Shown: positions 1-18,844 of the stretch, piece by piece | How positions within the stretch are numbered: position 1 is the stretch's first letter | Layout of the letters: each line of letters opens with the position of its first letter | Virus record (IMG/VR): IMGVR_UViG_3300045988_023617 | Source of the DNA: a virus | Direction: 5' to 3' (one strand) | Length of the DNA stretch: 18,844 nt | Made by a program: the position numbers and the translations under genes | The notes under the pieces: model-generated | What the model was told of the DNA's origin: nothing | Databases searched by the model: none | What the model saw: only the letters and a program-made list of their open reading frames with translations

Positions 1-216
1 GGAGGGGAGGGGCCCCAGCCACTAGCCTTTTTCCACAACCGCTCTGTTATGTGTTTGTGTTTTCTTTTGCGTTGTGTGTTCTTGCTTGTATTGTTGGTGG
101 TTGTGGTTGTGGTGGGGTTTTTTTGTGTTGTTTTTTTGTGTGTTTTGGGTGTGTTGTTTTTGGTGTGTGGTATGATGTGAGTATCAACCGATAGGGAAAG
201 GAAAAAAATAAAATGA
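1..216. repeat. Left inverted terminal repeat (216 bp), perfect reverse complement of 18629..18844
   Basis: I compared the two ends base by base. They are identical from position 1 through 216 and diverge at 217 (a on the left, t in the right-end complement). The repeat reaches the very first and last base of the window, as expected for true ends of a protein-primed linear genome. Confidence 0.97.
168..176 (+). promoter_or_regulatory. Extended -10 promoter (TGGTATGAT) inside the left ITR, firing inward
   Basis: TGn + TATGAT at 168-176, directly after the G/T tract and about 37 nt upstream of the ATG at 213. It is the same motif class as the TGnTATAAT boxes at other gene junctions. No clear -35. 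Confidence 0.5.
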
Positions 217-377
217 ACACCGTTGTTTCGTTTGATTGGTGGAGCAAGTCCATTACAGTGGCATTCGTTGATTACAATACCGTGCACTATTTCGATGGGC
301 AACGCTATTACCGTCAAGGGCGCAAAGAGTCGTATGCGCCGCGAACTGTGCATGGCAACGGGCGTGGAATTGTCTAA
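213..377 (+). CDS. Left terminal early protein, 54 aa, unknown function; start codon lies inside the ITR
   Basis: Too short for the >=60-aa ORF track. ATG at 213-215 follows GGAAAGGA (196-203). Translation is MNTVVSFDWWSKSITVAFVDYNTVHYFDGQRYYRQGRKESYAPRTVHGNGRGIV, with TAA at 375-377. The mirror ATG at the right end opens a clear 85-aa ORF, which supports use of this initiation site. Confidence 0.5.
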   Translation: MNTVVSFDWWSKSITVAFVDYNTVHYFDGQRYYRQGRKESYAPRTVHGNGRGIV

Positions 378-437
378 TTTGAAGTATTGGCGGACGGACG
401 GTTCCGTTGATTACTATCGTGCGGATAGGGAGGGTGA

Positions 438-671
438 ATGATTGTGAGAGAGCATATGTATATCGTAGCTAGTTGGCCTTGTGTTGACTATGTCCAAGTG
501 GCAACTCCGACTCGTAATTACTATGTAGTCCATGCCGCAGACTCTTATGAGGCTTTGCGTAGGATTCTTCAGCTTGAGGGAGTTATACTTTACGCTCATG
601 TTAAGCGGCTCACGTCCTGCCGTAACGTTGGGGCCGGATATGTGGCTTATTATTATAGTGTGGTGTATTGA
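438..671 (+). CDS. Hypothetical early protein, 77 aa
   Basis: ORF-track entry. ATG is preceded by AGGGAGGG (427-434). No recognisable motif. Confidence 0.4.
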   Translation: MIVREHMYIVASWPCVDYVQVATPTRNYYVVHAADSYEALRRILQLEGVILYAHVKRLTSCRNVGAGYVAYYYSVVY

Positions 672-672
672 T

Positions 673-741
673 ATGTTTTCTTCGGTTCTTGTTATTTGCG
701 TATGCATCCTTGGTATTGTTGCCGTTTTTGGTATTATGTGA
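673..741 (+). CDS. Possible 22-aa hydrophobic micropeptide (MFSSVLVICVCILGIVAVFGIM)
   Basis: ATG at 673 lies 1 nt after the TGA of the preceding ORF. The whole product is about the length of one transmembrane helix. This is the in-frame tail of track ORF 532..741. No SD of its own, so translation would have to be coupled. Confidence 0.2.
   Translation: MFSSVLVICVCILGIVAVFGIM
729..737 (+). promoter_or_regulatory. Candidate extended -10 box (TGGTATTAT)
   Basis: TGn + TATTAT, 25 nt upstream of the ATG at 762 and just before its GGAAAGGA SD. Confidence 0.3.
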
Positions 742-761
742 TTGGAAAGGATAATTAAAAA

Positions 762-1007
762 ATGTCTTATGGTGACATTCGTGTCGGGAGGTTCAACAGC
801 TCTCATATGGGGGGTGACGTGCGTATCGAATACTGCACACACCAACATCTTTTTTATCTGACATATAACGTGGAGTTCCATACGCCAGTCGGCTTGACTG
901 AGGGCGTCGCGCGGTGCGGTTATGACCCTACGAAAGCCAATGAAATGCGTTCTATGGTGTTGGATGCTATGGATATTGCGGCCAAACCACTGGAGGATAG
1001 GGATTAG
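762..1007 (+). CDS. Hypothetical early protein, 81 aa
   Basis: ORF-track entry. SD-like GGAAAGGA (744-751) has the same sequence and similar spacing as the sites in the ITR and before the SSB gene. Confidence 0.5.
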   Translation: MSYGDIRVGRFNSSHMGGDVRIEYCTHQHLFYLTYNVEFHTPVGLTEGVARCGYDPTKANEMRSMVLDAMDIAAKPLEDRD

Positions 1008-1008
1008 C

Positions 1009-1212
1009 GTGTACTTTCGTGGTTGGATTCATTCATGGACGTGCGGCGATTGTCCCGACGCTGATACGTATTGGCGTTTGCGTGCGTTTTGGGCAGGTGC
1101 GAAGTGTAAGGGTGACTCTTTCACGCCGCCGAGACGGTGTCCGAGTACCGACTTGTGGTTTGATATGTGGTGGTATGGTGCAGAGTCCAGTAATGAGGAA
1201 TTGGAGCTTTAA
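1009..1212 (+). CDS. Possible Trp/Cys-rich small protein, 67 aa (GTG start)
   Basis: In-frame part of track ORF 922..1212. GTG at 1009 lies 2 nt after the TAG of the upstream gene, downstream of GGAGGA (992-997) and AGGGA (999-1003). Stop at 1210-1212 is 2 nt before the next ATG. The competing ORF 1019..1240 would overlap the next gene. Confidence 0.25.
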   Translation: MYFRGWIHSWTCGDCPDADTYWRLRAFWAGAKCKGDSFTPPRRCPSTDLWFDMWWYGAESSNEELEL

Positions 1213-1214
1213 TT

Positions 1215-1745
1215 ATGAAATTGAAGAATTTGAATTTTGATAAAAGCGAAAAACGTACGAATTGGTTTGATGACGGCGTGCTGGATGATGACCGTGTGCG
1301 CCGTGTCATTCGGGGGCGTCGCCGTAATCTGCACTTGCGTGAATACAATCGAGGTGAGGGTGATTGGGAAACATTATGCCGTAGTATAGCACTGCTCAAG
1401 AACTTTTATAAGCCTCAAGGGTCGCAAGTGGCGTTCGCCGACGGGGTGGAACATGCGGCAAACGTTTGCCTATCATTGTCCTCCCACACATCTTGCATCG
1501 GAGCGTTGGCGCGAACTCAGGATATCGAAATGCTGGGCGGCGTCATTTATGCCCCGGCTATGGTGGCGTGGTGCGCCGTCTGTCATGTCAAGGGCGCGTC
1601 ATGCTATGAAATGTGCAAAGTCTGGGATGGCAATGAATTTGCTCAGACTGTCGTTAAAATCGCGTGTCGTTGTTTTGACAATCTGACAGATGTGCGGTAT
1701 ACTGATGAAGACATTGCAAGAATGTCTCAACAGCAGCAACAATAA
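1215..1745 (+). CDS. Hypothetical early protein, 176 aa, Cys-rich with poly-Q C-terminus
   Basis: Longest ORF in the left arm. GGAG lies 8 nt upstream of the ATG. No motif I recognise. Confidence 0.6.
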   Translation: MKLKNLNFDKSEKRTNWFDDGVLDDDRVRRVIRGRRRNLHLREYNRGEGDWETLCRSIALLKNFYKPQGSQVAFADGVEHAANVCLSLSSHTSCIGALARTQDIEMLGGVIYAPAMVAWCAVCHVKGASCYEMCKVWDGNEFAQTVVKIACRCFDNLTDVRYTDEDIARMSQQQQQ

Positions 1746-1757
1746 AGATAAGGCGGT

Positions 1758-2078
1758 ATGATTATGGCATACATTAAGAGAGCCAAGCATTACAGTATTG
1801 TGCGCGGCATTACGCGCGGTGAAAACGGTGAACTCGTTGATGCCGAGGTGGTCGTGAATGGCGCGTGCCGTACTGCTGACATGGCTATGAAGAAAGCCCG
1901 CAAAATCAACAAGGACATGCTACCCATGTCCGCCGAGTATCATGCGCAGGCAACGCGCATGGATGAGGCGATTTATTGGGCTAATTGCGAATTTGGAGAT
2001 GATACCATTGTTGACTATCCGGGGCCGGTTAACGGCAACGTGGTTGAAGATGATATTATCACCGAGGAAAATAATTAA
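1758..2078 (+). CDS. Small protein with acidic C-terminal tail; candidate phi29 p6-like dsDNA-binding (origin-organising) protein
   Basis: 106 aa (104 if it starts at ATG 1764, which has better spacing to AGGCGG). It lies immediately upstream of the p5-like SSB, as gene 6 does in phi29. Size is similar to p6 (~104 aa). The tail VEDDIITEENN is acidic. There is a loose resemblance between G-x-x-T-x-x-x-A-x-K-K-A-R-K and the p6 stretch GNLTMEQAQWRMKRK. Confidence 0.35.
   Translation: MIMAYIKRAKHYSIVRGITRGENGELVDAEVVVNGACRTADMAMKKARKINKDMLPMSAEYHAQATRMDEAIYWANCEFGDDTIVDYPGPVNGNVVEDDIITEENN
2051..2059 (+). promoter_or_regulatory. Candidate extended -10 box (TGATATTAT) upstream of the SSB gene
   Basis: TGn + TATTAT, 47 nt upstream of ATG 2106, inside the 3' end of the preceding gene. 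Confidence 0.3.
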
Positions 2079-2105
2079 TAATCCCTATAAGGAAAGGCAA
2101 CACTA

Positions 2106-2543
2106 ATGGCTGACAACGAACTGACCGTAACGAACGGCAACAATTTTTCTGCGAACGGCACTAACGCCGTATCCCACTTTTTCGATACTTCTACGATGGA
2201 CGGTAAGATGGCGCTGTACAACGCCATGCAGACCGCCGATAAGGTAGATGAACACCTTAACGAGCCGTTGCATGTCACTAACGTGCTGGCGCAGGCTATT
2301 GAAGTCGCCAATCAGGAGACTGGCGAAATCAATTCGTCCACCCGCGTAGTCATTCACGCGGAGGAAGGTGATTTCGCCGCCGCCTCCCCTACGCTGGCGC
2401 ACGCATTCGGCAATCTGTTCGCCATTTTCGGTACGCCGGACACGTGGAATCAGCCACTTGCCCTCAAGGTGGTGGAAAAGAAGAGCCGCCGTGGCTACAA
2501 GTTCTTTGACCTCGAATTGGTGTCGGAAAGCAAGCGTAAGTAA
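2106..2543 (+). CDS. phi29 p5-like single-stranded DNA-binding protein
   Basis: 145 aa. FFDTSTMDGKMALYNA resembles phi29 p5 FDTETLEGQIKIFNA. TRVVIHAEEGDFAAAS resembles VTTIFAADGSLYSAIS. LALKVVEKKSRRGYKFFDLEL resembles FKVKVVQGTSSKGNVFFSLQL. SD-like GGAAAGG lies 8 nt upstream. Confidence 0.7.
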   Translation: MADNELTVTNGNNFSANGTNAVSHFFDTSTMDGKMALYNAMQTADKVDEHLNEPLHVTNVLAQAIEVANQETGEINSSTRVVIHAEEGDFAAASPTLAHAFGNLFAIFGTPDTWNQPLALKVVEKKSRRGYKFFDLELVSESKRK

Positions 2544-2571
2544 CGCGATTGTCCGCACCGTATGATATCAT

Positions 2572-2597
2572 GGCAACGTCCCTATAGGGATGTTGCC
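2572..2597 (+). promoter_or_regulatory. 26-bp near-perfect palindrome GGCAACGTCCCTA/TAGGGATGTTGCC
   Basis: The 13-nt arms are complementary except for one G-T position. It lies in the SSB-TP intergenic region, 6 nt downstream of a TATGAT hexamer (2561-2566). It could be an RNA hairpin or a dimeric protein-binding site. Confidence 0.45.
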
Positions 2598-2605
2598 GCC
2601 AGACT

Positions 2606-2647
2606 CACCCCCCGCCGTTTCCATCCTTGCGGCGAGGGGTGTTTCAT
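2606..2647 (+). terminator. GC-rich hairpin with short T run (possible attenuator or weak intrinsic terminator)
   Basis: CACCCCCCGCCG (2606-2617) pairs with CGGCGAGGGGTG (2630-2641) at 11 of 12 positions, with a 12-nt loop, followed by TTTCAT. It lies just upstream of the G-rich SD of the TP gene. Confidence 0.35.
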
Positions 2648-2664
2648 ACTCACAGGGGGGAACC

Positions 2665-3609
2665 GTGGCAAAACGCAAAAACCGCCGACGCGCTGACAAT
2701 CTGAAACGCAACGCCGCAATCAGGTCGGCACAGGTACGTCGGGAACGAGCAGTCAGAGATTACAGTACCGGACGTCTCCCCAAGCGAATCACCGAAACGT
2801 TCTTGGGGAATCTTAGTGCCCAACAGCTTGAGCAGGTCGCGCGACGCATTGGGCAGGAGTTCGGAGAACAACAGCAAGCCTTAAGGGCGCGGGATAATGA
2901 GACGTATCAGGTTGTTCCAGACGTTCGCGTCACGAAACTTGACCGTGAGATGGCCGCGCGTCCGCTGATTACCGATGCGGAAATCGCCGCCGCCCCGTCG
3001 AAACGTCGGAAAACATTGCGGCAGCAGCAGCGACGACGGGTCGAGGCACGGCAGAAAATCAAGCGTGCCCAACAATTCGAGGCGCTGGGCATGGCCCGCT
3101 ATACCGTGGGTGAAATGCGTGAGATGGAACGTGCGGGTGAATCTCCGTTTGATGTGCTGGGCACTCACACGGTTGGCGGTTCGGCACGTGACGAACTTAT
3201 GCGAAGCCGTGCGAATGTGTTCGGCTCAGAGCGTGGTATAAGTCATGCGCGTGTGATGATGCGAGAGGGAGACCGTAGGAAGCTTGAGCGAGAAGTGCTT
3301 GAATACGCCGGACTTGTAGGACGTGCGCCGTTGCGTGCGGGAACTAGGCGTATTCCTGAAAACGAAGGCGTTTCGGATTTTGATAAGGTCGCGCAACAGC
3401 TCGAAGCATTCGACTCTAGTGTCGCCCAAAGATTCGCTTCTTTGTCGAACCGACAAAAACGATGGCTGATAAACAACACGAATTTCAGCACCGTAGTACG
3501 CGAGGCAACGTGGTATAATGATAAGGCGCATAAATGGGAAACTAAATCGGACGCGGAGGATGTAGAGACACGACTTGATGAATGGATAACCAGCGCAGCA
3601 AGACACTAA
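2665..3609 (+). CDS. Putative terminal protein (replication primer)
   Basis: Track ORF 2590..3609, but its first 25 codons run through the two intergenic hairpins. GTG 2665 follows GGGGGGA (2655-2661) and gives 314 aa. The protein is highly basic at the N-terminus (KRKNRRRADNLKRN). It lies immediately upstream of the protein-primed polymerase, as in phi29-like phages. No direct sequence motif was recognised, so the call rests on position and composition. Confidence 0.55.
   Translation: MAKRKNRRRADNLKRNAAIRSAQVRRERAVRDYSTGRLPKRITETFLGNLSAQQLEQVARRIGQEFGEQQQALRARDNETYQVVPDVRVTKLDREMAARPLITDAEIAAAPSKRRKTLRQQQRRRVEARQKIKRAQQFEALGMARYTVGEMREMERAGESPFDVLGTHTVGGSARDELMRSRANVFGSERGISHARVMMREGDRRKLEREVLEYAGLVGRAPLRAGTRRIPENEGVSDFDKVAQQLEAFDSSVAQRFASLSNRQKRWLINNTNFSTVVREATWYNDKAHKWETKSDAEDVETRLDEWITSAARH
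3511..3519 (+). promoter_or_regulatory. Candidate extended -10 box (TGGTATAAT) inside the 3' end of the TP gene
   Basis: Perfect TGnTATAAT 106 nt upstream of the polymerase ATG. Being internal to a CDS, it is less certain than the boxes at gene junctions. Confidence 0.3.
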
Positions 3610-3624
3610 AAAAAGGATGGAATT

Positions 3625-5085
3625 ATGCGAGAGCGTCGAACGGCGGCAACAGACGGCGCAACATTATTGACGGATGACGGTATAACGCCATTGACGGCGA
3701 ACGCCGTCGTTCGCCTTACGATGCTTGACCATCATACGCGCGTATGGTGCGCACATGGATGGCAGGATATCAAGCTAATAGCGGCCGAGCTGTTGAGACG
3801 CCTCCCCCTGCAATCGAATCCGGCCAAGGATGGAGTTTATGGCACTTTTAATATTCGCGGCCACTTCTACAGTTTCCGCGTGCGCATGGGCGGTATCACC
3901 GTGGATTTTCTGGACGTGCGCAATGTCACACGCGACGACGGGCTGAATGTCTCACGTGAAACGTTTGGCGGTGCGGATGACTTGGAAACCACGTGGAACA
4001 TCGCGCAGGAATGCGACGCCCTGAGGCTCAAGGGCACGACCATAGCGTCTATGGCGATGGGCGATTATATCGGGGGAGATTACGCCGGATTCAAACAGCA
4101 CTTTCCGCCATTGGATAAAGCGGAATATCATCGGATGCGCCCCGCATACTATGGGGCGATAGTGTACAGCAGGCCGGGGGAATATCGGGATTGCAAGAGC
4201 TGGGACGTGAACAGCCTCTACCCGAGCGTCATGCGCGACTTTGCCATGCCCGTAGGCGCGCCGATATGGTATGAAGGAAAATATCATGATGATGCTGATT
4301 ATCCGCTGCATATCGATGTTATCTCGTTCGATGCTCGATTGAAGCCGGGGAAAACGGCTACGCTCACGAATATCCTACCCGTATGGGGGTACGAGGGCGA
4401 ACGTATGGACAGCACGTTAGGCGTCGTCACCATGCCAGTGGTCGACGTGGATTGGCAGACCTTGACGGAAAACTATGATGTCCATGCATGGGATTATATA
4501 GGCGGCTGGAAATTCCGTAAATCGCATGGACTCTATTACAACTACGTTGACAAATGGTTCCACGTGAAACAAACCGCAACCGGAGAGCGTCGGCAGATGG
4601 CGAAACTATTGCTTAATTCGTTGGTGGGGAAATTCGGAGCATCGCTTTATCGGCCTATGCTGCACCCGAAACCCTCTGGCGATGGCGGCGTGGATTTTAC
4701 CGTGGATAAACCCGAGTCAACCAACTCACTCGCATGGCTACCCACCGCCGCCTATGTCAACGCCTACGGGAGGCAAATACTGTCACGCGCGATGAATGCG
4801 AACGCCGACCGCGTGCTTTACGCCGATACGGACGGCATGATACTGGACGGACTGGATGCGCCCGCAGATATCGAAATGGACGATAAGAAACTGGGCGCGT
4901 GGAAAAACGACCACACCTATGAAAAACTCCGCATCCTCGGCAATCGCAAATACTGCGGCGCAGAGGAAGACGGCGGCACGGTGATGCGGTTGAGTGGCGT
5001 GCATCGAGCTGCCCCTATCCCCTACGACGACTTTTTGCCGAGGTCACGCCATGTCAACGATGACGGCTGTTTTTTTGTGCTATAA
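3625..5085 (+). CDS. Protein-primed family-B DNA polymerase (phi29 p2-like), compact 486 aa
   Basis: WDVNSLYPSVM (motif A, nt 4201-4233). MPVGAPIWYEGKYHDDADYPLHI matches phi29 LPYGEPIVFEGKYVWDEDYPLHI. AKLLLNSLVGKF (motif B, from about nt 4600). YADTDG (motif C, nt 4819-4836). KKLGAWKNDHTYEKLRILGNRKY (KxY). SD AAGGA lies upstream of the ATG. Confidence 0.95.
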   Translation: MRERRTAATDGATLLTDDGITPLTANAVVRLTMLDHHTRVWCAHGWQDIKLIAAELLRRLPLQSNPAKDGVYGTFNIRGHFYSFRVRMGGITVDFLDVRNVTRDDGLNVSRETFGGADDLETTWNIAQECDALRLKGTTIASMAMGDYIGGDYAGFKQHFPPLDKAEYHRMRPAYYGAIVYSRPGEYRDCKSWDVNSLYPSVMRDFAMPVGAPIWYEGKYHDDADYPLHIDVISFDARLKPGKTATLTNILPVWGYEGERMDSTLGVVTMPVVDVDWQTLTENYDVHAWDYIGGWKFRKSHGLYYNYVDKWFHVKQTATGERRQMAKLLLNSLVGKFGASLYRPMLHPKPSGDGGVDFTVDKPESTNSLAWLPTAAYVNAYGRQILSRAMNANADRVLYADTDGMILDGLDAPADIEMDDKKLGAWKNDHTYEKLRILGNRKYCGAEEDGGTVMRLSGVHRAAPIPYDDFLPRSRHVNDDGCFFVL

Positions 5086-5086
5086 T
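5078..5086 (+). promoter_or_regulatory. Extended -10 promoter (TGCTATAAT) overlapping the polymerase stop codon
   Basis: Perfect TGnTATAAT. The TAA stop (5083-5085) is part of the hexamer. It lies upstream of a 180-nt non-coding structured region and the scaffold and capsid genes. Confidence 0.5.
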
Positions 5087-5090
5087 AATC

Positions 5091-5251
5091 GGTAGCGGGG
5101 TGTGCGTCCCAAGCTGATTCAATGGCCCGACCGGTAGGCAATCGGTAAGGCGATTCGGTCGGATGTAGACGTGCGTAGCCAACGCCCATCGACGGCGAGG
5201 GAACCCGCACAGCCTAGCAATCCGGCACGGCAGCGTGATTGCCGCCGTGCC
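5091..5251 (+). ncRNA. Structured non-coding RNA candidate or long structured late-mRNA leader (possible packaging RNA)
   Basis: No credible ORF here. Hairpin CCGACC...GGTCGG (5127-5162) has inner stem AATCG/CGATT and loop GTAAGG. A long-range helix pairs TGTGCGTCCC (5101-5110) with GGGA..CGCACA (5199-5211). The terminal hairpin GGCACGGCAGC/GCCGCCGTGCC (5224-5251) has 10 of 11 bp and loop GTGATT. The implied RNA is about 160 nt if transcription starts just after the box at 5078-5086. Confidence 0.35.
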
Positions 5252-5271
5252 ATCTACCTTAAGAGGTGATT

Positions 5272-5613
5272 ATGGACGACACTGAAAATGACGACAAGCC
5301 GGACACCACGCCCGATGCCGAACCGGACGGAAACGCCGACGACAATACGCCGGACCCGGAACCAGAGGCGCAGGACGATAACGAACCCGACGACGCGGGC
5401 GACGACAAGAACGCCGACATGGCCGACCGTATCAGCGCATTGGAGGCGACCGTGGCGGAATTGTCCAAAACCGTCGAAGCGATGCGCGACGCCGCCGCCG
5501 ACCATGTGCTGAACGATGGCTCCGACGACAATGCGATGCCGGAATCGGCTGAAATGACCGACGACGATTACAACGGCACCTACGACACGTTCGACGACTT
5601 ATATGAAGACTGA
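5272..5613 (+). CDS. Putative scaffolding protein (phi29 gp7-like position), very acidic
   Basis: The track ORF starts at GTG 5266. ATG 5272 has AAGAGG (5261-5266) 5 nt upstream. 113 aa with a D/E/P/T-rich N-terminus and a central helical segment (ADRISALEATVAELSKTVEAMRDAA). It lies directly upstream of the major capsid gene. Confidence 0.6.
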   Translation: MDDTENDDKPDTTPDAEPDGNADDNTPDPEPEAQDDNEPDDAGDDKNADMADRISALEATVAELSKTVEAMRDAAADHVLNDGSDDNAMPESAEMTDDDYNGTYDTFDDLYED

Positions 5614-5639
5614 CAATTAGGAAGGAAGGAACAACTCTT

Positions 5640-7370
5640 ATGGCAACTACGCCAGTGGTGACGCCGAAGCAGCAATTGCGCCCGCTCACCGAATTCAATA
5701 ACGCTCAGATTCTCAACATGATTCGTAACGAGGCTTCGCCGGAATACCAGCGGCGAATGCCCTCGGCCACTCAGATGAACATGGACCGCCAGATGGCTAC
5801 GCTTATGTCTTCCACCCAGCTGAAGAACGAGTTTTATTCGGCGCTGGTGAACCGTATCGGCGGCACCTACGTGAACACATGGCGTTGGAATAATCCTCTC
5901 AGCGTTTTCCAGCGGGCATCGCAGGCGTATGGCGACACGTGGCAGGAAATCGCCGTGGGAATGCCGCTCGCGCAGGTCTATGACCCTGATGCGGAATATC
6001 TCGGCGCGGATAACTTCCGCAAGTGGAAAATCGACGTGGATTCGCTCTATCATCGTCTGGACTTTGCTCACTGGTATCCTGCGACCACGGATGATAAGAC
6101 GCTTCAGCGTGCTTTCACTTCCGAAAACGGTCTGGCCTCGCTCACTTCTCAGATTCTCACATCCTGCTACAATGCGGCTGAGGTTGACTTGTTCGAGGCT
6201 CTGTGCCACCAATTCGTCGAATACGCGAAACTCGGCGGCTATTGGCGTGTCCACATGGACAATGACCTGAACAACATGGGTAGTTCGGAAACGGACGCTC
6301 GCGACATGCTACGCCAGATTCGCGCATGGGCGGACACGCTTAAATTCGTTTCCACCAAGTACAACGCCCGTCACATGCCGACCTTCGCCCGCCCGGACGA
6401 ACTCGTGCTGTTCTGTTCCCCGGAAGTCAAGTCGGCGCTTGACGTGCAGGGCCTCGCCACGGTATTCCAGCGTACCGACGCCGAGCCGACCATCGACCGG
6501 ATTATCGTTATCCCTCAGGACAGGTTCGGCATGGATGGCGTACAGGCCATCCTAACGACCGACAAGTTTCTGATTGACATTCCGGTCATTAACGAAATGA
6601 CTCAGCAGACTAATCCGGTCAACATCAATTCGGTGAACCATTATCTGCATGTCCAACACATCATCTCGGTGTCCGGCTTCGCTCCGGCTGTCATGTTCTG
6701 GACGGGTGCCGGTTCCACCGCGAACGTGGTGACCCCTACCGGCACGCAGGCCGAAGCGCCGAAGTTCCAGCTCAAGCTTGCCATGTATGGCGGCGGTTCG
6801 GAAACTCCGAGCGATGTGGCGCGTGGCGGCGCGGTGCAGGTTACTGCCGACACGACTATCGCTAATGACGGTACCGCCACGTTCCGCTCGGATGCGGTCG
6901 AGTATCGTATCGGTGACACCGCCAAGCCGAAGAGCGATTACACGTATGTCTCGCCTACTGGCGTGCTTGTGGTCGGACTTGACGAACCGAACACCACCAT
7001 CCCGATCACCGCAACCGCATTGTACACGAATCCGGCGACGCCGGAAGTGCCGGGAACCGTGTCCGCGGCTCTGGACGTGCCAGTGGTCGGTGACGGTGTT
7101 ATCGGATTCAATCCGTCCATCATCGCATCCATTGCCGTGACCGTCCCGAACATGATCGTAGGACATACGGCGCAGGCGACTGCCGTGGCGACCATGATTG
7201 ACGGACGCACCGCCGACGTGACCGCACAGGCCGCTTGGACGTCCGGCACTCCGGCGAACGCCACCGTGTCCGAGTCCGGCGTGGTGACTGGCGTCAAGGC
7301 GGGCAGCTCTGACATCGCCGCCACGCTGTTCGGCGTGTCCGGCAAGAAGAGTGTGACCGTGACCGCGTGA
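5640..7370 (+). CDS. Major capsid protein (phi29 gp8-like) with C-terminal Ig-like (Big_2-type) domain
   Basis: [20 protein letters not shown] resembles gp8 [32 protein letters not shown] resembles NDFITSLVDRIG. NNPLSVF resembles [20 protein letters not shown] resembles IYNSAEVDEYEYM. The C-terminus ([68 protein letters not shown]) is a typical Big_2 pattern, and a second beta-rich segment precedes it. Strong SD GGAAGGAAGGA. Confidence 0.92.
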   Translation: [576 protein letters not shown]

Positions 7371-7376
7371 TATAAT
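7368..7376 (+). promoter_or_regulatory. Extended -10 promoter (TGATATAAT) overlapping the capsid stop codon
   Basis: The TGA stop (7368-7370) supplies the TGn of a perfect TGnTATAAT. A 105-nt structured leader follows, up to the tail-knob ATG. Confidence 0.5.
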
Positions 7377-7422
7377 GGGAGGGTAGCCGGTTGGCTACTC
7401 TCTCTCACGGTGTGATGCAAGA

Positions 7423-7463
7423 CAAGGCCCGGAGCGCAATCCACGTGATTGCTCCGGGCCTTG
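7423..7463 (+). promoter_or_regulatory. Strong hairpin between capsid and tail-knob genes (attenuator or RNA-stability element)
   Basis: CAAGGCCCGGAGC (7423-7435) pairs perfectly with GCTCCGGGCCTTG (7451-7463), 13 bp, plus an inner AATC/GATT stem. The apex contains CACGTG. No T run follows. A smaller hairpin GTAGCC-GGTT-GGCTAC lies at 7383-7398. Confidence 0.5.
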
Positions 7464-7481
7464 CCATACCGGAGGACAATA

Positions 7482-9809
7482 ATGATTGACGACGCGAACC
7501 CTTACGTAGAATCTAATTTTTCTTGGGCGGAATGGACACCGAACACGACACTGAAACTCTGCCGAGTGCCGTGGGATGCTTCATACCGTGATATCGTGCG
7601 GTTTGTTTCACGTGAAACGCAGCGAGAATGGTTCGACAAACTGGACGGCGTGGAATGCCGTCCGGCCACTATGCATATTTTCAACGCGCCCGCCCGCGTC
7701 GAACTGCCGTTTAACGAAGCATCGAACTGGAATTATCTTGTAGCCTATAACGACTACCCCGAATTGGAGGGGCCTCGCGCGTGGTATTACTTCATTCAGC
7801 GCGTCGAATACGTCAACGCCCATTGCACGCAATTGGTCTTGATGCTGGACGTGTGGCAGAGTTTCCAGCACGACGTCACATTCGGTAGCTGCTATGTGAC
7901 GCGCGGTCATATCGGCGTCGCCAACGAACGCCAGTGGAATGACTATGGGCGCACATATCTGGCGCTCCCGGAGGGCTTGGATACCGGAAGTGAAATGGTC
8001 ACAACGTCACAGGAATATCAGAGCATTATCGAAGGACGGCATTATGACATAGATGGCGGTGCCGTCGATTGGGTCGATTACGGTTTGATTGTGGTCAGCA
8101 CCACTAATCTCACCGACGACCCCGGCAGCACGTCCGAACCAAAGCTTACCACCGCAACCGGGGCCATCTTCGAGCAGGAGACGGACGGCTGTTCTGTCTA
8201 CTATTGTGAAAACCGAATGGCGTATGTCGCCAACATCATGGCCCTTGGCACGCTGTTCCCGTGGATAACGCAAGGTATTTGCGCCGTCTACATGGTGCCG
8301 AAAATTCCACAGGATTACGTGAGCCGATATGGGCATAGGGTTACGGAGATTTACGGGCAGCCAGTGTCAGAGGAATACGGCAACATTTATTCTTTTAATT
8401 CCTCTCTCGATTCGGACTTACGCTACGAGGATGTTATGTCCGTTGCGAACTTTCGCAATAAATTCAACATCCCCGCCCGATACCGGAATCTGCGCAAGCT
8501 CTATTGTTATCCGTTCTGCGTTATAGAATGCAGCTGTCTGAACGGCACGGTCATTACTTATCGACCTGAAGATATTCAATCCGATACGCTCACTGTCCGT
8601 GAAACCTACACTTACGCGCCGTCCGGTGCAAGAATCAATTTCTACATTCCCGGCTACAATGAGGCTGGAGCGACTACTACGGTCCCGCTGCGTATCGACG
8701 GCAAAGACATGGGGCTACCGATAGACGGCGGCGAAATGCTCAACGCAAGTTTCGGTATCACCAATTTGCCTCACTTTTCAGTGGTCAACAATGGTGGCGC
8801 GCTGGCTATGGCGAACAGCGCGTACACCCGCGCCTACGCGCAGGAGTCAGCCCAATGGACCAGGCAAAAGGCTTTAACTTCGGCTAACGTGGTCAACTCC
8901 AATGCCGCATTACAGCGCGAATACGCCACACGGCAAACCAATTGGGCAAACGAGAATCGGACGGCAACCAACGCCATCACTGCAAACTCGCTAAACCAGT
9001 CCCTTGCCATCGGACAGAATCAGACCAGCCAGATGGCTAATCTCCAAGTGGAGCAAAATATCAAGAGCAACAATCTCAACGGTATGGCCGGTATCATCGG
9101 GGGGGGACTGAACGCCGTCGCATCCCGCAGTCCATTGGGTGCGGTGAACGCGGTTGGCGGCGCGTTCCTCGGCTCCGCACATACGGACATCGCCAATTAC
9201 GGCATCAATTCGTCTGCCGCTGTCTCCAATTCCACGGCGGCGGCGAATACGGCGAATCAGATTGCCACCAATGCGGCGGCCACGTCGCAGGCCAACGCCT
9301 ACGCAAGCGGAGCGACCGCACTGGGCAACCAGCTGAACGCCGTCGTGTCGCAGGCGAATTACGGACTGGCCTCATATGCGGCTCAAGGTGATTACCAAAA
9401 CGCCATCGCCGGAATTAACGCTCAGGTGCAGCAGATGCAACTGACTCCGCCAACCACTTCGGGAGCGCTCGGCGGTGACATGTTCAACTTAAGCAACGGA
9501 ATTATGGGCGTGTTGGTGCGGTTCAAAACGTGTGCGCCGAGCGCGTTGAGGGCGGCAGGTGAATACATGCTACGCTATGGGTATTTTGTCCAGCGATTCG
9601 TCACCCCTCCCGCCTCACTGGAATGCATGGAGAAATTCACGTTCTGGCAGATGCAGGAGGCGTATGTGCGGGGCACGCTGCCTGAAGAATACCGACTGAC
9701 AATCAAAGGTATGTTTGAACGTGGTGTGACGGTTTGGGACAAGCCCGAGTATATCGGCGTGACTGACTGGGCTGACAATGAGCCACTTCCGGGCATTGGT
9801 TACGAGTGA
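7482..9809 (+). CDS. Tail knob / distal tube protein (phi29 gp9-like)
   Basis: The track ORF begins at TTG 7449, inside the hairpin. ATG 7482 has GGAGGA 5 nt upstream and gives 775 aa. [28 protein letters not shown] resembles gp9 [41 protein letters not shown] resembles [25 protein letters not shown] resembles [23 protein letters not shown]...GVTVWD resembles KYGYKINR...GITLWH. Confidence 0.88.
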   Translation: [775 protein letters not shown]

Positions 9810-9815
9810 TATAAT
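9807..9815 (+). promoter_or_regulatory. Extended -10 promoter (TGATATAAT) overlapping the tail-knob stop; 6 nt upstream of the portal ATG
   Basis: The TGA stop (9807-9809) is the TGn of a perfect TGnTATAAT. The hexamer ends at 9815 and the portal ATG starts at 9822. No SD lies between them. Confidence 0.55.
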
Positions 9816-9821
9816 GGCAGT

Positions 9822-10772
9822 ATGAGTAGGTCTAAAAAGAATCGAGTTGGCGGCGCGTTGCACCCACGTGGCAATTACGCGAAAACACGCGCCGTCACGC
9901 TTGATGACATGTATCTTCATTTGCTGATGGAACTCGCACTGAACCGTTTCAGCTGGCGCGGATTACCGCCCACTGTAGACGAACGTTGGCTGGAAATATG
10001 TCTGTGCGAATACGGATGCGCGTTGTTTTTCGAGGATAAGCGTATCGGCAGGTTCCTTGTGACTCAGGCAGGTTATCAAGGCAGATTGAACGTGTATAAT
10101 AATCCGACATGTTTCGAGCCGGTAGGCGTCAACTACCACTACAAGCAGCTCAAGGCCGGTTCGGAATGCATCCCTATCTGGGATAATCGAATGCGCGTCG
10201 GATTCAAGCCGACGTTATGGCAGTACGCGCGGCGCCTCGCCGACATTGACAAGGCGTATGACGTGAATCTGGAGAGTCTGAAGCTGCCGACCATCATCAC
10301 TGCCGACCCTCGCACCAAGCTCACCGTGCAGAACATGCTTCAACAACGGCAGGACGGTCAGGATTATATTATCGGATACGATTCGCTTGACCCCGGCAGC
10401 TCGTTCCAGCCGTGGCCGAACACAACGCCTTATCTGTTGGACAAGTTCGTCCAGCAAAAAGCGCAAGTGACTAATGAGGTGTTGGGATATCTCGGCATTC
10501 AATCGTCCGGCACGGAGAAAAAGGAACGGCTTATTTCCGATGAGGTGGCGCAAGCCAATGAGAAAGTAGACGTGTTCCGCTTGAGTTTCCTCAAGGCGCG
10601 GCAGACTGCGGCGACTGAGATTAACCGATTGTGGCCGCAACTGAACGTGTGGGTGGAGTATGCGGACGCGCAAAGCTCCGGCGTGCCCAACGCGCTTGAT
10701 TCAAGCGCAGGCGGCACTACGGACATCGATATGCCCGCATCGTACGACGCGGGTATCGGAGGGGTATTATGA
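9822..10772 (+). CDS. Portal / upper collar connector protein (phi29 gp10-like)
   Basis: 316 aa. LALNRFSWRGLPPTV resembles gp10 LAYQLFEWENLPPTI. GTEKKERLISDEV resembles NLEKKERMVTDEV. Basic N-terminus, as in gp10. No SD is present, so this is a candidate leaderless gene. Confidence 0.9.
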   Translation: MSRSKKNRVGGALHPRGNYAKTRAVTLDDMYLHLLMELALNRFSWRGLPPTVDERWLEICLCEYGCALFFEDKRIGRFLVTQAGYQGRLNVYNNPTCFEPVGVNYHYKQLKAGSECIPIWDNRMRVGFKPTLWQYARRLADIDKAYDVNLESLKLPTIITADPRTKLTVQNMLQQRQDGQDYIIGYDSLDPGSSFQPWPNTTPYLLDKFVQQKAQVTNEVLGYLGIQSSGTEKKERLISDEVAQANEKVDVFRLSFLKARQTAATEINRLWPQLNVWVEYADAQSSGVPNALDSSAGGTTDIDMPASYDAGIGGVL

Positions 10773-11566
10773 TGACGCAGGATTTTACCGCCTATGCTAT
10801 GGAGACTCCCGGCGAGTACACTGAAACTCTCGGCAATCTCATTGCATTCGGATACGACACGGCTGACAAGCTGCATCTGTCCGCCGACTACTATCCGATT
10901 TACCGAGAAGAACATCGTGCGGAATTGAACGAGAAAATCGTTCGCCATTACGCATTAAGGGAAATTGGGCAGGAAACCGCGCAGCAATTCGTTTTCTACT
11001 TGGGAACGACGATGGCGGAAATCATGCCCTATTTCAACGAGCGTTACCGGACGCTGGACATGCAATACAATCCGTTGGACTCTATGGATATGACGACGGA
11101 CAGCGAGAGCGGCAGCGAATCCCAGTCGTCCGGCAAAGCGTCCAGTACGCAGGACTCGACCAGCTCTAGCACATCCAAGTCAGACAATTCCAGCACTACC
11201 ACGTCAAAGAGTTTTGATAGCGACGTGCCGCAAACCGGTGTTGTAGGCGACTTCGCCCGCTACGCCTCCCATGCGAACGAATCGCAGGCGGACAGTTCCG
11301 GTACCGCGTCCAGTTCGCAGGATTCGACCAGTCACACCACGGCGCAAAGCGCAACCGACTACCAACACGATTCGAGCAACGCAAAGGGCAAGAGTCATGT
11401 GACCGGGCGCAGTCAGAGCGCCATGAGTCTGATTCAGGAATACCGGAACGCCATCATCAACGTGGATATGGAAATCGTACGCAGCCTCGAACCGTGTTTC
11501 ATGCAGATATGGGGTTCGTATGATACAATATTCGGCAACTGCCATAACTATGGAGAATGGGAGTAA
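10769..11566 (+). CDS. Lower collar protein (phi29 gp11-like) with long Ser/Thr-rich central segment
   Basis: 265 aa. ATGATG overlaps the portal stop (ATGA coupling), and GGAGGGG lies upstream. It sits directly after the portal. An N-terminal helical region (REIGQETAQQFVFYLGTTMAEIMPYFNERY) is followed by an S/T/D/Q-rich stretch and a conserved-looking C-terminus (LIQEYRNAIINVDMEI). Confidence 0.7.
   Translation: MMTQDFTAYAMETPGEYTETLGNLIAFGYDTADKLHLSADYYPIYREEHRAELNEKIVRHYALREIGQETAQQFVFYLGTTMAEIMPYFNERYRTLDMQYNPLDSMDMTTDSESGSESQSSGKASSTQDSTSSSTSKSDNSSTTTSKSFDSDVPQTGVVGDFARYASHANESQADSSGTASSSQDSTSHTTAQSATDYQHDSSNAKGKSHVTGRSQSAMSLIQEYRNAIINVDMEIVRSLEPCFMQIWGSYDTIFGNCHNYGEWE
11521..11529 (+). 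promoter_or_regulatory. Candidate extended -10 box (TGATACAAT) upstream of the appendage genes
   Basis: TGn + TACAAT, 40 nt upstream of ATG 11569, inside the 3' end of the lower-collar gene. Confidence 0.3.
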
Positions 11567-11568
11567 TC

Positions 11569-12159
11569 ATGAGCACCATTAATGCACTGGTTCCACGGCA
11601 ACGCTTGTTCGACGGGGTGCCGACATCTGTTCCGTTCACTTATCGGGACGGGCTGACAACTTTGCAGTTGATTGAATGCTTGCGCCATAATCTTGACGCT
11701 TTGCAGACATATGTAGATAAGGTTAAAGAATGGGTGAAGTCCGAATCCGACAAGACAGATGCGGAAATCTCCGAAATCAGCGAACATCTTGCGTCGGTCG
11801 ATGTGCAGCTTGAGGATATTATAAGCAAGCTCGGCAAGCTCGAAATCACCAATGATATTTATGACGTAACGCAAGGGCGGTACGTTGATAGCGTTGACGC
11901 AATGCGTAATATGTATCGCGAACTGGCTGTATTTGGCGCACGAGTCAACCAAATGGCACAACTATCCGTGCCGATGGCCGCCGCACATACGTGTCTTGAG
12001 TTCGCGGTGCTTGGCAACAAGACCATTTTCCACAACGACGAACCGCGCATTACGCCACGCGACGCGCACGTGGATGACGGCGAACCCGTCAATCCGCTAT
12101 CGGTGGAGAATCTCGCCAACAGTGTCGTGGTTAACGATTTTATAAAAACCGCAAAATAA
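11569..12159 (+). CDS. Putative neck/tail appendage structural protein with central coiled coil, 196 aa
   Basis: The track ORF starts at 11557. ATG 11569 lies 2 nt after the upstream TAA, with GGGAG 5 nt upstream. A heptad-like segment (LDALQTYVDKVKEWVKSESDKTDAEISEISEHLASVDVQLEDIISKLGKLE) is present. It sits between the collar and fiber genes. Confidence 0.5.
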   Translation: MSTINALVPRQRLFDGVPTSVPFTYRDGLTTLQLIECLRHNLDALQTYVDKVKEWVKSESDKTDAEISEISEHLASVDVQLEDIISKLGKLEITNDIYDVTQGRYVDSVDAMRNMYRELAVFGARVNQMAQLSVPMAAAHTCLEFAVLGNKTIFHNDEPRITPRDAHVDDGEPVNPLSVENLANSVVVNDFIKTAK

Positions 12160-12177
12160 TAGGAAGGATTACGGCAA

Positions 12178-12531
12178 ATGACCAGCAAAACCTCAAATTA
12201 TAATCTTGAGAAATATGACGCGACGGACGCGCCTAACCTTGAAGGCTCGTACAACCGTTCGATGGACATTCTCGATACGACGTTAAAGACGCAGTCGGAT
12301 AGGATTGACGCCATTCCGACACCGGAGTCACTACCGGAAGGTTTGAGTGCATTCACTGCCGCCCTTGGACTGAGCGCCGCTAACGCCAATGCGCTCGGTA
12401 CCGCGCTTAATCACTTCCTCAACCGTGTTCCCGCAACCAGTGGCGGCCAGTACACCGTCAAGAACCTCAACGACACCAAGGTCACCGCGGAGGGTCTGCC
12501 GTTCGTTTCCACCACTGCTTCGGGAGATTGA
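12178..12531 (+). CDS. Appendage protein 1 (117 aa) carrying the shared N-terminal fiber-anchor module
   Basis: SD AGGAAGGA. N-terminus KTSNYNLEKYDATDAPNLEGSYNRSMDILDTTLKTQSDRI aligns without gaps to the N-termini of the next two gene products. Confidence 0.65.
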   Translation: MTSKTSNYNLEKYDATDAPNLEGSYNRSMDILDTTLKTQSDRIDAIPTPESLPEGLSAFTAALGLSAANANALGTALNHFLNRVPATSGGQYTVKNLNDTKVTAEGLPFVSTTASGD

Positions 12532-12722
12532 TGGACATGGCAGACGGACAGCAGGCCACGCCGGTGGACTCCGCCGCGTACGGTATGACGGGACATTTTG
12601 GACTGCCGCTTTACAATGACGCGACACCGATGGACATGCGCGACGGGTTCAACAGAGCCATGCGCATGATAGACCAGATTCTAAATCAGCTCAATACTCA
12701 AATTCGAGAAAAAAAGGACTAA
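12531..12722 (+). CDS. Appendage protein 2 (63 aa), essentially the shared anchor module alone
   Basis: ATG 12531 overlaps the upstream TGA (TGATG), and GGGAG lies 4 nt upstream. The track lists a TTG start at 12528. Contains MTGHFGLPLYNDATPMDMRDGFNRAMRMIDQILNQLNTQI. Confidence 0.55.
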   Translation: MDMADGQQATPVDSAAYGMTGHFGLPLYNDATPMDMRDGFNRAMRMIDQILNQLNTQIREKKD

Positions 12723-12725
12723 ACA

Positions 12726-14660
12726 ATGGCTACCGTATACAGTAAAACCGATAATTACGGGCTTAATTTGTATGGCGACAATGACCCAGCCGATTTAAGG
12801 GACGGCTACAATGGCTCCATGCACACCATTGACGATACGCTCGGAAAGCACCTTAACCGAATCGAAGGTGTCGAGTCGCGTGAAACGCATGATGAGGAAG
12901 TGGTCAAAGCGCTGATTGGTGATAACACGGTTGACAGCGCCACCGCATCGAAAGCCAAATGGGATAAATCGATTACAGACGCCGCCGCCGCAACCGCCGC
13001 CGCCGCAGCCGCAGCAGGTAAGGCGGACGACAATACCGCGATTCTCTCCGCGTTGGGAGCCGACACCACGGCAAACGCCACCGCCAATAAAACCAAATGG
13101 GATAAAGCGGGAGCGGACGCAGCGACAGCCATAGGCAAGGCTGACAACAATAAAACAATTCTTACCGCACTTGGGGCAGGCTCAACCGTTGACGCCACGA
13201 CGCAAAAAACCAAACTGGACAACACCGCCACCAAGGTGGACGAGCTTGCGAACGCGCGCGTGGACAGCAAGCTTGACTCGCACTTCATCATCCATGCGCA
13301 CCGTGGTTCCTACCGTTTTCCCGAAAACACAATGGAAGGGATTATGTGGGCGGTACGTCACGGATATATACCTGAAATCGACGTGCAACTCACGTCGGAC
13401 GGCGTGCCCGTAATCCTACACGACACCTCCACCGCCCGCACGATGACGGGGACGGCAGCTAACGTTTCATCCATCACTTACGCCGATTTTATGTCACGTG
13501 AAGTCAAAGCCAAGGTTCACGGCGGCAACACCGGCAAGCCAGTGAGTATGGAACAGGTGCTACAGGCTGTGGGGGATAGTCCCGTCGATTTTGAAATCAA
13601 GTCATTGACCAACGAAACTACGGACGCAATGCTGGAACTACTGCGAAAGTATAGCGCCACCGCAATCCACGAAGTGACTTCGTTCAGCTGGGAACAGTGC
13701 GTCCGCGCCGTGCAAGGGGGCATAAAATACGTTTCGTGGACGTGGGACGCTAACGCCATGCCACATTCTTGGGCTGACATGAAGAATGCCGGTATTTTCT
13801 GCGGAAACCCGCGTGAAGACAAACTCACTTCGGCAATGGTCAGCGCCGCACACTCGGCTGGCGTCAAGATTAATCCGTGGCTTATTAATGATCCCGTGGC
13901 ATATGAGCGAGTCACCGCGCTTGGAGTTGATGGCATTACCTCCAATTGGCCGGATTACGCCAGTGGACAGTTGGAGCGCAACTTCACGCCATTCAGCACG
14001 GGACAGAACGTTTTCATGCGTCCGAACTATGCCCCACAAGGCGGCACGGTATCACAGGAAATATCGGAAGCGGTTAGGGCGAAAAGCTCGTATCTCGCAC
14101 CGGACGGACTTTTCCAACTCGGAGACGCGGACTCTCAGATGCTAGTGGAATTGGTTGAGTGCGGCACGGTGACGCTGCCGGTCAGTATCGACCTTGAAGG
14201 GTTTGAGTCTCGCGTTCAGATTGGCGAGAATGGCGAGACGAAGAACATTGCAGTAATCGCAGTGAAGGAGTCAACCCCTATCGGCCAATTCAACGACGTG
14301 GCAACGGCTGGACAGGTCGGTATCATTGCGGGCGTTCGACGTAACGGTGCTACATTCGGCGGTTTTTATCAAGACAATGTGACGACGGTTGCCTTCGATA
14401 ATACCCCCGCAGTGTCTCCATCTGTGCCAAACGACAAAGCCGTAGGTGTGCATGCGTCCTTCGTTCTCGACCGTGACCACGCTCGAATCATTTGGGCGTA
14501 TTCCAATGGACAATCAGGTGATGTGACCACAGGAGATAATAAGGGCGTCACGTTGCCGGATACCGATAAATACCGTCTGTTTATCCGCCTTGCTCGCAAT
14601 TTTAAGAGCGCATGGAAAATTAGGGTACGCCCCTCTGATGGTTATCTCTACGAGAACTGA
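12726..14660 (+). CDS. Tail appendage / receptor-binding protein with glycerophosphodiester phosphodiesterase (GDPD) domain
   Basis: 644 aa. It carries the shared N-terminal module (KTDNYGLNLYGDNDPADLRDGYNGSMHTIDDTLGKHLNRI) and ~40-aa repeats with an Ala run. The GDPD signature is HAHRGSYRFPENTMEG...EIDVQLTSDGVPVILHD...INPWLINDP...GVDGITSNWPD (approx nt 13281-13955). A ~230-aa C-terminal domain of unknown fold follows. Confidence 0.85.
   Translation: MATVYSKTDNYGLNLYGDNDPADLRDGYNGSMHTIDDTLGKHLNRIEGVESRETHDEEVVKALIGDNTVDSATASKAKWDKSITDAAAATAAAAAAAGKADDNTAILSALGADTTANATANKTKWDKAGADAATAIGKADNNKTILTALGAGSTVDATTQKTKLDNTATKVDELANARVDSKLDSHFIIHAHRGSYRFPENTMEGIMWAVRHGYIPEIDVQLTSDGVPVILHDTSTARTMTGTAANVSSITYADFMSREVKAKVHGGNTGKPVSMEQVLQAVGDSPVDFEIKSLTNETTDAMLELLRKYSATAIHEVTSFSWEQCVRAVQGGIKYVSWTWDANAMPHSWADMKNAGIFCGNPREDKLTSAMVSAAHSAGVKINPWLINDPVAYERVTALGVDGITSNWPDYASGQLERNFTPFSTGQNVFMRPNYAPQGGTVSQEISEAVRAKSSYLAPDGLFQLGDADSQMLVELVECGTVTLPVSIDLEGFESRVQIGENGETKNIAVIAVKESTPIGQFNDVATAGQVGIIAGVRRNGATFGGFYQDNVTTVAFDNTPAVSPSVPNDKAVGVHASFVLDRDHARIIWAYSNGQSGDVTTGDNKGVTLPDTDKYRLFIRLARNFKSAWKIRVRPSDGYLYEN
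12927..13250 (+). repeat. In-frame ~40-aa tandem repeats (about 2.5 copies) in the fiber shaft
   Basis: The units are SATASKAKWDKSITDAAAATAAAAAAAGKADDNTAILSALGA, TANATANKTKWDKAGADAATAIGKADNNKTILTALGA, and the partial VDATTQKTKLDNTATKVDEL. Confidence 0.75.
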
Positions 14661-14676
14661 TGGACTATTTTAAGCG

Positions 14677-14709
14677 ATAGCCATGCTGCTATAATAGCAG
14701 CATGGCTAT
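14677..14709 (+). promoter_or_regulatory. Perfect 33-nt palindrome containing an extended -10 box (TGCTATAAT, 14687-14695) and the ATG of the tail-lysin gene
   Basis: ATAGCCATGCTGCTAT-A-ATAGCAGCATGGCTAT has 16-nt arms with no mismatch. TATAAT (14690-14695) straddles the centre. ATG 14702 is in the 3' arm, exactly 6 nt after the hexamer. TACTTTTG follows the palindrome. Confidence 0.6.
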
Positions 14710-15940
14710 TACTTTTGATGATTGGGTTAAGCAGACACAAGACCGATATTGGGATATGGATGGCGCATACGGTGCGCAGTGCTGGGACCTATGGGCCAAG
14801 TATAGTATGGACATGTATGGTCTGAGCGTTCAAGACTGCATCACCCCCACCGGCTATGCCGAGGGATGCTATACGAGGTTCCCCTACACCGCCGCACTCG
14901 GCAACGTGTATGAGAAAATGGACTCCAATTATACGCCAGTTAAGGGTGACGTGGTTTTTTGGACATTCGGCGGTCAAATCTACACTGGCTCCCATGTCGC
15001 AATCGTATGGGGTGGCGTCACTGGCGATAATATCGATGTTCTAACACAAAATCCCACTCCGGCAGTTCATCAAACCTTGCCACTCTTGCGCGGTTCGCAG
15101 CTGCTCGGCTACCTGCATCCCAAGAACTTGCAGCCGGGCGGCACGACGCCGGATAATCCGAACGGCGGCAATCCCACGGGTGGGGATAATCAAGGTTCGG
15201 GCGTGTCTGGCGGTTCGTCCGCATGGATACAGCAACAGGGCGATAATTTGATATACCATTACGGCTCGCGTAGTGGCGGCATGTCGGCGTTGTTCGTCAA
15301 GACTACCGCGCAGAATTGGATATATCGCGGCGCGTCCGGCACGGGTGCGCCGGATGGAGACGGCGGGCAATCGTCGCCCAGTGTAGGCGACGGCGAGTCA
15401 AGTTATGCGCTTTATGTGGTGGGCACGGTTGAATCATCATTGCGATGGGATGCGGTAGAGCCTAATCGCCAAGGCATCGGCATTGCGCAATGGAGTTTCG
15501 GCCGCCGCCTGCAAGTACTGAACGCGATGAAGACGGTTGACGCTGATGGATACCGGACGTTCGCCGCCGCCGCGCCGGACATTGTCGCGCTTATGGACTC
15601 GGGCGGCACGTTTGACAGGGCAATGACCGGTAGTGAGGTTGCTGCGTTCCAGACGTGGGCACGTCGTCCTCAGTCTCATGCGGGTCAACGCGCTCAGTTC
15701 GCTACGGATTACGAGGGCTATCCGCAAAAATACGACGACGCGAAGATGCAAATACTGTGGACTTGCGCATATCATCAATCTCCCGCAGGTGCGTTGAACG
15801 TGCCGACCGCGACCACGCTTGCGGGGTTGCGTGACAACATTCTAGCCACATCCCCGTTCGGACCATATGGCACGCGATATCAGGCCGCCTATAGCTTGCT
15901 GAACGTCTGGGATGGGAAGAGTGCGCCGCCAAACTTTTAA
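14702..15940 (+). CDS. Tail-associated peptidoglycan hydrolase: N-terminal CHAP endopeptidase/amidase + C-terminal phi29 gp13-type lysozyme-like domain
   Basis: 412 aa. CHAP signature: DMDGAYGAQCWDL (Cys27), GSHVAIVWGG (His98), VLTQNP (Asn117). A Gly/Asn/Pro linker covers aa ~145-175. C-terminal VVGTVESSLRWDAVEPNRQGIGIAQWS resembles gp13 GNMQSESTINPGLW...GFGLVQWT, with a putative catalytic Glu in GTVES. It occupies the phi29 gene 13 position, after the appendage gene. Confidence 0.8.
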   Translation: MAITFDDWVKQTQDRYWDMDGAYGAQCWDLWAKYSMDMYGLSVQDCITPTGYAEGCYTRFPYTAALGNVYEKMDSNYTPVKGDVVFWTFGGQIYTGSHVAIVWGGVTGDNIDVLTQNPTPAVHQTLPLLRGSQLLGYLHPKNLQPGGTTPDNPNGGNPTGGDNQGSGVSGGSSAWIQQQGDNLIYHYGSRSGGMSALFVKTTAQNWIYRGASGTGAPDGDGGQSSPSVGDGESSYALYVVGTVESSLRWDAVEPNRQGIGIAQWSFGRRLQVLNAMKTVDADGYRTFAAAAPDIVALMDSGGTFDRAMTGSEVAAFQTWARRPQSHAGQRAQFATDYEGYPQKYDDAKMQILWTCAYHQSPAGALNVPTATTLAGLRDNILATSPFGPYGTRYQAAYSLLNVWDGKSAPPNF

Positions 15941-15946
15941 CAAGTG

Positions 15947-15955
15947 TGCTATACT
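15947..15955 (+). promoter_or_regulatory. Extended -10 promoter (TGCTATACT), 6 nt upstream of the ATPase ATG
   Basis: TGn + TATACT ends at 15955 and the ATG is at 15962. There is no SD before either ATG 15962 or the track's GTG 15944. Confidence 0.5.
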
Positions 15956-15961
15956 GGACAC

Positions 15962-17065
15962 ATGGGTGACATTAACGTGCTTAATGAGAATGATTATTAT
16001 GACTATGGTAGAGCATTGTCTTATCATAGTCCTTGGATGTTCGTAATCGGAGCACGTGGCCTCGGGAAAACCTATGGCGCTAAAAAATTGGTTATCGGTG
16101 ATTGGATTAAGAAACGCTGGCAATTCATTTATCTACGCCGGACAGCAGAGGAACAGAAGAATAAGGGCACATGGTTTGCAGACGTCGCGGAGCAATACCC
16201 GGAACTGGAATTTAGAGTGTCCGGGAATCAGGCCGAATGTCACTGGCTGGATGACAGGGACGCAACCGCAGACAAGCATGGCAAGAGCCGTGCGACATGG
16301 CATGTCATGGGGTATTTTATCGCCCTATCGCAAGCTGGACAGGTGAAATCGGTTGCCTACCCTAAAGTACGAACTATTATCTTCGACGAAATATTCCCCG
16401 ACAATATGCGCTATCTCGGCGGAGAAGTTACGGCGCTTGAGGAATTTTACAACACGGTTGACCGTTGGAACGATAGGGTTCGCGTTATCATGTGCAGCAA
16501 CGCCGTAACGTTGGCTAACCCGTATTTCAGCGCGTTTAATATCAACCTAAAACCGCAGTTGGATAATCACACACAATATCAGCGATATTGTGACGGGTTC
16601 ATCATGGTGGAATTGGCCGATTACGGCGGATTCAGTGCCAAGGTTGCCACATCTAAATTCGGACAGTTTTTACGCAGGTATGACGAAAATTATGCGAATT
16701 ATGCAATCAATAATAATTTTAGAGATAATGCCAATGCTCTCATTAGTGATTTTAATAACGCCGGTTATGCGTTCACATTAAGAACCACTGAATACGGCGT
16801 TTTCAACGTTTATCAACAACTAAGCGATACCGATGAAGTATTGTATCTCATCACAAAAAAACAACCTAAAATCACAAGGGATTTTACATTTGACTATCGA
16901 CTGGTCGATAACGATTGTATGATGCTCAAACGTTCGGACGACATGACCCAGAAAATATTAAACGCCTATCGCGTCGGTAGATTACGGTTCGAGACTCCGC
17001 AAATTAAGGCGGAATTCAGTATGATTCTTGGCGGCTTGTTGCAACAATCAGGCATAAGAAAGTGA
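15962..17065 (+). CDS. DNA encapsidation (packaging) ATPase, phi29 gp16-like
   Basis: The track ORF starts at GTG 15944; ATG 15962 gives 367 aa. LSYHSPWMFVIGARGLGKTYGAKK resembles gp16 LSYDRILNFVIGARGIGKSYAMK (Walker A). QFIYLRRT resembles QFIYVRRY. TIIFDEIF resembles TIVFDEFI (Walker B). RVIMCSNAVTLANPYF resembles RCICLSNAVSVVNPYF. RVGRLRFE resembles MNGYLRFD. Confidence 0.93.
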   Translation: MGDINVLNENDYYDYGRALSYHSPWMFVIGARGLGKTYGAKKLVIGDWIKKRWQFIYLRRTAEEQKNKGTWFADVAEQYPELEFRVSGNQAECHWLDDRDATADKHGKSRATWHVMGYFIALSQAGQVKSVAYPKVRTIIFDEIFPDNMRYLGGEVTALEEFYNTVDRWNDRVRVIMCSNAVTLANPYFSAFNINLKPQLDNHTQYQRYCDGFIMVELADYGGFSAKVATSKFGQFLRRYDENYANYAINNNFRDNANALISDFNNAGYAFTLRTTEYGVFNVYQQLSDTDEVLYLITKKQPKITRDFTFDYRLVDNDCMMLKRSDDMTQKILNAYRVGRLRFETPQIKAEFSMILGGLLQQSGIRK

Positions 17066-17073
17066 GGATAATA

Positions 17074-17436
17074 ATGACGCAAGCAAACATATGGTGTACC
17101 ATTGCAGTCATATTTTTTATTAGCATCGACTACGTTACTGGCGTGGTAAAAGCAATCATGCGTGATAATCTGAGTTCGCGAAAGATGCGGGAGGGACTAG
17201 GGCACAAGTTCGCCTATCTTATGCTTGTGCTGGTGGCATGGTTCATCGACGAAGTGAACCGGCATATCAATTTAGGACTGCCAATGTCCGTATTTGTCTG
17301 CACGGTCGGCGGAGTATGTCTAATCGAACTCACGTCAATCCTCGAAAACGTCACCGAAATCAATCCCGAATTAAAAAACGCGCCATTCATGCAGATTTTC
17401 GCTCAATCCACAAATGACAAGCATAAGGCGGAATGA
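17074..17436 (+). CDS. Holin (phage_holin_4 / TcdE-like family), ~3 TM segments
   Basis: The track ORF starts at GTG 17062. ATG 17074 has GAGGA 5 nt upstream and gives 120 aa. ISIDYVTGVVKAIMRDNLSSRKMREGLGHKFAYLMLVLVA is the characteristic family pattern. Hydrophobic segments lie at aa ~6-25, 50-65 and 75-97. It sits directly upstream of the endolysin and overlaps it. Confidence 0.75.
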   Translation: MTQANIWCTIAVIFFISIDYVTGVVKAIMRDNLSSRKMREGLGHKFAYLMLVLVAWFIDEVNRHINLGLPMSVFVCTVGGVCLIELTSILENVTEINPELKNAPFMQIFAQSTNDKHKAE

Positions 17437-18320
17437 TGGACGGCATAATATGGATAGGCTCGCCAAACCATTACAATGGACGCAATGGATACGCCGTGAC
17501 ACACATAACGCTGCATATCATGGTCGGCCATCTCGCCGGAACGGATAGCGTATTTTTGAGCGCCAATTCGCAGGCAAGTGCGCACTATGGTATCGGCGCG
17601 GACGGTGCAATTCATCAATACGTGAGCGAAAACGACGGCAGCTACAGTGACGCCAATTTCACGTCAAACAATTCGACAATCAGCATAGAACACGAAGGGG
17701 GTATGAACGGAATACCTTGTACGCAAGCGTGCATGAACGCTTCCGCTCGACTCTGTGCCGACATAGCACGCCGATATGGTTGGACGCACCTGCGGCACGA
17801 TGGACTCAACGGCAACATATGGTTACACCGCGAAGTGCCGGGCACCGACCATTACGGCTGTCCCGACCTAGCGCCAAACGGACTCGACATAAATTATGTT
17901 ATCAACAAAGCAAATCAAATTCTAGAAGGAGCCGACGAAATGGCATTGACCGACGAAGATATTATGAGATTCTGGACACACAAACTCCCAAACGGACGCG
18001 CAGCACGCGACATTATCAGCGACGCAACCAGCGACGTAATCCGAATGCACGACACGGGACTTGTCGGCGGACAATGGATGCACAAACTTCCAAACGGCCG
18101 ATACGCCCGCGATATTGTAAGCGACGCAACCAGCGACGTAATCCGTATCCACGACACCATGCTACCAGCATTAACCGCACAAGTAACGGCGCTCACGGCA
18201 GCAGTAAAAGCATTATCCGAGTCGATAGGCGCCAATCCCGACACCATTGCCAAGACCGTGCAGGACGCGGTAAAAGCAAAACTGGACAGTCTGAAAATCA
18301 CCGTAACAGACGAACAGTAG
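17433..18320 (+). CDS. Endolysin: N-acetylmuramoyl-L-alanine amidase (Amidase_2/PGRP fold) with repeat-containing C-terminal region
   Basis: 295 aa. ATGATG overlaps the holin stop. Motifs: HITLHIMVG, SAHYGIGADGAIHQYV, TISIEHEG, and LHREVPGTDHYGCPD (a Zn-ligand His/Cys pattern like T7 lysozyme). The C-terminus carries two 34-aa repeats plus an Ala/Leu/Lys-rich helical tail. Confidence 0.85.
   Translation: MMDGIIWIGSPNHYNGRNGYAVTHITLHIMVGHLAGTDSVFLSANSQASAHYGIGADGAIHQYVSENDGSYSDANFTSNNSTISIEHEGGMNGIPCTQACMNASARLCADIARRYGWTHLRHDGLNGNIWLHREVPGTDHYGCPDLAPNGLDINYVINKANQILEGADEMALTDEDIMRFWTHKLPNGRAARDIISDATSDVIRMHDTGLVGGQWMHKLPNGRYARDIVSDATSDVIRIHDTMLPALTAQVTALTAAVKALSESIGANPDTIAKTVQDAVKAKLDSLKITVTDEQ
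17979..18159 (+). repeat. Tandem ~78-bp direct repeat with 102-bp period inside the endolysin gene (two 34-aa protein repeats)
   Basis: HKLPNGRAARDIISDATSDVIRMHDT and HKLPNGRYARDIVSDATSDVIRIHDT. The copies start at 17979 and 18081 and share an identical block, agcgacgcaaccagcgacgtaatccg. Confidence 0.85.
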
Positions 18321-18331
18321 CGCGACATAAG

Positions 18332-18370
18332 AAAGCCCCCTAGGTTATTGCCTAGGGGCTTTACTTTTTA
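18332..18370. terminator. Bidirectional intrinsic terminator between the convergent endolysin and right-terminal genes
   Basis: AAAGCCCCCTAGG (18332-18344) pairs with CCTAGGGGCTTT (18351-18362): 12 bp with one bulged C and loop TTATTG. It is followed by ACTTTTTA on the + strand. On the - strand, the stem's terminal A-T pairs and the flanking sequence give TTTCTTAT. Confidence 0.8.
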
Positions 18371-18374
18371 TACG

Positions 18375-18632
18375 TCAATCGCCGTTGTCAACCGAGACAA
18401 CATACGTACGGCACGGGCGACCCTTCTTAGACAAACACCGCCTGGTTTCAACGTAATCATAATCGTAGCTCAAAGAAAGTTCGATAACCGCTGCAAGAGC
18501 GGACTCGAACGTAATAACACTATCATCAAAACGACCATTATCACGAACGGGAGTCTTGAGCACGCCTTCAATACAAACTTCGTACCAATTGTCCTCTTCA
18601 AGTTCGATAACATAAGCGTTAAAATTAATCAT
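18375..18632 (-). CDS. Right terminal early protein, 85 aa, acidic, unknown function; start codon lies inside the ITR
   Basis: The only credible minus-strand gene. The ATG (complement of 18630-18632) and its SD are ITR sequence. It ends 5 nt before the bidirectional terminator region. Confidence 0.65.
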   Translation of the reverse strand: MINFNAYVIELEEDNWYEVCIEGVLKTPVRDNGRFDDSVITFESALAAVIELSLSYDYDYVETRRCLSKKGRPCRTYVVSVDNGD

Positions 18633-18844
18633 TTTATTTTTTTCCTTTCCCTATCGGTTGATACTCACATCATACCACACACCAAAAACAACACACCCAA
18701 AACACACAAAAAAACAACACAAAAAAACCCCACCACAACCACAACCACCAACAATACAAGCAAGAACACACAACGCAAAAGAAAACACAAACACATAACA
18801 GAGCGGTTGTGGAAAAAGGCTAGTGGCTGGGGCCCCTCCCCTCC
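18629..18844. repeat. Right inverted terminal repeat (216 bp)
   Basis: Exact reverse complement of 1..216. It contains the mirror copies of the extended -10 box, the SD-like GGAAAGG and the ATG that opens ORF 18375..18632 (-). Confidence 0.97.
18669..18677 (-). promoter_or_regulatory. Extended -10 promoter (TGGTATGAT on the minus strand) inside the right ITR, firing inward
   Basis: Mirror copy of 168-176, with the same distance to the ATG of the right terminal gene. Confidence 0.5.

Follow-up and report, generated by a model that had tools for sequence, protein, structure and literature searches.

The stretch of DNA analysed here, 18,844 nt long and called the window throughout, is a nearly complete linear genome of a phi29-like podophage from a human gut metagenome, akin to known phages of Bifidobacterium. 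Its linear form, its length and its inverted terminal repeats fit the phi29-like genome plan, for which sizes of about 15-25 kb are typical, and nearly all its long ORFs lie on the + strand. Matches to Pfam and PHROGs identified a phi29-type single-stranded DNA-binding protein (SSB), a family-B DNA polymerase of the protein-primed type, the phi29-type major capsid protein, a tail knob protein, the connector, the lower collar and the gp16 packaging ATPase (Table 1), and the window also codes for a GDPD-domain tail protein, a CHAP/lysozyme protein and an amidase. Most of the small early ORFs had no family in Pfam or PHROGs. The genome is most likely replicated by protein priming. By its position directly upstream of the polymerase gene, an ORF of 339 aa is the candidate for the terminal protein gene: it shares 29% identity with the syntenic ORF of BD811P3 and had no Pfam or PHROG match, and because BLASTP found no similarity to the annotated terminal protein of Av-1, the assignment is given as putative. 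No Rfam family, the pRNA included, reached its gathering score anywhere in the window; for the pRNA this is a weak negative since pRNAs diverge quickly.

Comparison of the whole window with GenBank phages by megablast gave no match and no near-identical phage. A tblastn search with the capsid protein gave podophages of Bifidobacterium as the nearest named phages, with 36-42% identity. Close relatives were gathered from IMG/VR through the connector protein: at least 80 of them have connectors 92-99% identical to that of the window. A separate ENA contig from the human gut metagenome run ERR209764 is identical to the window from position 102 to position 662.

The window is bounded by an inverted terminal repeat of 216 nt, whose arms were found by a repeat finder and by direct reading to be 100% complementary. 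This perfect identity is not independent evidence, because the window, like nearly all of its close relatives, was assembled from a metagenome and such assembly collapses repeats that are longer than the k-mer; the position at which the two arms become unrelated is real. The inner end of both arms reads ...GGGAAAGGAAAAAAATAAAATGA (also given as ...TGGTATGATGTGAGTATCAACCGATAGGGAAAGGAAAAAAATAAAATGA), after which the left end continues with ACACCG and the right end, read as its reverse complement, with TTAATT. The first-pass annotation had placed a promoter, a Shine-Dalgarno sequence (SD) and the letters ATGA within the repeat, with divergence at the very next base, and this description was confirmed. 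Only the last 4-5 A residues of the genome are missing from the window, since relatives reaching the physical end begin with AAAA(A)GGAGGGGAGGGGCCCC. A long G+T-rich tract, which may be an origin or a protein-binding region, precedes the promoter element, and no hairpin was called inside the repeat. The base that the two ends share after the ATG, an A, is a coincidence of one in four, and genes of this group commonly start with ATGA (ATGATT, ATGAAC, ATGACT).

Table 1. Features of the window, in order of position.
Feature	Position	Strand	Basis and remarks
Left inverted terminal repeat	1..216	+	216 nt, 100%; starts short of the relatives' AAAA(A)GGAGGGGAGGGG
G+T-rich tract upstream of promoter	41..170	+	T76 G46 C6 A2
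Extended -10 element TGGTATGAT, without recognisable -35	168..176	+	Motif over-representation and conservation in relatives
Predicted transcription start, left	near 181-184		
TATC motif, +6 to +9 past the -10, at the expected transcription start	182..185	+	Column conservation, 68 copies
SD GGAAAGGA, 10 nt before ATG	195..202	+	Direct reading; mirror copy 18643-18650
ATG inside left arm	213-215		
Left terminal ORF, 54 aa	213..377	+	Only the first ~27 codons match the conserved 76-aa family; rest out of frame
Displaced C-terminal part of left gene	295..441	+	Frame of ORF 223..441; conserved in relatives; stop overlaps ATG of next gene (ATGA 438-441)
Shortened internal copy of the cassette design	729..764	+	TGGTATTAT 729-737, GGAAAGGA 744-751, A-rich spacer, ATG 762 of ORF 762..1007
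SSB, phi29-type	2106-2543		Pfam/PHROGs matches
ORF of 339 aa, putative terminal protein	2590-3609		Position
DNA polymerase, family B, protein-primed type	3625-5085		PF03175 DNA_pol_B_2, E 1.1e-33; phrog_1907, E 2e-54
Major capsid protein, phi29-type	5640-7370		Phi29_MCP, 4.5e-86
Tail knob protein	7449-9809		phi29_gp9_C, 3.3e-11
Connector	9822-10772		Phage_connector, 4.4e-42
Lower collar	10769-11566		phrog_5472
gp16 packaging ATPase	15944-17065		Podovirus_Gp16, 3.7e-42
Amidase	17433-18320		
Bidirectional intrinsic terminator hairpin	18337..18358	.	Between the convergent amidase gene (stop ends 18320) and the right terminal gene (stop 18375-18377)
Right terminal gene, 85 aa, intact	18375..18632	-	tblastn, dN/dS, terminator
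Right inverted terminal repeat	18629..18844	-	Repeat finder and direct reading
ATG inside right arm	18630-18632		
Predicted transcription start, right	near 18661-18664		
Extended -10 element TGGTATGAT, right end, inward	18669..18677	-	Motif search

Each arm of the repeat carries the same succession of elements: an extended -10 box, a leader of about 30 nt, an SD, an A-rich spacer and the ATG of a different inward-facing gene. A 35-nt piece of this cassette occurs exactly twice in the window, and no match of any kind was found in 200 shuffled sequences. Extended -10 motifs are more frequent in the window than expected, with 7 matches to TGNTAWRAT for 2.06 expected and 13 to TGNTATNAT for 2.2 expected, mostly on the coding strand and at gene junctions. 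Two extended -10 motifs, at 9807 and 14687, lie only 6 nt before an ATG and hence imply leaderless mRNAs, which are a habit of Actinobacteria. A generic sigma-70 scan did not call the promoter of the repeat, because the scan requires a -35; the promoter call is based on the statistics of the extended -10 and on its conservation.

This conservation was examined over 68 distinct copies of the cassette. The most constant columns are the TG at -8/-7, the T, A and T that occupy -5 to -3, the last T of the hexamer, and the TATC motif, in which both T are present in all 68 copies, the C in 65 and the A in 54. A hidden Markov model (HMM) of the cassette, built around the -10, gave no match farther than about 900 nt from a contig end, and all matches pointed inward. 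The cassette was found at both ends of 38 relatives as well as of the window. Two copies on the same end, each with an ORF of its own behind it, are present in seven relatives, and the isolate BP1, whose capsid protein is only 37% identical to that of the window, has three matches to the model, at both ends and at an inner position. Between the -10 and the called start codon lie about 18-44 nt, regardless of the gene that follows. These observations support the reading of the element as an expression cassette formed of promoter, leader, SD and ATG, with predicted promoter activity. That one initiation unit in the repeat serves two unrelated genes, as the first-pass annotation had claimed, is likely and is well supported by comparison, as the unit is kept at both ends in the 38 relatives and in BP1 and its layout recurs in the isolates BadAztec1 and BadAargau2.

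The gene at the right end is intact and codes for an acidic protein (16 D/E for 9 K/R). By tblastn, its family comprises 31 loci with 35-100% identity, all of them inward-facing genes of the right end whose alignment begins at residue 1, and pairwise dN/dS values range from 0.13 to 0.30. A large protein database contained 154 homologues, the longer contigs among them measuring 15-19 kb; none of the 154 has a Pfam domain and no PHROG family was found for the protein. Its AlphaFold model is confident (pLDDT 89.8) and shows three strands, a helix and two strands; compared with the PDB it gave no significant match (best E 0.3, TM below 0.36), and its matches in BFVD were restricted to its own family. 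Since the bidirectional terminator separates this gene from the amidase gene, the right end appears to form an independent unit with its own promoter, gene and terminator. By analogy with phi29, whose right-end early genes act in DNA entry, a kindred role of this gene is plausible. The further suggestion of the first-pass annotation, that the terminal gene of whichever end arrives first in the cell would be expressed at once, is speculative.

The gene at the left end has a different fate. Two T are missing from the T-run at 290-292 of the window, which reads TTT where relatives have TTTTT, and so the frame shifts after about codon 27 and the ORF of 54 aa is a frameshifted allele of a gene for 76 aa. 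In five relatives (L009, L013, L014, L024 and L029) this gene encodes one continuous protein (MNTVVSFDWW...GVELSNLKYWRTDGSVDYY...GE), for which no family was found in Pfam or PHROGs. Programmed frameshifting was considered and rejected: the relatives have a continuous ORF with five T for the three of the window, and a run this short would not allow slippage. Five contigs carry the 54-aa product, possibly all from one sample, and the deletion is therefore no artefact of one assembler. Of the two terminal proteins that had been claimed, the one at the right end has an intact gene and the one at the left end is a remnant. The left cassette, being followed by a broken gene here, would yield at best a truncated product ahead of the remaining operon. 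In relatives, the dN/dS of the 76-aa family ranges from 0.11 to 0.38, and both terminal gene families are under purifying selection.

The place at which the two ends cease to be identical was recorded in 39 genomes after anchoring both ends on the -10, with counts that ignore shared descent, and it ranges from 0 to 333 nt after the -10. The repeat stops 0-3 nt after the -10 in 5 of the 39 genomes (L010, L050, L060, L067, L074) and inside the leader or the SD in 18 (for example L004, L009, L011 and L012). It reaches the start codon or ends within about three codons of it in about seven (the window and L076 at +4, L021 and L024 at +8, L064 at 0), and extends farther in for the other nine (L001, L037, L029, L027 and L008 among them), some of which have their whole first gene inside the repeat. 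In L001, L037, L029 and L027, where the whole first gene is included, the boundary falls 0-9 nt from the stop codon of this gene, and in L002 it is found at the start of the next gene. Thus boundaries tend toward gene borders and are not fixed. In L021 and L024 the repeat extends through the third codon and the right gene begins with MNT like the left gene, where most relatives have MIN or MIT; this looks like conversion across the start codon. Some related contigs end in adapter sequence or in terminal repeats of k-mer length (55, 99, 119 or 141 nt). The latter were first suspected to be meaningless artefacts, a view which was rejected: they are k-mer overhangs into the repeat and were kept in the boundary table since a unitig extends into the repeat by one k-mer and so marks the true point of divergence.

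The first-pass annotation had seen something special in a boundary that falls inside a codon, and had asked whether the repeat of relatives always ends just past the ATG. Such an end, at ATGA, is present in the window and in L076, but in most relatives the boundary lies elsewhere, and in 32 of the 39 genomes it is away from the start codon, so that the position is not conserved. With boundaries this variable, the end of the repeat is in part unrelated to the starts of the ORFs.

Behind this uniform cassette the genes are diverse. Clustering of the first ORF after each cassette gave 21 families, in genomes whose connectors are 92-99% identical. The family of the right gene of the window (F1) was found at the right end in 19 of 19 cases and that of its left gene (F6), to which F1 is unrelated, at the left end in 6 of 7. 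Another family of 66-aa proteins (F2) is found seven times on the left and seven times on the right, and at both ends in L001, L037 and L008. Units of cassette and gene can also be stacked, as in L008, L041, L075, L053, L060, L067 and L031. These distributions fit a role of the cassette as a junction at which small terminal genes would be exchanged between genomes and between ends, by a mechanism that would have to be read from the analogies discussed below.

Cultured phages of Bifidobacterium provide a comparison with known genome ends. BadAztec1, BadAargau2 and BP1 share the genome plan and the host clade of the window, with capsid proteins only 36-42% identical. BadAztec1 has a perfect repeat of 259 nt whose last letters are ATGA; its two annotated terminal CDS begin at nt 256, and its layout is that of the window with a different sequence. 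The repeat of BadAargau2, also different in sequence, measures 227 nt and stops between the SD and the ATGs, 1-3 nt short of the two start codons. In BP1 the cassette of the window itself is present at both ends, plus the second, inner copy. The terminal genes of BD811P3, BP1 and BadAztec1 were compared with the right gene of the window and are unrelated to it. As the same layout is present in isolates, the architecture is real, and it is found again with other genes as cargo. In GenBank, the records of BD811P3 and BadAztec4 are without terminal repeats (trimmed or permuted) and were left out of the repeat comparison; the Arthrobacter phage Mendel has a repeat of 16 nt and a layout unlike that of the window. 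The literature collection that we searched gave no paper describing a cassette carried by the repeats of Bifidobacterium podophages.

The principle is already annotated in two other phages, and the window is an extension of this known layout. The Streptococcus phage Cp-1 is, like the window, a linear protein-primed podophage with nearly all its genes rightward and a few inward at the right end. According to the feature table of NC_001825, its annotated repeat measures 236 nt, and an identity of about 95% between the ends persists up to about nt 352. Each end carries two early promoters of the type TTGACA-17-TATAAT, mirrored between the ends, whose start sites have been mapped (PE1/PE2 for the left end, PE5/PE4 for the right one), and the first genes differ, starting at nt 376 and 375 from their respective ends. 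In Cp-1, however, similarity stops at the transcription start, the leader, SD and start codon are specific to each end, and the promoters have canonical -35 and -10 boxes; the repeat of the window continues through the leader, the SD and the ATG, and its promoter element is an extended -10 without -35. The Actinomyces phage Av-1 (NC_009643) also has mirrored annotated -35/-10 elements, 206-211 nt from each end, which point inward into different small genes. Its repeat is imperfect, measures about 210 nt and reaches into the -35, the exact repeat being only 52 nt, whereas -10, leader and SD are end-specific. The window thus shares with Cp-1 and Av-1 mirrored inward promoter elements at both repeats and a different first gene at each end. 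The arrangement had been presented as unusual, and this has to be toned down since the two phages have annotated promoters that read inward from the inner edge of each repeat.

More distant systems provide analogies for the coupling of ends and expression. Adenovirus has a linear protein-primed genome whose repeats stay identical because one end is repaired from the other, and these repeats carry transcription-factor sites acting on the adjacent E1A and E4 units, with core promoters and start codons outside the repeat and in a eukaryotic host. The S plasmids of maize mitochondria, which are protein-capped linear replicons, have an inward promoter within the terminal repeat, and this promoter drives a different downstream gene (orf355/orf77) after the repeat has recombined beside that gene (PMC3152571). 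They differ from the window in belonging to a eukaryotic organelle with its own RNA polymerase, in a gap of ~127 bp between the repeat and the coding gene, and in having no translation signals in the repeat. Closer in logic are the PeSL cassettes of T4-type phages, where a short conserved early-promoter motif flanks small variable genes and marks junctions of insertion, deletion and replacement between close relatives (PMC2839356, PMC4122927). PeSLs are internal composites of a promoter and a stem-loop terminator, untied to genome ends or replication. The cassette of the window resembles them in that a conserved promoter motif bounds variable small genes, with mosaic junctions at the motif; it differs in that recombination at the cassette is deduced from such junctions only and in that the composite stem-loop is lacking, and the sole nearby terminator is the separate hairpin on the far side of the right gene.

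We propose, and consider it probable, that each repeat combines a replication end with a complete inward expression cassette, that the two copies are homogenised, that the boundary of identity is incidental and that the cassette serves as a junction for gene exchange. Host RNA polymerase would fire the same repeat promoter inward from both ends, presumably early in infection. From the left, transcription would enter the early operon, with the small ORFs, the SSB, the putative terminal protein and the DNA polymerase; from the right, it would cover the single 85-aa gene and end at the bidirectional terminator. The copies of the repeat would be kept identical by concerted evolution of the termini, through copying from end to end or through recombination, a homogenising mechanism proposed by analogy with adenovirus. 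Identity would then have its inner edge at the place where the last homogenising event ended and which selection tolerated, here one base past the ATG.

One can read this edge in the opposite manner, as a selected design which delivers promoter, SD and first codon to two genes at once. The ATGA end common to the window, L076 and the distantly related isolate BadAztec1 speaks for such a design, as do the seven or so genomes of the 39 whose boundary, counted from the first base of the start codon, lies 0-9 nt downstream; the recurrence of ATGA at the boundary is nevertheless explained by the many genes here that start in this way. In the 32 other genomes the identity stops just past the -10, in the leader or SD, within the first gene, or where a whole duplicated gene ends. 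It stops upstream of the ATGs in BadAargau2, at the transcription start in Cp-1 and at the -35 in Av-1, and the function of the cassette is kept at both ends even where identity ceases earlier, so that we regard a selected boundary as unlikely. It is slightly less likely still that the terminal element is mainly a site for replication origin, packaging or a DNA-binding protein, its likeness to a promoter and an SD being incidental and the genes being expressed from other signals. The repeat of a presumably protein-primed genome is indeed the seat of origin functions, the element has no -35, and the columns that vary least (TATC) are not part of the -10 hexamer. Yet second copies are found 200-450 nt further inside on the same end in seven relatives and in BP1, at a fixed distance upstream of another ORF, where a role as origin is unlikely, and the shortened copy of the window precedes ORF 762. 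The TGnTATAAT sites found at other gene junctions are the same motif, its spacing from the start codon holds whatever gene follows, and in Cp-1 transcription starts have been mapped to the corresponding position.

Since the window is a metagenome contig and some related contigs carry adapter sequence or terminal repeats of k-mer length, the repeat or its boundary might also be a product of assembly, such as an inverted duplication added at contig ends. We hold this for very improbable: dozens of independently assembled relatives have full-length repeats with the same terminal sequence, cultured isolates have the same architecture, the two ends run into different conserved genes, the independent ENA assembly reproduces its part of the window exactly, and even the repeats of k-mer length mark a true point of divergence. 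The preferred reading therefore remains that of a homogenised repeat which carries a complete expression cassette and whose inner edge is incidental.

The role of the cassette as a junction for the shuffling of terminal genes is a more interesting lead than shared initiation. In its strongest form, which we put forward only tentatively and regard as somewhat less than an even chance, the cassette would be the recombination module of a fast-evolving platform of accessory genes at both ends of the genome, with homogenisation of the repeats in protein-primed replication and ectopic recombination between cassette copies serving to copy, swap and stack whole small early genes between the ends and between co-infecting phages. 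If true, such a module would account for the 21 families behind one cassette and for the families found at either end, and would also cover the whole genes inside repeats, the stacked units and the N-termini rewritten by conversion. The small early genes at the termini are possibly genes for host takeover or anti-defence.

These results give a concrete map of early transcription units, as predicted, for podophages of Bifidobacterium type that are common in the human gut and unstudied. Annotation pipelines should expect first genes which start inside the repeat, and for phage engineering the cassette marks natural points for the insertion of payload genes at either end. The series of boundaries, from the -35 in Av-1 through the transcription start in Cp-1, the SD in BadAargau2 and the ATG in BadAztec1 and the window to a whole gene in others, constitutes a natural system for the study of repeat homogenisation and of the shuffling of early genes. 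In this lineage, the terminal repeat combines roles in replication and in gene expression, up to and including the start codon.

The outermost 4-5 A residues are absent from the contig at window 1 and 18844, and relatives whose contigs reach the physical end start with AAAA(A)GGAGGGGAGGGGCCCC. This reiterated terminal base would be as expected for sliding-back initiation. Further inside the 216-nt inverted terminal repeat, the top strand is 94% G+T over window 41-170 (mirror 18675-18804; T76 G46 C6 A2), a tract which may serve as an origin or be covered by a DNA-binding protein.

The left terminal gene (54-aa ORF) is out of frame because of a 2-nt deletion in window 285-295, where the T-run at 290-292 reads TTT versus TTTTT in five relatives, and the intact family length is therefore 76 aa; this truncated product is found on 5 contigs of the public collection. 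The unit formed by the repeat-borne cassette (extended -10 promoter, leader, SD and ATG) and its small gene can be stacked twice at one genome end, as seen in the IMG/VR relatives L008, L031, L041, L053, L060, L067 and L075 (right or both ends) and, at 18927-18987, in the deposited genome of the isolate Bifidobacterium phage BP1 (L084). In L001, L037, L027 and L029, the entire first gene is comprised within the repeat and therefore occurs at both genome ends.

Illumina or Nextera adapter sequence was observed at the contig ends of L011, L027, L030, L041 and L067 (IMG/VR) and, in the BP1 record (GenBank PQ571273), within its left end at positions about 225-290; these are contaminations of public entries.

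By its position, ORF 2590-3609 is a candidate for the terminal protein. It presents 29% identity with the syntenic ORF of phage BD811P3, no match in Pfam or PHROG, and no similarity by BLASTP to the annotated terminal protein of Actinomyces phage Av-1. A packaging RNA is normal in phi29-like phages, but an Rfam search of the whole window returned no family at threshold, hence none was recognised here.

Predicted promoter, cassette and terminator features inside the genome
Feature	Coordinates	Sequence or structure	Location
Early cassette, shortened internal copy	729-764	TGGTATTAT, GGAAAGGA, A-rich spacer, ATG 762	within left early region
Extended -10 box	9807-9824	TGATATAAT	6 nt upstream of connector gene ATG
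Extended -10 box	14687-14704	TGCTATAAT	6 nt upstream of CHAP/lysozyme gene ATG
Hairpin	18337-18358	perfect 9-bp stem, T-runs on either side, both strands	

The hairpin is a predicted bidirectional terminator, which would separate the late operon from the right terminal gene. The TGCTATAAT promoter, upstream of ORF 14702, occupies the centre of a 21-nt inverted repeat (14672-14714, 90% complementary, 1-nt gap) that may be an operator. Both -10 boxes lie so close to the ATGs of the connector and CHAP/lysozyme genes that leaderless mRNAs are implied, and such messengers would fit an actinobacterial host.

What the first reader, a model, noticed from the sequence alone, without database searches (positions are those of the whole stretch)
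51..170. A ~120-nt tract made almost only of G and T inside each ITR
Positions 51-170 contain one A (position 90) and four C (64, 70, 81, 85); every other base is G or T, in irregular TG/TTG/GGT runs with no clean period. Because the tract is in the ITR, the 5'-ended (TP-linked) strand is GT-only at both ends and the 3' template strand is CA-only. TG/CA steps are the most deformable dinucleotide steps. The tract could therefore be the binding and bending platform for a p6-like origin-organising protein (candidate gene 1758..2078). It could also be an easily unwound origin flank, or a strand-specific SSB loading site on the displaced strand. It also sits directly upstream of the ITR promoter, in UP-element-like position. 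I know of no described phage origin with such a strand-pure tract.
Basis: partly seen in the sequence, partly recalled or inferred. Interest (0 to 1): 0.68.

Follow-up and report, generated by a model that had tools for sequence, protein, structure and literature searches.

The report
G+T-only spacer in phage terminal repeats
The G+T-only stretch in each terminal repeat of this small phi29-like (probably Bifidobacterium) phage is real, and it combines a regular ladder of T-runs of the kind a p6-type origin-organising protein would bind with the sharpest point of a strand bias that covers the last 1.5-3 kb of both genome ends.

Summary
Positions 51-170 are T71 G44 C4 A1, inside a perfect 216-bp inverted terminal repeat (ITR), and this is the purest G+T window in the genome (6.4 SD above its mean).

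The tract is the spacer between a conserved terminal origin block (1-57) and a conserved extended -10 early promoter (148-185).

Thirty distinct variants from related phage contigs keep the composition (mean A 5, C 13, G 25, T 57 %). In them, T-runs fall on a ladder with a period of about 12.8 bp, counted from the genome end. Spacer lengths change in steps of about 25 bp. In phi29, p6 binds one monomer per 12 bp and one dimer per 24 bp.

The 106-aa candidate protein has no sequence similarity to p6. Its predicted fold does match p6-type proteins of phi29-like phages, and the gene sits directly upstream of the SSB gene.

The strand purity is not special to the tract. In this clade and in cultured Bifidobacterium and Actinomyces phages, the 5'-ended strand is G+T-rich at synonymous sites for 1.5-3 kb at both ends, whichever way the genes point. 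That pattern fits C-to-T and A-to-G change on the displaced strand. phi29 and Cp-1 do not show it.

Protein binding and the cause of the bias are both inferred, not shown.

The parts
1..216 (+). Left inverted terminal repeat. It runs through the ATG of the first gene (213-215). About 4 terminal A's are missing from the window.
   Evidence: Perfect 216-bp match with the reverse complement of the right end. Relatives start AAAAGGAGGGG, two directly after an adapter.
18629..18844 (-). Right inverted terminal repeat, the mirror copy of the left one.
1..57 (+). Conserved terminal (origin) block, GGAGGGGAGGGGCCCCAGC.ACTAGCCTTTTTCCACAAC.GCTCTGTT.TGTGTTT. Its last bases overlap the start of the tract.
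   Evidence: Mean pairwise identity is 0.77-0.90 across 30 variants for the aligned part, 18-57; bases 1-17 are conserved by eye in the end sequences.
28..32 (+). Conserved T5 in the terminal block. It is the zero point of the T-run ladder.
   Evidence: T-run centres measured from it give Rayleigh R 0.75-0.76 at period 12.8-13.0, with phase about 0.
51..170 (+). The G+T tract (T71 G44 C4 A1). It is the spacer between the origin block and the promoter.
   Evidence: Homologous A-poor, T-rich spacers occur in 30 distinct variants.
18675..18794 (-). Right-end copy of the tract (C+A on the + strand).
   Evidence: the top A+C 120-nt window is at 18674-18676.
68..87 (+). Semi-conserved block inside the tract (..TGTTCTGTGTTTTTYATT.. 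in relatives).
   Evidence: Pairwise identity 0.71-0.78, against about 0.41 expected from composition alone.
88..147 (+). Variable, indel-prone core of the tract. In this sub-lineage it includes a (GTGGTT)n microsatellite-like run at 97-113.
   Evidence: Identity 0.5-0.67, with block indels of about 25-50 nt. TRF output.
117..161 (+). Part of the tract with a visible ~13-nt T-run period (T7 at 118-124, T7 at 131-137, T4 at 143-146, T5 at 157-161).
   Evidence: TRF reports a 13-nt unit x3.5. T-run indicator gives z 4.0 at 13.5 nt. Ladder positions.
148..185 (+). Conserved promoter block. The extended -10 TGTGgTATGAT lies at 166-176. There is no recognisable -35.
   Evidence: Identity 0.77-0.87 in 30 variants. 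The same block opens the GenBank record of B. dentium phage BD811P2. The consensus scanner finds no -35/-10 pair here, so the promoter is inferred.
193..215 (+). Ribosome-binding-like AGGGAAAGGA (193-202) and the ATG (213-215) of the first early gene (213-377). The right ITR drives 18632-18375 in the same way.
   Evidence: Read directly from the sequence.
1758..2078 (+). 106-aa conserved protein. It is p6-like by predicted fold and gene position, and is the candidate binder of the tract.
   Evidence: 95 homologues at 59-97 % identity, the full-length ones at 60-97 %. HMM hits the syntenic BadAztec1 gp18 (1.4e-17) and BD811P2 gp05 (1.1e-9). AF2 model has pLDDT 68.5. Foldseek hits to 'Histone-like Protein p6' and 'Double-strand binding protein' of phi29-like phages. 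No Pfam p6 or BLASTP match.
   Evidence: Pfam PF17427 at 4.4e-15. PHROG SSB families.
3625..5085 (+). Protein-primed family-B DNA polymerase.
   Evidence: Pfam DNA_pol_B_2 at 1.1e-33.
1..1750 (+). Left terminal zone where the + (5'-ended) strand is G+T-rich.
   Evidence: G+T falls from 0.64 to 0.53 in sliding windows. 4-fold-site G+T is 0.59-0.69 in the five genes here.
17060..18844 (-). Right terminal zone where the - (5'-ended) strand is G+T-rich. It includes the + strand lysin gene 17433-18320.
   Evidence: 4-fold G+T on the + strand is 0.43, 0.29 and 0.24 for the last three genes.

Best explanation
The tract has two layers.

Layer 1, what the tract is. It is the spacer of the terminal repeat. 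It lies between the conserved terminal origin block (1-57) and a conserved inward-reading early promoter of the extended -10 type (148-185). It carries a ladder of T-runs with a period of about 12.8 bp, counted from a conserved T5 near the genome end. Between the T-runs lie flexible TG/GT steps. The spacer changes length in steps of about 25 bp, which is two ladder units. This is the sequence pattern expected for a cooperative array of a small minor-groove-binding, DNA-wrapping protein of the phi29 p6 type. The best candidate for that protein is the conserved 106-aa product of 1758-2078. By analogy with phi29, the complex would help open the origin for terminal-protein-primed initiation. It would also shut off the adjacent early promoter, as p6 does at phi29 promoter C2.

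Layer 2, why it is written almost only in G and T. The tract sits at the peak of a strand bias centred on the two genome ends. Across this clade the 5'-ended strand, which is the displaced strand, is enriched in T and G and depleted in C and A over the last 1.5-3 kb of both ends. The bias is present at synonymous sites of genes on either strand. The most economical cause is strand-specific C-to-T and A-to-G change on the strand that is single-stranded during replication. That change would be fixed most completely where only spacing and T-run phase are constrained. In this sub-lineage, slippage of G+T-only motifs sharpened it further.

What is shown: composition, architecture, conservation, the ladder in relatives, the fold match, and the end-centred synonymous-site bias.

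What is inferred: protein binding, origin and promoter effects, and the mutational cause of the bias.
For: Architecture. An alignment of 30 distinct variants shows conserved blocks at 18-57, 68-87 and 148-185, and a variable core with block indels.

Composition. It is kept across variants (A 4.7, C 12.9, G 25.4, T 57.1 %; G+T 71-96 %) while sequence drifts.

Ladder.
- The T-run indicator peaks at 13.0 nt, with mean z 6.7 over 30 variants.
- T-run centres fall at about 12, 27, 37, 50, 62, 73, 87, 100, 112, 124, 138, 164, 177, 190, 203 and 215 nt upstream of the -10.
- The ladder is reproduced in 14 further variants, with R 0.39 at 12.3 nt.
- In the long variants the best period in the 8-20 nt range is 12.75-13.0, with P 0.000-0.04 against dinucleotide shuffles.
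- Measured from the terminal T5, R is 0.75-0.76 at 12.8-13.0 nt.
- T5-to-(-10) distances cluster at 141-143, 165-169, 215-218, 240-243 and 264-267 nt.
- TRF finds 25-nt units in L035 and 13/26-nt units in the window.

phi29 precedent. One p6 monomer binds per 12 bp and one dimer per 24 bp. p6 nucleates within about 46-125 bp of the ends, recognises a bendability pattern rather than a sequence, and represses the inward promoter C2 near the right end (PMC4974454; annotation).

Candidate protein. It is conserved and sits just upstream of the SSB gene. The same family occupies the same position in BadAztec1 and BD811P2. Its fold matches p6-type proteins.

End-centred bias.
- Window 4-fold G+T on the + strand is 0.59-0.69 at the left, 0.46-0.57 in the middle, and 0.43, 0.29 and 0.24 at the right. 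The 0.29 value belongs to a + strand gene.
- Seventeen full genomes show the same profile.
- The lysin gene has 4-fold G+T of 0.05-0.37 near podovirus ends, against 0.29-0.43 in 25-64 kb phages. The change is almost entirely G to A on the + strand.
- The bias persists at the right end of L104, where I could not recognise an ITR promoter or a minus-strand gene in the sequence.
- Cultured phages BD811P2, Av-1 and BadAztec1 show the same sign.
Against: - No binding data exist.
- The candidate has no sequence similarity to p6. Its model is of only moderate confidence (pLDDT 68.5).
- In the window alone the period is not significant with the plain T indicator (P 0.11).
- A ladder can be a relic of 25-nt tandem duplication, and the variants are related, so pooled statistics are inflated.
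- BadAztec1 has a homologue of the protein but shows no 12.8-nt period in its ITR.
- On the mutational layer, single-strand exposure time should fall linearly to mid-genome. The bias is instead steep and confined to 1.5-3 kb.
- phi29 and Cp-1 use the same replication mode and lack the bias.
- The window's tract (96 % G+T) is far purer than neighbouring 4-fold sites (59-69 %).
- Across genomes, tract purity does not track the lysin bias. A tract-specific force must therefore act as well.
Confidence: 0.5

Rival explanations
1. The tract is a pure by-product. It is a weakly constrained spacer whose composition was driven to G+T by strand-specific deamination of the displaced strand plus slippage of simple motifs. 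The T-run ladder is only a fossil of 25-nt tandem duplications, and nothing binds it specifically.
For: The bias extends into the synonymous sites of neighbouring genes on both strands. The core of the tract is variable and indel-prone. Microsatellite-like G+T runs occur in the purest variants. TRF finds true 25-nt tandem copies in relatives.
Against: T-run lengths vary, yet total spacer lengths stay within 2-4 nt of discrete classes about 25 nt apart. The ladder also stays in phase with the genome end over more than 200 nt in diverged variants. Neutral decay should blur both. Blocks 68-87 and 148-170 are conserved. The window's tract is much purer than adjacent 4-fold sites.
Confidence: 0.2
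2. The tract is promoter architecture. Either it is an extended UP-like or curved upstream region that boosts an ITR promoter lacking a -35, or it is an operator array for a sequence-specific early regulator.
For: The tract abuts a conserved extended -10 promoter with no -35. T-runs lie 12-50 nt upstream of the -10 hexamer. A subset of relatives carries 2-3 copies of TAAGCGCGTAG at 25-nt spacing.
Against: The ladder period of 12.8 bp is off the helical repeat of about 10.5 bp that curvature or UP-type activation needs. The ladder is anchored to the genome end (R 0.76) better than to the -10 (R 0.41). It extends 120-260 nt upstream, far beyond UP range. The AAGCGCGTAG motif is absent from the window.
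Confidence: 0.15
3. The tract works at the single-strand level. The G+T-only displaced strand and the C+A-only template cannot fold, which would favour SSB loading, panhandle formation or run-off of the incoming polymerase.
For: Both strands fold to 0 kcal/mol. The phage encodes a phi29-type SSB. The bias follows the displaced strand at both ends.
Against: Lack of structure follows automatically from a two-letter non-complementary alphabet, so it is not independent evidence. It does not explain the ~12.8-bp phase or the 25-bp length steps. Most relatives carry 10-18 % C and some A and still keep the architecture. phi29 and Cp-1 manage without it.
Confidence: 0.08
4. The tract is an easily melted origin flank, that is, a DNA-unwinding element.
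For: The tract is 40 % G+C against 53 % for the genome. Its nearest-neighbour stability is 1.4 SD below the genome mean.
Against: It ranks only at the 9th percentile. Several coding windows, for example near 646, are less stable. The terminal 40 bp that must open first are the most stable part of the ITR, at 65 % G+C.
Confidence: 0.05

Closest known systems
phi29 p6 nucleoprotein complex at the replication origins (p6 recognition regions; repression of promoter C2)
   Same: Both lie in the first ~50-170 bp of a TP-capped linear genome, next to an inward-reading early promoter. Both show a ~12-13-bp repeat with a ~24-25-bp double unit. Both rely on flexible and rigid steps rather than a sequence motif. 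In both, a small (~100 aa) protein with an acidic tail is encoded directly upstream of the SSB gene.
   Different: The candidate protein has no detectable sequence homology to p6. The period is ~12.8 bp rather than 12. The pattern can be read directly from the sequence as a ladder of T-runs on one strand. It lies in a 216-bp ITR, whereas phi29 has a 6-bp ITR. The DNA is strand-pure, which phi29 ends are not.
Strand compositional asymmetry of strand-displacement replicons (the G+T-rich heavy strand of vertebrate mitochondrial DNA; leading-strand G+T excess in bacteria)
   Same: In both cases G+T excess lies on the strand exposed as single-stranded DNA. It is seen at synonymous sites, is independent of gene orientation, and reflects mainly transitions (C to T, A to G).
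   Different: Here the bias is confined to the terminal 1.5-3 kb instead of grading across the replicon. It is absent from phi29 and Cp-1, which use the same replication mode. It reaches about 95 % at 4-fold sites in some relatives.
Long ITRs of Streptococcus phage Cp-1 (236 bp) and Bifidobacterium phage BadAztec1 (259 bp)
   Same: These are long terminal repeats that contain the origin plus early promoter signals in a phi29-like podovirus.
   Different: The 5' strand of the Cp-1 ITR is A+C-rich (G+T 37-38 %), which is the opposite bias. BadAztec1 is only mildly G+T-rich (62 %) and has no 12.8-nt period.
Iteron or tandem-repeat origin arrays
   Same: Both have repeated units (25-nt copies in relatives) and variation in unit number.
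   Different: Here the units are degenerate in sequence. What is conserved is T-run phase and composition, not a recognisable binding motif.

Membership tests
phi29 p6-type origin platform | The phage encodes a p6 protein (Pfam PF17548, Histone-like Protein p6). | tested here: not met
   No PF17548 hit at E<=10, whereas phi29 p6 scores 1.7e-54 in the same run. No BLASTP alignment to phi29 p6. The family HMM does not hit phi29 p6.
phi29 p6-type origin platform | A small dsDNA-binding protein with a p6-like fold, encoded next to the SSB gene in the replication operon. | tested here: met
   The AF2 model (pLDDT 68.5) gives Foldseek BFVD hits, at E 9e-4 to 1e-2 and TM 0.5-0.6, to ~90-100-aa proteins of phi29-like phages named 'Histone-like Protein p6', 'DsDNA binding protein' and 'Double-strand binding protein'. 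The gene lies directly upstream of the SSB gene. Model confidence is moderate.
phi29 p6-type origin platform | The recognition region lies within about 50-125 bp of the genome end and overlaps an early promoter that it represses. | tested here: met
   The position is met. The tract spans 51-170, and the extended -10 lies at 166-176 reading inward. phi29 coordinates come from PMC4974454 and the C2 annotation. Repression itself cannot be tested here.
phi29 p6-type origin platform | A periodic pattern of ~12 bp (monomer) and ~24 bp (dimer) in DNA bendability. | tested here: met
   In relatives, the T-run ladder has a period of 12.75-13.0 nt, with P<=0.04 in 5 of 10 representatives. It is anchored at the genome end (R 0.76), and spacer length changes in steps of ~25 nt. 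In the window alone the result is inconclusive (P 0.11; TRF 13-nt x3.5).
phi29 p6-type origin platform | Cooperative protein binding with a periodic footprint, and stimulation of TP-primed initiation. | not testable with these tools
   This needs EMSA, footprinting and in vitro replication.
Replication-linked strand asymmetry (displaced-strand deamination) | The bias is present at synonymous sites and is independent of transcription direction. | tested here: met
   The + strand lysin gene near the right end has 4-fold G+T of 0.29 in the window and 0.05-0.37 in relatives. Inward-reading genes at both ends have coding-strand values of 0.59-0.76. L104, where I could not recognise a right-end promoter in the sequence, still shows the bias.
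Replication-linked strand asymmetry (displaced-strand deamination) | The sign is mirror-symmetric about the genome centre, with the 5'-ended strand G+T-rich at both ends. | tested here: met
   Seen in 17 full genomes and in BD811P2, Av-1 and BadAztec1.
Replication-linked strand asymmetry (displaced-strand deamination) | The magnitude falls in proportion to single-strand exposure time, that is, roughly linearly to mid-genome. | tested here: not met
   The bias is steep and confined to about 1.5-3 kb. TP and polymerase genes at 2.6-5 kb have 4-fold G+T of 0.46-0.53.
Replication-linked strand asymmetry (displaced-strand deamination) | The bias is shared by other phages with the same replication mode. 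| tested here: inconclusive
   It is present in actinobacterial phi29-like phages (BD811P2, Av-1, weakly BadAztec1). It is absent in phi29 and Cp-1, and not separable from a general C bias in Mendel.
UP element | An A/T-rich segment at about -40 to -60 upstream of a sigma-70 promoter with -35 and -10 hexamers. | tested here: inconclusive
   T-runs lie about 26-50 nt upstream of the -10 hexamer. No -35 is recognisable and the scanner calls no promoter. The tract also extends to about -120, with a period off the helical repeat.
DNA-unwinding element | A local minimum of duplex stability next to the origin. | tested here: not met
   The tract averages -1.344 kcal per step against a genome value of -1.459 +/- 0.082, which is the 9th percentile. 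Less stable windows exist elsewhere.
Structured RNA or coding gene | A match to an RNA family, or a real ORF. | tested here: not met
   There is no Rfam match in the ITR at E<=1. ORFs 49-180, 51-194 and 47-253(-) exist only because a strand without A, or without T, cannot contain a stop codon (direct reasoning).

The most novel reading that the evidence does not exclude
The kilobase-scale G+T excess on the 5'-ended strands, which peaks in the ITR tract and reaches about 95 % at synonymous sites in some relatives, is selected rather than merely mutational. On this reading it is a strand-identity signal for a linear, protein-capped genome, read by the phage's own machinery: the p6-like wrapper on duplex DNA, the SSB on the displaced strand, or the packaging motor that tracks one strand. 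The ITR tract would then be the first origin nucleoprotein lattice that can be read directly from sequence.
Probability: 0.12. Interest if true: 0.85.

Novelty: new variant of a known kind. Interest (0 to 1): 0.62.

Why it matters
If the ladder is a p6-type array, these Bifidobacterium phages offer an origin whose nucleoprotein geometry can be read from sequence. The register, the unit size and the anchoring to the DNA end are all visible. Natural length variants differing by about one dimer unit provide a ready-made test set for a model that in phi29 rests on footprints of DNA without a visible motif.

It would also extend the p6 function to a protein family with no sequence similarity to p6. 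[quoted passage not shown]

Separately, the end-centred synonymous-site bias is a strong strand-specific signal. I found no description of it in the papers I searched. It could report how long, and where, the displaced strand is exposed in protein-primed replication. It could bias gene calling and phylogenies for these phages. It also explains why published genomes of cultured relatives are truncated inside the tract.

Tried and rejected
- **Near-identical cultured phage.** Megablast of the whole window against 50,697 phage records found nothing.
- **Sequence-level p6 homology.** Pfam at E<=10, BLASTP, and a family HMM against six-frame ORFs of seven phages were all negative for phi29 p6.
- **RNA gene or pRNA.** There is no Rfam match in the ITR. 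The only hit in the window is a chance viral cis-element at 14673-14713.
- **Consensus -35/-10 promoter in the ITR.** The scanner found none, so the promoter call rests on a conserved extended -10 read by eye.
- **Coding reading of the tract.** The ORFs there are artefacts of a stop-free alphabet, with no ribosome-binding site.
- **Secondary structure.** Both strands fold to 0 kcal/mol. This follows trivially from the alphabet and is not evidence for any model.
- **DNA-unwinding element.** The tract is not an outstanding stability minimum.
- **Transcription-coupled bias from the ITR promoters.** This fits the left end but fails for the + strand lysin gene, and for a relative (L104) in which I could not recognise a right-end promoter.
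- **Simple linear model of single-strand exposure.** The profile is too steep for it.
- **G-quadruplex in 95-116 (GGTGGTTGTGGTTGTGGTGGGG).** Considered by eye only. Only two-tetrad runs are possible, and the motif is absent from most relatives. Not pursued.
- **The same ladder in independent lineages.** BadAztec1 is negative, Av-1 is weak at 12.0 nt, and the phi29 right end is weak at 12.5-13.5 nt.
- **Literature.** I found no paper on skew in terminal-protein phages or on these ITRs in the held library.
Full report
**What the window is.** The 18,844-bp window is an essentially complete genome of a phi29-like podovirus. It encodes a phi29-type SSB (2106-2543), a protein-primed family-B polymerase (3625-5085), a phi29-type major capsid protein, a tail knob, a connector and a glycerophosphodiester phosphodiesterase (GDPD)-domain protein. 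Its two ends are a perfect 216-bp inverted repeat that runs through the ATG of the first gene at each end. No cultured phage is close at the DNA level. The capsid protein is 36-42 % identical to those of Bifidobacterium phages. The lysin has 48-55 % relatives in two Bifidobacterium genomes and in one metagenome bin labelled Acidaminococcaceae. The ITR promoter block is nearly identical to the first bases of the B. dentium phage BD811P2 record. The host is therefore probably a Bifidobacterium.

**The observation.** This is the top G+T 120-nt window of the genome, 6.4 SD above the genome's own windows. The mirror copy lies at 18675-18794. Relatives begin AAAAGGAGGGGAGGGG, and in two contigs this directly follows a ligated adapter. 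The window therefore lacks about four terminal A's.

**Relatives.** A polymerase query returned 80 IMG/VR loci with 85-94 % amino-acid identity. A lysin query returned the right ends, and sixteen full genomes could be stitched from overlapping loci. Their ITRs measure 99-470 bp as assembled. Thirty distinct versions of the spacer share one layout:
- a conserved terminal block (window 18-57, pairwise identity 0.77-0.90);
- a semi-conserved block (68-87, identity 0.71-0.78);
- a variable core with block indels (88-147, identity 0.5-0.67, against about 0.41 expected from composition);
- a conserved promoter block (148-185, identity 0.77-0.87) containing TGTGgTATGAT.

The consensus scanner finds no -35/-10 pair there. 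The promoter is therefore an inference from conservation and an extended -10.

**Composition.** Composition is conserved better than sequence. The mean is A 4.7, C 12.9, G 25.4, T 57.1 %, with G+T ranging from 71 to 96 %. The window, L019 and L008 are the extreme, nearly C-free cases.

**A ladder of T-runs.**
- Autocorrelation peaks at lags 25-27, 12 and 51 in most variants.
- TRF finds 25-nt units in L035, and 13- and 26-nt units in the window.
- The Fourier power of the T-run indicator peaks at 13.0 nt, with mean z 6.7. For the window alone z is 4.0 at 13.5 nt.
- T-run centres upstream of the -10 fall at about 12, 27, 37, 50, 62, 73, 87, 100, 112, 124, 138, 164, 177, 190, 203 and 215 nt. Rayleigh R is 0.41 at 12.5 nt and at most 0.13 at 10-11 nt.
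- Fourteen further variants repeat this, with R 0.39 at 12.3 nt.
- Against 1,000 dinucleotide shuffles, the long variants have their best period (8-20 nt scanned) at 12.75-13.0 nt, with P 0.000-0.04. The window alone is not significant with the plain T indicator (P 0.11).
- Measured from the conserved T5 at 28-32, the ladder is sharper still, with R 0.75-0.76 at 12.8-13.0 nt and phase near zero.
- T5-to-(-10) distances fall into classes of 141-143, 165-169, 215-218, 240-243 and 264-267 nt, with a single variant at 182.

The variants are related, so the pooled statistics overstate independence. The per-sequence tests and the tight length classes, which hold despite variable T-run lengths, are the stronger arguments.

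**Comparison with p6.** In phi29, p6 binds one dimer per 24 bp and one monomer per 12 bp. It wraps DNA into a superhelix of about 63 bp per turn. It nucleates at 46-68 and 62-125 bp from the ends by recognising bendability, and it represses the inward promoter C2 near the right end (PMC4974454). By simple arithmetic, five ladder units of about 12.6-12.8 bp make 63-64 bp. It has family members at the same position, just upstream of the SSB gene, in BadAztec1 and BD811P2. It has no Pfam p6, BLASTP or HMM similarity to phi29 p6. Its AlphaFold model (pLDDT 68.5) has a beta-beta-alpha-beta-alpha core and a disordered acidic tail. That model retrieves ~90-100-aa proteins of phi29-like phages from BFVD, a library of predicted viral protein structures. 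Some are named 'Histone-like Protein p6', 'DsDNA binding protein' and 'Double-strand binding protein' (E 9e-4 to 1e-2, TM 0.5-0.6). The candidate therefore works like p6 by fold and position, but fails membership of the p6 sequence family.

**The purity is not private to the tract.**
- In the window, G+T on the + strand falls from 0.64 to 0.48 over the first 2 kb and drops to 0.40 in the last 1.5 kb.
- At 4-fold sites it is 0.59-0.69 in the five leftmost genes and 0.46-0.57 in the middle. It is 0.43, 0.29 and 0.24 in the last three genes, and the 0.29 value belongs to the + strand lysin gene.
- Seventeen genomes share this profile.
- The lysin gene has 4-fold G+T of 0.05-0.37 in ~18-kb podovirus contigs (for example A57 C67 G3 T4). 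In 25-64-kb phages it is 0.29-0.43 (typically A13 C77 G53 T3). The difference is almost entirely G to A on the + strand, which is C to T on the 5'-ended strand.
- In some relatives the 5'-ended strand is 76-82 % G+T for 1 kb and above 60 % for 3 kb. The bias persists at the right end of L104, where I could not recognise an ITR promoter or a minus-strand gene.
- Cultured BD811P2 shows 0.88, 0.76, 0.64 and 0.84 at the left, and 0.23, 0.19, 0.13 and 0.15 at the right. Av-1 has the same sign, and BadAztec1 weakly so.
- phi29 and Cp-1 do not show it.

**What the bias means.** It follows the ends, not the direction of transcription. In protein-primed replication the 5'-ended strand is the one displaced as single-stranded DNA, which is established knowledge for phi29. 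Strand-specific deamination is therefore the most economical cause. Three facts do not fit a simple version of that idea:
- the steep 1.5-3-kb extent;
- the absence of the bias in phi29 and Cp-1;
- the lack of correlation between tract purity and neighbouring synonymous bias.

**Other readings tested.**
- Both strands fold to 0 kcal/mol, which is automatic for a two-letter non-complementary alphabet.
- The tract is only at the 9th percentile of duplex stability.
- No Rfam family matches the ITR.
- ORFs in the tract exist only because A-less or T-less strands have no stop codons.
- BadAztec1's ITR has no 12.8-nt period. Av-1 and the right end of phi29 show weak 12-13.5-nt signals.
- I found no paper in the held library describing such a tract or such a bias.

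**Verdict.** The tract is best read as the origin-to-promoter spacer of the ITR. It carries an end-anchored ladder of T-runs spaced about 12.8 bp apart, for a p6-type wrapping protein. It is written in a G+T alphabet because it sits at the peak of an end-centred strand bias that also reshapes neighbouring genes. Binding, the effects on origin and promoter, and the cause of the bias all remain inferences.

Noticed in passing
window 1 and 18844 (both termini); L001 1-50, L055 1-45: The window lacks about four terminal A's. Relatives start AAAAGGAGGGGAGGGG, and in L001 and L055 this directly follows a TruSeq adapter, so the physical 5' end is probably AAAAGGAGG. A run of A's at the end is what a sliding-back initiation of the phi29 type needs.
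   Followed up: partly
L162 (NC_073478.1, Bifidobacterium phage BD811P2) 1-55 and its right end: The GenBank record of this cultured phage begins TTTTTTGTGTGGTATGATGTAGTTATCAAC, which is inside the last bases of the tract. The deposited 'complete genome' therefore seems to lack the terminal origin block and most of the ITR at both ends.
   Followed up: partly
L035 206-254; also L058, L062, L001, L125 (spacer region): A subset of relatives carries 2-3 copies of TAAGCGCGTAG (GCGC core) spaced 25 nt apart within the spacer. In other variants the same slots read GAGCGTGTTG or GGGTGTGTTG. This could be an operator for a sequence-specific regulator that the window's lineage has lost.
   Followed up: partly
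window 17433-18320; L092-L160; L168-L171: The lysin gene is shared (46-68 % identity) with 21-64-kb phage or prophage contigs and with Bifidobacterium moukalabense and B. vansinderenii genomes. This points to a Bifidobacterium host and to gene exchange between unrelated phage types.
   Followed up: partly
window 213-1745 compared with L001-L080 left ends: The first genes after the ITR differ between otherwise close relatives, so this region is mosaic. Some assembled ITRs reach 415-470 bp and so duplicate a whole first gene at both ends (contigs 005917, 002365, 006903).
   Followed up: partly
L162 1754-2197 (BD811P2 SSB); L163 1407-1874 (Mendel SSB): The SSB gene runs against the local trend. 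Its 4-fold sites are strongly C-rich (G+T 0.26-0.28), even though in BD811P2 it sits next to genes at 0.64-0.88. This may reflect expression-linked codon bias.
   Followed up: no
window, whole: Rfam finds no packaging RNA (pRNA) or any other RNA family, although phi29-like packaging normally uses a pRNA and Av-1 has one annotated. If this phage has a pRNA, it is too diverged for the Rfam model.
   Followed up: no
window about 18332-18362: A G+C-rich hairpin flanked by A and T runs (AAAGCCCCCTAGG..CCTAGGGGCTTT) lies between the convergent lysin gene and the last minus-strand gene. It looks like a bidirectional terminator.
   Followed up: no
L065 about 240-480; L099 right end about 240-400: Some relatives carry a second copy of the ITR promoter block (GTGGTATTATGTAGTTATCAGCC or GTGGTATACTGTAGTTACAAACC) a few hundred nt further in, after an extra small gene. 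These would act as tandem early promoters.
   Followed up: no
window 47-253 (-), 49-180 (+), 51-194 (+): The ORF finder lists 43-68-aa ORFs across the tract on both strands. They are artefacts. A strand without A, or its complement without T, cannot contain TAA, TAG or TGA.
   Followed up: yes

Follow-up and report, generated by a model that had tools for sequence, protein, structure and literature searches.

A small phage genome seems to be transcribed by the sigma-A RNA polymerase of its host from about a dozen promoters of a single type, extended -10 elements without a -35 box, which would yield nested transcripts, three of them leaderless. We put the probability of this reading at about 0.8. 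In the window, as we call the whole stretch of 18,844 nucleotides that was analysed, the proposed element has the form R-TG-n-TA-nnn-T, usually followed by G, with no -35, an architecture typical of Actinobacteria. Eleven copies, at 168, 729, 2051, 2563, 3511, 5078, 7368, 9807, 11521, 14687 and 15947, would act as rightward promoters, and the copy in the inverted terminal repeat (ITR) at the right end would read leftward. Because the genome is packed, boxes would overlap the last bases of the genes before them, which would take their stop codon (TGA or TAA) from the box. The nested, co-directional transcripts would raise the expression of each block downstream. For the connector, hydrolase and ATPase genes, the A of the ATG would fall on the predicted +1, giving leaderless mRNAs, which would explain the missing ribosome-binding sites of these three genes. 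The box at 5078 would start a structured RNA of ~160 nt, probably running on into the scaffold and capsid genes. Initiation by RNA polymerase at the boxes and the exact start sites are predictions from sequence.

The window is a complete genome of a phi29-like podovirus, ~18.8 kb long, with inverted terminal repeats of 216 bp. Protein comparisons indicate that the host is almost certainly Bifidobacterium: the CHAP hydrolase is 55% identical to its counterpart in Bifidobacterium phage BP1 and, a genome-collection scan with the amidase found loci of 50% identity in B. moukalabense; the same type of scan with the CHAP hydrolase as query gave no matches. Megablast with the whole window as query matched none of 50,697 phage records, and relatives were recovered by protein search only. 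The comparison set consists of 80 related phage genomes, 78-90% identical to the window. Actinomyces phage Av-1 (NC_009643) and the Bifidobacterium phages BadAztec1, BD811P2 and BP1 share the gene order of the window, but their capsid proteins are only 36-42% identical to its own. Every gene but one reads rightward; the sole gene on the minus strand (18632..18375) codes for 85 aa. Between it and the last rightward gene lies a bidirectional terminator-like hairpin (18337..18358; -21.6 kcal/mol) with T-tracts on both strands, as expected of an intrinsic terminator.

The motif TGnTA[TC]AAT occurs seven times on the plus strand, at 3511, 5078, 6165, 7368, 9807, 11521 and 14687, and never on the minus strand. 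These coordinates, first read by eye in an earlier note on this DNA, are all correct, as are those of the variants at 168 (TGGTATGAT, mirrored at 18669-18677), 729, 2051 and 15947. That note had estimated some 0.6 chance occurrences per strand, a sound figure: 2000 shuffles keeping dinucleotides, the check it had called for, give 0.53 (sd 0.74), and none of them reaches 7. For TGNTATAAT, 5 are observed and 0.23 expected. It had also rightly placed the stop codon of the upstream gene inside three boxes, at 5078 (TAA 5083-5085), 7368 (TGA 7368-7370) and 9807 (TGA 9807-9809). Its statement that most copies lie at gene boundaries holds for four of the seven strict matches; two others fall in the last 100 nt of a gene and one is internal. 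Summed over the 80 relatives, the motif is found 384 times on the plus strand and 46 times on the minus strand. Coding-strand enrichment is likewise present, at equivalent places, in BadAztec1 (4/1), BD811P2 (4/0) and BP1 (6/0). Arthrobacter phage Mendel (60% GC) displays no box enrichment, so that not all phi29-like phages of Actinobacteria share the pattern. Box polarity agrees with gene direction, the single leftward gene included.

Conservation follows the motif letter by letter. Across seven boxes and the 80 relatives, 2369 comparisons of the fixed motif letters T, G, T, A and T turn up a difference in 0.5%, against 13.3% at N positions and 20.2% in the flanks. The TG, which stands one base upstream of the hexamer in all 11 candidate boxes of the window, is retained in more than 99% of comparisons across the seven boxes; an exception to the rule is GGGTATACT, found before the hydrolase gene in most relatives. 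The letters of a box turn over between relatives, yet it remains TGNTANNNT: T-12, A-11 and T-7 are conserved while the middle positions are tolerant, and the variation tolerated is, position by position, that of the sigma-70-family extended -10 consensus. Constraint at synonymous sites coincides exactly with the key positions of the boxes at 11521 and 2051 and is absent at 6165. G follows the hexamer in seven of ten boxes in the window, in agreement with the consensus of Corynebacterium glutamicum. No convincing -35 accompanies the boxes, just as the earlier note had remarked, the best TTGACA match at 16-19 nt spacing averaging 2.4/6 against a null of 2.66 (P=0.87). Motif-specific conservation, strand bias, lack of a -35 and the placing of an ATG or an RNA helix at the predicted +1 support, at the level of sequence, its proposal that the boxes behave as -35-independent host-sigma promoters. 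In B. breve, -10 positions 1, 2 and 6 matter most, and promoters of highly expressed genes carry a -35 (PMC5746004), so that promoters without one may need the TG or a factor.

At the left end, box TGGTATGAT (168..176, plus strand) lies inside the 216-bp ITR and is followed by a Shine-Dalgarno sequence (SD) and the ATG of early gene 1 at 213. All 16 aligned relatives have TGNTANNNT there, in four sequence versions, and the same box, together with the downstream GTAGTTATCAAC, is found at the end of BD811P2. The mirror box (18669..18677, minus strand) points inward to the lone leftward gene, with SD and ATG as at the left end. Box TGGTATTAT (729..737, plus), 25 nt upstream of the ATG at 762 with its SD, is the sole one with a partial -35 (TTGGTA, 16 nt); like the box at 14687, it can be aligned in only 4-6 relatives, and reads TGGTATAAT or TGGCATAAT in four. 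A neighbouring candidate site at 669 (TGATATGTT) overlaps a TGA stop, with only six relatives aligned there. Box TGATATTAT (2051..2059, plus), a probable promoter, lies within an early gene, at its 3' end, 47 nt upstream of the SSB gene. Its motif is retained in 65 of 73 relatives; its two key-position wobble T's differ in 3-4% of relatives and its N-position wobble in 60%. Conservation of a nearby candidate at 2000 (TGATACCAT) is equal on both strands and was attributed to coding. To this set we add TGATATCAT (2563..2571, plus), absent from the earlier note, intergenic and upstream of a 339-aa terminal-protein-like gene; it matches TGNTANNNT, keeping TGATANNNT in 67 of 74 relatives (at least five versions), and its equivalent in BP1 is TGCTATAAT. 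Box TGGTATAAT (3511..3519, plus) lies toward the 3' end of the terminal-protein-like gene, 106 nt upstream of the ATG of the DNA polymerase gene. It is retained in 74 of 76 relatives, its -7 T also in 74 of 76, and a box stands 102-106 nt upstream of the polymerase gene in 74 of 77. Synonymous constraint is only modest here and the conservation is largely explained by the codons Trp-Tyr-Asn, which counts against the promoter reading at this site.

Among the structural genes, one strict match has to be discarded: TGCTACAAT (6165..6173, plus), midway through the capsid gene, is only a run of codons for Cys-Tyr-Asn, present as a motif in only 53 of 80 relatives, with the final T lost in 27 of 80 by AAT/AAC wobble and variation of period 3, and does not belong to the set where the earlier note had placed it. 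Box TGATATAAT (7368..7376, plus) supplies the stop codon TGA of the capsid gene and is predicted to be the promoter for the tail-knob gene; 75 of 77 relatives retain it, and it persists where the stop shifts upstream (TAG followed by TGATATAAT). A second TGATATAAT, at 9807 (9807..9824 with spacer and ATG, plus), provides the TGA of the tail-knob gene and precedes by 6 nt the ATG of the connector gene at 9822, predicted to be leaderless and without an SD; all 77 relatives have this box, in five versions, one being TGCTATACT after a TAG stop. Box TGATACAAT (11521..11529, plus), in the 3' end of the lower-collar gene, precedes the tail-fibre block, whose probable start is the ATG at 11575, with an SD. 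It is kept in 75 of 75 relatives, with both two-fold key-position wobble T's invariant, as are only 4.8% of such sites, while the four-fold wobble at the N position varies freely (A, T, C, G). Box TGCTATACT, with a 6-nt spacer and the ATG at 15962 (15947..15964, plus), stands before the packaging ATPase gene, without an SD and predicted to be leaderless. The idea of one promoter per functional module is roughly right. Boxes stand ahead of the SSB, terminal-protein-like, polymerase, RNA/scaffold/capsid, tail-knob, connector, tail-fibre-block, hydrolase and ATPase/lysis units; the scaffold, capsid, lower-collar, fibre and holin genes have no preceding box.

Several boxes are combined with hairpins, and this invites a tentative reading, which we consider rather doubtful, in which each block would be expressed only from its own promoter by a terminator with a promoter inside, the box at 5078 driving in addition an analogue of a packaging RNA. 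The -10 would lie in the loop of, or just upstream of, a hairpin ending or stabilising the upstream transcript, and the next transcript would start within that hairpin. Read-through RNA would fold the full hairpin (-20 to -30 kcal/mol) and bury the next start codon; RNA started at the box, lacking the 5' arm, would escape it and be translated leaderless or nearly so. One such site is a perfect 16+1+16 palindrome (14677..14709, plus) with box TGCTATAAT (14687-14695) at its apex, reaching from the last bases of the 5' arm across the centre base into the 3' arm. The 3' arm also contains the ATG of the CHAP hydrolase gene (14702), which has no SD and is separated from the -10 by 6 nt; the hairpin is worth -30.1 kcal/mol in full and 0.0 from the predicted start, and with the U4 that follows it has the makings of a terminator. 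The single weak Rfam hit in the window, IBV D-RNA (E=0.15), is simply this palindrome. In most relatives a different, covarying GC hairpin precedes the hydrolase gene, its 3' arm overlapping TATACT, then 6 nt and the ATG. Directly after the box at 7368, a 12-bp hairpin (7377..7404, plus) holds the predicted start (~7383) within its 5' arm; it has covarying versions in relatives (GGGAGTGTGGC/GCCACACTCTC; GGGGAGTGTTTCAC/GTGAAACACTCCCC), is without a U-tract and drops from -25.5 to -10.3 kcal/mol from the predicted start. Av-1 and BadAztec1 also have a box plus a hairpin after the capsid gene. Directly 3' of the box at 2563, the hairpin at 2572..2597 (plus) has the predicted start site in its 5' arm and the ATG (2590) in its 3' arm. 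It too is without a U-tract, with -20.6 kcal/mol in full and -6.0 from the predicted start, and relatives display a compensatory C-G to U-A change.

The earlier note had opposed many promoters to early and late operons under a phage-encoded switch. This is not supported as stated: phi29 itself uses ~ten promoters (PMC11476376), hence having many promoters is compatible with having a switch. A phage DNA-binding protein, or the order of DNA entry, may set an early/late programme acting on host-type boxes that would not be autonomous, in which case there would be a switch after all; we regard this as possible, yet on the improbable side. A candidate operator, and hint of a regulator, could be the 14-bp palindrome GTTTCACGTGAAAC, with 4 matches (at most 1 mismatch) against 0.07 expected, found at three fixed places, in different reading frames, in 30-52 relatives, and in some of them adjoining the hydrolase promoter and lying within the post-capsid hairpin. 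Against this, it is adjacent to no box in the window and absent from BadAztec1, BD811P2 and BP1. Left-end boxes are non-consensus at hexamer position 4 (TATGAT, TATTAT, TATCAT) and structural-gene boxes near-consensus, promoters are present in both ITRs, to be compared with the right-end C2 promoter of phi29 (PMC11476376), and six small early ORFs have no recognisable function, all of which would suit a regulated programme. On the other side, Pfam, PHROG and PDB sequence searches (PDB for four ORFs) found no p4 homologue, regulator or recognisable DNA-binding domain in the small early ORFs, and there is no ORF between the SSB and terminal-protein genes, the place of gene 4 in phi29; the statement that no p4-like gene is evident thus holds at the level of sequence and synteny only. 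No divergent early/late promoter pair is present in the window, where all genes but one are co-directional.

The leaderless part of the promoter reading draws on spacing. At the connector, CHAP hydrolase and packaging ATPase genes the ATG begins 7 nt past the -10 (a 6-nt spacer), and over 81 genomes the spacer between box and ATG peaks sharply, at 6 nt in 88 cases and 7 nt in 48. SD energies are -3.1, +1.3 and -3.0 kcal/mol for the connector, hydrolase and ATPase genes, compared with ~-6 to -11 for genes with a clear ribosome-binding site: there is no Shine-Dalgarno sequence and the start codon stands at the predicted +1. Since this spacing is kept while the sequence of the box changes, the three mRNAs look leaderless, and we infer that they are translated without a leader. 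Alternatively, the genes could be served by termination-reinitiation or coupling on long read-through mRNAs, the boxes adding transcripts or being incidental. We judge this unlikely, even though the gaps between upstream stop and ATG are short (12, 41 and 21 nt), genes are co-directional with few strong terminators, and BD811P2 and BP1, where the leaderless arrangement is not kept, have the ATPase box ~110 nt upstream. Against reinitiation stand the exact 6-nt distance to the connector ATG in 78 genomes, window included, and TGNTANNNT placed 6-7 nt upstream of the ATPase start codon in 52 of 64 relatives, in at least nine box versions; moreover, on a read-through RNA the hydrolase ATG would be buried in the -30 kcal/mol hairpin, and leaderless mRNAs are common in Bifidobacterium (PMC4782308).

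It is very improbable that something other than transcription keeps the boxes conserved, such as a role in stop-codon context or binding by a phage protein for replication or packaging. To be sure, three boxes contain stop codons, and TGATATAAT has stops in two of three frames and so tends to end ORFs; but TG and hexamer are still conserved where the stop moves upstream to TAG, the gene-internal boxes at 11521 and 2051 are constrained at synonymous sites, the tolerated variation is that of a sigma-factor consensus and polarity follows gene direction even for the single leftward gene. Chance or base composition can practically be dismissed, for although one of seven strict matches (6165) is a coding coincidence, no shuffle attained the observed count and the strand-specific enrichment recurs in the 80 relatives and in three isolated Bifidobacterium phages.

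Promoters of the kind we propose, sigma-A extended -10 elements with leaderless mRNAs, are already known. In M. tuberculosis, the promoter element is TANNNT without a -35, TGNTANNNT is the strongest class and 26% of genes are leaderless (PMC3898074); B. pseudolongum has 15% leaderless start sites (PMC4782308). The window resembles the former in its -10-dominated promoters without a -35, in the TG extension of the strongest class, in start sites, here predicted, 6-7 nt after the hexamer and in ATG (or GTG) at +1 with no Shine-Dalgarno sequence. It differs in that the TG extension, present in 7% there, is found in all functional candidates here, with near-consensus TATAAT, and in that a phage carries the elements, fitted tightly into stop codons and hairpins, with start sites that are predicted only. 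Phi29, whose promoters are A1, A2a-c, A3, B1, B2, C1 and C2 and whose regulator is p4 (PMC11476376), is likewise a small protein-primed podovirus using host RNA polymerase, with an inward-reading right-end promoter, one promoter for packaging RNA and a late A3 without a -35 (PMC11476376). By contrast, it has divergent early and late operons and a p4/p6 switch, whereas the window is co-directional but for one gene, with no detectable p4 homologue and promoters spread between structural genes. Closer at hand, the Av-1 record (NC_009643) annotates -10-only signals, including the 9-nt TGGTATAAT (12419-12427) in a hairpin loop; TGCTACAAT followed by a hairpin, after the capsid gene, is unannotated in it. 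Besides the RNA gap, BadAztec1, BD811P2 and BP1 have in common with the window the ITR box and the box at the polymerase stop. The family of the window, unlike Av-1 and these three phages, has leaderless spacing before its connector and ATPase genes. A literature search found no paper analysing the promoters of Av-1, BadAztec1, BD811P2 or BP1.

What emerges is a testable promoter map for an uncultivated, abundant, human-associated family of Bifidobacterium phages, of which public metagenomes contain more than 80 near-complete genomes and which has three cultured relatives. It illustrates how stop codons, promoters and hairpins can share sequence in a very small genome, and it corrects gene starts (ATPase at 15962, a 200-aa protein at 11575). 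If they act as predicted, the boxes are short, strong, -35-independent promoter/leaderless cassettes that could become parts for Bifidobacterium genetics.

Of all by-products, the most valuable is a conserved structured RNA following the box at 5078 (TGCTATAAT, 5078..5086, plus), its predicted promoter. This box holds the polymerase stop codon, has a T7 tract just upstream and is retained in 78 of 78 relatives; BD811P2, BP1 and BadAztec1 also have a box at the polymerase stop. The non-coding RNA (5095..5251, plus; ~160 nt) comprises a domain I (5095-5218) closed by a 5'/3' helix, and a 3' hairpin (5224-5251) without a U-tract. Among relatives its identity is 86-98%, 99.2% of pair cells are paired and five pairs covary in the 3' hairpin; a comparable RNA at the equivalent site of BD811P2 and BP1 has 6 of 43 pairs compensatory and none broken. 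The closing helix starts at the predicted transcription start, 6-9 nt past the -10 hexamer in four divergent lineages. In BP1 and BD811P2 the RNA ends in a U-tract terminator followed by a second TGATATAAT box; the family of the window has neither after the RNA. A covariance model matched the syntenic site of BadAztec1 and BP1 in the 3' hairpin only, so that position and topology are the only grounds for calling domain I homologous across lineages.

This RNA is a candidate packaging RNA. It resembles the pRNA of phi29 in being ~160 nt long with a predicted promoter of its own and, in the predicted consensus fold, in having a domain of ~125 nt with a 5'/3' closing helix around a multi-branch core, in the manner of a three-way junction, that bears two hairpins, one of them containing a bulge, and is followed over a short linker by a 3' hairpin, much like pRNA domains I and II. 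It differs in lacking any sequence or covariance-model match, an Rfam scan giving neither pRNA (RF00044) nor another family at E <=1, and in sitting between the polymerase and scaffold genes, not at a genome end. We know of no pRNA in Bifidobacterium phages. A 2024 review confines pRNA to Bacillus phages (PMC11476376); were the present RNA to be a packaging RNA, pRNA would extend beyond them. Its GGC (bulge) and GCC (loop) are invariant in 78 of 79 genomes, with no real covariation, three relatives having GGCAAA with UUUGCC; in the predicted fold these triplets might pair between molecules, as a candidate loop-loop contact.

The TGnTA(T/C)AAT-type boxes of the window, named here by their first coordinate, are best explained as about twelve extended -10 promoters that the host sigma-A would read, three of which would yield leaderless mRNAs. 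This agrees with the core idea of the earlier note, which had placed host-sigma promoters at these boxes, and its coordinates all proved right when the window was scanned again. TGNTA[TC]AAT occurs seven times on the + strand and never on the - strand, with 0.53 occurrences expected per strand, and none of 2000 dinucleotide-preserving shuffles reached seven. At least 80 relatives, 78-90% identical in nucleotide sequence, are on record in IMG/VR; across the 80 loci compared, the strict motif appears 384 times on the coding strand versus 46 times on the opposite strand, about the level of chance. Upstream stop codons do lie within boxes 5078 (polymerase), 7368 (capsid) and 9807 (tail knob), and no box comes with a -35 element: at a spacing of 16-19 nt the best matches to TTGACA average 2.4 of 6, under the genome-wide null of 2.66, box 729 alone reaching 4 of 6.

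Divergence among the relatives is large enough for a test of conservation, and each window site was mapped onto them. TGNTANNNT is retained in 97-100% of genomes at sites 168, 3511, 5078, 7368, 9807 and 11521, while its N positions, and often the entire box, vary; at the connector site, for example, the versions include TGATATAAT, TGATATGAT, TGATACAAT and TGCTATACT. With seven boxes pooled, departures from the window amount to 0.5% of 2369 comparisons at the five defining bases, 13.3% at the four N positions and 20.2% in the flanks. This profile is the tolerance pattern known for extended -10 elements. The conservation is not due to the stop codons, because a sub-clade where the upstream stop has shifted to TAG nonetheless retains the TG of the box. 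Boxes within genes were judged by synonymous sites, taking as baseline the 273 two-fold T/C wobble positions that are T in the window, of which only 4.8% are invariant. In box 11521 both wobble T's (the T of TG and T-12) are invariant (75/75) and the four-fold wobble at an N position is free; box 2051 behaves likewise, and in box 3511 the synonymous constraint is only modest. Box 6165, in the middle of the capsid gene, was rejected: its final T is gone in 27 of 80 relatives and it varies with plain period 3, so it is a Cys-Tyr-Asn coincidence. An intergenic box overlooked in the earlier note, 2563 (TGATATCAT), is conserved in 67 of 74 relatives. Separately, TGATATGTT at 669-677 shares bases with the TGA that ends the second early gene, just as boxes 7368 and 9807 incorporate a stop. 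All 6 relatives alignable at this point conserve it, but with a weak hexamer, and the next gene is nearer to box 729.

The genome itself (G+C 52.8% over 18,844 bp) is that of a phi29-like podovirus, complete or nearly so, as follows from its gene content and its perfect 216-bp inverted terminal repeats (1-216 and 18629-18844). All long ORFs are on the + strand, which encodes a type-B protein-primed DNA polymerase, a phi29-type major capsid protein, a gp9-like tail knob, a gp10-type connector, a lower collar, a GDPD-domain tail fibre, a CHAP hydrolase and a gp16-type packaging ATPase; an SSB of phi29 type, a holin and an amidase endolysin are encoded as well. No record of the phage collection matches the window at the DNA level. 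By capsid protein, which is also recorded in metagenome assembly GCA_900527495.1, the closest isolates are Bifidobacterium phages (BadAztec, 42% identity; BD811P/BP1, 36%), the hydrolase shares 55% identity, along the full length, with its counterpart in Bifidobacterium phage BP1, and two Bifidobacterium moukalabense loci are 50% identical to the amidase. We infer from these likenesses that the host is a Bifidobacterium. Among cultured relatives, BP1 grows on B. pseudocatenulatum U19 and BD811P1-3 on B. dentium DA811. A 48%-identical amidase is carried by a short, 14.9-kb contig binned as Acidaminococcaceae in a MAG of an unrelated phylum (CAVAWX010000045.1); this is probably a mis-binned phage contig, not a host signal.

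Actinobacteria are characterised by leaderless mRNAs and by TANNNT promoters that lack a -35. The -10 hexamer covers -12 to -7, so that a 6-nt spacer between the last T of a box and the ATG places the A of that ATG at +1. When this spacer was measured in 81 genomes for ATGs opening ORFs of at least 80 aa, its distribution showed a sharp peak at 6 nt (n = 88) and 7 nt (n = 48). The connector gene has the 6-nt spacer without exception in 78 genomes, the window included, across five box versions; the packaging ATPase has 6-7 nt in 52 of 64 relatives, with at least nine box versions; and the CHAP hydrolase is a third short-spacer case, in the window and a few relatives. None of the connector, hydrolase and ATPase genes has a Shine-Dalgarno sequence (-3.1, +1.3 and -3.0 kcal/mol), clear ribosome-binding sites of other genes lying at about -6 to -11 kcal/mol. 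Most relatives display another arrangement before the hydrolase gene, a covarying GC-rich hairpin whose 3' arm ends in the TAT of TATACT, followed by 6 nt and the ATG, which obeys the same logic. Among Mycobacterium tuberculosis genes that have a primary start site 26% are leaderless, and TGNTANNNT forms the strongest class of promoter there (PMC3898074); in B. pseudolongum 15% of start sites are leaderless (PMC4782308), and in B. breve the greatest weight falls on -10 positions 1, 2 and 6 (PMC5746004).

Other boxes stand further from their genes: about 46 nt before SSB, 102-106 nt before the polymerase, about 72 nt before the tail knob and 45 nt before a 200-aa protein heading the tail-fibre block, with one more upstream of the terminal-protein-like gene; none was found ahead of the scaffold, capsid, lower-collar, fibre or holin genes. 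Mechanical ORF starts at 15944, 11557 and 7449 are probably wrong. The ATPase most likely begins at ATG 15962 rather than GTG 15944, and the 200-aa protein at ATG 11575 (Shine-Dalgarno GGGAG) rather than 11557; the public gene call starts the tail knob at 7482, versus TTG 7449. Each terminal repeat contains a promoter box (168 at left), a Shine-Dalgarno sequence and an ATG, so that an inward-reading gene begins at both genome ends, the right-end copy therefore serving a single leftward gene (18632..18375). The two end genes have only their start codon in common, and a bidirectional terminator-like hairpin (18337-18358) separates the leftward gene from the rightward ones. The stretch downstream of the terminal box is similar in distant phages (GTGAGTATCAAC in the window, GTAGTTATCAAC in BD811P2, GTAGTTATCAGC in BP1).

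Three boxes are associated with hairpins. Directly 3' of box 2563 lies one at 2572-2597, whose 3' arm contains ATG 2590; a 12-bp hairpin at 7377-7404, of which relatives have clearly covarying versions, comes directly after box 7368; and box 14687 occupies the apex of a perfect palindrome with 16-bp arms (14677-14709), ATG 14702 being in the 3' arm. Since each hairpin starts right after its box or encloses it, the predicted transcription start falls inside the hairpin: read-through RNA folds at -20.6, -25.5 and -30.1 kcal/mol, respectively, and RNA from the predicted start at -6.0, -10.3 and 0.0 kcal/mol. In Actinomyces phage Av-1, likewise, the loop of a hairpin (12410-12440) contains a box at 12419 that the GenBank record of the phage annotates as a -10 signal, and both Av-1 (7016-7055) and BadAztec1 share the post-capsid box and hairpin of the window. 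Such folds might act in termination, stabilisation or sequestration.

A set of host-type promoters does not establish that this phage lacks an early/late switch, as the earlier note had proposed. Its remark that no p4-like gene is evident holds for sequence searches and synteny only: a homologue of p4, the early/late regulator of phi29, is not detected, and the syntenic slot has no ORF. A phage-encoded regulator or switch acting despite host-type promoters nevertheless seems possible, if rather unlikely. Six early ORFs are without characterised function, and the left-end boxes are all non-consensus, those of structural genes being near-consensus. There is also a perfect 14-bp palindrome, GTTTCACGTGAAAC, with four matches at no more than one mismatch versus 0.07 expected. 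Sites in the window are 7605-7618 (exact), 3949-3962 and 4557-4570 (one mismatch each) and 17656-17669 (two mismatches). It occupies fixed sites in 69 of 80 relatives, and the identical three places in 30-52 relatives; its copies within the polymerase gene are in two different reading frames, and in some relatives it adjoins the hydrolase promoter or falls within the post-capsid hairpin. It looks like a protein-binding site and may be an operator of a regulator.

Having many promoters is not unusual for a phi29-like phage, since phi29 itself has about ten (PMC11476376). Prior work has established extended -10 promoters as well as actinobacterial promoters without a -35 and leaderless mRNAs; the window adds a well-supported new case, from a phage family that is uncultivated, and our literature search found no promoter analysis of Bifidobacterium phi29-like phages. 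Less ordinary, and put forward as hypotheses, are the conserved leaderless structural genes, the promoters nested in hairpins and an RNA resembling pRNA, the packaging RNA of phi29.

That RNA would start from box 5078. Some 175 non-coding bases separate the polymerase stop from the scaffold gene and are 86-98% conserved, above the whole-genome level. They contain a predicted structured RNA (5095-5251, + strand) with its own predicted promoter box, 9 nt past the hexamer of which a long 5'/3' closing helix begins; in the consensus fold this helix surrounds a multi-branch core (domain I, 5095-5218), followed by a 3' hairpin (5224-5251). The consensus has 99.2% of pair cells paired, and the last hairpin shows five covarying pairs. 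BD811P2 (about 4732-4900), BP1 (13019-13200, reverse strand) and BadAztec1 (12689-12850, reverse strand) have the same layout in the same place, a box at the polymerase stop with the closing helix 6-9 nt on, and lengths of about 155-170 nt; in the BD811P2/BP1 pair 6 of 43 pairs are compensatory and none is broken. A covariance model of the window RNA did not recover domain I in distant relatives, and Rfam gave no match. The modelled topology, in which a 5'/3' helix closes domain I and a linker leads to a second domain or hairpin, resembles pRNA, known in Bacillus phages only according to a 2024 review (PMC11476376), and an invariant GGC bulge and GCC loop could pair. BP1 and BD811P2 have a U-tract after the final hairpin and a second TGATATAAT box ahead of the scaffold gene; neither is present in the window's family, a complementary pattern that fits a functional role of both elements and implies that its scaffold and capsid genes would be read through from box 5078. 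Immediately 5' of this box, inside the end of the polymerase gene, a weak hairpin (5049-5077, GCC..GUCA ACGA UGAC GGC) followed by U7 could be an attenuator or terminator, or a T-tract aiding the promoter.

Follow-up and report, generated by a model that had tools for sequence, protein, structure and literature searches.

Apart from the prohead RNA (pRNA) of Bacillus phage phi29, no RNA is known to be an essential component of a viral DNA-packaging motor. The architecture of pRNA, taken from the Rfam consensus RF00044 and read from phi29, starts with helix A, formed by the 5' and 3' ends, and opens into a three-way junction. In one arm, the C helix measures 9 bp and contains a 1-nt 5' bulge; beyond a further 5' bulge of 9 nt, the arm ends in a 4-bp E stem capped by a 6-nt loop. 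A short junction strand (UUU) leads to a D hairpin with a 5-nt loop, which returns to helix A without an unpaired nucleotide. Domain I measures 117 to 120 nt and, with domain II, the molecule totals 174 nt. In phi29, the last four nucleotides of the bulge (AACC) pair with the last four nucleotides of the D loop (GGUU), and the connector protein gp10 has a pRNA-binding RKR motif. Reviews published in 2016 and 2024 describe pRNA as unique to phi29 and its Bacillus relatives (PMC5066667; PMC11476376), and the more recent one agrees with the remark of an earlier note on the DNA studied here that such an RNA was documented only for the Bacillus phages.

A pRNA has also been claimed in an actinobacterial phi29-like phage, Actinomyces phage Av-1, whose GenBank record (NC_009643) annotates a "packaging RNA" at positions 16295 to 16402. 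Unlike the RNA described below, this stretch is located at the right end of the genome and overlaps minus-strand ORFs. Its folding gave no sign of structure (z = +0.53), and our pRNA descriptor did not match it either.

Genomic context of the polymerase-scaffold gap

We analyzed the whole 18,844-nt stretch of IMG/VR record IMGVR_UViG_3300045988_023617, referred to here as the window. Pfam searches identified the gp10 connector (PF05352, Phage_connector; E = 4e-42) and the gp16 ATPase (PF05894, Podovirus_Gp16; E = 4e-42), the two motor proteins that the earlier note had reported, together with PF25622 (Phi29_MCP). The window thereby resembles the host phages of pRNA, being a phi29-like podovirus that encodes both proteins. 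The N terminus of its connector is basic (MSRSKKNR), like the RKR motif of phi29 gp10. Near and distant DNA searches of GenBank phages with the window gave no match, and relatives were therefore reached through protein searches. The nearest cultured relatives infect Bifidobacterium (Actinobacteria), as opposed to the Bacillus hosts of pRNA-containing phages, and a scan of bacterial genome contigs for a host found nothing.

The polymerase ORF stops at its TAA codon (5083-5085) and the scaffold gene begins with the ATG at 5272, leaving a gap of 186 nt at the boundary between the replication genes and the structural genes. This gap had been singled out as the largest noncoding stretch outside the ITRs, and it is indeed the longest between called genes, the next measuring 78 and 41 nt. 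It holds no conserved ORF, as 1-nt indels occur in alignment A1 of relatives. We found no other conserved multihelix noncoding element elsewhere in the window genome, no structured element at its left end, no tRNA or tmRNA, and no recognizable Q-like antiterminator gene.

A conserved structured RNA on the plus strand

The presence of a conserved structured RNA in the gap was confirmed by comparison with relatives: the stretch is under purifying selection, and its structure is maintained at the RNA level on the plus strand. The RNA is about 160 nt long and consists of a core (5095-5218) followed by a 3' hairpin (Table 1). Identity over 93 relatives is 93.7% in the core (5094-5222), compared with 66.8% at the third codon positions of the neighboring polymerase gene, and the conservation spans 125 nt, well beyond the length of a terminator. 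Among 98 variants, 99.3% of cells are paired, against 26 to 43% when the partners are slid. Pairing overall holds in 95 to 99% of cells, and with divergent clades included, 19 of 51 pairs show changes on both sides; the covariation score of this set was reached by none of 500 shuffles, and the compensatory changes are spread over five separate helices. The check for conservation and covariation proposed in the earlier note was thus positive.

Table 1. Features of the polymerase-scaffold gap, in window coordinates
Feature	Position	Strand	Details
Extended -10 promoter TGCTATAAT	5078-5086	+	Overlaps polymerase stop TAA (5083-5085)
Helix A, 5' strand	5095-5110	+	5095-5099 with 5213-5218; 5101-5110 with 5199-5211
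Helix B, inner continuation of helix A, 5' strand	5113-5125	+	Pairs with 5186-5196
C helix, 5' strand CCGACCG	5127-5133	+	Pairs with 5156-5162 (CGGUCGG)
CE-like 5' bulge GUAGGCA	5134-5140	+	GGC (5137-5139) complementary to D-loop GCC
E helix, 4 bp, AUCG/CGAU	5141-5154	+	5141-5144 with 5151-5154; 6-nt loop GUAAGG (5145-5150)
U5155	5155		1-nt 3' bulge between E and C helix
C helix, 3' strand	5156-5162	+	CGGUCGG
Junction strand AUGUAGACGU	5163-5172	+	Unpaired, nearly invariant (A1 columns 85-95)
D hairpin, stem GCGU/ACGC	5173-5185	+	5-nt loop AGCCA (5177-5181; GCC 5178-5180)
3' strands of helices B and A	5186-5218	+	Helix B 5186-5196; helix A 5199-5218
3' hairpin, 11-bp stem	5224-5251	+	Loop GUGAUU (5235-5240); resembles pRNA domain II
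SD AAGAGG (5261-5266) and scaffold ATG	5261-5274	+	No second promoter between 3' hairpin and ATG

The single-sequence fold has z = -2.84 (1 of 200 shuffles is equally good), which is only modest evidence of nonchance structure, whereas the comparative evidence is strong. We used the consensus fold because the single-sequence minimum free energy fold mispairs part of the C/E arm; the conserved fold lies only 1.8 kcal/mol above it. Every helix named in the earlier note recurs in this consensus: its nested hairpin at 5127-5162 is the C/E arm, its long-range helix is the inner part of helix A, and its terminal hairpin ahead of the scaffold Shine-Dalgarno (SD) sequence is the 3' hairpin.

The strand can be read from the wobble pairs. 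In the core, G·U combinations number 247 and A·C combinations 13 when counted on the plus strand, a bias that places the RNA on this strand, as pairing is maintained only in plus-strand RNA. For example, G5097·U5215 in helix A is G·U in 89 of the 98 variants, which also indicates a plus-strand RNA. The 3' hairpin is strand neutral, with 15 G·U and 13 A·C. As a single sequence, the minus strand folds slightly better (z = -3.84); a minus-strand RNA was rejected on the G·U and A·C counts. A short protein gene was likewise rejected, since the ORFs of 32 to 62 amino acids that overlap the region are all broken by 1-nt indels in relatives.

In helix A, pairs 23:138, 24:137, and 28:133 of alignment A4 change on both sides in the 77-82% clades. 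Helix B is compensatory at A4 pairs 35:123, 37:121, and 46:114, with U·G frequent at 5115:5194, and the C helix, paired in 99.4 to 99.7% of cells, at 51:83, 52:82, and 53:81. The E helix of the 77% clade has exchanged A-U for C-G at A4 pair 64:77 and U-A for G-C at 65:76, and the E loop GUAAGG is kept across all window-type clades. The closing pair of the D hairpin (5176:5182) covaries as UA in 58, CG in 20, and UG in 20 variants. In the 3' hairpin, five to six stem pairs have compensatory changes around a nearly invariant loop. This GUGAUU loop resembles the tail of the extended SD of the phage, GAGGUGAU, and was considered as a ribosome or anti-SD mimic; the idea was dropped because the 77% and 82% clades carry AUUAUU and GUUAUU, respectively, and CGTGATTG is not enriched.

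An apparent stand-alone RNA gene in related Bifidobacterium phages

A counterpart of the window RNA occupies the same gap in the cultured Bifidobacterium phages BD811P2, grown on Bifidobacterium dentium DA811, and BP1, grown on B. pseudocatenulatum U19, and in 70 metagenomic relatives, from which we defined a family of polymerase-scaffold gap RNAs. The order of elements in this BD811P clade is TGCTATAAT, the RNA, a GC hairpin with a U-tract, a second promoter TGATATAAT, an SD, and the scaffold gene. All 72 variants have the intrinsic terminator and the second promoter for scaffold, so that, judged by sequence signals, the BD811P-clade RNA appears to be an independent gene bounded by a promoter and a terminator of its own, which argues against a purely cis-acting leader. 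Its fold is paired in 96.5% of cells, and 24 of 43 pairs are compensatory. The window shares with the family its locus, a TGNTATAAT promoter at the polymerase stop, a core closed around a three-way junction, and a 3' GC hairpin with a GUGAUU loop, a loop also present in the BD811P-clade terminator hairpin.

When the BD811P-clade sequences were made into a covariance model (CM; R1, filters off), it found nothing at the window gap, and it likewise did not detect the RNAs of BadAztec, Mendel, Reje, Av-1, or phi29. The window and BD811P-clade types are therefore tied only by position, architecture, promoter, and the GUGAUU loop, and homology between them is not demonstrated at the sequence or CM level. 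The gap RNA is found only in phi29-like genomes that have gp10 and gp16, and a conserved 17-base motif has matches almost only in phi29-like contigs of 17 to 19 kb.

Structured gaps are also present at the same place in BadAztec-type Bifidobacterium phages, Arthrobacter phage Mendel, and Actinomyces phage Av-1, and their inner folds miss the pRNA descriptor described below. Between BadAztec1 and BadAargau2, the only two genomes available for their clade, helix A and an inner helix covary around an invariant interior, and the best fold lacks the bulged arm. Mendel and Av-1 have a strong hairpin directly ahead of the scaffold SD and no pRNA-type core. In Av-1, the structured gap (z = -3.55) lies upstream of ORF8 and ends in a terminator hairpin.

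Comparison with phi29 pRNA

In their predicted folds, the window and BD811P-clade RNAs are isomorphic with the RF00044 consensus. In the window RNA, the C helix has 7 bp and the bulge after it 7 nt; the E stem of 4 bp closes a 6-nt loop, the D stem of 4 bp closes a 5-nt loop, and the D hairpin adjoins the 3' strand of helix B with 0 unpaired nucleotides. In BD811P2, the C helix has 9 bp and contains a 1-nt bulge, and the bulge after it again measures 7 nt; the E stem of 4 bp closes a 7-nt loop, the D stem of 7 bp closes a 5-nt loop, and here too 0 nt follow. Shared with pRNA are therefore helix A built from the 5' and 3' ends, the three-way junction, a C helix followed by a 5' bulge of 7 to 9 nt, the 4-bp E stem with a loop of 6 to 7 nt, the 5-nt D loop, and the direct return to helix A. 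The dimensions also correspond, with a window core of about 125 nt plus a 3' hairpin compared to pRNA domain I plus domain II. An architecture descriptor recovered phi29 pRNA as well as the gap RNAs of the window, BD811P2, BP1, L251, and L257. Shuffled genomes gave 0.61 loci each, which corresponds to about 0.003 in an interval of 186 nt; the tolerances of the descriptor were set post hoc, when these RNAs were already known.

The earlier note had suggested a scan with the Rfam pRNA model, and RF00044, which scores its positive control phi29 at 145 bits (gathering score, 100 bits), had no match at E <= 10 in either the whole window or the 196-nt stretch alone. The same holds for the three Bifidobacterium phage genomes searched at this threshold. 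No other Rfam family matched at the locus, BD811P2 giving only subthreshold terminator-like matches. By these searches, the gap RNA appears to have no sequence or CM similarity to pRNA. The window RNA also differs from pRNA in its C-D junction strand (10 nt versus UUU), its D stem of 4 bp, and its GC richness. Whereas phi29 pRNA is encoded at the left end and transcribed early and leftward, opposite to the late genes, the window RNA lies between polymerase and scaffold on the strand of all other genes. Like pRNA, the gap RNA has a predicted promoter of its own and, in sister clades, a predicted terminator.

Loop-loop complementarity had been raised as a further check, and the bulge and the D loop are complementary over 3 to 5 bp in the window, 77%, and BD811P clades. 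In the BD811P clade, the corresponding segments are ACCA and UGGU (RCCA/UGGY), in the same register as AACC/GGUU of phi29; 98.6% of cells pair, and the variable pair is G-C in 58, A-U in 7, and G·U in 7 variants and never unpaired. In the 77% clade, the bulge is CGUGGCA, of which UGGCA pairs with D-loop UGCCA over 5 bp. The window clade has GGC/GCC, three invariant G-C pairs with no covariation within the clade; 1 of 98 variants has GGA in the bulge, and the D-loop GCC is invariant or nearly so. Taken alone, the window-clade contact would be weak evidence. We read the pairing as intermolecular, as in a pRNA ring, though the sequences would fit an intramolecular tertiary contact as well.

Predicted transcript boundaries

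Five TGNTATAAT sites are present in the window, every one on the plus strand and at a gene boundary; 0.5 are expected, and none of 200 shuffles reached 5. The site preceding the gap RNA is where the earlier note had placed it, at the beginning of the gap. Its TG-n-TATAAT is kept in all 98 variants, the next 7 nt are variable, and the fold starts directly 3' of this variable stretch. Transcription probably starts near the 5' end of helix A, about 8 to 9 nt past the -10 element, and the 3' end of the RNA would be at the 3' hairpin.

Downstream, the two lineages differ. In the window, the 3' hairpin is followed by AUCUACCUU without a U-tract; all 98 window-clade variants lack a U-tract terminator, and the tail is only moderately U-rich. 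A TGNTATRAT promoter between the 3' hairpin and the scaffold ATG occurs in 0 of 98 window-clade variants, compared with 72 of 72 in the BD811P clade. With neither a U-rich terminator nor a second promoter, the RNA of the window lineage would physically be the 5' part of the scaffold-capsid transcript, a further difference from pRNA.

Proposed function of the gap RNA

The earlier note had put forward a candidate packaging RNA. That reading is supported by folding, conservation, covariation, loop complementarity, isomorphism with pRNA, and the apparent stand-alone gene in sister clades, and on these sequence-based grounds we lean slightly toward the gap RNA being a functional counterpart of phi29 pRNA. 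The TGCTATAAT promoter overlapping the polymerase stop would transcribe a structured noncoding RNA of about 160 nt. Helix A, the long 5'/3' helix, would carry the gp16 ATPase, and the two arms that branch from the three-way junction, C/E and D, would contact the connector and prohead. Neighboring molecules would be joined by pairing between the bulge GGC of one and the D-loop GCC of the other, which would close a ring. The window lineage would produce the RNA as the first, 5' segment of the scaffold-capsid transcript, alongside the prohead proteins, and weak termination or processing at the 3' hairpin would free it. Binding to the connector and ATPase, and any role in packaging, would be part of this proposal, for which the basic connector N terminus is an indirect hint. 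We see evenly balanced chances for the fuller proposal, that this is a true prohead RNA, the first outside Bacillus phages, that the motor RNA is ancestral, and that in the window lineage it doubles as the leader of the scaffold-capsid mRNA.

The main rival explanation, which we consider unlikely, is that the gap RNA works in cis as the 5' leader of the late (scaffold-capsid) operon. It would then control late expression by stabilizing the mRNA as a 5' domain, through read-through or attenuation at the 3' hairpin, or by changing how accessible the SD is. Promoter-leader-terminator units precede the late genes of other phages, as in the pR'-6S RNA-tR' unit of lambda and the put RNAs of HK022. 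The gap RNA shares with these units the order of a constitutive-looking promoter, a structured transcript of about 160 to 190 nt, a GC hairpin, and late structural genes on the same strand. The absence of a second promoter from all 98 window-clade variants and the moderately U-rich tail, which would make the RNA the 5' end of the scaffold mRNA, are as expected of a leader, as is the location at the boundary of replication and structural genes. The single-sequence fold also predicts a small hairpin between ACCU and the AGGU of the SD, and Av-1 and Mendel have a structured gap and a strong hairpin directly ahead of the scaffold SD as well. However, in the BD811P clade the canonical terminator and fresh promoter before scaffold in 72 of 72 variants mean that the RNA there cannot be the leader of the scaffold gene, and the second promoter makes read-through unnecessary. 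The window lacks a recognized Q-like antiterminator gene, and the HK022 put RNAs are two simple stem-loops of about 70 nt, unlike the closed three-way junction with complementary loops of the gap RNA. We saw no alternative pairing of helix A with the hairpin arms, covariation in the hairpin stem is independent of the core, and nearly invariant loops and junction within a closed 5'/3' helix are typical of a stable, partner-binding RNA. In a leader, the match in dimensions to pRNA would be a coincidence.

Purine-type riboswitches offer another likeness, with a closing helix, a three-way junction, two arms with complementary loops, and then a terminator-like hairpin. The gap RNA differs in that the contact is bulge to loop rather than loop to loop, no antiterminator alternative is apparent, and the downstream gene of the BD811P clade has its own promoter. 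Rfam riboswitch families had no match to the gap RNAs of the window or the Bifidobacterium phages.

A trans-acting RNA with a function other than packaging, such as a decoy or regulator of a host protein or RNA, seems to us quite improbable. Under this explanation, the bulge and D loop would kiss within a single molecule and so compact the three-way junction, in the manner of purine riboswitches and natural hammerheads. Such a contact is sterically plausible, since the C arm places the bulge about level with the D loop (7 to 9 bp versus 4 to 7 bp). The apparent stand-alone gene of the BD811P clade and the lack of sequence or CM similarity to pRNA would also fit, and the strongly conserved E loop, GUGAUU loop, and junction could be protein-binding sites. 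Against this, the RNA is restricted to phi29-like genomes with gp10 and gp16, lies immediately upstream of the prohead genes, and matches the pRNA architecture element by element, including the loop-loop register; nor does any known Rfam family match it.

That the gap holds no functional RNA, being instead a DNA-level element, a short protein gene, or an early terminator hairpin with chance flanking structure, could draw on the better minus-strand fold, the strand-neutral 3' hairpin, and the overlapping short ORFs, but it is highly improbable and largely refuted by the strand-specific G·U pattern and covariation, together with the indels that break the ORFs and a conserved length too great for a terminator.

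Implications for phi29-like phages

Packaging role aside, the gap RNA represents a well-supported new family of structured phage RNA. Current genome annotations leave the polymerase-scaffold gap of the Bifidobacterium phages empty, and the prohead-RNA reading would account for this conserved, unannotated gap. If this reading is true, an RNA component of the motor would be ancestral to the phi29-like phages of Firmicutes and Actinobacteria, and in the window lineage a single transcript would provide the prohead with its RNA as well as its proteins. Such an RNA, isomorphic but unrelated in sequence and carried by abundant human-associated phages, would show whether the RNA component is ancestral or recurrent. 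It would also offer naturally occurring sequence variants of the three-way junction and of the kissing loops, both of which are used in RNA nanotechnology. Finally, the long-standing question of why the motor needs an RNA would become testable in a second culturable system, that of BD811P and BP1 on Bifidobacterium.

Genome organization and promoters

The window (18.8 kb) holds all or nearly all of the genome of a phi29-like podovirus, and every long ORF is on the plus strand. Both phi29-type motor genes recognized from sequence in the earlier note, the gp10 portal and the gp16 ATPase, were identified by Pfam/PHROG searches. The window has no match among GenBank phages at the DNA level, and a scan of bacterial genomes returned nothing for a host. 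Because the closest cultured phages by capsid protein are Bifidobacterium podophages (BadAztec, BD811P1-3, and BP1; 36-42% identity), the host is probably Bifidobacterium or a close relative. The polymerase ORF encodes 486 aa, and its Pfam match begins at profile position 172 of 468. Directly upstream, a 339-aa ORF (2590-3609) with no Pfam/PHROG family match holds the position that the terminal protein has in Actinomyces phage Av-1. The window ends (1-800 and 18400-18844) are low in GC (40-46%) with strong and opposite GC skew (+0.34 left, -0.42 right), as might be expected of terminal repeats and of replication ends that face outward.

Features of the phage genome and of the RNA encoded between the polymerase and scaffold genes
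Feature	Position	Strand	Basis
TGNTATAAT sites	3511-3519, 5078-5086, 7368-7376, 9807-9815, 14687-14695	+	Motif count
Protein-primed type B DNA polymerase	3625-5085	+	Pfam/PHROG
Outer long helix (5' and 3' ends)	5095-5110 with 5199-5218	+	RNAalifold
Inner helix, continuing the outer one	5113-5125 with 5186-5196	+	RNAalifold
First arm, lower stem	5127-5133/5156-5162	+	RNAalifold
First arm, 7-nt 5' bulge GUAGGCA	Between lower and upper stems	+	RNAalifold
First arm, upper stem (4 bp), 6-nt loop GUAAGG	5141-5144/5151-5154	+	RNAalifold
Junction strand, 10 nt, invariant	Between arms	+	RNAalifold, 98 variants
Second small hairpin, loop AGCCA, abutting inner-helix 3' strand	5173-5176/5182-5185	+	RNAalifold
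3' hairpin, 11 bp, loop GUGAUU, 5 nt past core	5224-5251	+	RNAalifold
Phi29-type major capsid protein	5640-7370	+	Pfam/PHROG
gp9-type tail knob	7449-9809	+	Pfam/PHROG
gp10 connector	9822-10772	+	Pfam/PHROG
Lower collar	10769-11566	+	Pfam/PHROG
GDPD-domain tail protein; CHAP lysin		+	Pfam/PHROG
gp16 encapsidation ATPase	15944-17065	+	Pfam/PHROG

The extended -10 element TGNTATAAT occurs five times, always on the plus strand, against an expected count of 0.5 (five were reached in 0 of 200 shuffles). Four sites lie at gene boundaries, three of them overlapping the upstream stop codon (polymerase, capsid, and tail knob), and the site at 3511 lies within the ORF that precedes the polymerase, by approximately 100 nt. 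The five copies look like a phage promoter set, one before each gene block. Other hairpins were observed near such sites. A 12-bp hairpin, GGGAGGGUAGCC-GGUU-GGCUACUCUCUC (7377-7404, plus strand), sits directly 3' of TGATATAAT and the capsid stop, within the 78-nt gap that follows the capsid gene, and has no clear U-tract; z scores of sliding windows around it range from -3.4 to -6.2, with both strands folding well. A perfect 16-bp palindromic hairpin at 14676-14710 (z = -7.7), followed by ACUUUU, holds a promoter-like TGCTATAAT in its loop and 3' arm just before the CHAP lysin gene and accounts for a weak Rfam "IBV_D-RNA" match in the window.

A conserved structured RNA between the polymerase and scaffold genes

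The polymerase stop codon (TAA, 5083-5085) and the scaffold start codon (ATG at 5272, after the SD AAGAGG) are separated by 186 nt in which no tRNA or Rfam family was detected. The region is noncoding, as first proposed, since no ORF survives the 1-nt indels found in relatives. The promoter proposed to precede it is also supported, the enriched motif at 5078-5086 being conserved in the alignment. Because this motif is followed by 7 freely varying bases and then by the onset of the conserved fold, transcription would start at about 5094/5095, the foot of helix A. The window sequence on its own folds slightly better than its shuffles (z = -2.84 on the plus strand and -3.84 on the minus strand), which is not convincing by itself.

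IMG/VR scans with the capsid and polymerase proteins recovered 160 loci with 98 distinct gap versions (the window clade). Conservation among relatives, on which the earlier note had staked the RNA, was evident: mean identity to the window is 93.7% across 5094-5222, compared to 66.8% at polymerase third codon positions of the same genomes, and core identity was the higher of the two in 93/93 genomes. This excess shows that purifying selection acts on the noncoding core, with a strength comparable to that on first and second codon positions.

The RNAalifold consensus of the 98 variants consists of helices meeting in a three-way junction. All three helices picked out by eye recur in it: the nested hairpin 5127-5162 is the first arm, the long-range pairing of 5101-5110 with 5199-5211 lies in the outer helix, and the terminal hairpin 5224-5251 is the 3' hairpin. 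Across variants, 99.3% of cells are paired, versus 26-43% with slid partners, and when imposed on the window sequence, the conserved fold comes within 1.8 kcal/mol of the MFE. Because the core varies little within the window clade, where compensatory changes are mostly in the 3' hairpin, more distant relatives were added through a protein search (clades with 85%, 82%, and 77% capsid identity). In the combined alignment, the covariation suggested as a check was found: both sides change in 19 of 51 pairs, including pairs of helix A, the inner helix, and both stems of the first arm, and 0 of 500 shuffles had as high a covariation score. Across clades, the lower stem switches from CCGACCG/CGGUCGG to CCUCACG/CGUGGGG and the upper stem from AUCG/CGAU to CGCG/CGCG. 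An A·C on the plus strand is a G·U on the minus strand; because G·U outnumbers A·C 247 to 13 in the plus-strand core helices, the structure is maintained in plus-strand RNA, neither in DNA nor in a minus-strand transcript.

The corresponding gap in cultured actinobacterial phages

The gene order recurs in BD811P2, BP1, and BadAztec1, where the polymerase-scaffold gap (178-230 nt) carries no annotation. In BD811P2 and BP1, this gap begins with TGCTATAAT at the polymerase stop, continues with approximately 130 nt whose 5' and 3' ends close in a long helix and with a GC hairpin (loop also GUGAUU) followed by AUUUUAUUUU, and ends with a second TGATATAAT, an SD, and ATG; 70 further IMG/VR variants have the same layout. 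The fold of this BD811P clade is 96.5% paired, with 24/43 compensatory pairs, and favors the plus strand (G·U 267 versus A·C 68). Because the U-rich tail and second promoter occur in 72/72 variants, the BD811P-clade RNA is predicted to be a separate transcription unit and not a scaffold-gene leader. The second promoter is present in 0 of 98 window-clade variants, and the tail after their hairpin is ACUUACUUU or AUCUACCUU, so the window-clade RNA would be contiguous with the scaffold-capsid message unless freed by termination or processing. The main rival to a packaging function, a cis-acting late leader, agrees with the absence of a terminator in the window lineage but does not fit the stand-alone RNA gene of the sister clade, and we consider it rather unlikely.

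A covariance model from the BD811P clade did not find the window RNA; what ties the two types together is a common locus, promoter, architecture, and GUGAUU loop, without demonstrable sequence homology. This loop (window 5235-5240; 4876-4881 in BD811P-clade locus L161; approximately 13043-13048 on the minus strand of BP1) is identical in both clades while the stems covary freely; the 82% clade has GUUAUU in its place and the 77% clade has AUUAUU. A second CGTGATTG in the window (7444-7451) is no more than chance expectation. Near the early genome end of BP1 (18991-19102, minus strand) lies a sub-threshold match to the Rfam trpB ncRNA motif (E = 0.24; 35.9 bits, where the gathering score is 59).

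BadAztec-type phages have the outer helix and 3' hairpin in common with the gap RNAs, but their inner fold does not fit pRNA. The gap RNA of BadAztec1 and BadAargau2 is approximately 160 nt with a 3' GC hairpin; the outer helix shows compensatory changes between them (ACAG/CUGU to GCGG/CCGC), and the invariant interior folds best without a bulged arm. Arthrobacter phage Mendel and Av-1 have a structured gap and strong hairpin in the same place, with different cores. In Mendel (NC_048740, 4925-5110; z = -6.45), an unannotated 172-nt gap before a scaffold-like gene has a long closing helix and then a 14-bp hairpin, with a core unlike that of the Bifidobacterium phage RNAs. In Av-1, the gap upstream of ORF8 (4465-4615; z = -3.55) ends in a 14-bp hairpin and UUUUU before the SD. 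The "packaging RNA" annotated in the Av-1 record (NC_009643, 16295-16402) shares its stretch with ORFs of the minus strand, and its fold is not more stable than that of shuffled sequence (z = +0.53).

Comparison to the phi29 packaging RNA

The RF00044 consensus, read off its phi29 match (145 bits), was compared element by element with the gap RNAs.

Dimensions of phi29 pRNA and two gap RNAs
Element	phi29	BD811P2	Window
Helix A	~22 bp with bulges	~19 bp	~24 bp
Junction before C helix	1 nt	5-6 nt	1 nt
C helix	9 bp + 1-nt 5' bulge	9 bp + 1-nt 5' bulge	7 bp
5' bulge (CE loop)	9 nt	7 nt	7 nt
E stem	4 bp	4 bp	4 bp
E loop	6 nt	7 nt	6 nt
Unpaired nt, 3' side	None	None	1 nt
Junction before D	3 nt	3-4 nt	10 nt
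D stem	6 bp	7 bp	4 bp
D loop	5 nt	5 nt	5 nt
D to helix A	0 nt	0 nt	0 nt
After core	Domain II hairpin	3' hairpin	3' hairpin

A simple descriptor built from these dimensions recovers the pRNA of phi29 and, among gap RNAs, those of the window, BD811P2, BP1, and both the 77% and 85% clades. In shuffled genomes it hits 0.61 loci each, which corresponds to about 0.003 per 186-nt interval on one strand; these figures are optimistic because tolerances were picked after the RNAs had been seen. Scanning with the Rfam pRNA model, as the earlier note had advised, gave no match to the gap RNAs at any threshold tried.

The loop-loop complementarity anticipated there fared better, appearing between bulge and D loop in both window and BD811P types. 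In phi29, the last four bulge bases (AACC) pair with the last four D-loop bases (GGUU), and the BD811P clade has ACCA/UGGU or GCCA/UGGC at the same positions. At the pair that varies, 58 variants have G-C, 7 have A-U, 7 have G·U, and 0 are unpaired, with the A-U variants spread over about four to five separate lineages; the remaining three pairs are kept in 94-100%. The window type differs in having G and C on swapped sides (bulge GGC, D loop GCC). GGC/GCC is almost invariant among the 98 variants (one has GGA) and therefore shows no covariation within the window clade. Pairing extends to UGGCA/UGCCA in the 77% clade and to GGCAA/UUGCC in one of three variants carrying the UUUGCCGA D loop. Since the BD811P, window, and 77%-clade loops each match, complementarity is kept across RNAs without alignable sequence. 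The two loops may pair within a single RNA or, as pRNA does in its rings, from one molecule to the next. A trans-acting RNA of other function, with an intramolecular kissing contact, strikes us as improbable.

Against filing the gap RNA as a pRNA stand the unmatched RF00044, the failure of the BD811P-clade model to find the window RNA, the ill-fitting BadAztec, Mendel, and Av-1 cores, and gene location: the phi29 pRNA gene is at the genome end, whereas the gap-RNA gene is not, and the left end of the window has no comparable structure. According to reviews (2016, PMC5066667; 2024, PMC11476376), pRNA is restricted to phi29 and its relatives among Bacillus phages, in line with the earlier note, and our literature search found no report of pRNA in Bifidobacterium phages or of RNA of any kind in BD811P, BP1, or BadAztec genomes. 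The gap feature is real and defines a family of structured phage RNAs that is both new and well supported. Although sequence-model membership failed, its architecture, context, and loop complementarity suggest, with modest confidence, that it is best explained as a counterpart of the prohead RNA.

Follow-up and report, generated by a model that had tools for sequence, protein, structure and literature searches.

Three late genes of a phage genome, those for the portal protein, a lysin and the packaging ATPase, each begin with an ATG that follows a -10-like hexamer by 6 nt and lacks an SD sequence. This arrangement raises the question of whether their mRNAs begin at the start codon itself, or whether the three ATGs are reached from within longer transcripts. 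The stretch of DNA analysed (hereafter, the window; 18,844 nt) is the complete genome, 18.8 kb long, of a phi29-like (protein-primed) phage. It has perfect terminal inverted repeats of 216 bp, and carries a type B DNA polymerase, a Gp10 connector, a Gp16 ATPase and a phi29-type capsid protein (PF03175, PF05352, PF05894, PF25622). The features at the three starts are as follows.

9807..9815, + strand: extended -10 element TGATATAAT, whose TGA also ends the tail-knob gene
9810-9815, + strand: portal hexamer TATAAT
9816..9821, + strand: discriminator/spacer GGCAGT, 6 nt, without SD, anti-SD duplex -2.5 kcal/mol
9822..10772, + strand: portal (upper collar connector) gene (PF05352, phrog_2038), with ATG 9822 as predicted +1
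14672..14714, + strand: palindrome/hairpin, core stem 14676-14691 with 14695-14710, whose loop is the -10 hexamer
14687..14695, + strand: extended -10 element TGCTATAAT in the hairpin loop, hexamer TATAAT at 14690-14695
14702..15940, + strand: CHAP/tail-lysozyme lysin gene, with ATG 14702 as predicted +1
14711..14720, + strand: U-rich tail ACTTTTGATG, adjoining the hairpin, within lysin codons 4-6, flagged by a terminator scan
15947..15955, + strand: extended -10 element TGCTATACT, 7 nt past the lysin stop codon
15950-15955, + strand: ATPase hexamer TATACT, followed by spacer GGACAC
15962..17065, + strand: packaging ATPase (Gp16) gene, with ATG 15962 as predicted +1

The coordinates given for these sites in the earlier note are exact, and the gene identities that it proposed hold on profile comparison (Phage_connector/Gp10, E 4e-42; CHAP plus tail-lysozyme; Podovirus_Gp16, E 3e-42). 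The shared geometry is rare by chance. In the window, TATAMT-N6-ATG occurs 3 times against 0.23 expected, a count reached by 0/200 shuffles, and all three matches fall on the first start codons of long ORFs. TGn precedes all three hexamers, a feature of extended -10 promoters that the earlier note had overlooked. The longer motif TGNTATAMT is found 7 times in the window (0.72 expected; 0/200 shuffles reach 7), and six of the seven matches are on the + strand. A two-hexamer promoter scan detected no usable -35 element at any of the three sites, as is expected of extended -10 promoters; we read the missing -35 as this architecture rather than as a missing promoter. A pyrimidine always occupies -1 at the three sites; because it is also common at SD-led genes it does not discriminate, and a Y-1/R+1 rule was dropped as evidence.

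That SD sequences are absent from the three ATGs is borne out by anti-SD duplex energies (portal -2.5, lysin +1.3 and ATPase -3.0 kcal/mol), compared with a median of -2.8 kcal/mol at random positions. The other genes, with corrected starts, range from -4.1 to -12.7 kcal/mol, and GGAGG or GGAAGG-type sites are present at neighbouring genes, for which strong SDs had been claimed. The exception is gene 17433 (-2.7 kcal/mol), where a weak AAGG is the sole SD-like sequence and the start overlaps the preceding gene in an ATGA.

The same geometry is kept among some 80 metagenomic relatives. The window's clade comprises 80 loci with portal proteins of 92-99% amino acid identity; these are closely related and not independent, and a sister clade adds depth. 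A TAnnnT-type hexamer, a spacer of 6-7 nt and a start codon are found at homologous starts in 80/80 portal, 52/52 lysin and 71/71 ATPase loci. The "exactly 6 nt" described previously is true of the window, whereas the spacing in relatives is 6 or 7 nt; a 7-nt spacer possibly leaves a 1-nt leader. A regular-expression search for SD sequences matched 0/80 portal and 1/52 lysin loci, and none is visible in the 71 regions upstream of the ATPase. When 18 other genes were searched for the geometry in the same way, each gave 0-8 matches, none with TG; the counts for the tail gene are under-sampled, as the query began at 7483 and not at ATG 7482. The TG at -15/-14 is present in 80/80 portal and 68/71 ATPase loci, and at lysin loci only in cassettes of the window's type, other lysin types having GGG. 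Each gene has 7 to 12 hexamer variants, nearly all TAnnnT (CATAAT at some ATPase sites). The start codon is ATG throughout, except for three distinct ATPase variants with GTG, and protein-level conservation starts at codon 2 downstream of the proposed ATGs.

At the portal gene, no start codon intervenes between the in-frame stop at 9807 and ATG 9822. Among 69 distinct relatives, the 12-nt non-coding gap upstream of the gene has only T-15, G-14, T-12, A-11 and T-7 in common (the A of ATG being +1), and positions -13, -10, -9 and -8 vary. From what is established about promoters, the invariant bases are exactly those contacted by sigma regions 2 and 3. The portal relatives use seven different hexamers and 25 different spacers; the spacer is always 6 nt long and position -1 always C or T. 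TG is retained even where the stop codon shifts to TAG. Codon 2 encodes Ser in all relatives despite switching between AGT and TCT, and the -35 region has only codon-pattern conservation. The portal start region is unstructured.

At the ATPase gene, all 71 relatives have [T/C]AnnnT followed by the start codon, with a spacer of 6 nt in 7 loci and of 7 nt in 64. The ATPase is the first cistron of a unit formed with genes 17074 and 17433, which ends at the terminator listed below. Most relatives have a palindrome, ACCGGTAGATATCTACCGGT, upstream of the ATPase -10 element. A hairpin at the window's own ATPase site (GTGT..ACAC) was considered and set aside; it is not consistently supported in close relatives.

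The lysin start is embedded in a hairpin. The spacer between TATAAT and ATG 14702 is AGCAGC, and the 3' arm of the hairpin consists of this spacer, the AUG and codons 2-3. RNA spanning the lysin start folds at -33.4 kcal/mol (z -6.4), with a core stem of 16 pairs, 7 of them G-C, whereas RNA beginning at 14702 is unstructured (z +0.67). In 21 distinct sequences, 95.9% of the stem positions are paired and five pairs have compensatory changes; 0/500 shuffles match this pairing, and slid controls reach 21-51%. This covarying hairpin had also escaped the earlier note. Positions 1, 2, 4, 5 and 6 of the loop hexamer are invariant in the alignment while the stem varies. All 52 lysin relatives have TAnnnT, 6 or 7 nt and then ATG; in other lysin types the hairpin lies upstream, yet TATACT, the 6-7-nt spacing and ATG are kept.

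We infer that the stem and U-rich tail form a site resembling a terminator, which would serve the tail operon upstream. In a terminator test on 14676-14720, the tail ACUUUUGAUG passes the scan but is interrupted, and because it lies within conserved codons it is inseparable from coding constraint. In the stem, 13 G.U cells stand against 7 A.C cells, a difference too weak to separate an RNA-level from a DNA-level helix. The minus strand repeats the geometry because the site is palindromic. Two further candidates at the palindrome were rejected: a single-stranded-DNA promoter, since lysin mRNA would not result from using the 5' arm as template, and an IBV D-RNA, the only Rfam match at E<=1 and a sub-threshold chance one.

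Three more promoters of the same type, each conserved and each followed by a leader, had not been noticed previously. They and the terminator are located as follows.

3511..3519, + strand: same-type promoter (TGGTATAAT), in 64/65 relatives
5078..5086, + strand: same-type promoter (TGCTATAAT) at the polB stop, in 67/67 relatives
7368..7376, + strand: same-type promoter (TGATATAAT) at the capsid stop, 16/18 nt in common with the portal site
18337..18358, + strand: terminator-like hairpin CCCCTAGG..CCTAGGGG with T-rich tail, where the rightward genes end

The 3511 promoter lies ~105 nt upstream of polB ATG 3625, and polB is leadered and SD-led. The 5078 promoter is followed by a structured non-coding stretch of 185 nt and then by the scaffold gene. 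Downstream of the 7368 promoter are a hairpin-rich leader of ~100 nt, a GGAGG SD and the tail ATG 7482. The stretch after the 5078 promoter includes a conserved structured RNA candidate of ~130 nt (5095-5222); no Rfam match to prohead RNA (pRNA) was found in the window, and an nhmmer search with the 5087-5260 RNA gave no sequence match in the sister clade, where the analogy is positional only.

The nearest cultured relatives, with portal proteins of ~47% amino acid identity, are the Bifidobacterium phages BD811P1 and BP1 of the sister clade. To judge from these relatives and from shared modules, the host is probably Bifidobacterium. Searches aimed at the host gave no match for the portal in genome contigs and only metagenomic phage proteins for the lysin, and megablast of the whole window against a phage collection gave no match. 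Both cultured phages have the window's gene order and promoter-like hexamers directly following the stop codons of the tail and lysin genes. The post-lysin hexamer is TGnTATAAT; the post-tail hexamer is a plain TATAAT without the TGn present in the window. Unlike in the window, hairpin-containing leaders of ~50 nt (portal) and ~105 nt (ATPase) follow, with strong SDs. The presence of hexamers at the same places, but with leaders, indicates that the promoter positions are conserved and that the leader is missing in the window. The lysin cassette of BP1 is as in the window (hairpin, TATAAT, 6 nt, ATG), whereas BD811P1 has a different, SD-led lysin type.

We consider it likely, from comparative sequence analysis, that extended -10 promoters used by the host RNA polymerase yield leaderless portal, lysin and ATPase mRNAs. 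The polymerase would read the genome from -35-less promoters (TGnTAnnnT). In three of these, 6 nt lie between the hexamer and the ATG that opens a transcription unit (one unit from portal to tail-fibre, one of lysin, and one from the ATPase to the lysis genes). Given that distance, transcription should start at the A of the AUG, and because the genes start where the promoter should initiate, the mRNAs most likely have neither a leader nor a ribosome-binding site. We infer that translation is then leaderless, with 70S ribosomes binding the 5'-terminal AUG with initiator tRNA and without SD pairing; the downstream cistrons of these units would use ordinary SDs. Read-through RNA from the tail operon would fold the lysin hairpin, and would either terminate at the U-rich tail or have its AUG buried. 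Lysin RNA initiated in the loop would lack the 5' arm and be open to translation. More tentatively, and at somewhat less than even odds in our judgment, the lysin cassette may be a single dual element of 35-43 nt that acts as a terminator of upstream RNA and/or an AUG clamp and also holds a promoter in its loop. Lysin would then be made only by de novo initiation and never by read-through, and the cassette would be a mosaic module spread through two or more clades of phi29-like phages of the Bifidobacterium type, with cultured BP1 among the carriers.

Alternatively, the three ATGs might be internal to polycistronic late mRNAs and translated without SDs by termination-reinitiation or 70S scanning, with the hexamers being promoters or AT-rich spacers rather than marking 5' ends. 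All genes are co-oriented, so that transcription from upstream promoters, such as those at 7368 and 9807, would run across the starts of the portal and ATPase genes; the terminator scan found no terminator before either start in the window, the portal region is unstructured, and the distances from the upstream stop codons are short (12, 41 and 21 nt). Because of this co-orientation and absence of a terminator, part of portal and ATPase translation could be internal. This explanation is nevertheless unlikely. Coupling leaves unexplained both the invariance of the sigma contacts and the fixed 6-7-nt spacing (80/80, 52/52 and 71/71), read-through lysin RNA buries its AUG in a stem of -33 kcal/mol, and the other coupled genes of the genome keep an SD (only a weak AAGG at 17433). 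Less probable still is misassignment of the starts, which would make the geometry irrelevant; we give it hardly any weight. Public calls for the portal cluster do include a 304-aa version besides those of 316 and 318 aa, which would correspond to a TTG at codon 13, and GTG 15944 is in frame with the ATPase. However, portal codons 2-12 are conserved as protein, with synonymous and Ser-switch changes. GTG 15944 has no SD (+1.9 kcal/mol) and would add six residues beyond the N-terminus of the BD811P1 protein, which aligns from ATG 15962. This codon, at -18, is replaced by GCG or GCA in 5/7 close relatives, and some have an in-frame TAA at -21.

The lysin palindrome could also serve chiefly as a terminator, a protein operator or a site for RNase III, such that the 5' end of the mature lysin mRNA arises by processing and the TATAAT loop is incidental. 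Its near-perfect duplex of 16-21 bp has the size of a classical RNase III substrate; the site is flagged as terminator-like, its stem covaries, and the minus strand mirrors the geometry. Yet an invariant loop hexamer within a changing stem is the opposite of what a purely structural hairpin would show. Moreover, the other lysin types with an upstream hairpin retain TATACT, 6-7 nt and ATG, and the same motif and spacing recur at the unstructured portal site. Against a DNA operator in particular, the G.U and A.C counts weakly favour a + strand RNA helix. We regard this explanation as quite improbable.

The preferred reading, leaderless transcription from extended -10 promoters, retains from the earlier note the -10 placement for initiation at the ATG, as strongly supported by comparative sequence data, but not its rationale that leaderless translation could set a low stoichiometry of these proteins. 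In the sister clade, whose virion is of the same kind, the portal and ATPase genes are strongly SD-led, and leaderless mRNAs in mycobacteria are not systematically translated worse (PMC7148126). It is simpler to suppose that portal, lysin and ATPase each come first after the promoter in one of three transcription units. The hint of an actinobacterial host also fits, in that the nearest cultured relatives infect Bifidobacterium and BP1 carries the same lysin cassette. There is published evidence of leaderless initiation in Bifidobacterium as well as in other Actinobacteria (PMC4782308; PMC7148126), with 15% of transcription start sites reported as leaderless in B. pseudolongum (PMC4782308) and about 14% of genes in mycobacteria (PMC7148126).

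The leaderless mechanism itself is not new, having been described in Actinobacteria and in Thermus phages. As in the window, leaderless genes of Mycobacterium, Corynebacterium, Streptomyces and Bifidobacterium pseudolongum have TANNNT ending 6-7 nt upstream of an AUG or GUG at which transcription also starts (predicted here), lack an SD and are usually the first gene of an operon. The present cases differ in several respects: the genes belong to a phi29-like phage and are late ones for structure, lysis and packaging, TGn is nearly universal, and one site lies within a hairpin. In Deinococcus, experiments have shown that a -10 motif abutting the ORF, at a required spacing, drives leaderless genes (PMC12340547). 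The Thermus thermophilus phage phiYS40 has leaderless middle and late mRNAs made by host RNA polymerase from -10-type promoters, as summarized in PMC3594737, which cites Sevostyanova 2007. Most middle and late genes of phiYS40 are leaderless, and IF2/IF3 levels are shifted; here, 3 of about 22 genes are predicted to be leaderless, the remainder are SD-led, and phage type and host phylum are unrelated. A phiYS40-type programme does not describe the window, whose other conserved promoters have leaders of 100-185 nt.

The lambda cI mRNA made from PRM also has the A of the AUG as its 5' end, and an upstream promoter gives a leadered RNA as well. That case, unlike the present one, involves a regulatory gene of a temperate coliphage, inefficient leaderless translation in its host and no occlusion by a hairpin. 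Bacillus phage phi29 resembles the window in its use of host sigma-A RNA polymerase, its small protein-primed genome and the same structural gene set. Its early and late operons are divergent, a single late promoter, A3, is activated by p4, and its genes are SD-led; the window, by contrast, has nearly all genes co-oriented and at least six conserved internal promoters.

The results provide a concrete transcription map for a very abundant, uncultured group of phi29-like phages of the gut, with 3,810 member sequences in the portal protein cluster alone. In it, six extended -10 promoters are predicted to point the same way, and three of these to be leaderless. The map explains why gene callers disagree on starts, as in the portal calls of 304 and 316 aa. 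The use of the same promoter positions with a structured SD leader in one clade and without a leader in its sister offers a system for studying leader function in Bifidobacterium. Because the lysin cassette is present in cultured BP1, a phage of B. pseudocatenulatum, its predicted behaviour is directly testable.

The earlier note described a -10 hexamer, exactly 6 nt and an ATG at the genes for the portal (ATG 9822), the CHAP/tail-lysozyme lysin (ATG 14702) and the packaging ATPase (ATG 15962), and all three sites lie precisely where it had placed them. The pattern TATAMT-N6-ATG occurs three times in the window (0.23 expected; three reached in 0/200 shuffles), and in every match the ATG opens a long ORF as its first start codon. 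Overlooked in that note is a TGn, the extended -10 motif, before each of the three hexamers. TGNTATAMT is found seven times in the window (0.72 expected; seven reached in none of 200 shuffles), six of them on the + strand:

3511, + strand, TGNTATAMT
5078, + strand, TGNTATAMT
7368, + strand, TGNTATAMT
9807, + strand, TGNTATAMT (portal site)
14687, + strand, TGNTATAMT (lysin site)
15947, + strand, TGNTATAMT (ATPase site)

No usable -35 was found at the portal, lysin or ATPase site. The claim that these genes lack a Shine-Dalgarno (SD) sequence also holds: anti-SD duplex energies are -2.5, +1.3 and -3.0 kcal/mol for portal, lysin and ATPase, respectively, and random positions do just as well, with a median of -2.8 kcal/mol. 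The SDs claimed for neighbouring genes are likewise present: all other genes range from -4.1 to -12.7 kcal/mol, except gene 17433 (-2.7 kcal/mol, AAGG), which has an ATGA overlap with the preceding gene. These energies were taken after correction of four mechanical ORF starts:

ATG 7482, tail gene, SD GGAGG (7471-7475); the mechanical start was TTG 7449
11569, corrected start, SD GGGAG
17074, corrected start, SD GAGGA
GTG 2665, terminal-protein gene, SD AGGGGGG; most likely start, rather than ATG 2590

A portal-based scan of IMG/VR produced 80 loci with portal identities of 92-99%, which are phylogenetically close to one another. TGnTAnnnT, exactly 6 nt and ATG precede the portal in 80/80 loci, and an SD in 0/80. 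For the lysin, 52/52 loci show TAnnnT ahead of ATG, with a spacing of 6 nt in 36 loci and of 7 nt in 16, and this geometry is kept across four different N-terminal lysin types. At the ATPase, all 71 loci have [T/C]AnnnT, spaced from the start codon by 6 nt in 7 loci and by 7 nt in 64, and TG is present in 68. Applied to 18 other genes, this flexible search gave 0-8 loci per gene, with TG in none.

The most telling conservation result is the per-position table of the portal gap. Among 69 distinct sequences (A of ATG = +1), only T-15, G-14, T-12, A-11 and T-7 are invariant; positions -13, -10, -9 and -8 and all six spacer positions vary, giving seven hexamers and 25 spacers among the relatives. 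The invariant bases are those read by sigma regions 3 and 2 in sigma70-family promoters. A sigma70-family hexamer at -12 to -7 places +1 on the A of the ATG. The TG is not an artefact of the tail stop codon, because it is kept in all 14 sequences in which that stop shifts from TGA to TAG.

We consider it probable that host sigma-A RNA polymerase initiates at the A of the portal, lysin and ATPase ATGs from extended -10 promoters, yielding leaderless mRNAs for translation by 70S ribosomes. As first cistrons, these genes would simply head three proposed transcription units:

9822 to ~14720, portal unit
14702 onwards, lysin unit
15962 to terminator 18337-18358, ATPase unit

At the lysin gene, a hairpin would terminate or silence read-through RNA, and expression would therefore depend on the internal promoter. 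SD-less reinitiation on polycistronic RNA at the three starts is an unlikely alternative explanation. That the starts are mis-assigned is scarcely credible. Public gene calls give portal lengths of 304, 316 or 318 aa, a disagreement expected for a start without an SD. Portal ATG 9822 is the first start past an in-frame stop at 9807, and codon 2 is serine everywhere, although AGT and TCT switch. The other candidate ATPase start, GTG 15944, has no SD, is replaced by GCG or GCA in 5/7 close relatives, has an in-frame TAA just upstream in some, and would overhang the N-terminus of BD811P1, a cultured Bifidobacterium phage, by 6 residues.

At the lysin, the hexamer is the loop on a perfect stem of 16 bp, which can be extended to arms of 21 nt; the 3' arm holds the spacer, the AUG and codons 2-3. 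The fold of an RNA that covers the whole site has an energy of -33.4 kcal/mol (z -6.4); RNA starting at 14702 is unstructured (z +0.67). Loci were fetched by lysin N-terminal coding sequence only, so that the resulting set, with 27 distinct upstream sequences, carries no bias as to the upstream region. The stem pairs in 95.9% of cells in 21 of these (slid controls 21-51%), with compensatory double changes at five pairs (observed score reached in 0/500 shuffles). Loop positions 1, 2, 4, 5 and 6 of the hexamer are invariant while the stem changes, which is the reverse of the pattern predicted for a purely structural hairpin. Directly 3' of the stem lies ACUUUUGAUG, and the site is flagged as terminator-like. 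It is highly unlikely that the palindrome is instead a processing site or operator. In other lysin types the covarying hairpin is a different, G+C one (ATACCCC...GGGGTAT); its 3' arm leads into a TATACT that is again 6-7 nt 5' of the ATG. Across the clade, strongly structured starts are seen for 98% of lysins and 63% of ATPases; portal starts are not strongly structured.

Because the lysin site is palindromic, the - strand at 14682-14699 mirrors the geometry (TGCTATTAT, AGCAGC and the ATG of a 4-codon ORF, MAIA*). This mirror is probably a by-product, and could give a short antisense RNA. Upstream of the ATPase gene, most relatives (L001-L080) carry a perfect palindrome, ACCGGTAGATATCTACCGGT, ~12 nt 5' of the extended -10, roughly at the -35 position. 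It is missing from the window, and may act as an operator or terminate the lysin transcript.

A sister clade was sampled as 80 loci from IMG/VR whose portals share 94-96% identity with that of B. dentium phage BD811P1. Here the portal is SD-led in 80/80 loci and the ATPase in 68/69. The earlier proposal that leaderless initiation sets the low stoichiometry of portal, lysin and ATPase relative to capsid is not borne out, given these strong SDs and the finding that mycobacterial leaderless translation is not systematically weaker (PMC7148126). The window-type lysin cassette is present in 67/70 sister-clade loci, and many BD811P1-type contigs had also been recovered by way of the lysin pattern. 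It follows that the cassette is a mosaic module of a single gene pool, and Bifidobacterium is accordingly the likely host. In cultured BP1 (host B. pseudocatenulatum U19), the annotated lysin start, with the A of its ATG at locus position 15172, reads ATAGCCATATCGCC-TATAAT-GGTGAT-ATG. One BD811P1-type locus, L146, has an SD-led lysin of the BD811P1 type with a remnant of the cassette fused in front of it, TATAAT-GGTGGT-ATG and a few codons.

The portal and ATPase promoter positions of the window recur in BD811P1 and BP1, with TATAAT right after the tail stop and TGnTATAAT right after the lysin stop, and promoter position is thus conserved over ~47% protein identity. In these two phages the hexamers are followed by leaders of ~50 nt (tail stop) and ~105 nt (lysin stop) with a hairpin and a strong SD. 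At the sequence level, the difference from the window is the presence of a leader.

The design is already known in kind. Leaderless genes with TANNNT at -12 to -7 are common in Actinobacteria. They make up ~14% of the genes in mycobacteria (PMC7148126), and leaderless starts account for 15% of the TSSs of B. pseudolongum (PMC4782308). Experiments in Deinococcus have validated the same design (PMC12340547), and in Thermus phage phiYS40 most middle and late mRNAs are leaderless (PMC3594737). What is new is the phage lineage, together with the natural pairing of leadered and leaderless forms at homologous promoters and the lysin cassette with its promoter in a hairpin loop.

A non-coding stretch of 185 nt lies downstream of a conserved promoter at the polB stop and hardly varies among 67 relatives (184-189 nt). 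Within it, 5087-5260 (core ~5095-5222) contains a ~128-nt multi-branch fold closed by a 5'/3' helix, and a hairpin at ~5224-5252 with five compensatory pairs lies just 5' of the scaffold SD. At the corresponding place, BD811P1 and BP1 carry a promoter, an RNA of ~165 nt and a terminator; the hairpin loop GUGAUUG is shared with the window, and no sequence match was found between the RNAs. The 5087-5260 RNA is a candidate prohead RNA (pRNA), and the Rfam pRNA model did not match it. At 2563-2667, two conserved hairpins (fold z -4.4) come after TGATATCAT (2563-2571): GGCAACGTCCC-TATA-GGGATGTTGCC and CACCCCCCGCCG...CGGCGAGGGGTG, the latter with TTTCAT after it; the element looks like an attenuator or small RNA in the replication-gene leader. 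Two strong hairpins (z -6.0) in the capsid-tail intergenic region (7377-7481), between the capsid-stop promoter and the tail SD, may attenuate tail expression relative to capsid.

The window (18,844 bp, linear) is a complete genome, because perfect 216-bp inverted terminal repeats form its ends (1-216 and 18629-18844). It encodes a protein-primed type-B DNA polymerase, phi29-type major capsid protein, tail knob, Gp10 connector, lower collar, GDPD-domain tail protein, CHAP/tail-lysozyme lysin and Gp16 packaging ATPase, with almost all genes on the + strand. A search of deposited phages gave no close match; the nearest cultured relatives by portal protein are Bifidobacterium phages BD811P1, BP1 and BadAztec (~46% identity). 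The portal belongs to a 90%-identity protein cluster of 3,810 sequences drawn from many public assemblies, and this uncultured group is therefore very common.

Each terminal repeat has an inward-facing TGGTATGAT (168-176; 18669-18677). The right-hand copy would drive the sole likely - strand gene, 18375-18632 (85 aa), as in BD811P1 and BP1. BP1 has an annotated SH3b-domain endolysin, with a holin before it, as the positional counterpart of the last + strand gene (17433-18320), so the ATPase unit probably carries lysis genes too. Inside gene 17433-18320, two 83-nt direct repeats (17973-18157; 83% identical, 102 nt apart) are an internal domain duplication. A palindromic motif, TTTCACGTGAAAC, occurs at 3939-3963, 4557-4578 and 7595-7619. 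In many relatives it lies exactly at the junction of tail-fibre gene and lysin hairpin, just upstream of the hairpin. Its role may be that of a regulator site, or of a hotspot for recombination at module borders.

What the first reader, a model, noticed from the sequence alone, without database searches (positions are those of the whole stretch)
12178..12870. Three consecutive, translationally coupled appendage genes share one ~40-aa N-terminal module; one gene is little more than the module
Three stretches align without gaps: KTSNYNLEKYDATDAPNLEGSYNRSMDILDTTLKTQSDRI (117-aa protein), MTGHFGLPLYNDATPMDMRDGFNRAMRMIDQILNQLNTQI (63-aa protein) and KTDNYGLNLYGDNDPADLRDGYNGSMHTIDDTLGKHLNRI (644-aa GDPD protein). 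Shared positions follow the pattern (N/H)(Y/F)xLxxY..P.(D/N)(L/M)..(G/S)(Y/F)N..M..(I/L)D..L. DNA identity between the copies is low, so they are old paralogues kept by selection. The genes are joined by TGATG and a 3-nt gap, which suggests equimolar synthesis. One option is a heterotrimeric fiber in which only one chain carries the enzyme. Another is three alternative ligands for one docking site on the collar. In a third, the 63-aa protein acts as a cap, spacer or assembly chaperone that mimics the anchor. phi29 uses a single homotrimeric gp12, so any of these would differ from it.
Basis: partly seen in the sequence, partly recalled or inferred. Interest (0 to 1): 0.78.

Follow-up and report, generated by a model that had tools for sequence, protein, structure and literature searches.

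The report
Shared anchor on three phage appendage proteins
Three adjacent genes of a small phi29-like gut phage begin with the same ~45-residue attachment module, one gene being little more than that module, and the arrangement is kept in hundreds of uncultured relatives but has never been described.

Summary
Proteins A (117 aa, 12178-12531), B (61-64 aa, 12531-12722) and C (644 aa, GDPD enzyme, 12726-14660) share an ungapped ~40-50-aa N-terminal module. A/C and B/C are each 17/40 identical, against a background maximum of 10/40.

The window is a complete phi29-like genome. Its closest isolates are Bifidobacterium phages BP1 and BD811P1-3.

The module has no Pfam, PHROG or PDB match. It opens at least 670 protein clusters: about 90 fibre-like proteins of 300-680 aa with interchangeable enzyme ends, plus many 50-60-aa and 80-120-aa proteins. 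The A-B-C triplet recurs in three divergent lineages, all under dN/dS of about 0.06-0.1.

B, or an equivalent small partner, accompanies the large protein in nearly every lineage examined. A is recurrently truncated or lost.

The module is predicted as a hairpin plus a three-heptad coiled coil, the layout of the collar-binding end of the Staphylococcus phage Andhra receptor-binding protein.

Best reading, at moderate confidence: one neck anchor carried by separate oligomers, namely an enzyme fibre, an optional short fibre and a headless stub. An obligate 1:1:1 heterotrimer is disfavoured. A B-C hetero-complex is not excluded.

No multimer model or virion proteomics was available.

The parts
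11557..12159 (+). p200: conserved 200-aa coiled-coil protein between the lower-collar gene and A; candidate docking or anchoring partner
   Evidence: Homologues sit directly upstream of the module genes in BP1 (gp8), BD811P2 (gp14), the 16-kb clade and L056, L083, L086, L088, L093, L094 and L095. It is 29-38% identical across clades in which the lower collar gives no BLAST hit. No Pfam or PDB match.
12161..12168 (+). Shine-Dalgarno-like AGGAAGGA, 9 nt upstream of the A start
   Evidence: Read directly from the sequence.
12178..12531 (+). Gene A, 117 aa: module, then one helix-loop-helix shaft repeat, then a C-terminal beta-hairpin 'peg'
   Evidence: 263 protein clusters at E<=1e-3; the 120 listed are all 116-118 aa and 85-97% identical. 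dN/dS 0.06-0.10. 45-53% identical in the 16-kb clade. AF2 monomer model has pLDDT 83.
12187..12306 (+). A module (residues 4-43), A-type: NYxLEKY..D..NL..(Q/S)YN.SMD..D
   Evidence: (81 bits).
12337..12420 (+). A residues 54-81, helix-loop-helix 'ALG...NA..LG', resembling the repeats in the shaft of C
   Evidence: AF2 helices H54-62 and H67-81. P0242 is an A-like protein with one extra C-type 'ALG..KTKWDKA' repeat.
12451..12507 (+). A residues 92-110, C-terminal motif (Y/F)TVxxLxxxKVTAEG(L)P(F)V ('peg')
   Evidence: Short helix plus beta-hairpin in the AF2 model. Conserved in divergent 80-120-aa A-like proteins. A peg HMM gives E=0.004 for window A and ~1e-7 to 1e-13 for other A-likes.
12529..12533 (+). 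TGATG overlap of the A stop and the first ATG of B
12531..12722 (+). Gene B, 63 aa (alternative starts 12528 TTG, 12537 ATG): short variable N-extension, module, end of helix
   Evidence: More than 100 protein clusters of 51-63 aa on 17-19-kb contigs. Present in every assessable related locus. Orthologues are BP1 gp7 and BD811P2 gp15. Median dN/dS 0.057.
12585..12704 (+). B module (residues 19-58), B-type: (F/Y)xLPLY......D(L/M)RDG(Y/F)N.AMR.ID followed by a regular heptad helix
   Evidence: (95 bits). AF2 of the B-type module in P0001 gives a hairpin plus helix at pLDDT 84-96.
12720..12728 (+). B stop TAA, 3-nt spacer ACA, C start ATG. B and C are in the same frame here.
   Evidence: The shared frame is not conserved in relatives.
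12726..14660 (+). Gene C, 644 aa: enzyme-bearing appendage / receptor-binding protein (gp12 position)
   Evidence: Pfam GDPD, PHROG tail fiber/phosphodiesterase, PDB GDPD chains including staphylococcal phage proteins. Only the N-terminal ~80 aa is 84% identical to BP1 gp6; the rest differs.
12744..12863 (+). C module (residues 7-46): B-like hairpin, A-like helix
   Evidence: (99 bits).
12894..13280 (+). C shaft, residues ~57-185: Ala/Thr-rich repeats 'L.ALGA......A..KTKWDKA'
   Evidence: Read from the translation.
13299..13955 (+). GDPD (glycerophosphodiester phosphodiesterase) domain, residues 192-410, with the HRG and E.D...HD motifs present
   Evidence: Pfam PF03009, E=9.5e-24. PDB hits down to 1.9e-11. 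Motifs read from the sequence.
13956..14657 (+). C-terminal ~230-aa domain of C with no family match
   Evidence: No Pfam hit.
10769..11566 (+). Lower collar (adaptor Ad4 / phi29 gp11 equivalent), the presumed tail-side context of the appendages
   Evidence: PHROG 3225/5472, E=2.5e-28.

Best explanation
The shared ~45-residue unit is the virion-proximal anchor of the neck appendages of a large, mostly uncultured family of phi29-like phages of gut Gram-positive bacteria. It consists of an N-terminal beta-hairpin or loop (T..(Y/F).L..Y....P.(D/N)L) that packs on the start of a short coiled-coil stem of three heptads (YN.SM..ID..L......I). Three kinds of protein carry it. C has the anchor followed by a shaft and an exchangeable cell-wall-degrading or binding enzyme; here that enzyme is a GDPD that would cut glycerol-phosphate polymers such as teichoic acids. 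A has the anchor plus one shaft repeat and a small C-terminal hairpin. B has the anchor and nothing else. I think it most likely that these are separate homo-oligomers, presumably trimers, that use the same anchor to occupy the same kind of site around the neck. That site would be on the collar/portal and/or on the co-inherited p200 protein. The ring of sites would then be filled by a mixture of enzyme-bearing fibres, optional short fibres and headless stubs. In this reading B is an indispensable filler or spacer that completes the ring and limits the number and spacing of the bulky enzyme fibres, while A is an accessory that can be lost.

Shown: homology of the three modules; purifying selection; conservation of the arrangement; the N-terminal position of the module; exchange of C-terminal domains; dispensability of A; near-constant presence of a small partner; predicted hairpin-plus-helix secondary structure.

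Inferred: that the module binds the neck; the oligomeric state; presence of A and B in the virion; the filler role of B.
For: 1. Anchor role. The module is at the extreme N-terminus in 92 of 93 large proteins that carry it. Downstream domains are swapped between close relatives: GDPD here, pectate-lyase-like in BP1, a different domain in BD811P2, GDSL/SGNH in L088, L089 and L091 (PMC12694917). The genes follow the lower-collar gene, in the position of phi29 gene 12.
2. Same layout as a solved picovirus anchor. The Andhra receptor-binding protein (RBP) has an N-terminal 36-38-residue loop that binds portal and collar, then a 34-38-residue coiled-coil stem (PMC9710869). AF2 gives a beta-bridged N-terminal segment plus helix 22-44 for A and a hairpin plus helix for the B-type module. 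The heptad register M5-I8-L12-x15-I19-x22 ends at a Pro in A, at the chain end in B and at a Gly in C.
3. Separate oligomers rather than one heterotrimer. A is absent in BP1, BD811P and L088. It is deleted in L071 and L080, and cut down to the module or less in L043, L065 and P0001-3. In L095, L086 and L083 the large protein continues the heptad pattern for 100-190 residues, which requires self-association well beyond the ~25-residue helix of the small partner. A has the same shaft repeat as C and looks like a miniature fibre.
4. B matters. It is intact in all ~79 assessable IMG/VR loci. Both independent A deletions that reach B are in frame and keep B. Median dN/dS is 0.057.
5. Interchangeable anchors. 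The C module is B-like in the window clade and A-like in part of the 16-kb clade. P0010 is a chimera with a C-type hairpin and a B-type helix. This fits a common docking site.
Against: No direct evidence exists that A or B is in the virion, or for any oligomeric state.

A filler made only of an anchor has no documented precedent in phi29-like phages. Andhra, P68 and phi29 fill all 12 sites with one protein.

Three species sharing 12 sites gives no obvious symmetric pattern.

The window's own C has only a short heptad segment (residues 26-63), so the self-association argument rests on homologues in other lineages.

The near-constant pairing of a small partner with the large protein is explained equally well by a B-C hetero-complex.

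The locus sample was retrieved by similarity to the module itself, so counts of co-occurrence are biased. One distant isolate (Clostridium phage CI461P1) has a single, weak module gene and no small partner.
Confidence: 0.4

Rival explanations
1. Hetero-oligomeric appendage. B, and A where present, co-assembles with C in one anchor bundle at each site. The non-equivalent chains of a sideways-attached fibre would then be encoded by specialised paralogues, and fewer than three enzyme domains would be displayed per appendage. B2C, BC2 or 3+3 bundles are alternatives.
For: Two or more adjacent module genes occur in about 14 lineages or sub-lineages examined. The coiled-coil unit has the same length in A, B and C. 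The operon is tight, with overlapping or near-overlapping genes. Natural in-frame fusions of the A module to B exist in otherwise intact genomes. The enzyme domains attached (GDPD, SGNH/GDSL, beta-propeller) are folds that work as monomers. In Andhra the three N-termini of one trimer adopt different conformations to fit the neck. Heterotrimers built from paralogous N-terminal helical bundles are the rule in myophage baseplate wedges.
Against: A is dispensable, so an obligate A:B:C trimer is out. Long heptad shafts in the large proteins of L095, L086 and L083 need self-association. The fusions are also explained by the need to keep B translated after a deletion that removes its own start. AF2 of the fusion gave no inter-module packing; the first module had pLDDT below 50.
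Confidence: 0.25
2. B is a non-structural assembly factor or regulator. By mimicking the anchor it transiently caps C, or the docking sites, during morphogenesis. It would prevent premature or excess attachment, or nucleate the coiled coil, and would be absent from the finished virion.
For: B is tiny and consists only of the interaction module. It has the most regular amphipathic helix of the three. It is encoded immediately next to the fibre gene, as fibre chaperones usually are.
Against: Known fibre chaperones act on C-terminal domains and are not paralogues of the fibre N-terminus (my own knowledge). B gave no Pfam or PHROG match at all, so no match to a chaperone family either. B-type modules stay within the same family as functional fibre anchors and exchange parts with them, which suggests they fit the same structural site.
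Confidence: 0.15
3. A and B are leftovers of receptor-binding-gene cassette exchange: 5' stubs of former fibre genes left by recombination within the conserved module, with no function of their own.
For: Fibre C-termini are exchanged between relatives. Module chimeras and deletions occur. A looks like a truncated fibre.
Against: dN/dS is 0.06-0.10 over dS of about 1. Lengths are fixed: 117 aa in more than 100 clusters for A and 51-63 aa for B. A-type and B-type signatures are conserved across clades with ~25% identical connectors. A has its own conserved C-terminal motif.
Confidence: 0.03

Closest known systems
N-terminal anchor of staphylococcal picovirus RBPs (Andhra gp15, P68 gp17; PMC9710869)
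   Same: The phage type is the same (phi29-like). The layout is the same: an N-terminal loop that contacts portal and collar, then a short trimeric coiled-coil stem, then a host-specific distal domain. The N-terminal part is the only region conserved between otherwise unrelated RBPs.
   Different: There is no detectable sequence similarity; a profile search of all PDB chains gave nothing. Andhra and P68 have a single RBP gene filling all 12 sites. They have no anchor-only paralogue and no short paralogue.
Anchor-only or adaptor proteins of T7-like and KP34-like podophages (K1-5/SP6 gp37, 'truncated first RBP'; PMC6872550)
   Same: A small protein homologous to the N-terminal anchor of a tail fibre is encoded as a separate gene and is part of a multi-protein receptor-binding apparatus.
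   Different: Those adaptors are larger and carry a T4gp10-like branching domain. The enzyme-bearing RBP docks onto that domain with a different short peptide. Here the small and large proteins carry the same module, and B has no room for a branching domain. There is no sequence relation.
phi29 gp12 pre-neck appendage
   Same: Gene position after the lower collar and before the tail lysin. It is also an enzyme-bearing, teichoic-acid-directed appendage.
   Different: phi29 has one homotrimeric protein at 12 copies. No Pfam or PDB similarity was found to the N-terminus or distal domains here. phi29 has no p200, A or B equivalents.
Heterotrimeric baseplate wedge of contractile-tailed phages ((gp6)2-gp7 type; PMC10966104, PMC13450770)
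   Same: Paralogous chains with different distal domains are joined through a bundle formed by their N-terminal helical segments. This is the known precedent for the hetero-oligomer reading.
   Different: It belongs to a different virus morphotype, location and fold, with no homology. Here hetero-association is only a hypothesis.
Andhra gp6 'RBP anchor'
   Same: [quoted passage not shown] It is a possible functional analogue of p200.
   Different: No sequence similarity. gp6 carries a hydrolase domain and is encoded elsewhere in the genome. The role of p200 is inferred only from linkage.

Membership tests
phi29-like (picovirus) neck appendage / RBP, gp12-equivalent (applies to C) | Encoded in the late operon after connector and lower collar, before the tail lysin | tested here: met
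   Order is knob 7449-9809, connector 9822-10772 (PF05352), lower collar 10769-11566, p200, A, B, C, then CHAP/lysozyme 14702-15940.
phi29-like (picovirus) neck appendage / RBP, gp12-equivalent (applies to C) | Conserved N-terminal attachment part plus exchangeable distal host-recognition or enzyme domain | tested here: met
   The N-terminal ~80 aa is 84% identical to BP1 gp6 while the rest is unrelated. GDPD domain in C. Diverse C-termini in homologues.
phi29-like (picovirus) neck appendage / RBP, gp12-equivalent (applies to C) | Sequence or fold homology to phi29 gp12, Andhra gp15 or P68 gp17 | tested here: not met
   No Pfam hit other than GDPD. PDB hits are only to GDPD domains. The module profile has no PDB hit.
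phi29-like (picovirus) neck appendage / RBP, gp12-equivalent (applies to C) | Homotrimer, 12 per virion | not testable with these tools
The only evidence is indirect: long heptad shafts in homologues.
Andhra-type RBP anchor (N-terminal loop + coiled-coil stem) | N-terminal non-helical segment of a few tens of residues followed by a ~35-residue coiled coil | tested here: met
   AF2: residues 1-21 non-helical with a beta-bridge, helix 22-44 in A; hairpin plus helix in the B-type module; three-heptad register. The unit is shorter than in Andhra (~21+23 against ~37+36 residues).
Andhra-type RBP anchor (N-terminal loop + coiled-coil stem) | Contacts with portal clip/stem and collar domain | not testable with these tools
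   Needs cryo-EM or multimer modelling.
Anchor-only adaptor proteins (K1-5/SP6 gp37, KP34-type truncated first RBP) (considered for B) | T7 gp17-like N-terminal anchor plus T4gp10-like branching domain | tested here: not met
   No Pfam or PHROG hit for B or A. B is 61-64 aa, with the module filling residues 19-58.
Anchor-only adaptor proteins (K1-5/SP6 gp37, KP34-type truncated first RBP) (considered for B) | Enzyme-bearing RBP lacks the anchor and docks by a separate conserved peptide | tested here: not met
   C carries the same module as B.
Tail-fibre assembly chaperones (Tfa/gp38/gp57A-like) (considered for B) | Match to a known chaperone family; usually encoded downstream of the fibre gene | tested here: not met
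   No Pfam or PHROG match. B lies upstream of C in most lineages and downstream only in L086.
Heterotrimeric N-terminal helical-bundle assemblies (myophage wedge type) (considered for A+B+C) | Fixed set of paralogous chains all required for the bundle | tested here: not met
   A is absent or deleted in close relatives, and the number of module genes varies from 2 to 3.
Heterotrimeric N-terminal helical-bundle assemblies (myophage wedge type) (considered for A+B+C) | Physical co-assembly of the paralogous N-termini | tested here: inconclusive
   AF2 of the natural A-module::B fusion gave no confident packing.

The most novel reading that the evidence does not exclude
The anchor-only protein B, and A where present, is a stoichiometric virion component. 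In one version it co-assembles with the enzyme-bearing chain into a hetero-oligomeric appendage. In the other it alternates with the fibres around the 12-fold collar. In both versions the symmetry mismatch and crowding at the neck are solved by gene duplication: specialised 'headless' paralogues of the fibre replace the conformational polymorphism of a single protein seen in Andhra, P68 and phi29. This would be a new building principle for podophage appendages, shared by hundreds of gut phages.
Probability: 0.3. Interest if true: 0.8.

Novelty: new variant of a known kind. Interest (0 to 1): 0.6.

Why it matters
Phi29-like phages are the smallest tailed phages and a structural model system, yet all solved members attach one kind of appendage protein to the neck. 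Here a whole, abundant gut lineage keeps a set of two or three paralogues with one anchor, and one of them is a bare anchor. The lineage includes the only cultured lytic phages of human-gut Bifidobacterium.

Practical value. The module (first ~45 aa, or ~80 aa in the window clade) marks the boundary for swapping receptor-binding domains when engineering host range in Bifidobacterium phages. A profile of it finds the receptor-binding genes, and their small partners, in metagenomic picoviruses where annotation currently says 'hypothetical protein'.

Conceptual value. It gives a tractable case for asking how a 3-fold fibre docks on a 12-fold collar, and whether phages use 'dummy' fibres to set the number of active ones. 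BP1 and the BD811P phages are in culture, and each has only the B+C pair.

Tried and rejected
- Megablast of the whole window against GenBank phages: no match. Relatives were found only at protein level.
- Pfam and PHROG scans of A and B: nothing at E<=0.1.
- PDB by sequence with the module profile, the A-family profile and p200: only chance coiled-coil hits at E>0.1.
- Foldseek of the A model against PDB: nothing. Against BFVD: only uncharacterised metagenomic relatives.
- AF2 of the natural A-module::B fusion P0001: first module pLDDT below 50, no inter-module information. MAFFT always aligned A-type sequences onto the second module, so the first half had a depth of 3.
- Second word-indexed protein search, with A: returned only near-identical 117-aa proteins, no distant ones.
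- Programmed read-through of B into C: rejected, because the shared frame is not conserved in relatives.
- 'The A module is always retained': rejected after L071 and L080.
- 'The peg motif links p200 and A in the window': not significant for the window's p200, only for the L083, L093 and L056 lineages.
- Strict rule 'the module is never alone': fails for the distant Clostridium phage CI461P1.
- Genome-contig scan for prophage or host context: no relative found.
- Literature: no paper in the held library discusses these small proteins. BP1 gp7 and gp8 and BD811P2 gp14 and gp15 are annotated 'hypothetical'.


Full report
WHAT THE WINDOW IS. The 18,844-nt window has a 216-bp perfect inverted terminal repeat. 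Its gene order is that of a phi29-like podophage:
- tail knob with phi29 gp9 domains, 7449-9809;
- connector, PF05352, 9822-10772;
- lower collar, 10769-11566;
- a 200-aa protein ('p200'), 11557-12159;
- the three genes of the finding;
- a CHAP/lysozyme tail lysin, a packaging ATPase, a holin and an amidase.

It has no nucleotide-level relative among GenBank phages. At protein level the nearest isolates are Bifidobacterium phages BP1 and BD811P1-3.

CHECK OF THE OBSERVATION. A (12178-12531, 117 aa), B (12531-12722, 63 aa) and C (12726-14660, 644 aa, GDPD at residues 192-410) exist as described. The three 40-mers align without gaps. A/C and B/C are each 17/40 identical and A/B is 9/40. The best chance match among 37,444 six-frame 40-mers of the window is 10/40.

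BLASTP gives 3e-8 for A-C and 9e-10 for B-C. A-B is not significant alone. A profile of the module scores all three at 80-99 bits. Nucleotide identity of the copies is 44-50%.

The TGATG overlap and the 3-nt gap are there. The start of B could also be the ATG at 12537, and many homologues begin 'MAD'.

HOW WIDESPREAD IT IS. A module profile found 406 protein clusters in the word-indexed search. Most of the top hits were 51-63-aa B-like proteins on 17-19-kb contigs. An exhaustive HMMER scan of 1.84 billion representatives found 672 clusters at E<=1e-3.

They continue into varied shafts and ends. The remaining hits are 50-60-aa B-like or 80-120-aa A-like proteins. None has a name other than 'hypothetical' or 'hydrolase'. 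There is no Pfam, PHROG or PDB match.

CONSERVATION OF THE ARRANGEMENT. In 80 IMG/VR loci my ORF and HMM scan found the following:
- A (109-119 aa), B (53-65 aa) and C (326-651 aa, variable end) in the same order in 53 loci of the 18-19-kb clade;
- the same triplet in a second, ~16-kb clade with module identity of only 48-63%.

A third, low-GC lineage (L094) has the same triplet. Other lineages have different sets:
- B+C in BP1, BD811P and L088;
- a small A/B hybrid plus C in L083 and L093;
- C followed by B in L086;
- B plus two large proteins in L095;
- two large proteins in L056.

Every one of these has a p200-family gene directly upstream. A distant Clostridium picovirus isolate has only one weak module gene.

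Between the window and the 16-kb clade the connector is ~25% identical and the lower collar gives no BLAST hit. By contrast p200 is 29-38%, A 45-53% and B 45-52% identical. So p200 and the module genes behave as one conserved cassette.

SELECTION AND PARALOGY. Over 46 loci, dN/dS is 0.063 for the A module, 0.099 for the rest of A, 0.097 for the first 55 residues of C, and 0.057 (median) for B.

A-type modules (NYxLEKY..D..NL..QYN.SMD..D) and B-type modules (LPLY......DLRDGYN.AMR.ID) are distinct orthologous groups across clades. The C module is B-like in the window clade and A-like in part of the 16-kb clade. P0010 joins a C-type hairpin to a B-type helix. The copies are therefore old, functional and partly interchangeable.

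WHAT IS DISPENSABLE. A is missing in BP1, BD811P and L088. It is truncated to 65 aa in L043 and to 48 aa in L065. It is reduced to its last 17 residues in L071 and gone in L080.

Two independent in-frame deletions fuse the A module to B (P0001 and P0003; P0002). They occur in otherwise intact 17-18-kb genomes from different samples. B is intact in every assessable locus. A is thus accessory. B, or an equivalent small partner, is close to constant.

STRUCTURE. AF2 on A with 25 diverse homologues gave pLDDT 83 and pTM 0.40, an extended rather than globular model. Its elements are:
- residues 1-21 non-helical, with a beta-bridge;
- helix 22-44, beginning at YN.SM;
- helices 54-62 and 67-81, a helix-loop-helix like the repeats of the C shaft;
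- a short helix and beta-hairpin at residues 94-110.

Foldseek found nothing in the PDB and only uncharacterised relatives in BFVD. AF2 on the natural fusion P0001 modelled the B-type module confidently as hairpin plus helix. It left the first module disordered, so it says nothing on module-module contacts.

The helix has an a/d register of three heptads. It ends with Pro in A, at the chain end in B and with Gly in C.

COMPARISON WITH SOLVED PICOVIRUSES. In Andhra the RBP is an N-terminal 36-38-residue loop that binds portal and collar, then a 34-38-residue coiled-coil stem, then the distal domain. The 12 trimers sit in two staggered sets with different N-terminal conformations, and an extra protein (gp6) anchors them (PMC9710869). 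The module here has the same layout without sequence similarity. This is the basis for calling it the neck anchor. It is an analogy, not a demonstrated homology.

An obligate A:B:C heterotrimer is unlikely because A can be lost. In addition, in L095, L086 and L083 the large protein continues a heptad coiled coil for 100-190 residues. The 50-80-aa partner cannot accompany that length, so the large chain must associate with itself (the heptad score is a crude one of my own).

A also looks like a miniature fibre with the same shaft repeat as C. I therefore favour separate oligomers that share one anchor and hence one kind of docking site, with B as a headless stub (confidence 0.4).

A B-C hetero-complex remains a serious rival (0.25). 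It explains at once why a small partner is almost always present. B as a transient assembly factor gets 0.15. Remnants of cassette exchange are contradicted by the selection data (0.03).

The docking partner may be p200 rather than, or in addition to, the collar, because p200 is conserved together with the modules while collar and connector diverge. This is an inference.

NOVELTY. Modular RBPs with conserved N-terminal anchors, multi-RBP systems and anchor-only adaptors are known (PMC6872550). What is new is the combination. A previously unnamed anchor family in phi29-like phages is present in two or three paralogous genes per genome. These include a bare-anchor protein that carries the same module as the fibre instead of a branching domain. 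I class it as a new variant of a known kind.

LIMITS. No multimer modelling was possible. No virion proteomics or structure exists for these phages. Loci were retrieved through the module itself, which biases co-occurrence counts. Metagenomic deletions could include assembly errors, although P0001 was found on two contigs from two sample records (possibly the same sample) and P0002 on contigs from several samples. ORF starts in my scan are simply the first start codon.

Noticed in passing
window 1-216 and 18629-18844: The two ends of the window are a perfect 216-bp inverted terminal repeat. The window is therefore a complete linear phi29-like genome (protein-primed type). The repeat is far longer than phi29's 6-bp repeat.
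   Followed up: partly
window 11557-12159; L083 5414-5989; L093 1594-2205: A conserved ~170-270-aa coiled-coil protein (p200 family, no known domain) always precedes the module genes. In L083 and L093 its C-terminus ends with the same 'TVxxLxxAKVxAxGxxYIP' motif as the C-terminus of A-like proteins (E~2e-5 with a peg HMM). The tail of the window's p200, 'LSVENLANSVVVNDFIKTAK', only loosely resembles it and is not significant.
   Followed up: partly
L089 3001-3249 (P0001); L091 3001-3273 (P0002): Natural in-frame fusions of the A module (residues 1-34 or 1-40) to B. They have two different deletion end points and lie in otherwise intact 17-18-kb phage genomes, followed by a 488-aa GDSL-type fibre.
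   Followed up: yes
P0010 (53 aa, on a 17.9-kb contig): A B-sized protein whose hairpin is C-type (YGLNLYGDNDPADLRDGYN) and whose helix is B-type (ILDQKIHQLEILVRE). This indicates recombination between the paralogous modules.
   Followed up: no
window 12720-12728: B and C are in the same reading frame, separated only by TAA and one codon (ACA). Read-through would give a tandem-module protein. The frame relation is not conserved in relatives, so it is probably incidental.
   Followed up: yes
window 12894-13280 (C residues ~57-185); P0242: The C shaft is built of Ala/Thr-rich repeats 'L.ALGA...A..KTKWDKA'. A contains one degenerate copy. P0242 is a 170-aa A-like protein with an extra full C-type repeat inserted.
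   Followed up: partly
L095 2663-5203: One lineage has a B-like gene followed by two large module proteins (370 and 400 aa), both with ~200-residue coiled coils of similar length. This could be two alternative fibres or a mixed fibre.
   Followed up: no
window 11090-11420 (lower collar residues ~110-215): The lower-collar protein has a long Ser/Thr/Asp/Gln-rich low-complexity insert. Similar inserts occur in the collar proteins of L083, L088 and CI461P1.
   Followed up: no
P0293 (2976 aa) and P0313 (2122 aa): Two giant proteins matched the broader profile 9-13 times over positions 23-89 but have no module by the module-only HMM. They are probably repetitive helical proteins picked up by the A C-terminal columns and look spurious.
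   Followed up: partly
L096 (Clostridium phage CI461P1) 54-776: A 240-aa terminal gene begins 'KTTHYELPQWMGTDKPTFLGDLNGAFLDIDTNL', a remote version of the module. This hints that the hairpin + 'N..(M/F)..ID' N-terminus belongs to a wider superfamily of Gram-positive phage fibre N-termini.
   Followed up: partly

Follow-up and report, generated by a model that had tools for sequence, protein, structure and literature searches.

A conserved sense-strand hairpin interleaved with a predicted leaderless promoter at the fibre/lysin junction of a phi29-like podovirus

At the junction between the fibre gene and the tail-associated lysin gene of a phi29-like podovirus, a predicted RNA hairpin encloses both a -10 promoter box and the lysin start codon. 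Judged from the pattern of change among related junctions, this hairpin is genuine and is kept by selection for sense-strand pairing. We favour, with a probability of about 0.55, the reading that it is interleaved with a host-type -10 box for a leaderless lysin mRNA and that it would bury the lysin AUG on RNA initiated upstream.

Results

Genome context and features of the junction

The window (the whole stretch of DNA analysed, 18,844 bp) is the complete linear genome of a phi29-like podovirus, with inverted terminal repeats of ~215 bp at its ends. Nearly all of its genes lie on the + strand. The gene set comprises SSB, type-B DNA polymerase, capsid, tail, portal, GDPD fibre, lysin, gp16-type packaging ATPase, holin, and amidase. 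Bifidobacterium phage BP1 is the nearest cultured relative, and the hosts of all cultured phages with a related lysin are Bifidobacterium or other Actinobacteria.

The two genes at the junction had been named fiber gene and tail lysin in the initial annotation. The former encodes a GDPD-domain protein. For the latter, a CHAP domain was found together with a phage-tail-lysozyme match below the threshold. A PDB sequence search with the lysin gave weak CHAP matches and nothing else. Its homologues in Arthrobacter phages are annotated as minor tail protein, and separate holin and amidase genes lie downstream of the lysin gene. The features of the junction are as follows:

12726..14660, + strand: fibre/appendage gene from the ORF list, 644 aa (Pfam GDPD, 9.5e-24)
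14677..14692, + strand: 5' arm of the palindrome, ATAGCCATGCTGCTAT, non-coding
14687..14695, + strand: extended -10 element TGCTATAAT at the hairpin apex
14690-14695, + strand: TATAAT hexamer at the hairpin apex
A14693: centre of the palindrome
14694..14709, + strand: 3' arm, ATAGCAGCATGGCTAT, which holds the 6-nt spacer, the ATG, and lysin codons 2-3
14702-14704, + strand: lysin start codon ATG, inside the 3' arm
14702..15940, + strand: tail-associated lysin gene, 412 aa (Pfam CHAP, 3.5e-6; Phage_lysozyme2 sub-threshold)
14710..14717, + strand: U-rich tail TACTTTTG, lysin codons 3-5, candidate terminator U-tract

A perfect 33-nt palindrome with 16-nt arms had been described here, and this was confirmed, as the arms are exact reverse complements. 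TATAAT lies at the apex, ATG 14702 in the 3' arm, and TACTTTTG directly after the palindrome, all as annotated. The mirror ATG at 14683 (ATG CTG CTA TAA) is also present, but its three-codon reading frame is not conserved, as the 5'-arm ATG, at alignment pair 34-53, is ATA in 19 of 42 relatives.

With loops of up to 9 nt, the longest perfect inverted repeat is 16 nt at this site versus 9 nt in the rest of the window. In 100 dinucleotide-preserving shuffles, the longest one measured 7-11 nt, and the analytic expectation for a perfect inverted repeat of 16 nt is ~4e-5. The RNA fold of the palindrome region has an energy of -33.4 kcal/mol (z = -6.4), which was equalled by none of 200 shuffles. 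As a loop of 1 nt is impossible, the predicted hairpin has a 3-nt loop, and TATAAT is partly within the stem in this genome. The stem consists of 15 palindrome pairs plus G14676·U14710. Seven of these 16 pairs are G-C, and the stem-loop begins 16 nt past the fibre stop codon. Including an outer extension, the stem reaches ~21 bp in the window. The computed energy of the stem over AUG 14702 is -28 to -33 kcal/mol.

Further copies of the half-site were not found in the window when up to 3 mismatches were allowed; TCACGTGA palindromes are weakly enriched. In the Rfam search, the sole match was to the IBV D-RNA family, on the - strand; it scored below the threshold and is attributable to chance. 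A second hairpin with an ATG in its stem is located at 2572-2597, and no relatives of it were present among the loci fetched.

Conservation of the stem in clade A

For comparison, we collected 80 loci from IMG/VR by lysin protein and 42 stretches by a scan that was anchored on the coding N-terminus only. The 43 distinct junctions which share the lysin N-terminus of the window are referred to as clade A. The stem is present in 42 of them, with locus L103 as the exception. Across these 42 junctions, the 12-pair core stem is 98% paired in the alignment, and changes on both sides occur in 6 of the 12 core pairs; as the junction sequences are related by descent, cell counts overstate the number of independent events. 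None of 500 shuffles matched the clade A covariation score. When the pairing partners were slid by 1-3 columns, pairing fell to 24-50%.

Clade A shows hardly any change in the outer 8 bp (ATAGCCAT/ATGGCTAT). The inner 4-6 bp co-vary and occur as GCTGC/GCAGC, GCCAC/GTGGC, ATCCT/AGGAT, ACCG/CGGT, and ACAC/GTGT. Compensation extends into the coding sequence. In L072, lysin codon 2 is changed from GCT to ACT, and this is mirrored in the 5' arm by a change from AGCC to AGTC (AGTC/GACT). In L075 and L073, codon 2 is changed from GCT to GCC, mirrored by ATAGCC to ATGGCC (ATGGCC/GGCCAT). All variants have predicted folds of -18 to -32 kcal/mol. The outer extension, 14672-14676 with 14710-14714, is only 59% paired in relatives and hence lies outside the conserved structure.

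The loop of the relatives measures 6-8 nt and encloses the entire hexamer. The closest relatives (L118, L086, L123) have an identical 5' arm and G·U pairs in the 3' arm. By this comparison, the perfect symmetry of the arms is a derived state of the window genome. BP1, which infects B. pseudocatenulatum U19, bears the clade A hairpin as ATAGCCATATCGCC-TATAAT-GGTGATATGGCTAT with one G·U pair. In the BP1 record, PQ571273, the lysin ATG is located at 4292 on the - strand.

Other hairpin families at the same junction

Clade B: The 39 junctions of this clade carry an unrelated GC-rich hairpin, ATACCCCGTCCGG-TACG-CCGGRCGGGGTAT, or have CCACGGC/GCCGTGG as the inner stem instead. Fold energies are mostly -21 to -33 kcal/mol. 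The hairpin stops within the first three bases of TATACT, and the ATG is unpaired.

Third family: In L057 and L068, the arms are TTAATGCCATGTGACT, the apex is the -10-like TAAAAT, and the ATG is again within the 3' arm.

Single loci: In L103, the clade A 5' arm is swapped for AAAGCCCCTAGG...CCTAGGGGCTTT, and TATAAT-N6-ATG is retained. This replacement hairpin is near-identical to the terminator at the right end of the window. Hairpin and -10-N6-ATG unit are separate from each other in L048 and L013. At this junction, the B. dentium phage BD811P1 also has a hairpin, and the gene behind it starts with an ordinary Shine-Dalgarno sequence.

The hairpin thus lies 5' of the -10 box and leaves the ATG unoccluded in clade B, L103, L048, and L013. 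On this comparative evidence, the hairpin and the -10-N6-ATG unit are separable parts. Since not all architectures occlude the ATG, the hairpin would have had a different ancestral role. As the hairpin stands beside the promoter or ahead of a Shine-Dalgarno start in other clades, it would predate the clade A arrangement. Most simply, it was originally a partial terminator or 3'-end stabiliser at the fibre 3' end. In clade A, the hairpin has merged with the promoter and extends over the first 8 coding nt.

Strand bias of the non-Watson-Crick pairs

Read on the sense strand, the non-Watson-Crick cells of the clade A stem are G·T in 45 cases versus A·C in 9. The corresponding numbers are 30 versus 1 in clade B, where covariation figures are understated since its two inner-stem registers were scored with one structure string. 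Over both clades, the ratio is 75 to 10. In clade B, pair 15-29 passes through U·G, C-G, and U-A. The excess of G·T on the sense strand argues for an RNA stem and not for an operator in double-stranded DNA. Operators and templated palindrome repair both predict no strand bias, and hence the asymmetry counts against each of them.

Promoter and leaderless start

Positions T1, A2, A4, and T6 of the hexamer are invariant across the 42 clade A relatives. This pattern of conservation is that of a -10 box, not that of an arbitrary loop. The spacing from the -10 to the ATG is mostly 6 nt in clade A (7-8 in a few members) and 6 nt in 39 of 39 aligned clade B junctions. Most clade A members are without the TG of an extended -10, and a -35 is not conserved.

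TAYAMT-N6-ATG occurs 4 times in the window versus 0.46 expected, always on the + strand, and 0 of 200 shuffles reached this number. Three of the four matches are gene starts without a Shine-Dalgarno sequence, namely portal, lysin, and ATPase, and each of these reads TGnTAYAMT, exactly 6 nt, ATG. TGnTAYAMT alone has 9 matches versus 1.6 expected; the coding (+) strand has 8 of them, most of which lie at gene boundaries. Pairing with the anti-Shine-Dalgarno sequence was calculated for 21 gene starts. At most of them, it is -7 to -12.7 kcal/mol, i.e., a clear Shine-Dalgarno sequence is present. The values for portal and ATPase are -3.1 and -3.0 kcal/mol, respectively, and the lysin start is the weakest of all with +1.3 kcal/mol. 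The two sister units are:

9807..9824, + strand: portal start, TGATATAAT-N6-ATG, without Shine-Dalgarno sequence and without hairpin
15947..15964, + strand: packaging ATPase start, TGCTATACT-N6-ATG, with ATG 15962

At portal, lysin, and ATPase, the hexamer and the spacing are kept in relatives while the N6 varies. The portal unit is conserved with variable N6 in L095, L103, L105, L110, L118, and L123; a sister clade starts the homologous portal gene with an AAGGA Shine-Dalgarno sequence. The ATPase unit is conserved in L001-L004, L050, and L051. Instead, a hairpin, TTTT, and an AGGAGGG Shine-Dalgarno sequence stand at the ATPase start of clade A genomes.

An in-frame TAG at 14696-14698 excludes a lysin start upstream of ATG 14702. 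The predicted transcription start is A14702, 7 nt past the last T of the -10 box and 3' of the entire 5' arm. Lysin mRNA from the internal promoter is, from these features, probably leaderless. In Bifidobacterium pseudolongum, leaderless transcripts account for ~15% of the mapped start sites (PMC4782308).

Terminator component

The palindrome site is the top terminator-like match in a scan of the window. As in a terminator, a G+C-containing stem-loop directly follows a gene. Of the 8 bases of the tail UACUUUUG, 5 are U, and synonymous change in this tail is constrained in clade A: the lysin codons ATT, ACT, and TTT are 86-95% fixed versus 33-47% at downstream four-fold sites. The lysin tail TTACTTTTG resembles the tail CTTTACTTTTT of the terminal terminator, and the L048 hairpin is followed by ACTTTATTATC. 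The clade B equivalent, ACUAAUAUCAU, is U-poor. The constraint on codons 3-5 could alternatively reflect needs of a leaderless 5' end and not a U-tract. In clade B, codon 2 is strongly conserved though unpaired. A hairpin at 7423-7463, downstream of a promoter-like box, has no U-tract, and hence the hairpins of this genome are not all terminators.

Taken together, the suggestion in the initial annotation that the stem acts as a terminator is plausible and moderately supported. The constrained U-rich tail and the terminator-like hairpin of L103 speak for it, and the U-poor tail of clade B speaks against it. With its U-rich tail, the hairpin is probably a partial terminator or a 3'-end stabiliser of the fibre message.

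Module boundary

Genomes with unrelated fibre genes match the window from 14673-14679 onward. Matches to fibre plus junction come from L123, L105, and L086 and run to 14767; from 14711 onward, the lysin body is matched by another clade (L001-L004, L050, L051). As homology switches at the hairpin, a recombination boundary is located there, and the window is recombinant across it.

Discussion

Proposed mechanism

In the favoured reading, long transcripts from upstream promoters would cross the fibre gene and carry both arms of the hairpin. Candidates for these promoters are the extended -10 boxes at 7368, 9807, and 11521, and the terminator scan found no strong terminator between these boxes and 14676. 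On the long transcripts, 14676-14710 would fold into the ~16-bp hairpin. The lysin AUG, base-paired and without a Shine-Dalgarno sequence, would then stay untranslated. The folded stem would probably also attenuate transcription or protect the 3' end of the fibre message. RNA polymerase at TGCTATAAT is expected, from the geometry and the recurrence of the unit, to start at A14702. The short RNA made in this way would be without the 5' arm and hence without a stem, would have the AUG first, and would be translated as a leaderless mRNA. By these steps, the internal promoter, rather than the heavily transcribed structural operon, would determine lysin output. Lysin dosage would be uncoupled from the abundant fibre message, which is plausible for a low-copy tail-tip enzyme.

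In the initial annotation, two parts had already been combined: an RNA stem by which the ATG is occluded on read-through transcripts, and an internal promoter for leaderless mRNA. Covariation, the G·U bias, the recurrent -10-N6-ATG unit, and the enrichment of extended -10 elements support this combination, but not every member of this phage family occludes the ATG.

Alternative explanations

The main alternative, which we hold to be rather unlikely, is that the hairpin is only an intercistronic element of the fibre 3' end, i.e., a partial intrinsic terminator or a barrier against 3'-exonucleases. Clade A would have compacted it onto the adjoining leaderless promoter. Burial of the AUG would then be a by-product of no use for regulation: lacking a Shine-Dalgarno sequence, an AUG in a polycistronic RNA would be poorly translated anyway. 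A hairpin is present at the junction in every architecture, including those with a free ATG and the Shine-Dalgarno start of BD811P1, the L103 replacement matches the terminal terminator, and homology with genomes carrying other fibres starts exactly at the 5' edge of the palindrome, which all fits this explanation. It does not account for the non-coding arm of clade A, which stays complementary to the ATG and codons 2-3 by means that include compensatory changes. Moreover, a stem of -20 to -32 kcal/mol over the AUG would necessarily block initiation on any RNA containing it, and the U-tract of clade B is weak. An explanation without an internal promoter is improbable. TATAAT would be a conserved loop, and the long late transcript would be translated after melting or cleavage of the hairpin (e.g., by RNase III, with a 5' end near the AUG). 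This would agree with the missing -35 and extended -10 TG in most clade A members and with the ~21-bp stem of the window, but the outer extension of the latter is poorly paired in relatives (59%). The hexamer is conserved in the manner of a -10 box, with T1, A2, A4, and T6 invariant, and its spacing to the ATG is held at 6-8 nt in clade A and 6 nt in aligned clade B, whether it is in the loop or outside the hairpin. TAYAMT-N6-ATG also recurs at portal and ATPase, both without Shine-Dalgarno sequence and hairpin, and the extended -10 motif is enriched and strand-biased genome-wide.

A double-stranded DNA operator for a dimeric regulator of phage or host, overlapping the lysin promoter, had been considered in the initial annotation; it found no support and is very unlikely. 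The perfectly symmetric arms of this genome and the conserved outer 8-bp half-sites of clade A would suit such an operator, and there is a precedent in phi29, where the regulator p4 binds inverted repeats at promoters. Instead of symmetric fixed half-sites repeated at promoters, we found one genomic site, even with 3 mismatches, and inner arms which covary and vary freely provided that pairing is kept. The G·T mismatches are strand-asymmetric and not favoured at a site in double-stranded DNA, three unrelated arm sequences share a common architecture, and pairing with the coding ATG GCT AT accounts for the outer half-site. As weak evidence, a Pfam search for a regulator among the early genes recognised SSB and DNA polymerase and no DNA-binding domain. 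Even more doubtful is a neutral, mutational origin, by which a quasi-palindrome was perfected by templated (hairpin-primed) repair during strand-displacement replication and persists at the fibre/lysin recombination boundary. Mutation by templated correction is known for quasi-palindromes, the window is recombinant across the site, and the arms are perfect in this genome only. Against this origin, 42 diverged junctions and two further hairpin families have kept their pairing, and G·U is tolerated where A·C is not; from templated repair, one would expect perfectly Watson-Crick arms without a strand bias. The least credible explanation is a structure in DNA, in which a cruciform or single-stranded hairpin presents the -10 in its loop as a -35-independent promoter, as for the virion RNA polymerase of phage N4. 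The -10 is in the loop and a conserved -35 is missing in clade A, and protein-primed replication exposes single strands. Yet clade B, L103, and L048 have the -10 outside the hairpin, a hairpin is missing from the portal and ATPase units, and the G·U bias is in keeping with RNA. Moreover, the - strand would be the one more often displaced at this position (14.7 of 18.8 kb).

Significance

As a tentative extension, 'hairpin + -10 + N6 + ATG' may be a portable bifunctional cassette, in which the ~33-nt stem attenuates the fibre transcript, silences the lysin AUG on read-through, and carries a -35-independent leaderless promoter. If so, the dosage of lysin, portal, and ATPase would be insulated from the structural operon. 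As the cassette lies exactly at the homology boundary, Bifidobacterium podophages could then swap receptor-binding modules without rewiring downstream expression.

If the favoured mechanism is confirmed, it would be the first translational gate by promoter choice outside T4-like phages and the first that uses a host-type -10 and leaderless mRNA. The setting would be a group of human-gut Bifidobacterium phages. Small phi29-like genomes of Actinobacteria phages would set the dosage of structural genes via internal leaderless promoters, versus one late operon in phi29. Start-codon calls would be corrected, e.g., to ATG 15962 for the ATPase, and a very compact insulator/promoter/leaderless-start part would become available for Bifidobacterium engineering. 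With BP1, a cultured phage bearing the clade A hairpin is available, which makes experiments practical.

Comparison with known systems

T4 gene e: The initial annotation regarded this kind of switch as not described before, which is wrong. The T4 genes e, soc, 49, and I-TevI have early transcripts on which the translation start is locked in a hairpin, and RNA from a late promoter within this hairpin can be translated (PMC3014915). As in gene e, a stable RNA helix is predicted here to bury the start codon on long transcripts, and a candidate promoter lies within the sequence that encodes the structure, so that its transcripts would be without the 5' strand and translatable. The gated gene is a cell-wall hydrolase in both cases, and the structure is conserved among related phages. 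The arrangement of hairpin and late promoter at gene e was reportedly described by McPheeters et al. in 1986. T4 differs in that it uses its own late sigma factor gp55 and a TATAAATA promoter, whereas a host-type (extended) -10 stands at the apex here. The short T4 transcript keeps a leader with a Shine-Dalgarno sequence; here, there is no Shine-Dalgarno sequence, and the transcript is predicted to be leaderless from the AUG. The upstream transcripts are early messages in T4 and structural-gene messages here, which suggests control of dosage rather than timing. Unlike in T4, the hairpin may additionally terminate transcription.

Leaderless genes: In actinobacterial leaderless genes, the start codon follows a -10 (TANNNT) at a distance of 6-8 nt and lacks a Shine-Dalgarno sequence; both features are found at the lysin start. 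In phage lambda, promoter choice decides whether the cI mRNA is leaderless, which is the case when it is made from PRM, and promoter choice would have the same effect here. However, ordinary leaderless genes and lambda cI are not known to be enclosed in a hairpin by which their AUG is shut off on longer RNAs. Unlike ordinary leaderless genes, the three units of the window are embedded in a phage structural operon.

Overlapping terminators: In compact genomes, Rho-independent terminators may overlap the next promoter. As in these, a stem-loop is located directly past the stop codon and is followed by a U-rich tract, and L103 has swapped in a canonical terminator hairpin. In contrast to them, the short U-tract UACUUUUG is part of the following coding sequence and is missing from clade B, and the promoter -10 is in the loop and not downstream.

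In the literature on phages and Bifidobacterium, we found no description of a hairpin combined with a leaderless internal promoter. By comparison of the sequences with these systems, the logic is the known one of T4, and the new features are the host-type -10 in the loop, the predicted leaderless product, the likely terminator role, and the context of dosage.

Start codons with hairpins or −10-like boxes

ATPase gene: For the packaging ATPase, the probable start codon is ATG 15962, where the arrangement TGCTATACT-N6-ATG (a putative promoter −10, 6 nt, and the start codon, read as a leaderless start) is found and is kept in relatives (window 15944–15964). GTG 15944, the first in-frame start, is less likely to be the true one.

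Fiber gene: TACAAT-N6-ATG also occurs in frame within the GDPD fiber gene (window 12807–12821, codon 32). Leaderless initiation at this internal site could yield a fiber protein with a shortened N-terminus, or the match could be a chance occurrence.

339-aa gene: A second hairpin holding an ATG lies at window 2562–2597 (GGCAACGUCCC-UAUA-GGGAUGUUGCC, −20.6 kcal/mol). ATG 2590 in its 3′ arm is the start of a 339-aa gene at the terminal-protein position; a Shine-Dalgarno sequence is almost absent there, and a palindromic −10-like box, TGATATCA, is located just upstream. No relatives for judging conservation were found among the retrieved loci.

Region after the capsid gene: In window 7368–7484, the capsid stop codon is followed by the promoter-like box TGATATAAT, a hairpin, GGAGGA, and ATG 7482. 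The hairpin (7423–7463), which has a perfect 13-bp stem without a U-tract and sits downstream of the box, resembles an element of a 5′-UTR or of RNA processing more than it does a terminator.

Minus strand of the lysin hairpin: Owing to the perfect symmetry of the palindrome at 14677–14709, a mirror TGCTATTAT-N6-ATG is found on the − strand (window 14683–14699), where it opens into a 4-codon ORF. Only this genome has the symmetric pseudo-promoter, which could fire antisense into the fiber gene.

Lysin and ATPase junctions in related loci

In locus L103, the MAITFDDW reading frame ends after 14 codons (L103 5135–5179). The stop codon of this frame overlaps the start codon, ATG 5172, of a lysin that lacks CHAP (MDNTAYFAMYVIG, resembling B. 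dentium phage BD811P1). The short frame may be a leaderless mini-ORF that is translationally coupled to the lysin; alternatively, it may reflect an assembly error.

A second conserved cassette occupies the lysin-to-ATPase junction in L041, L008, and other loci of clade B, the group whose GC-rich hairpin before the lysin gene is unrelated to that of the window. It consists of a 30-nt near-perfect palindrome, GACAGACCGGTAGATATCTACCGGTCTGTC, and then TGGTATAAT-N7-ATG. At the same junction, clade A, which shares the lysin N-terminus of the window, has a hairpin (GGAGGGCGTGCG...CGCACGCCCTCC), TTTT, and the Shine-Dalgarno sequence AGGAGGG.

The palindrome TCACGTGA, often lengthened to GTTTCACGTGAAAC, is repeated in the window at 3952, 7608, and 13494 (3 matches against 0.46 expected; at least 3 in 4 of 200 shuffles). 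It adjoins the 5′ side of the junction hairpin in many clade B relatives and could serve for protein binding or methylation.

Promoter-like motifs across the genome

The window covers a whole linear genome, whose inverted terminal repeats are each about 215 bp long (1–215 and 18630–18844). The early genes are driven outward-in by the extended −10 of each repeat, both being predicted promoters:

168–176, + strand, extended −10 TGGTATGAT in the left terminal repeat
18669–18677, − strand, extended −10 TGGTATGAT in the right terminal repeat

The extended −10 TGnTAYAMT is strongly enriched in the window (9 matches against 1.6 expected) with a coding-strand bias, and most matches are at gene boundaries:

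3511, 5078, 6165, 7368, 9807, 11521, 14687, and 15947, + strand, TGnTAYAMT matches

Enrichment and strand bias of this motif suggest many internal promoters instead of one late operon, whereas phi29 has a single late operon.
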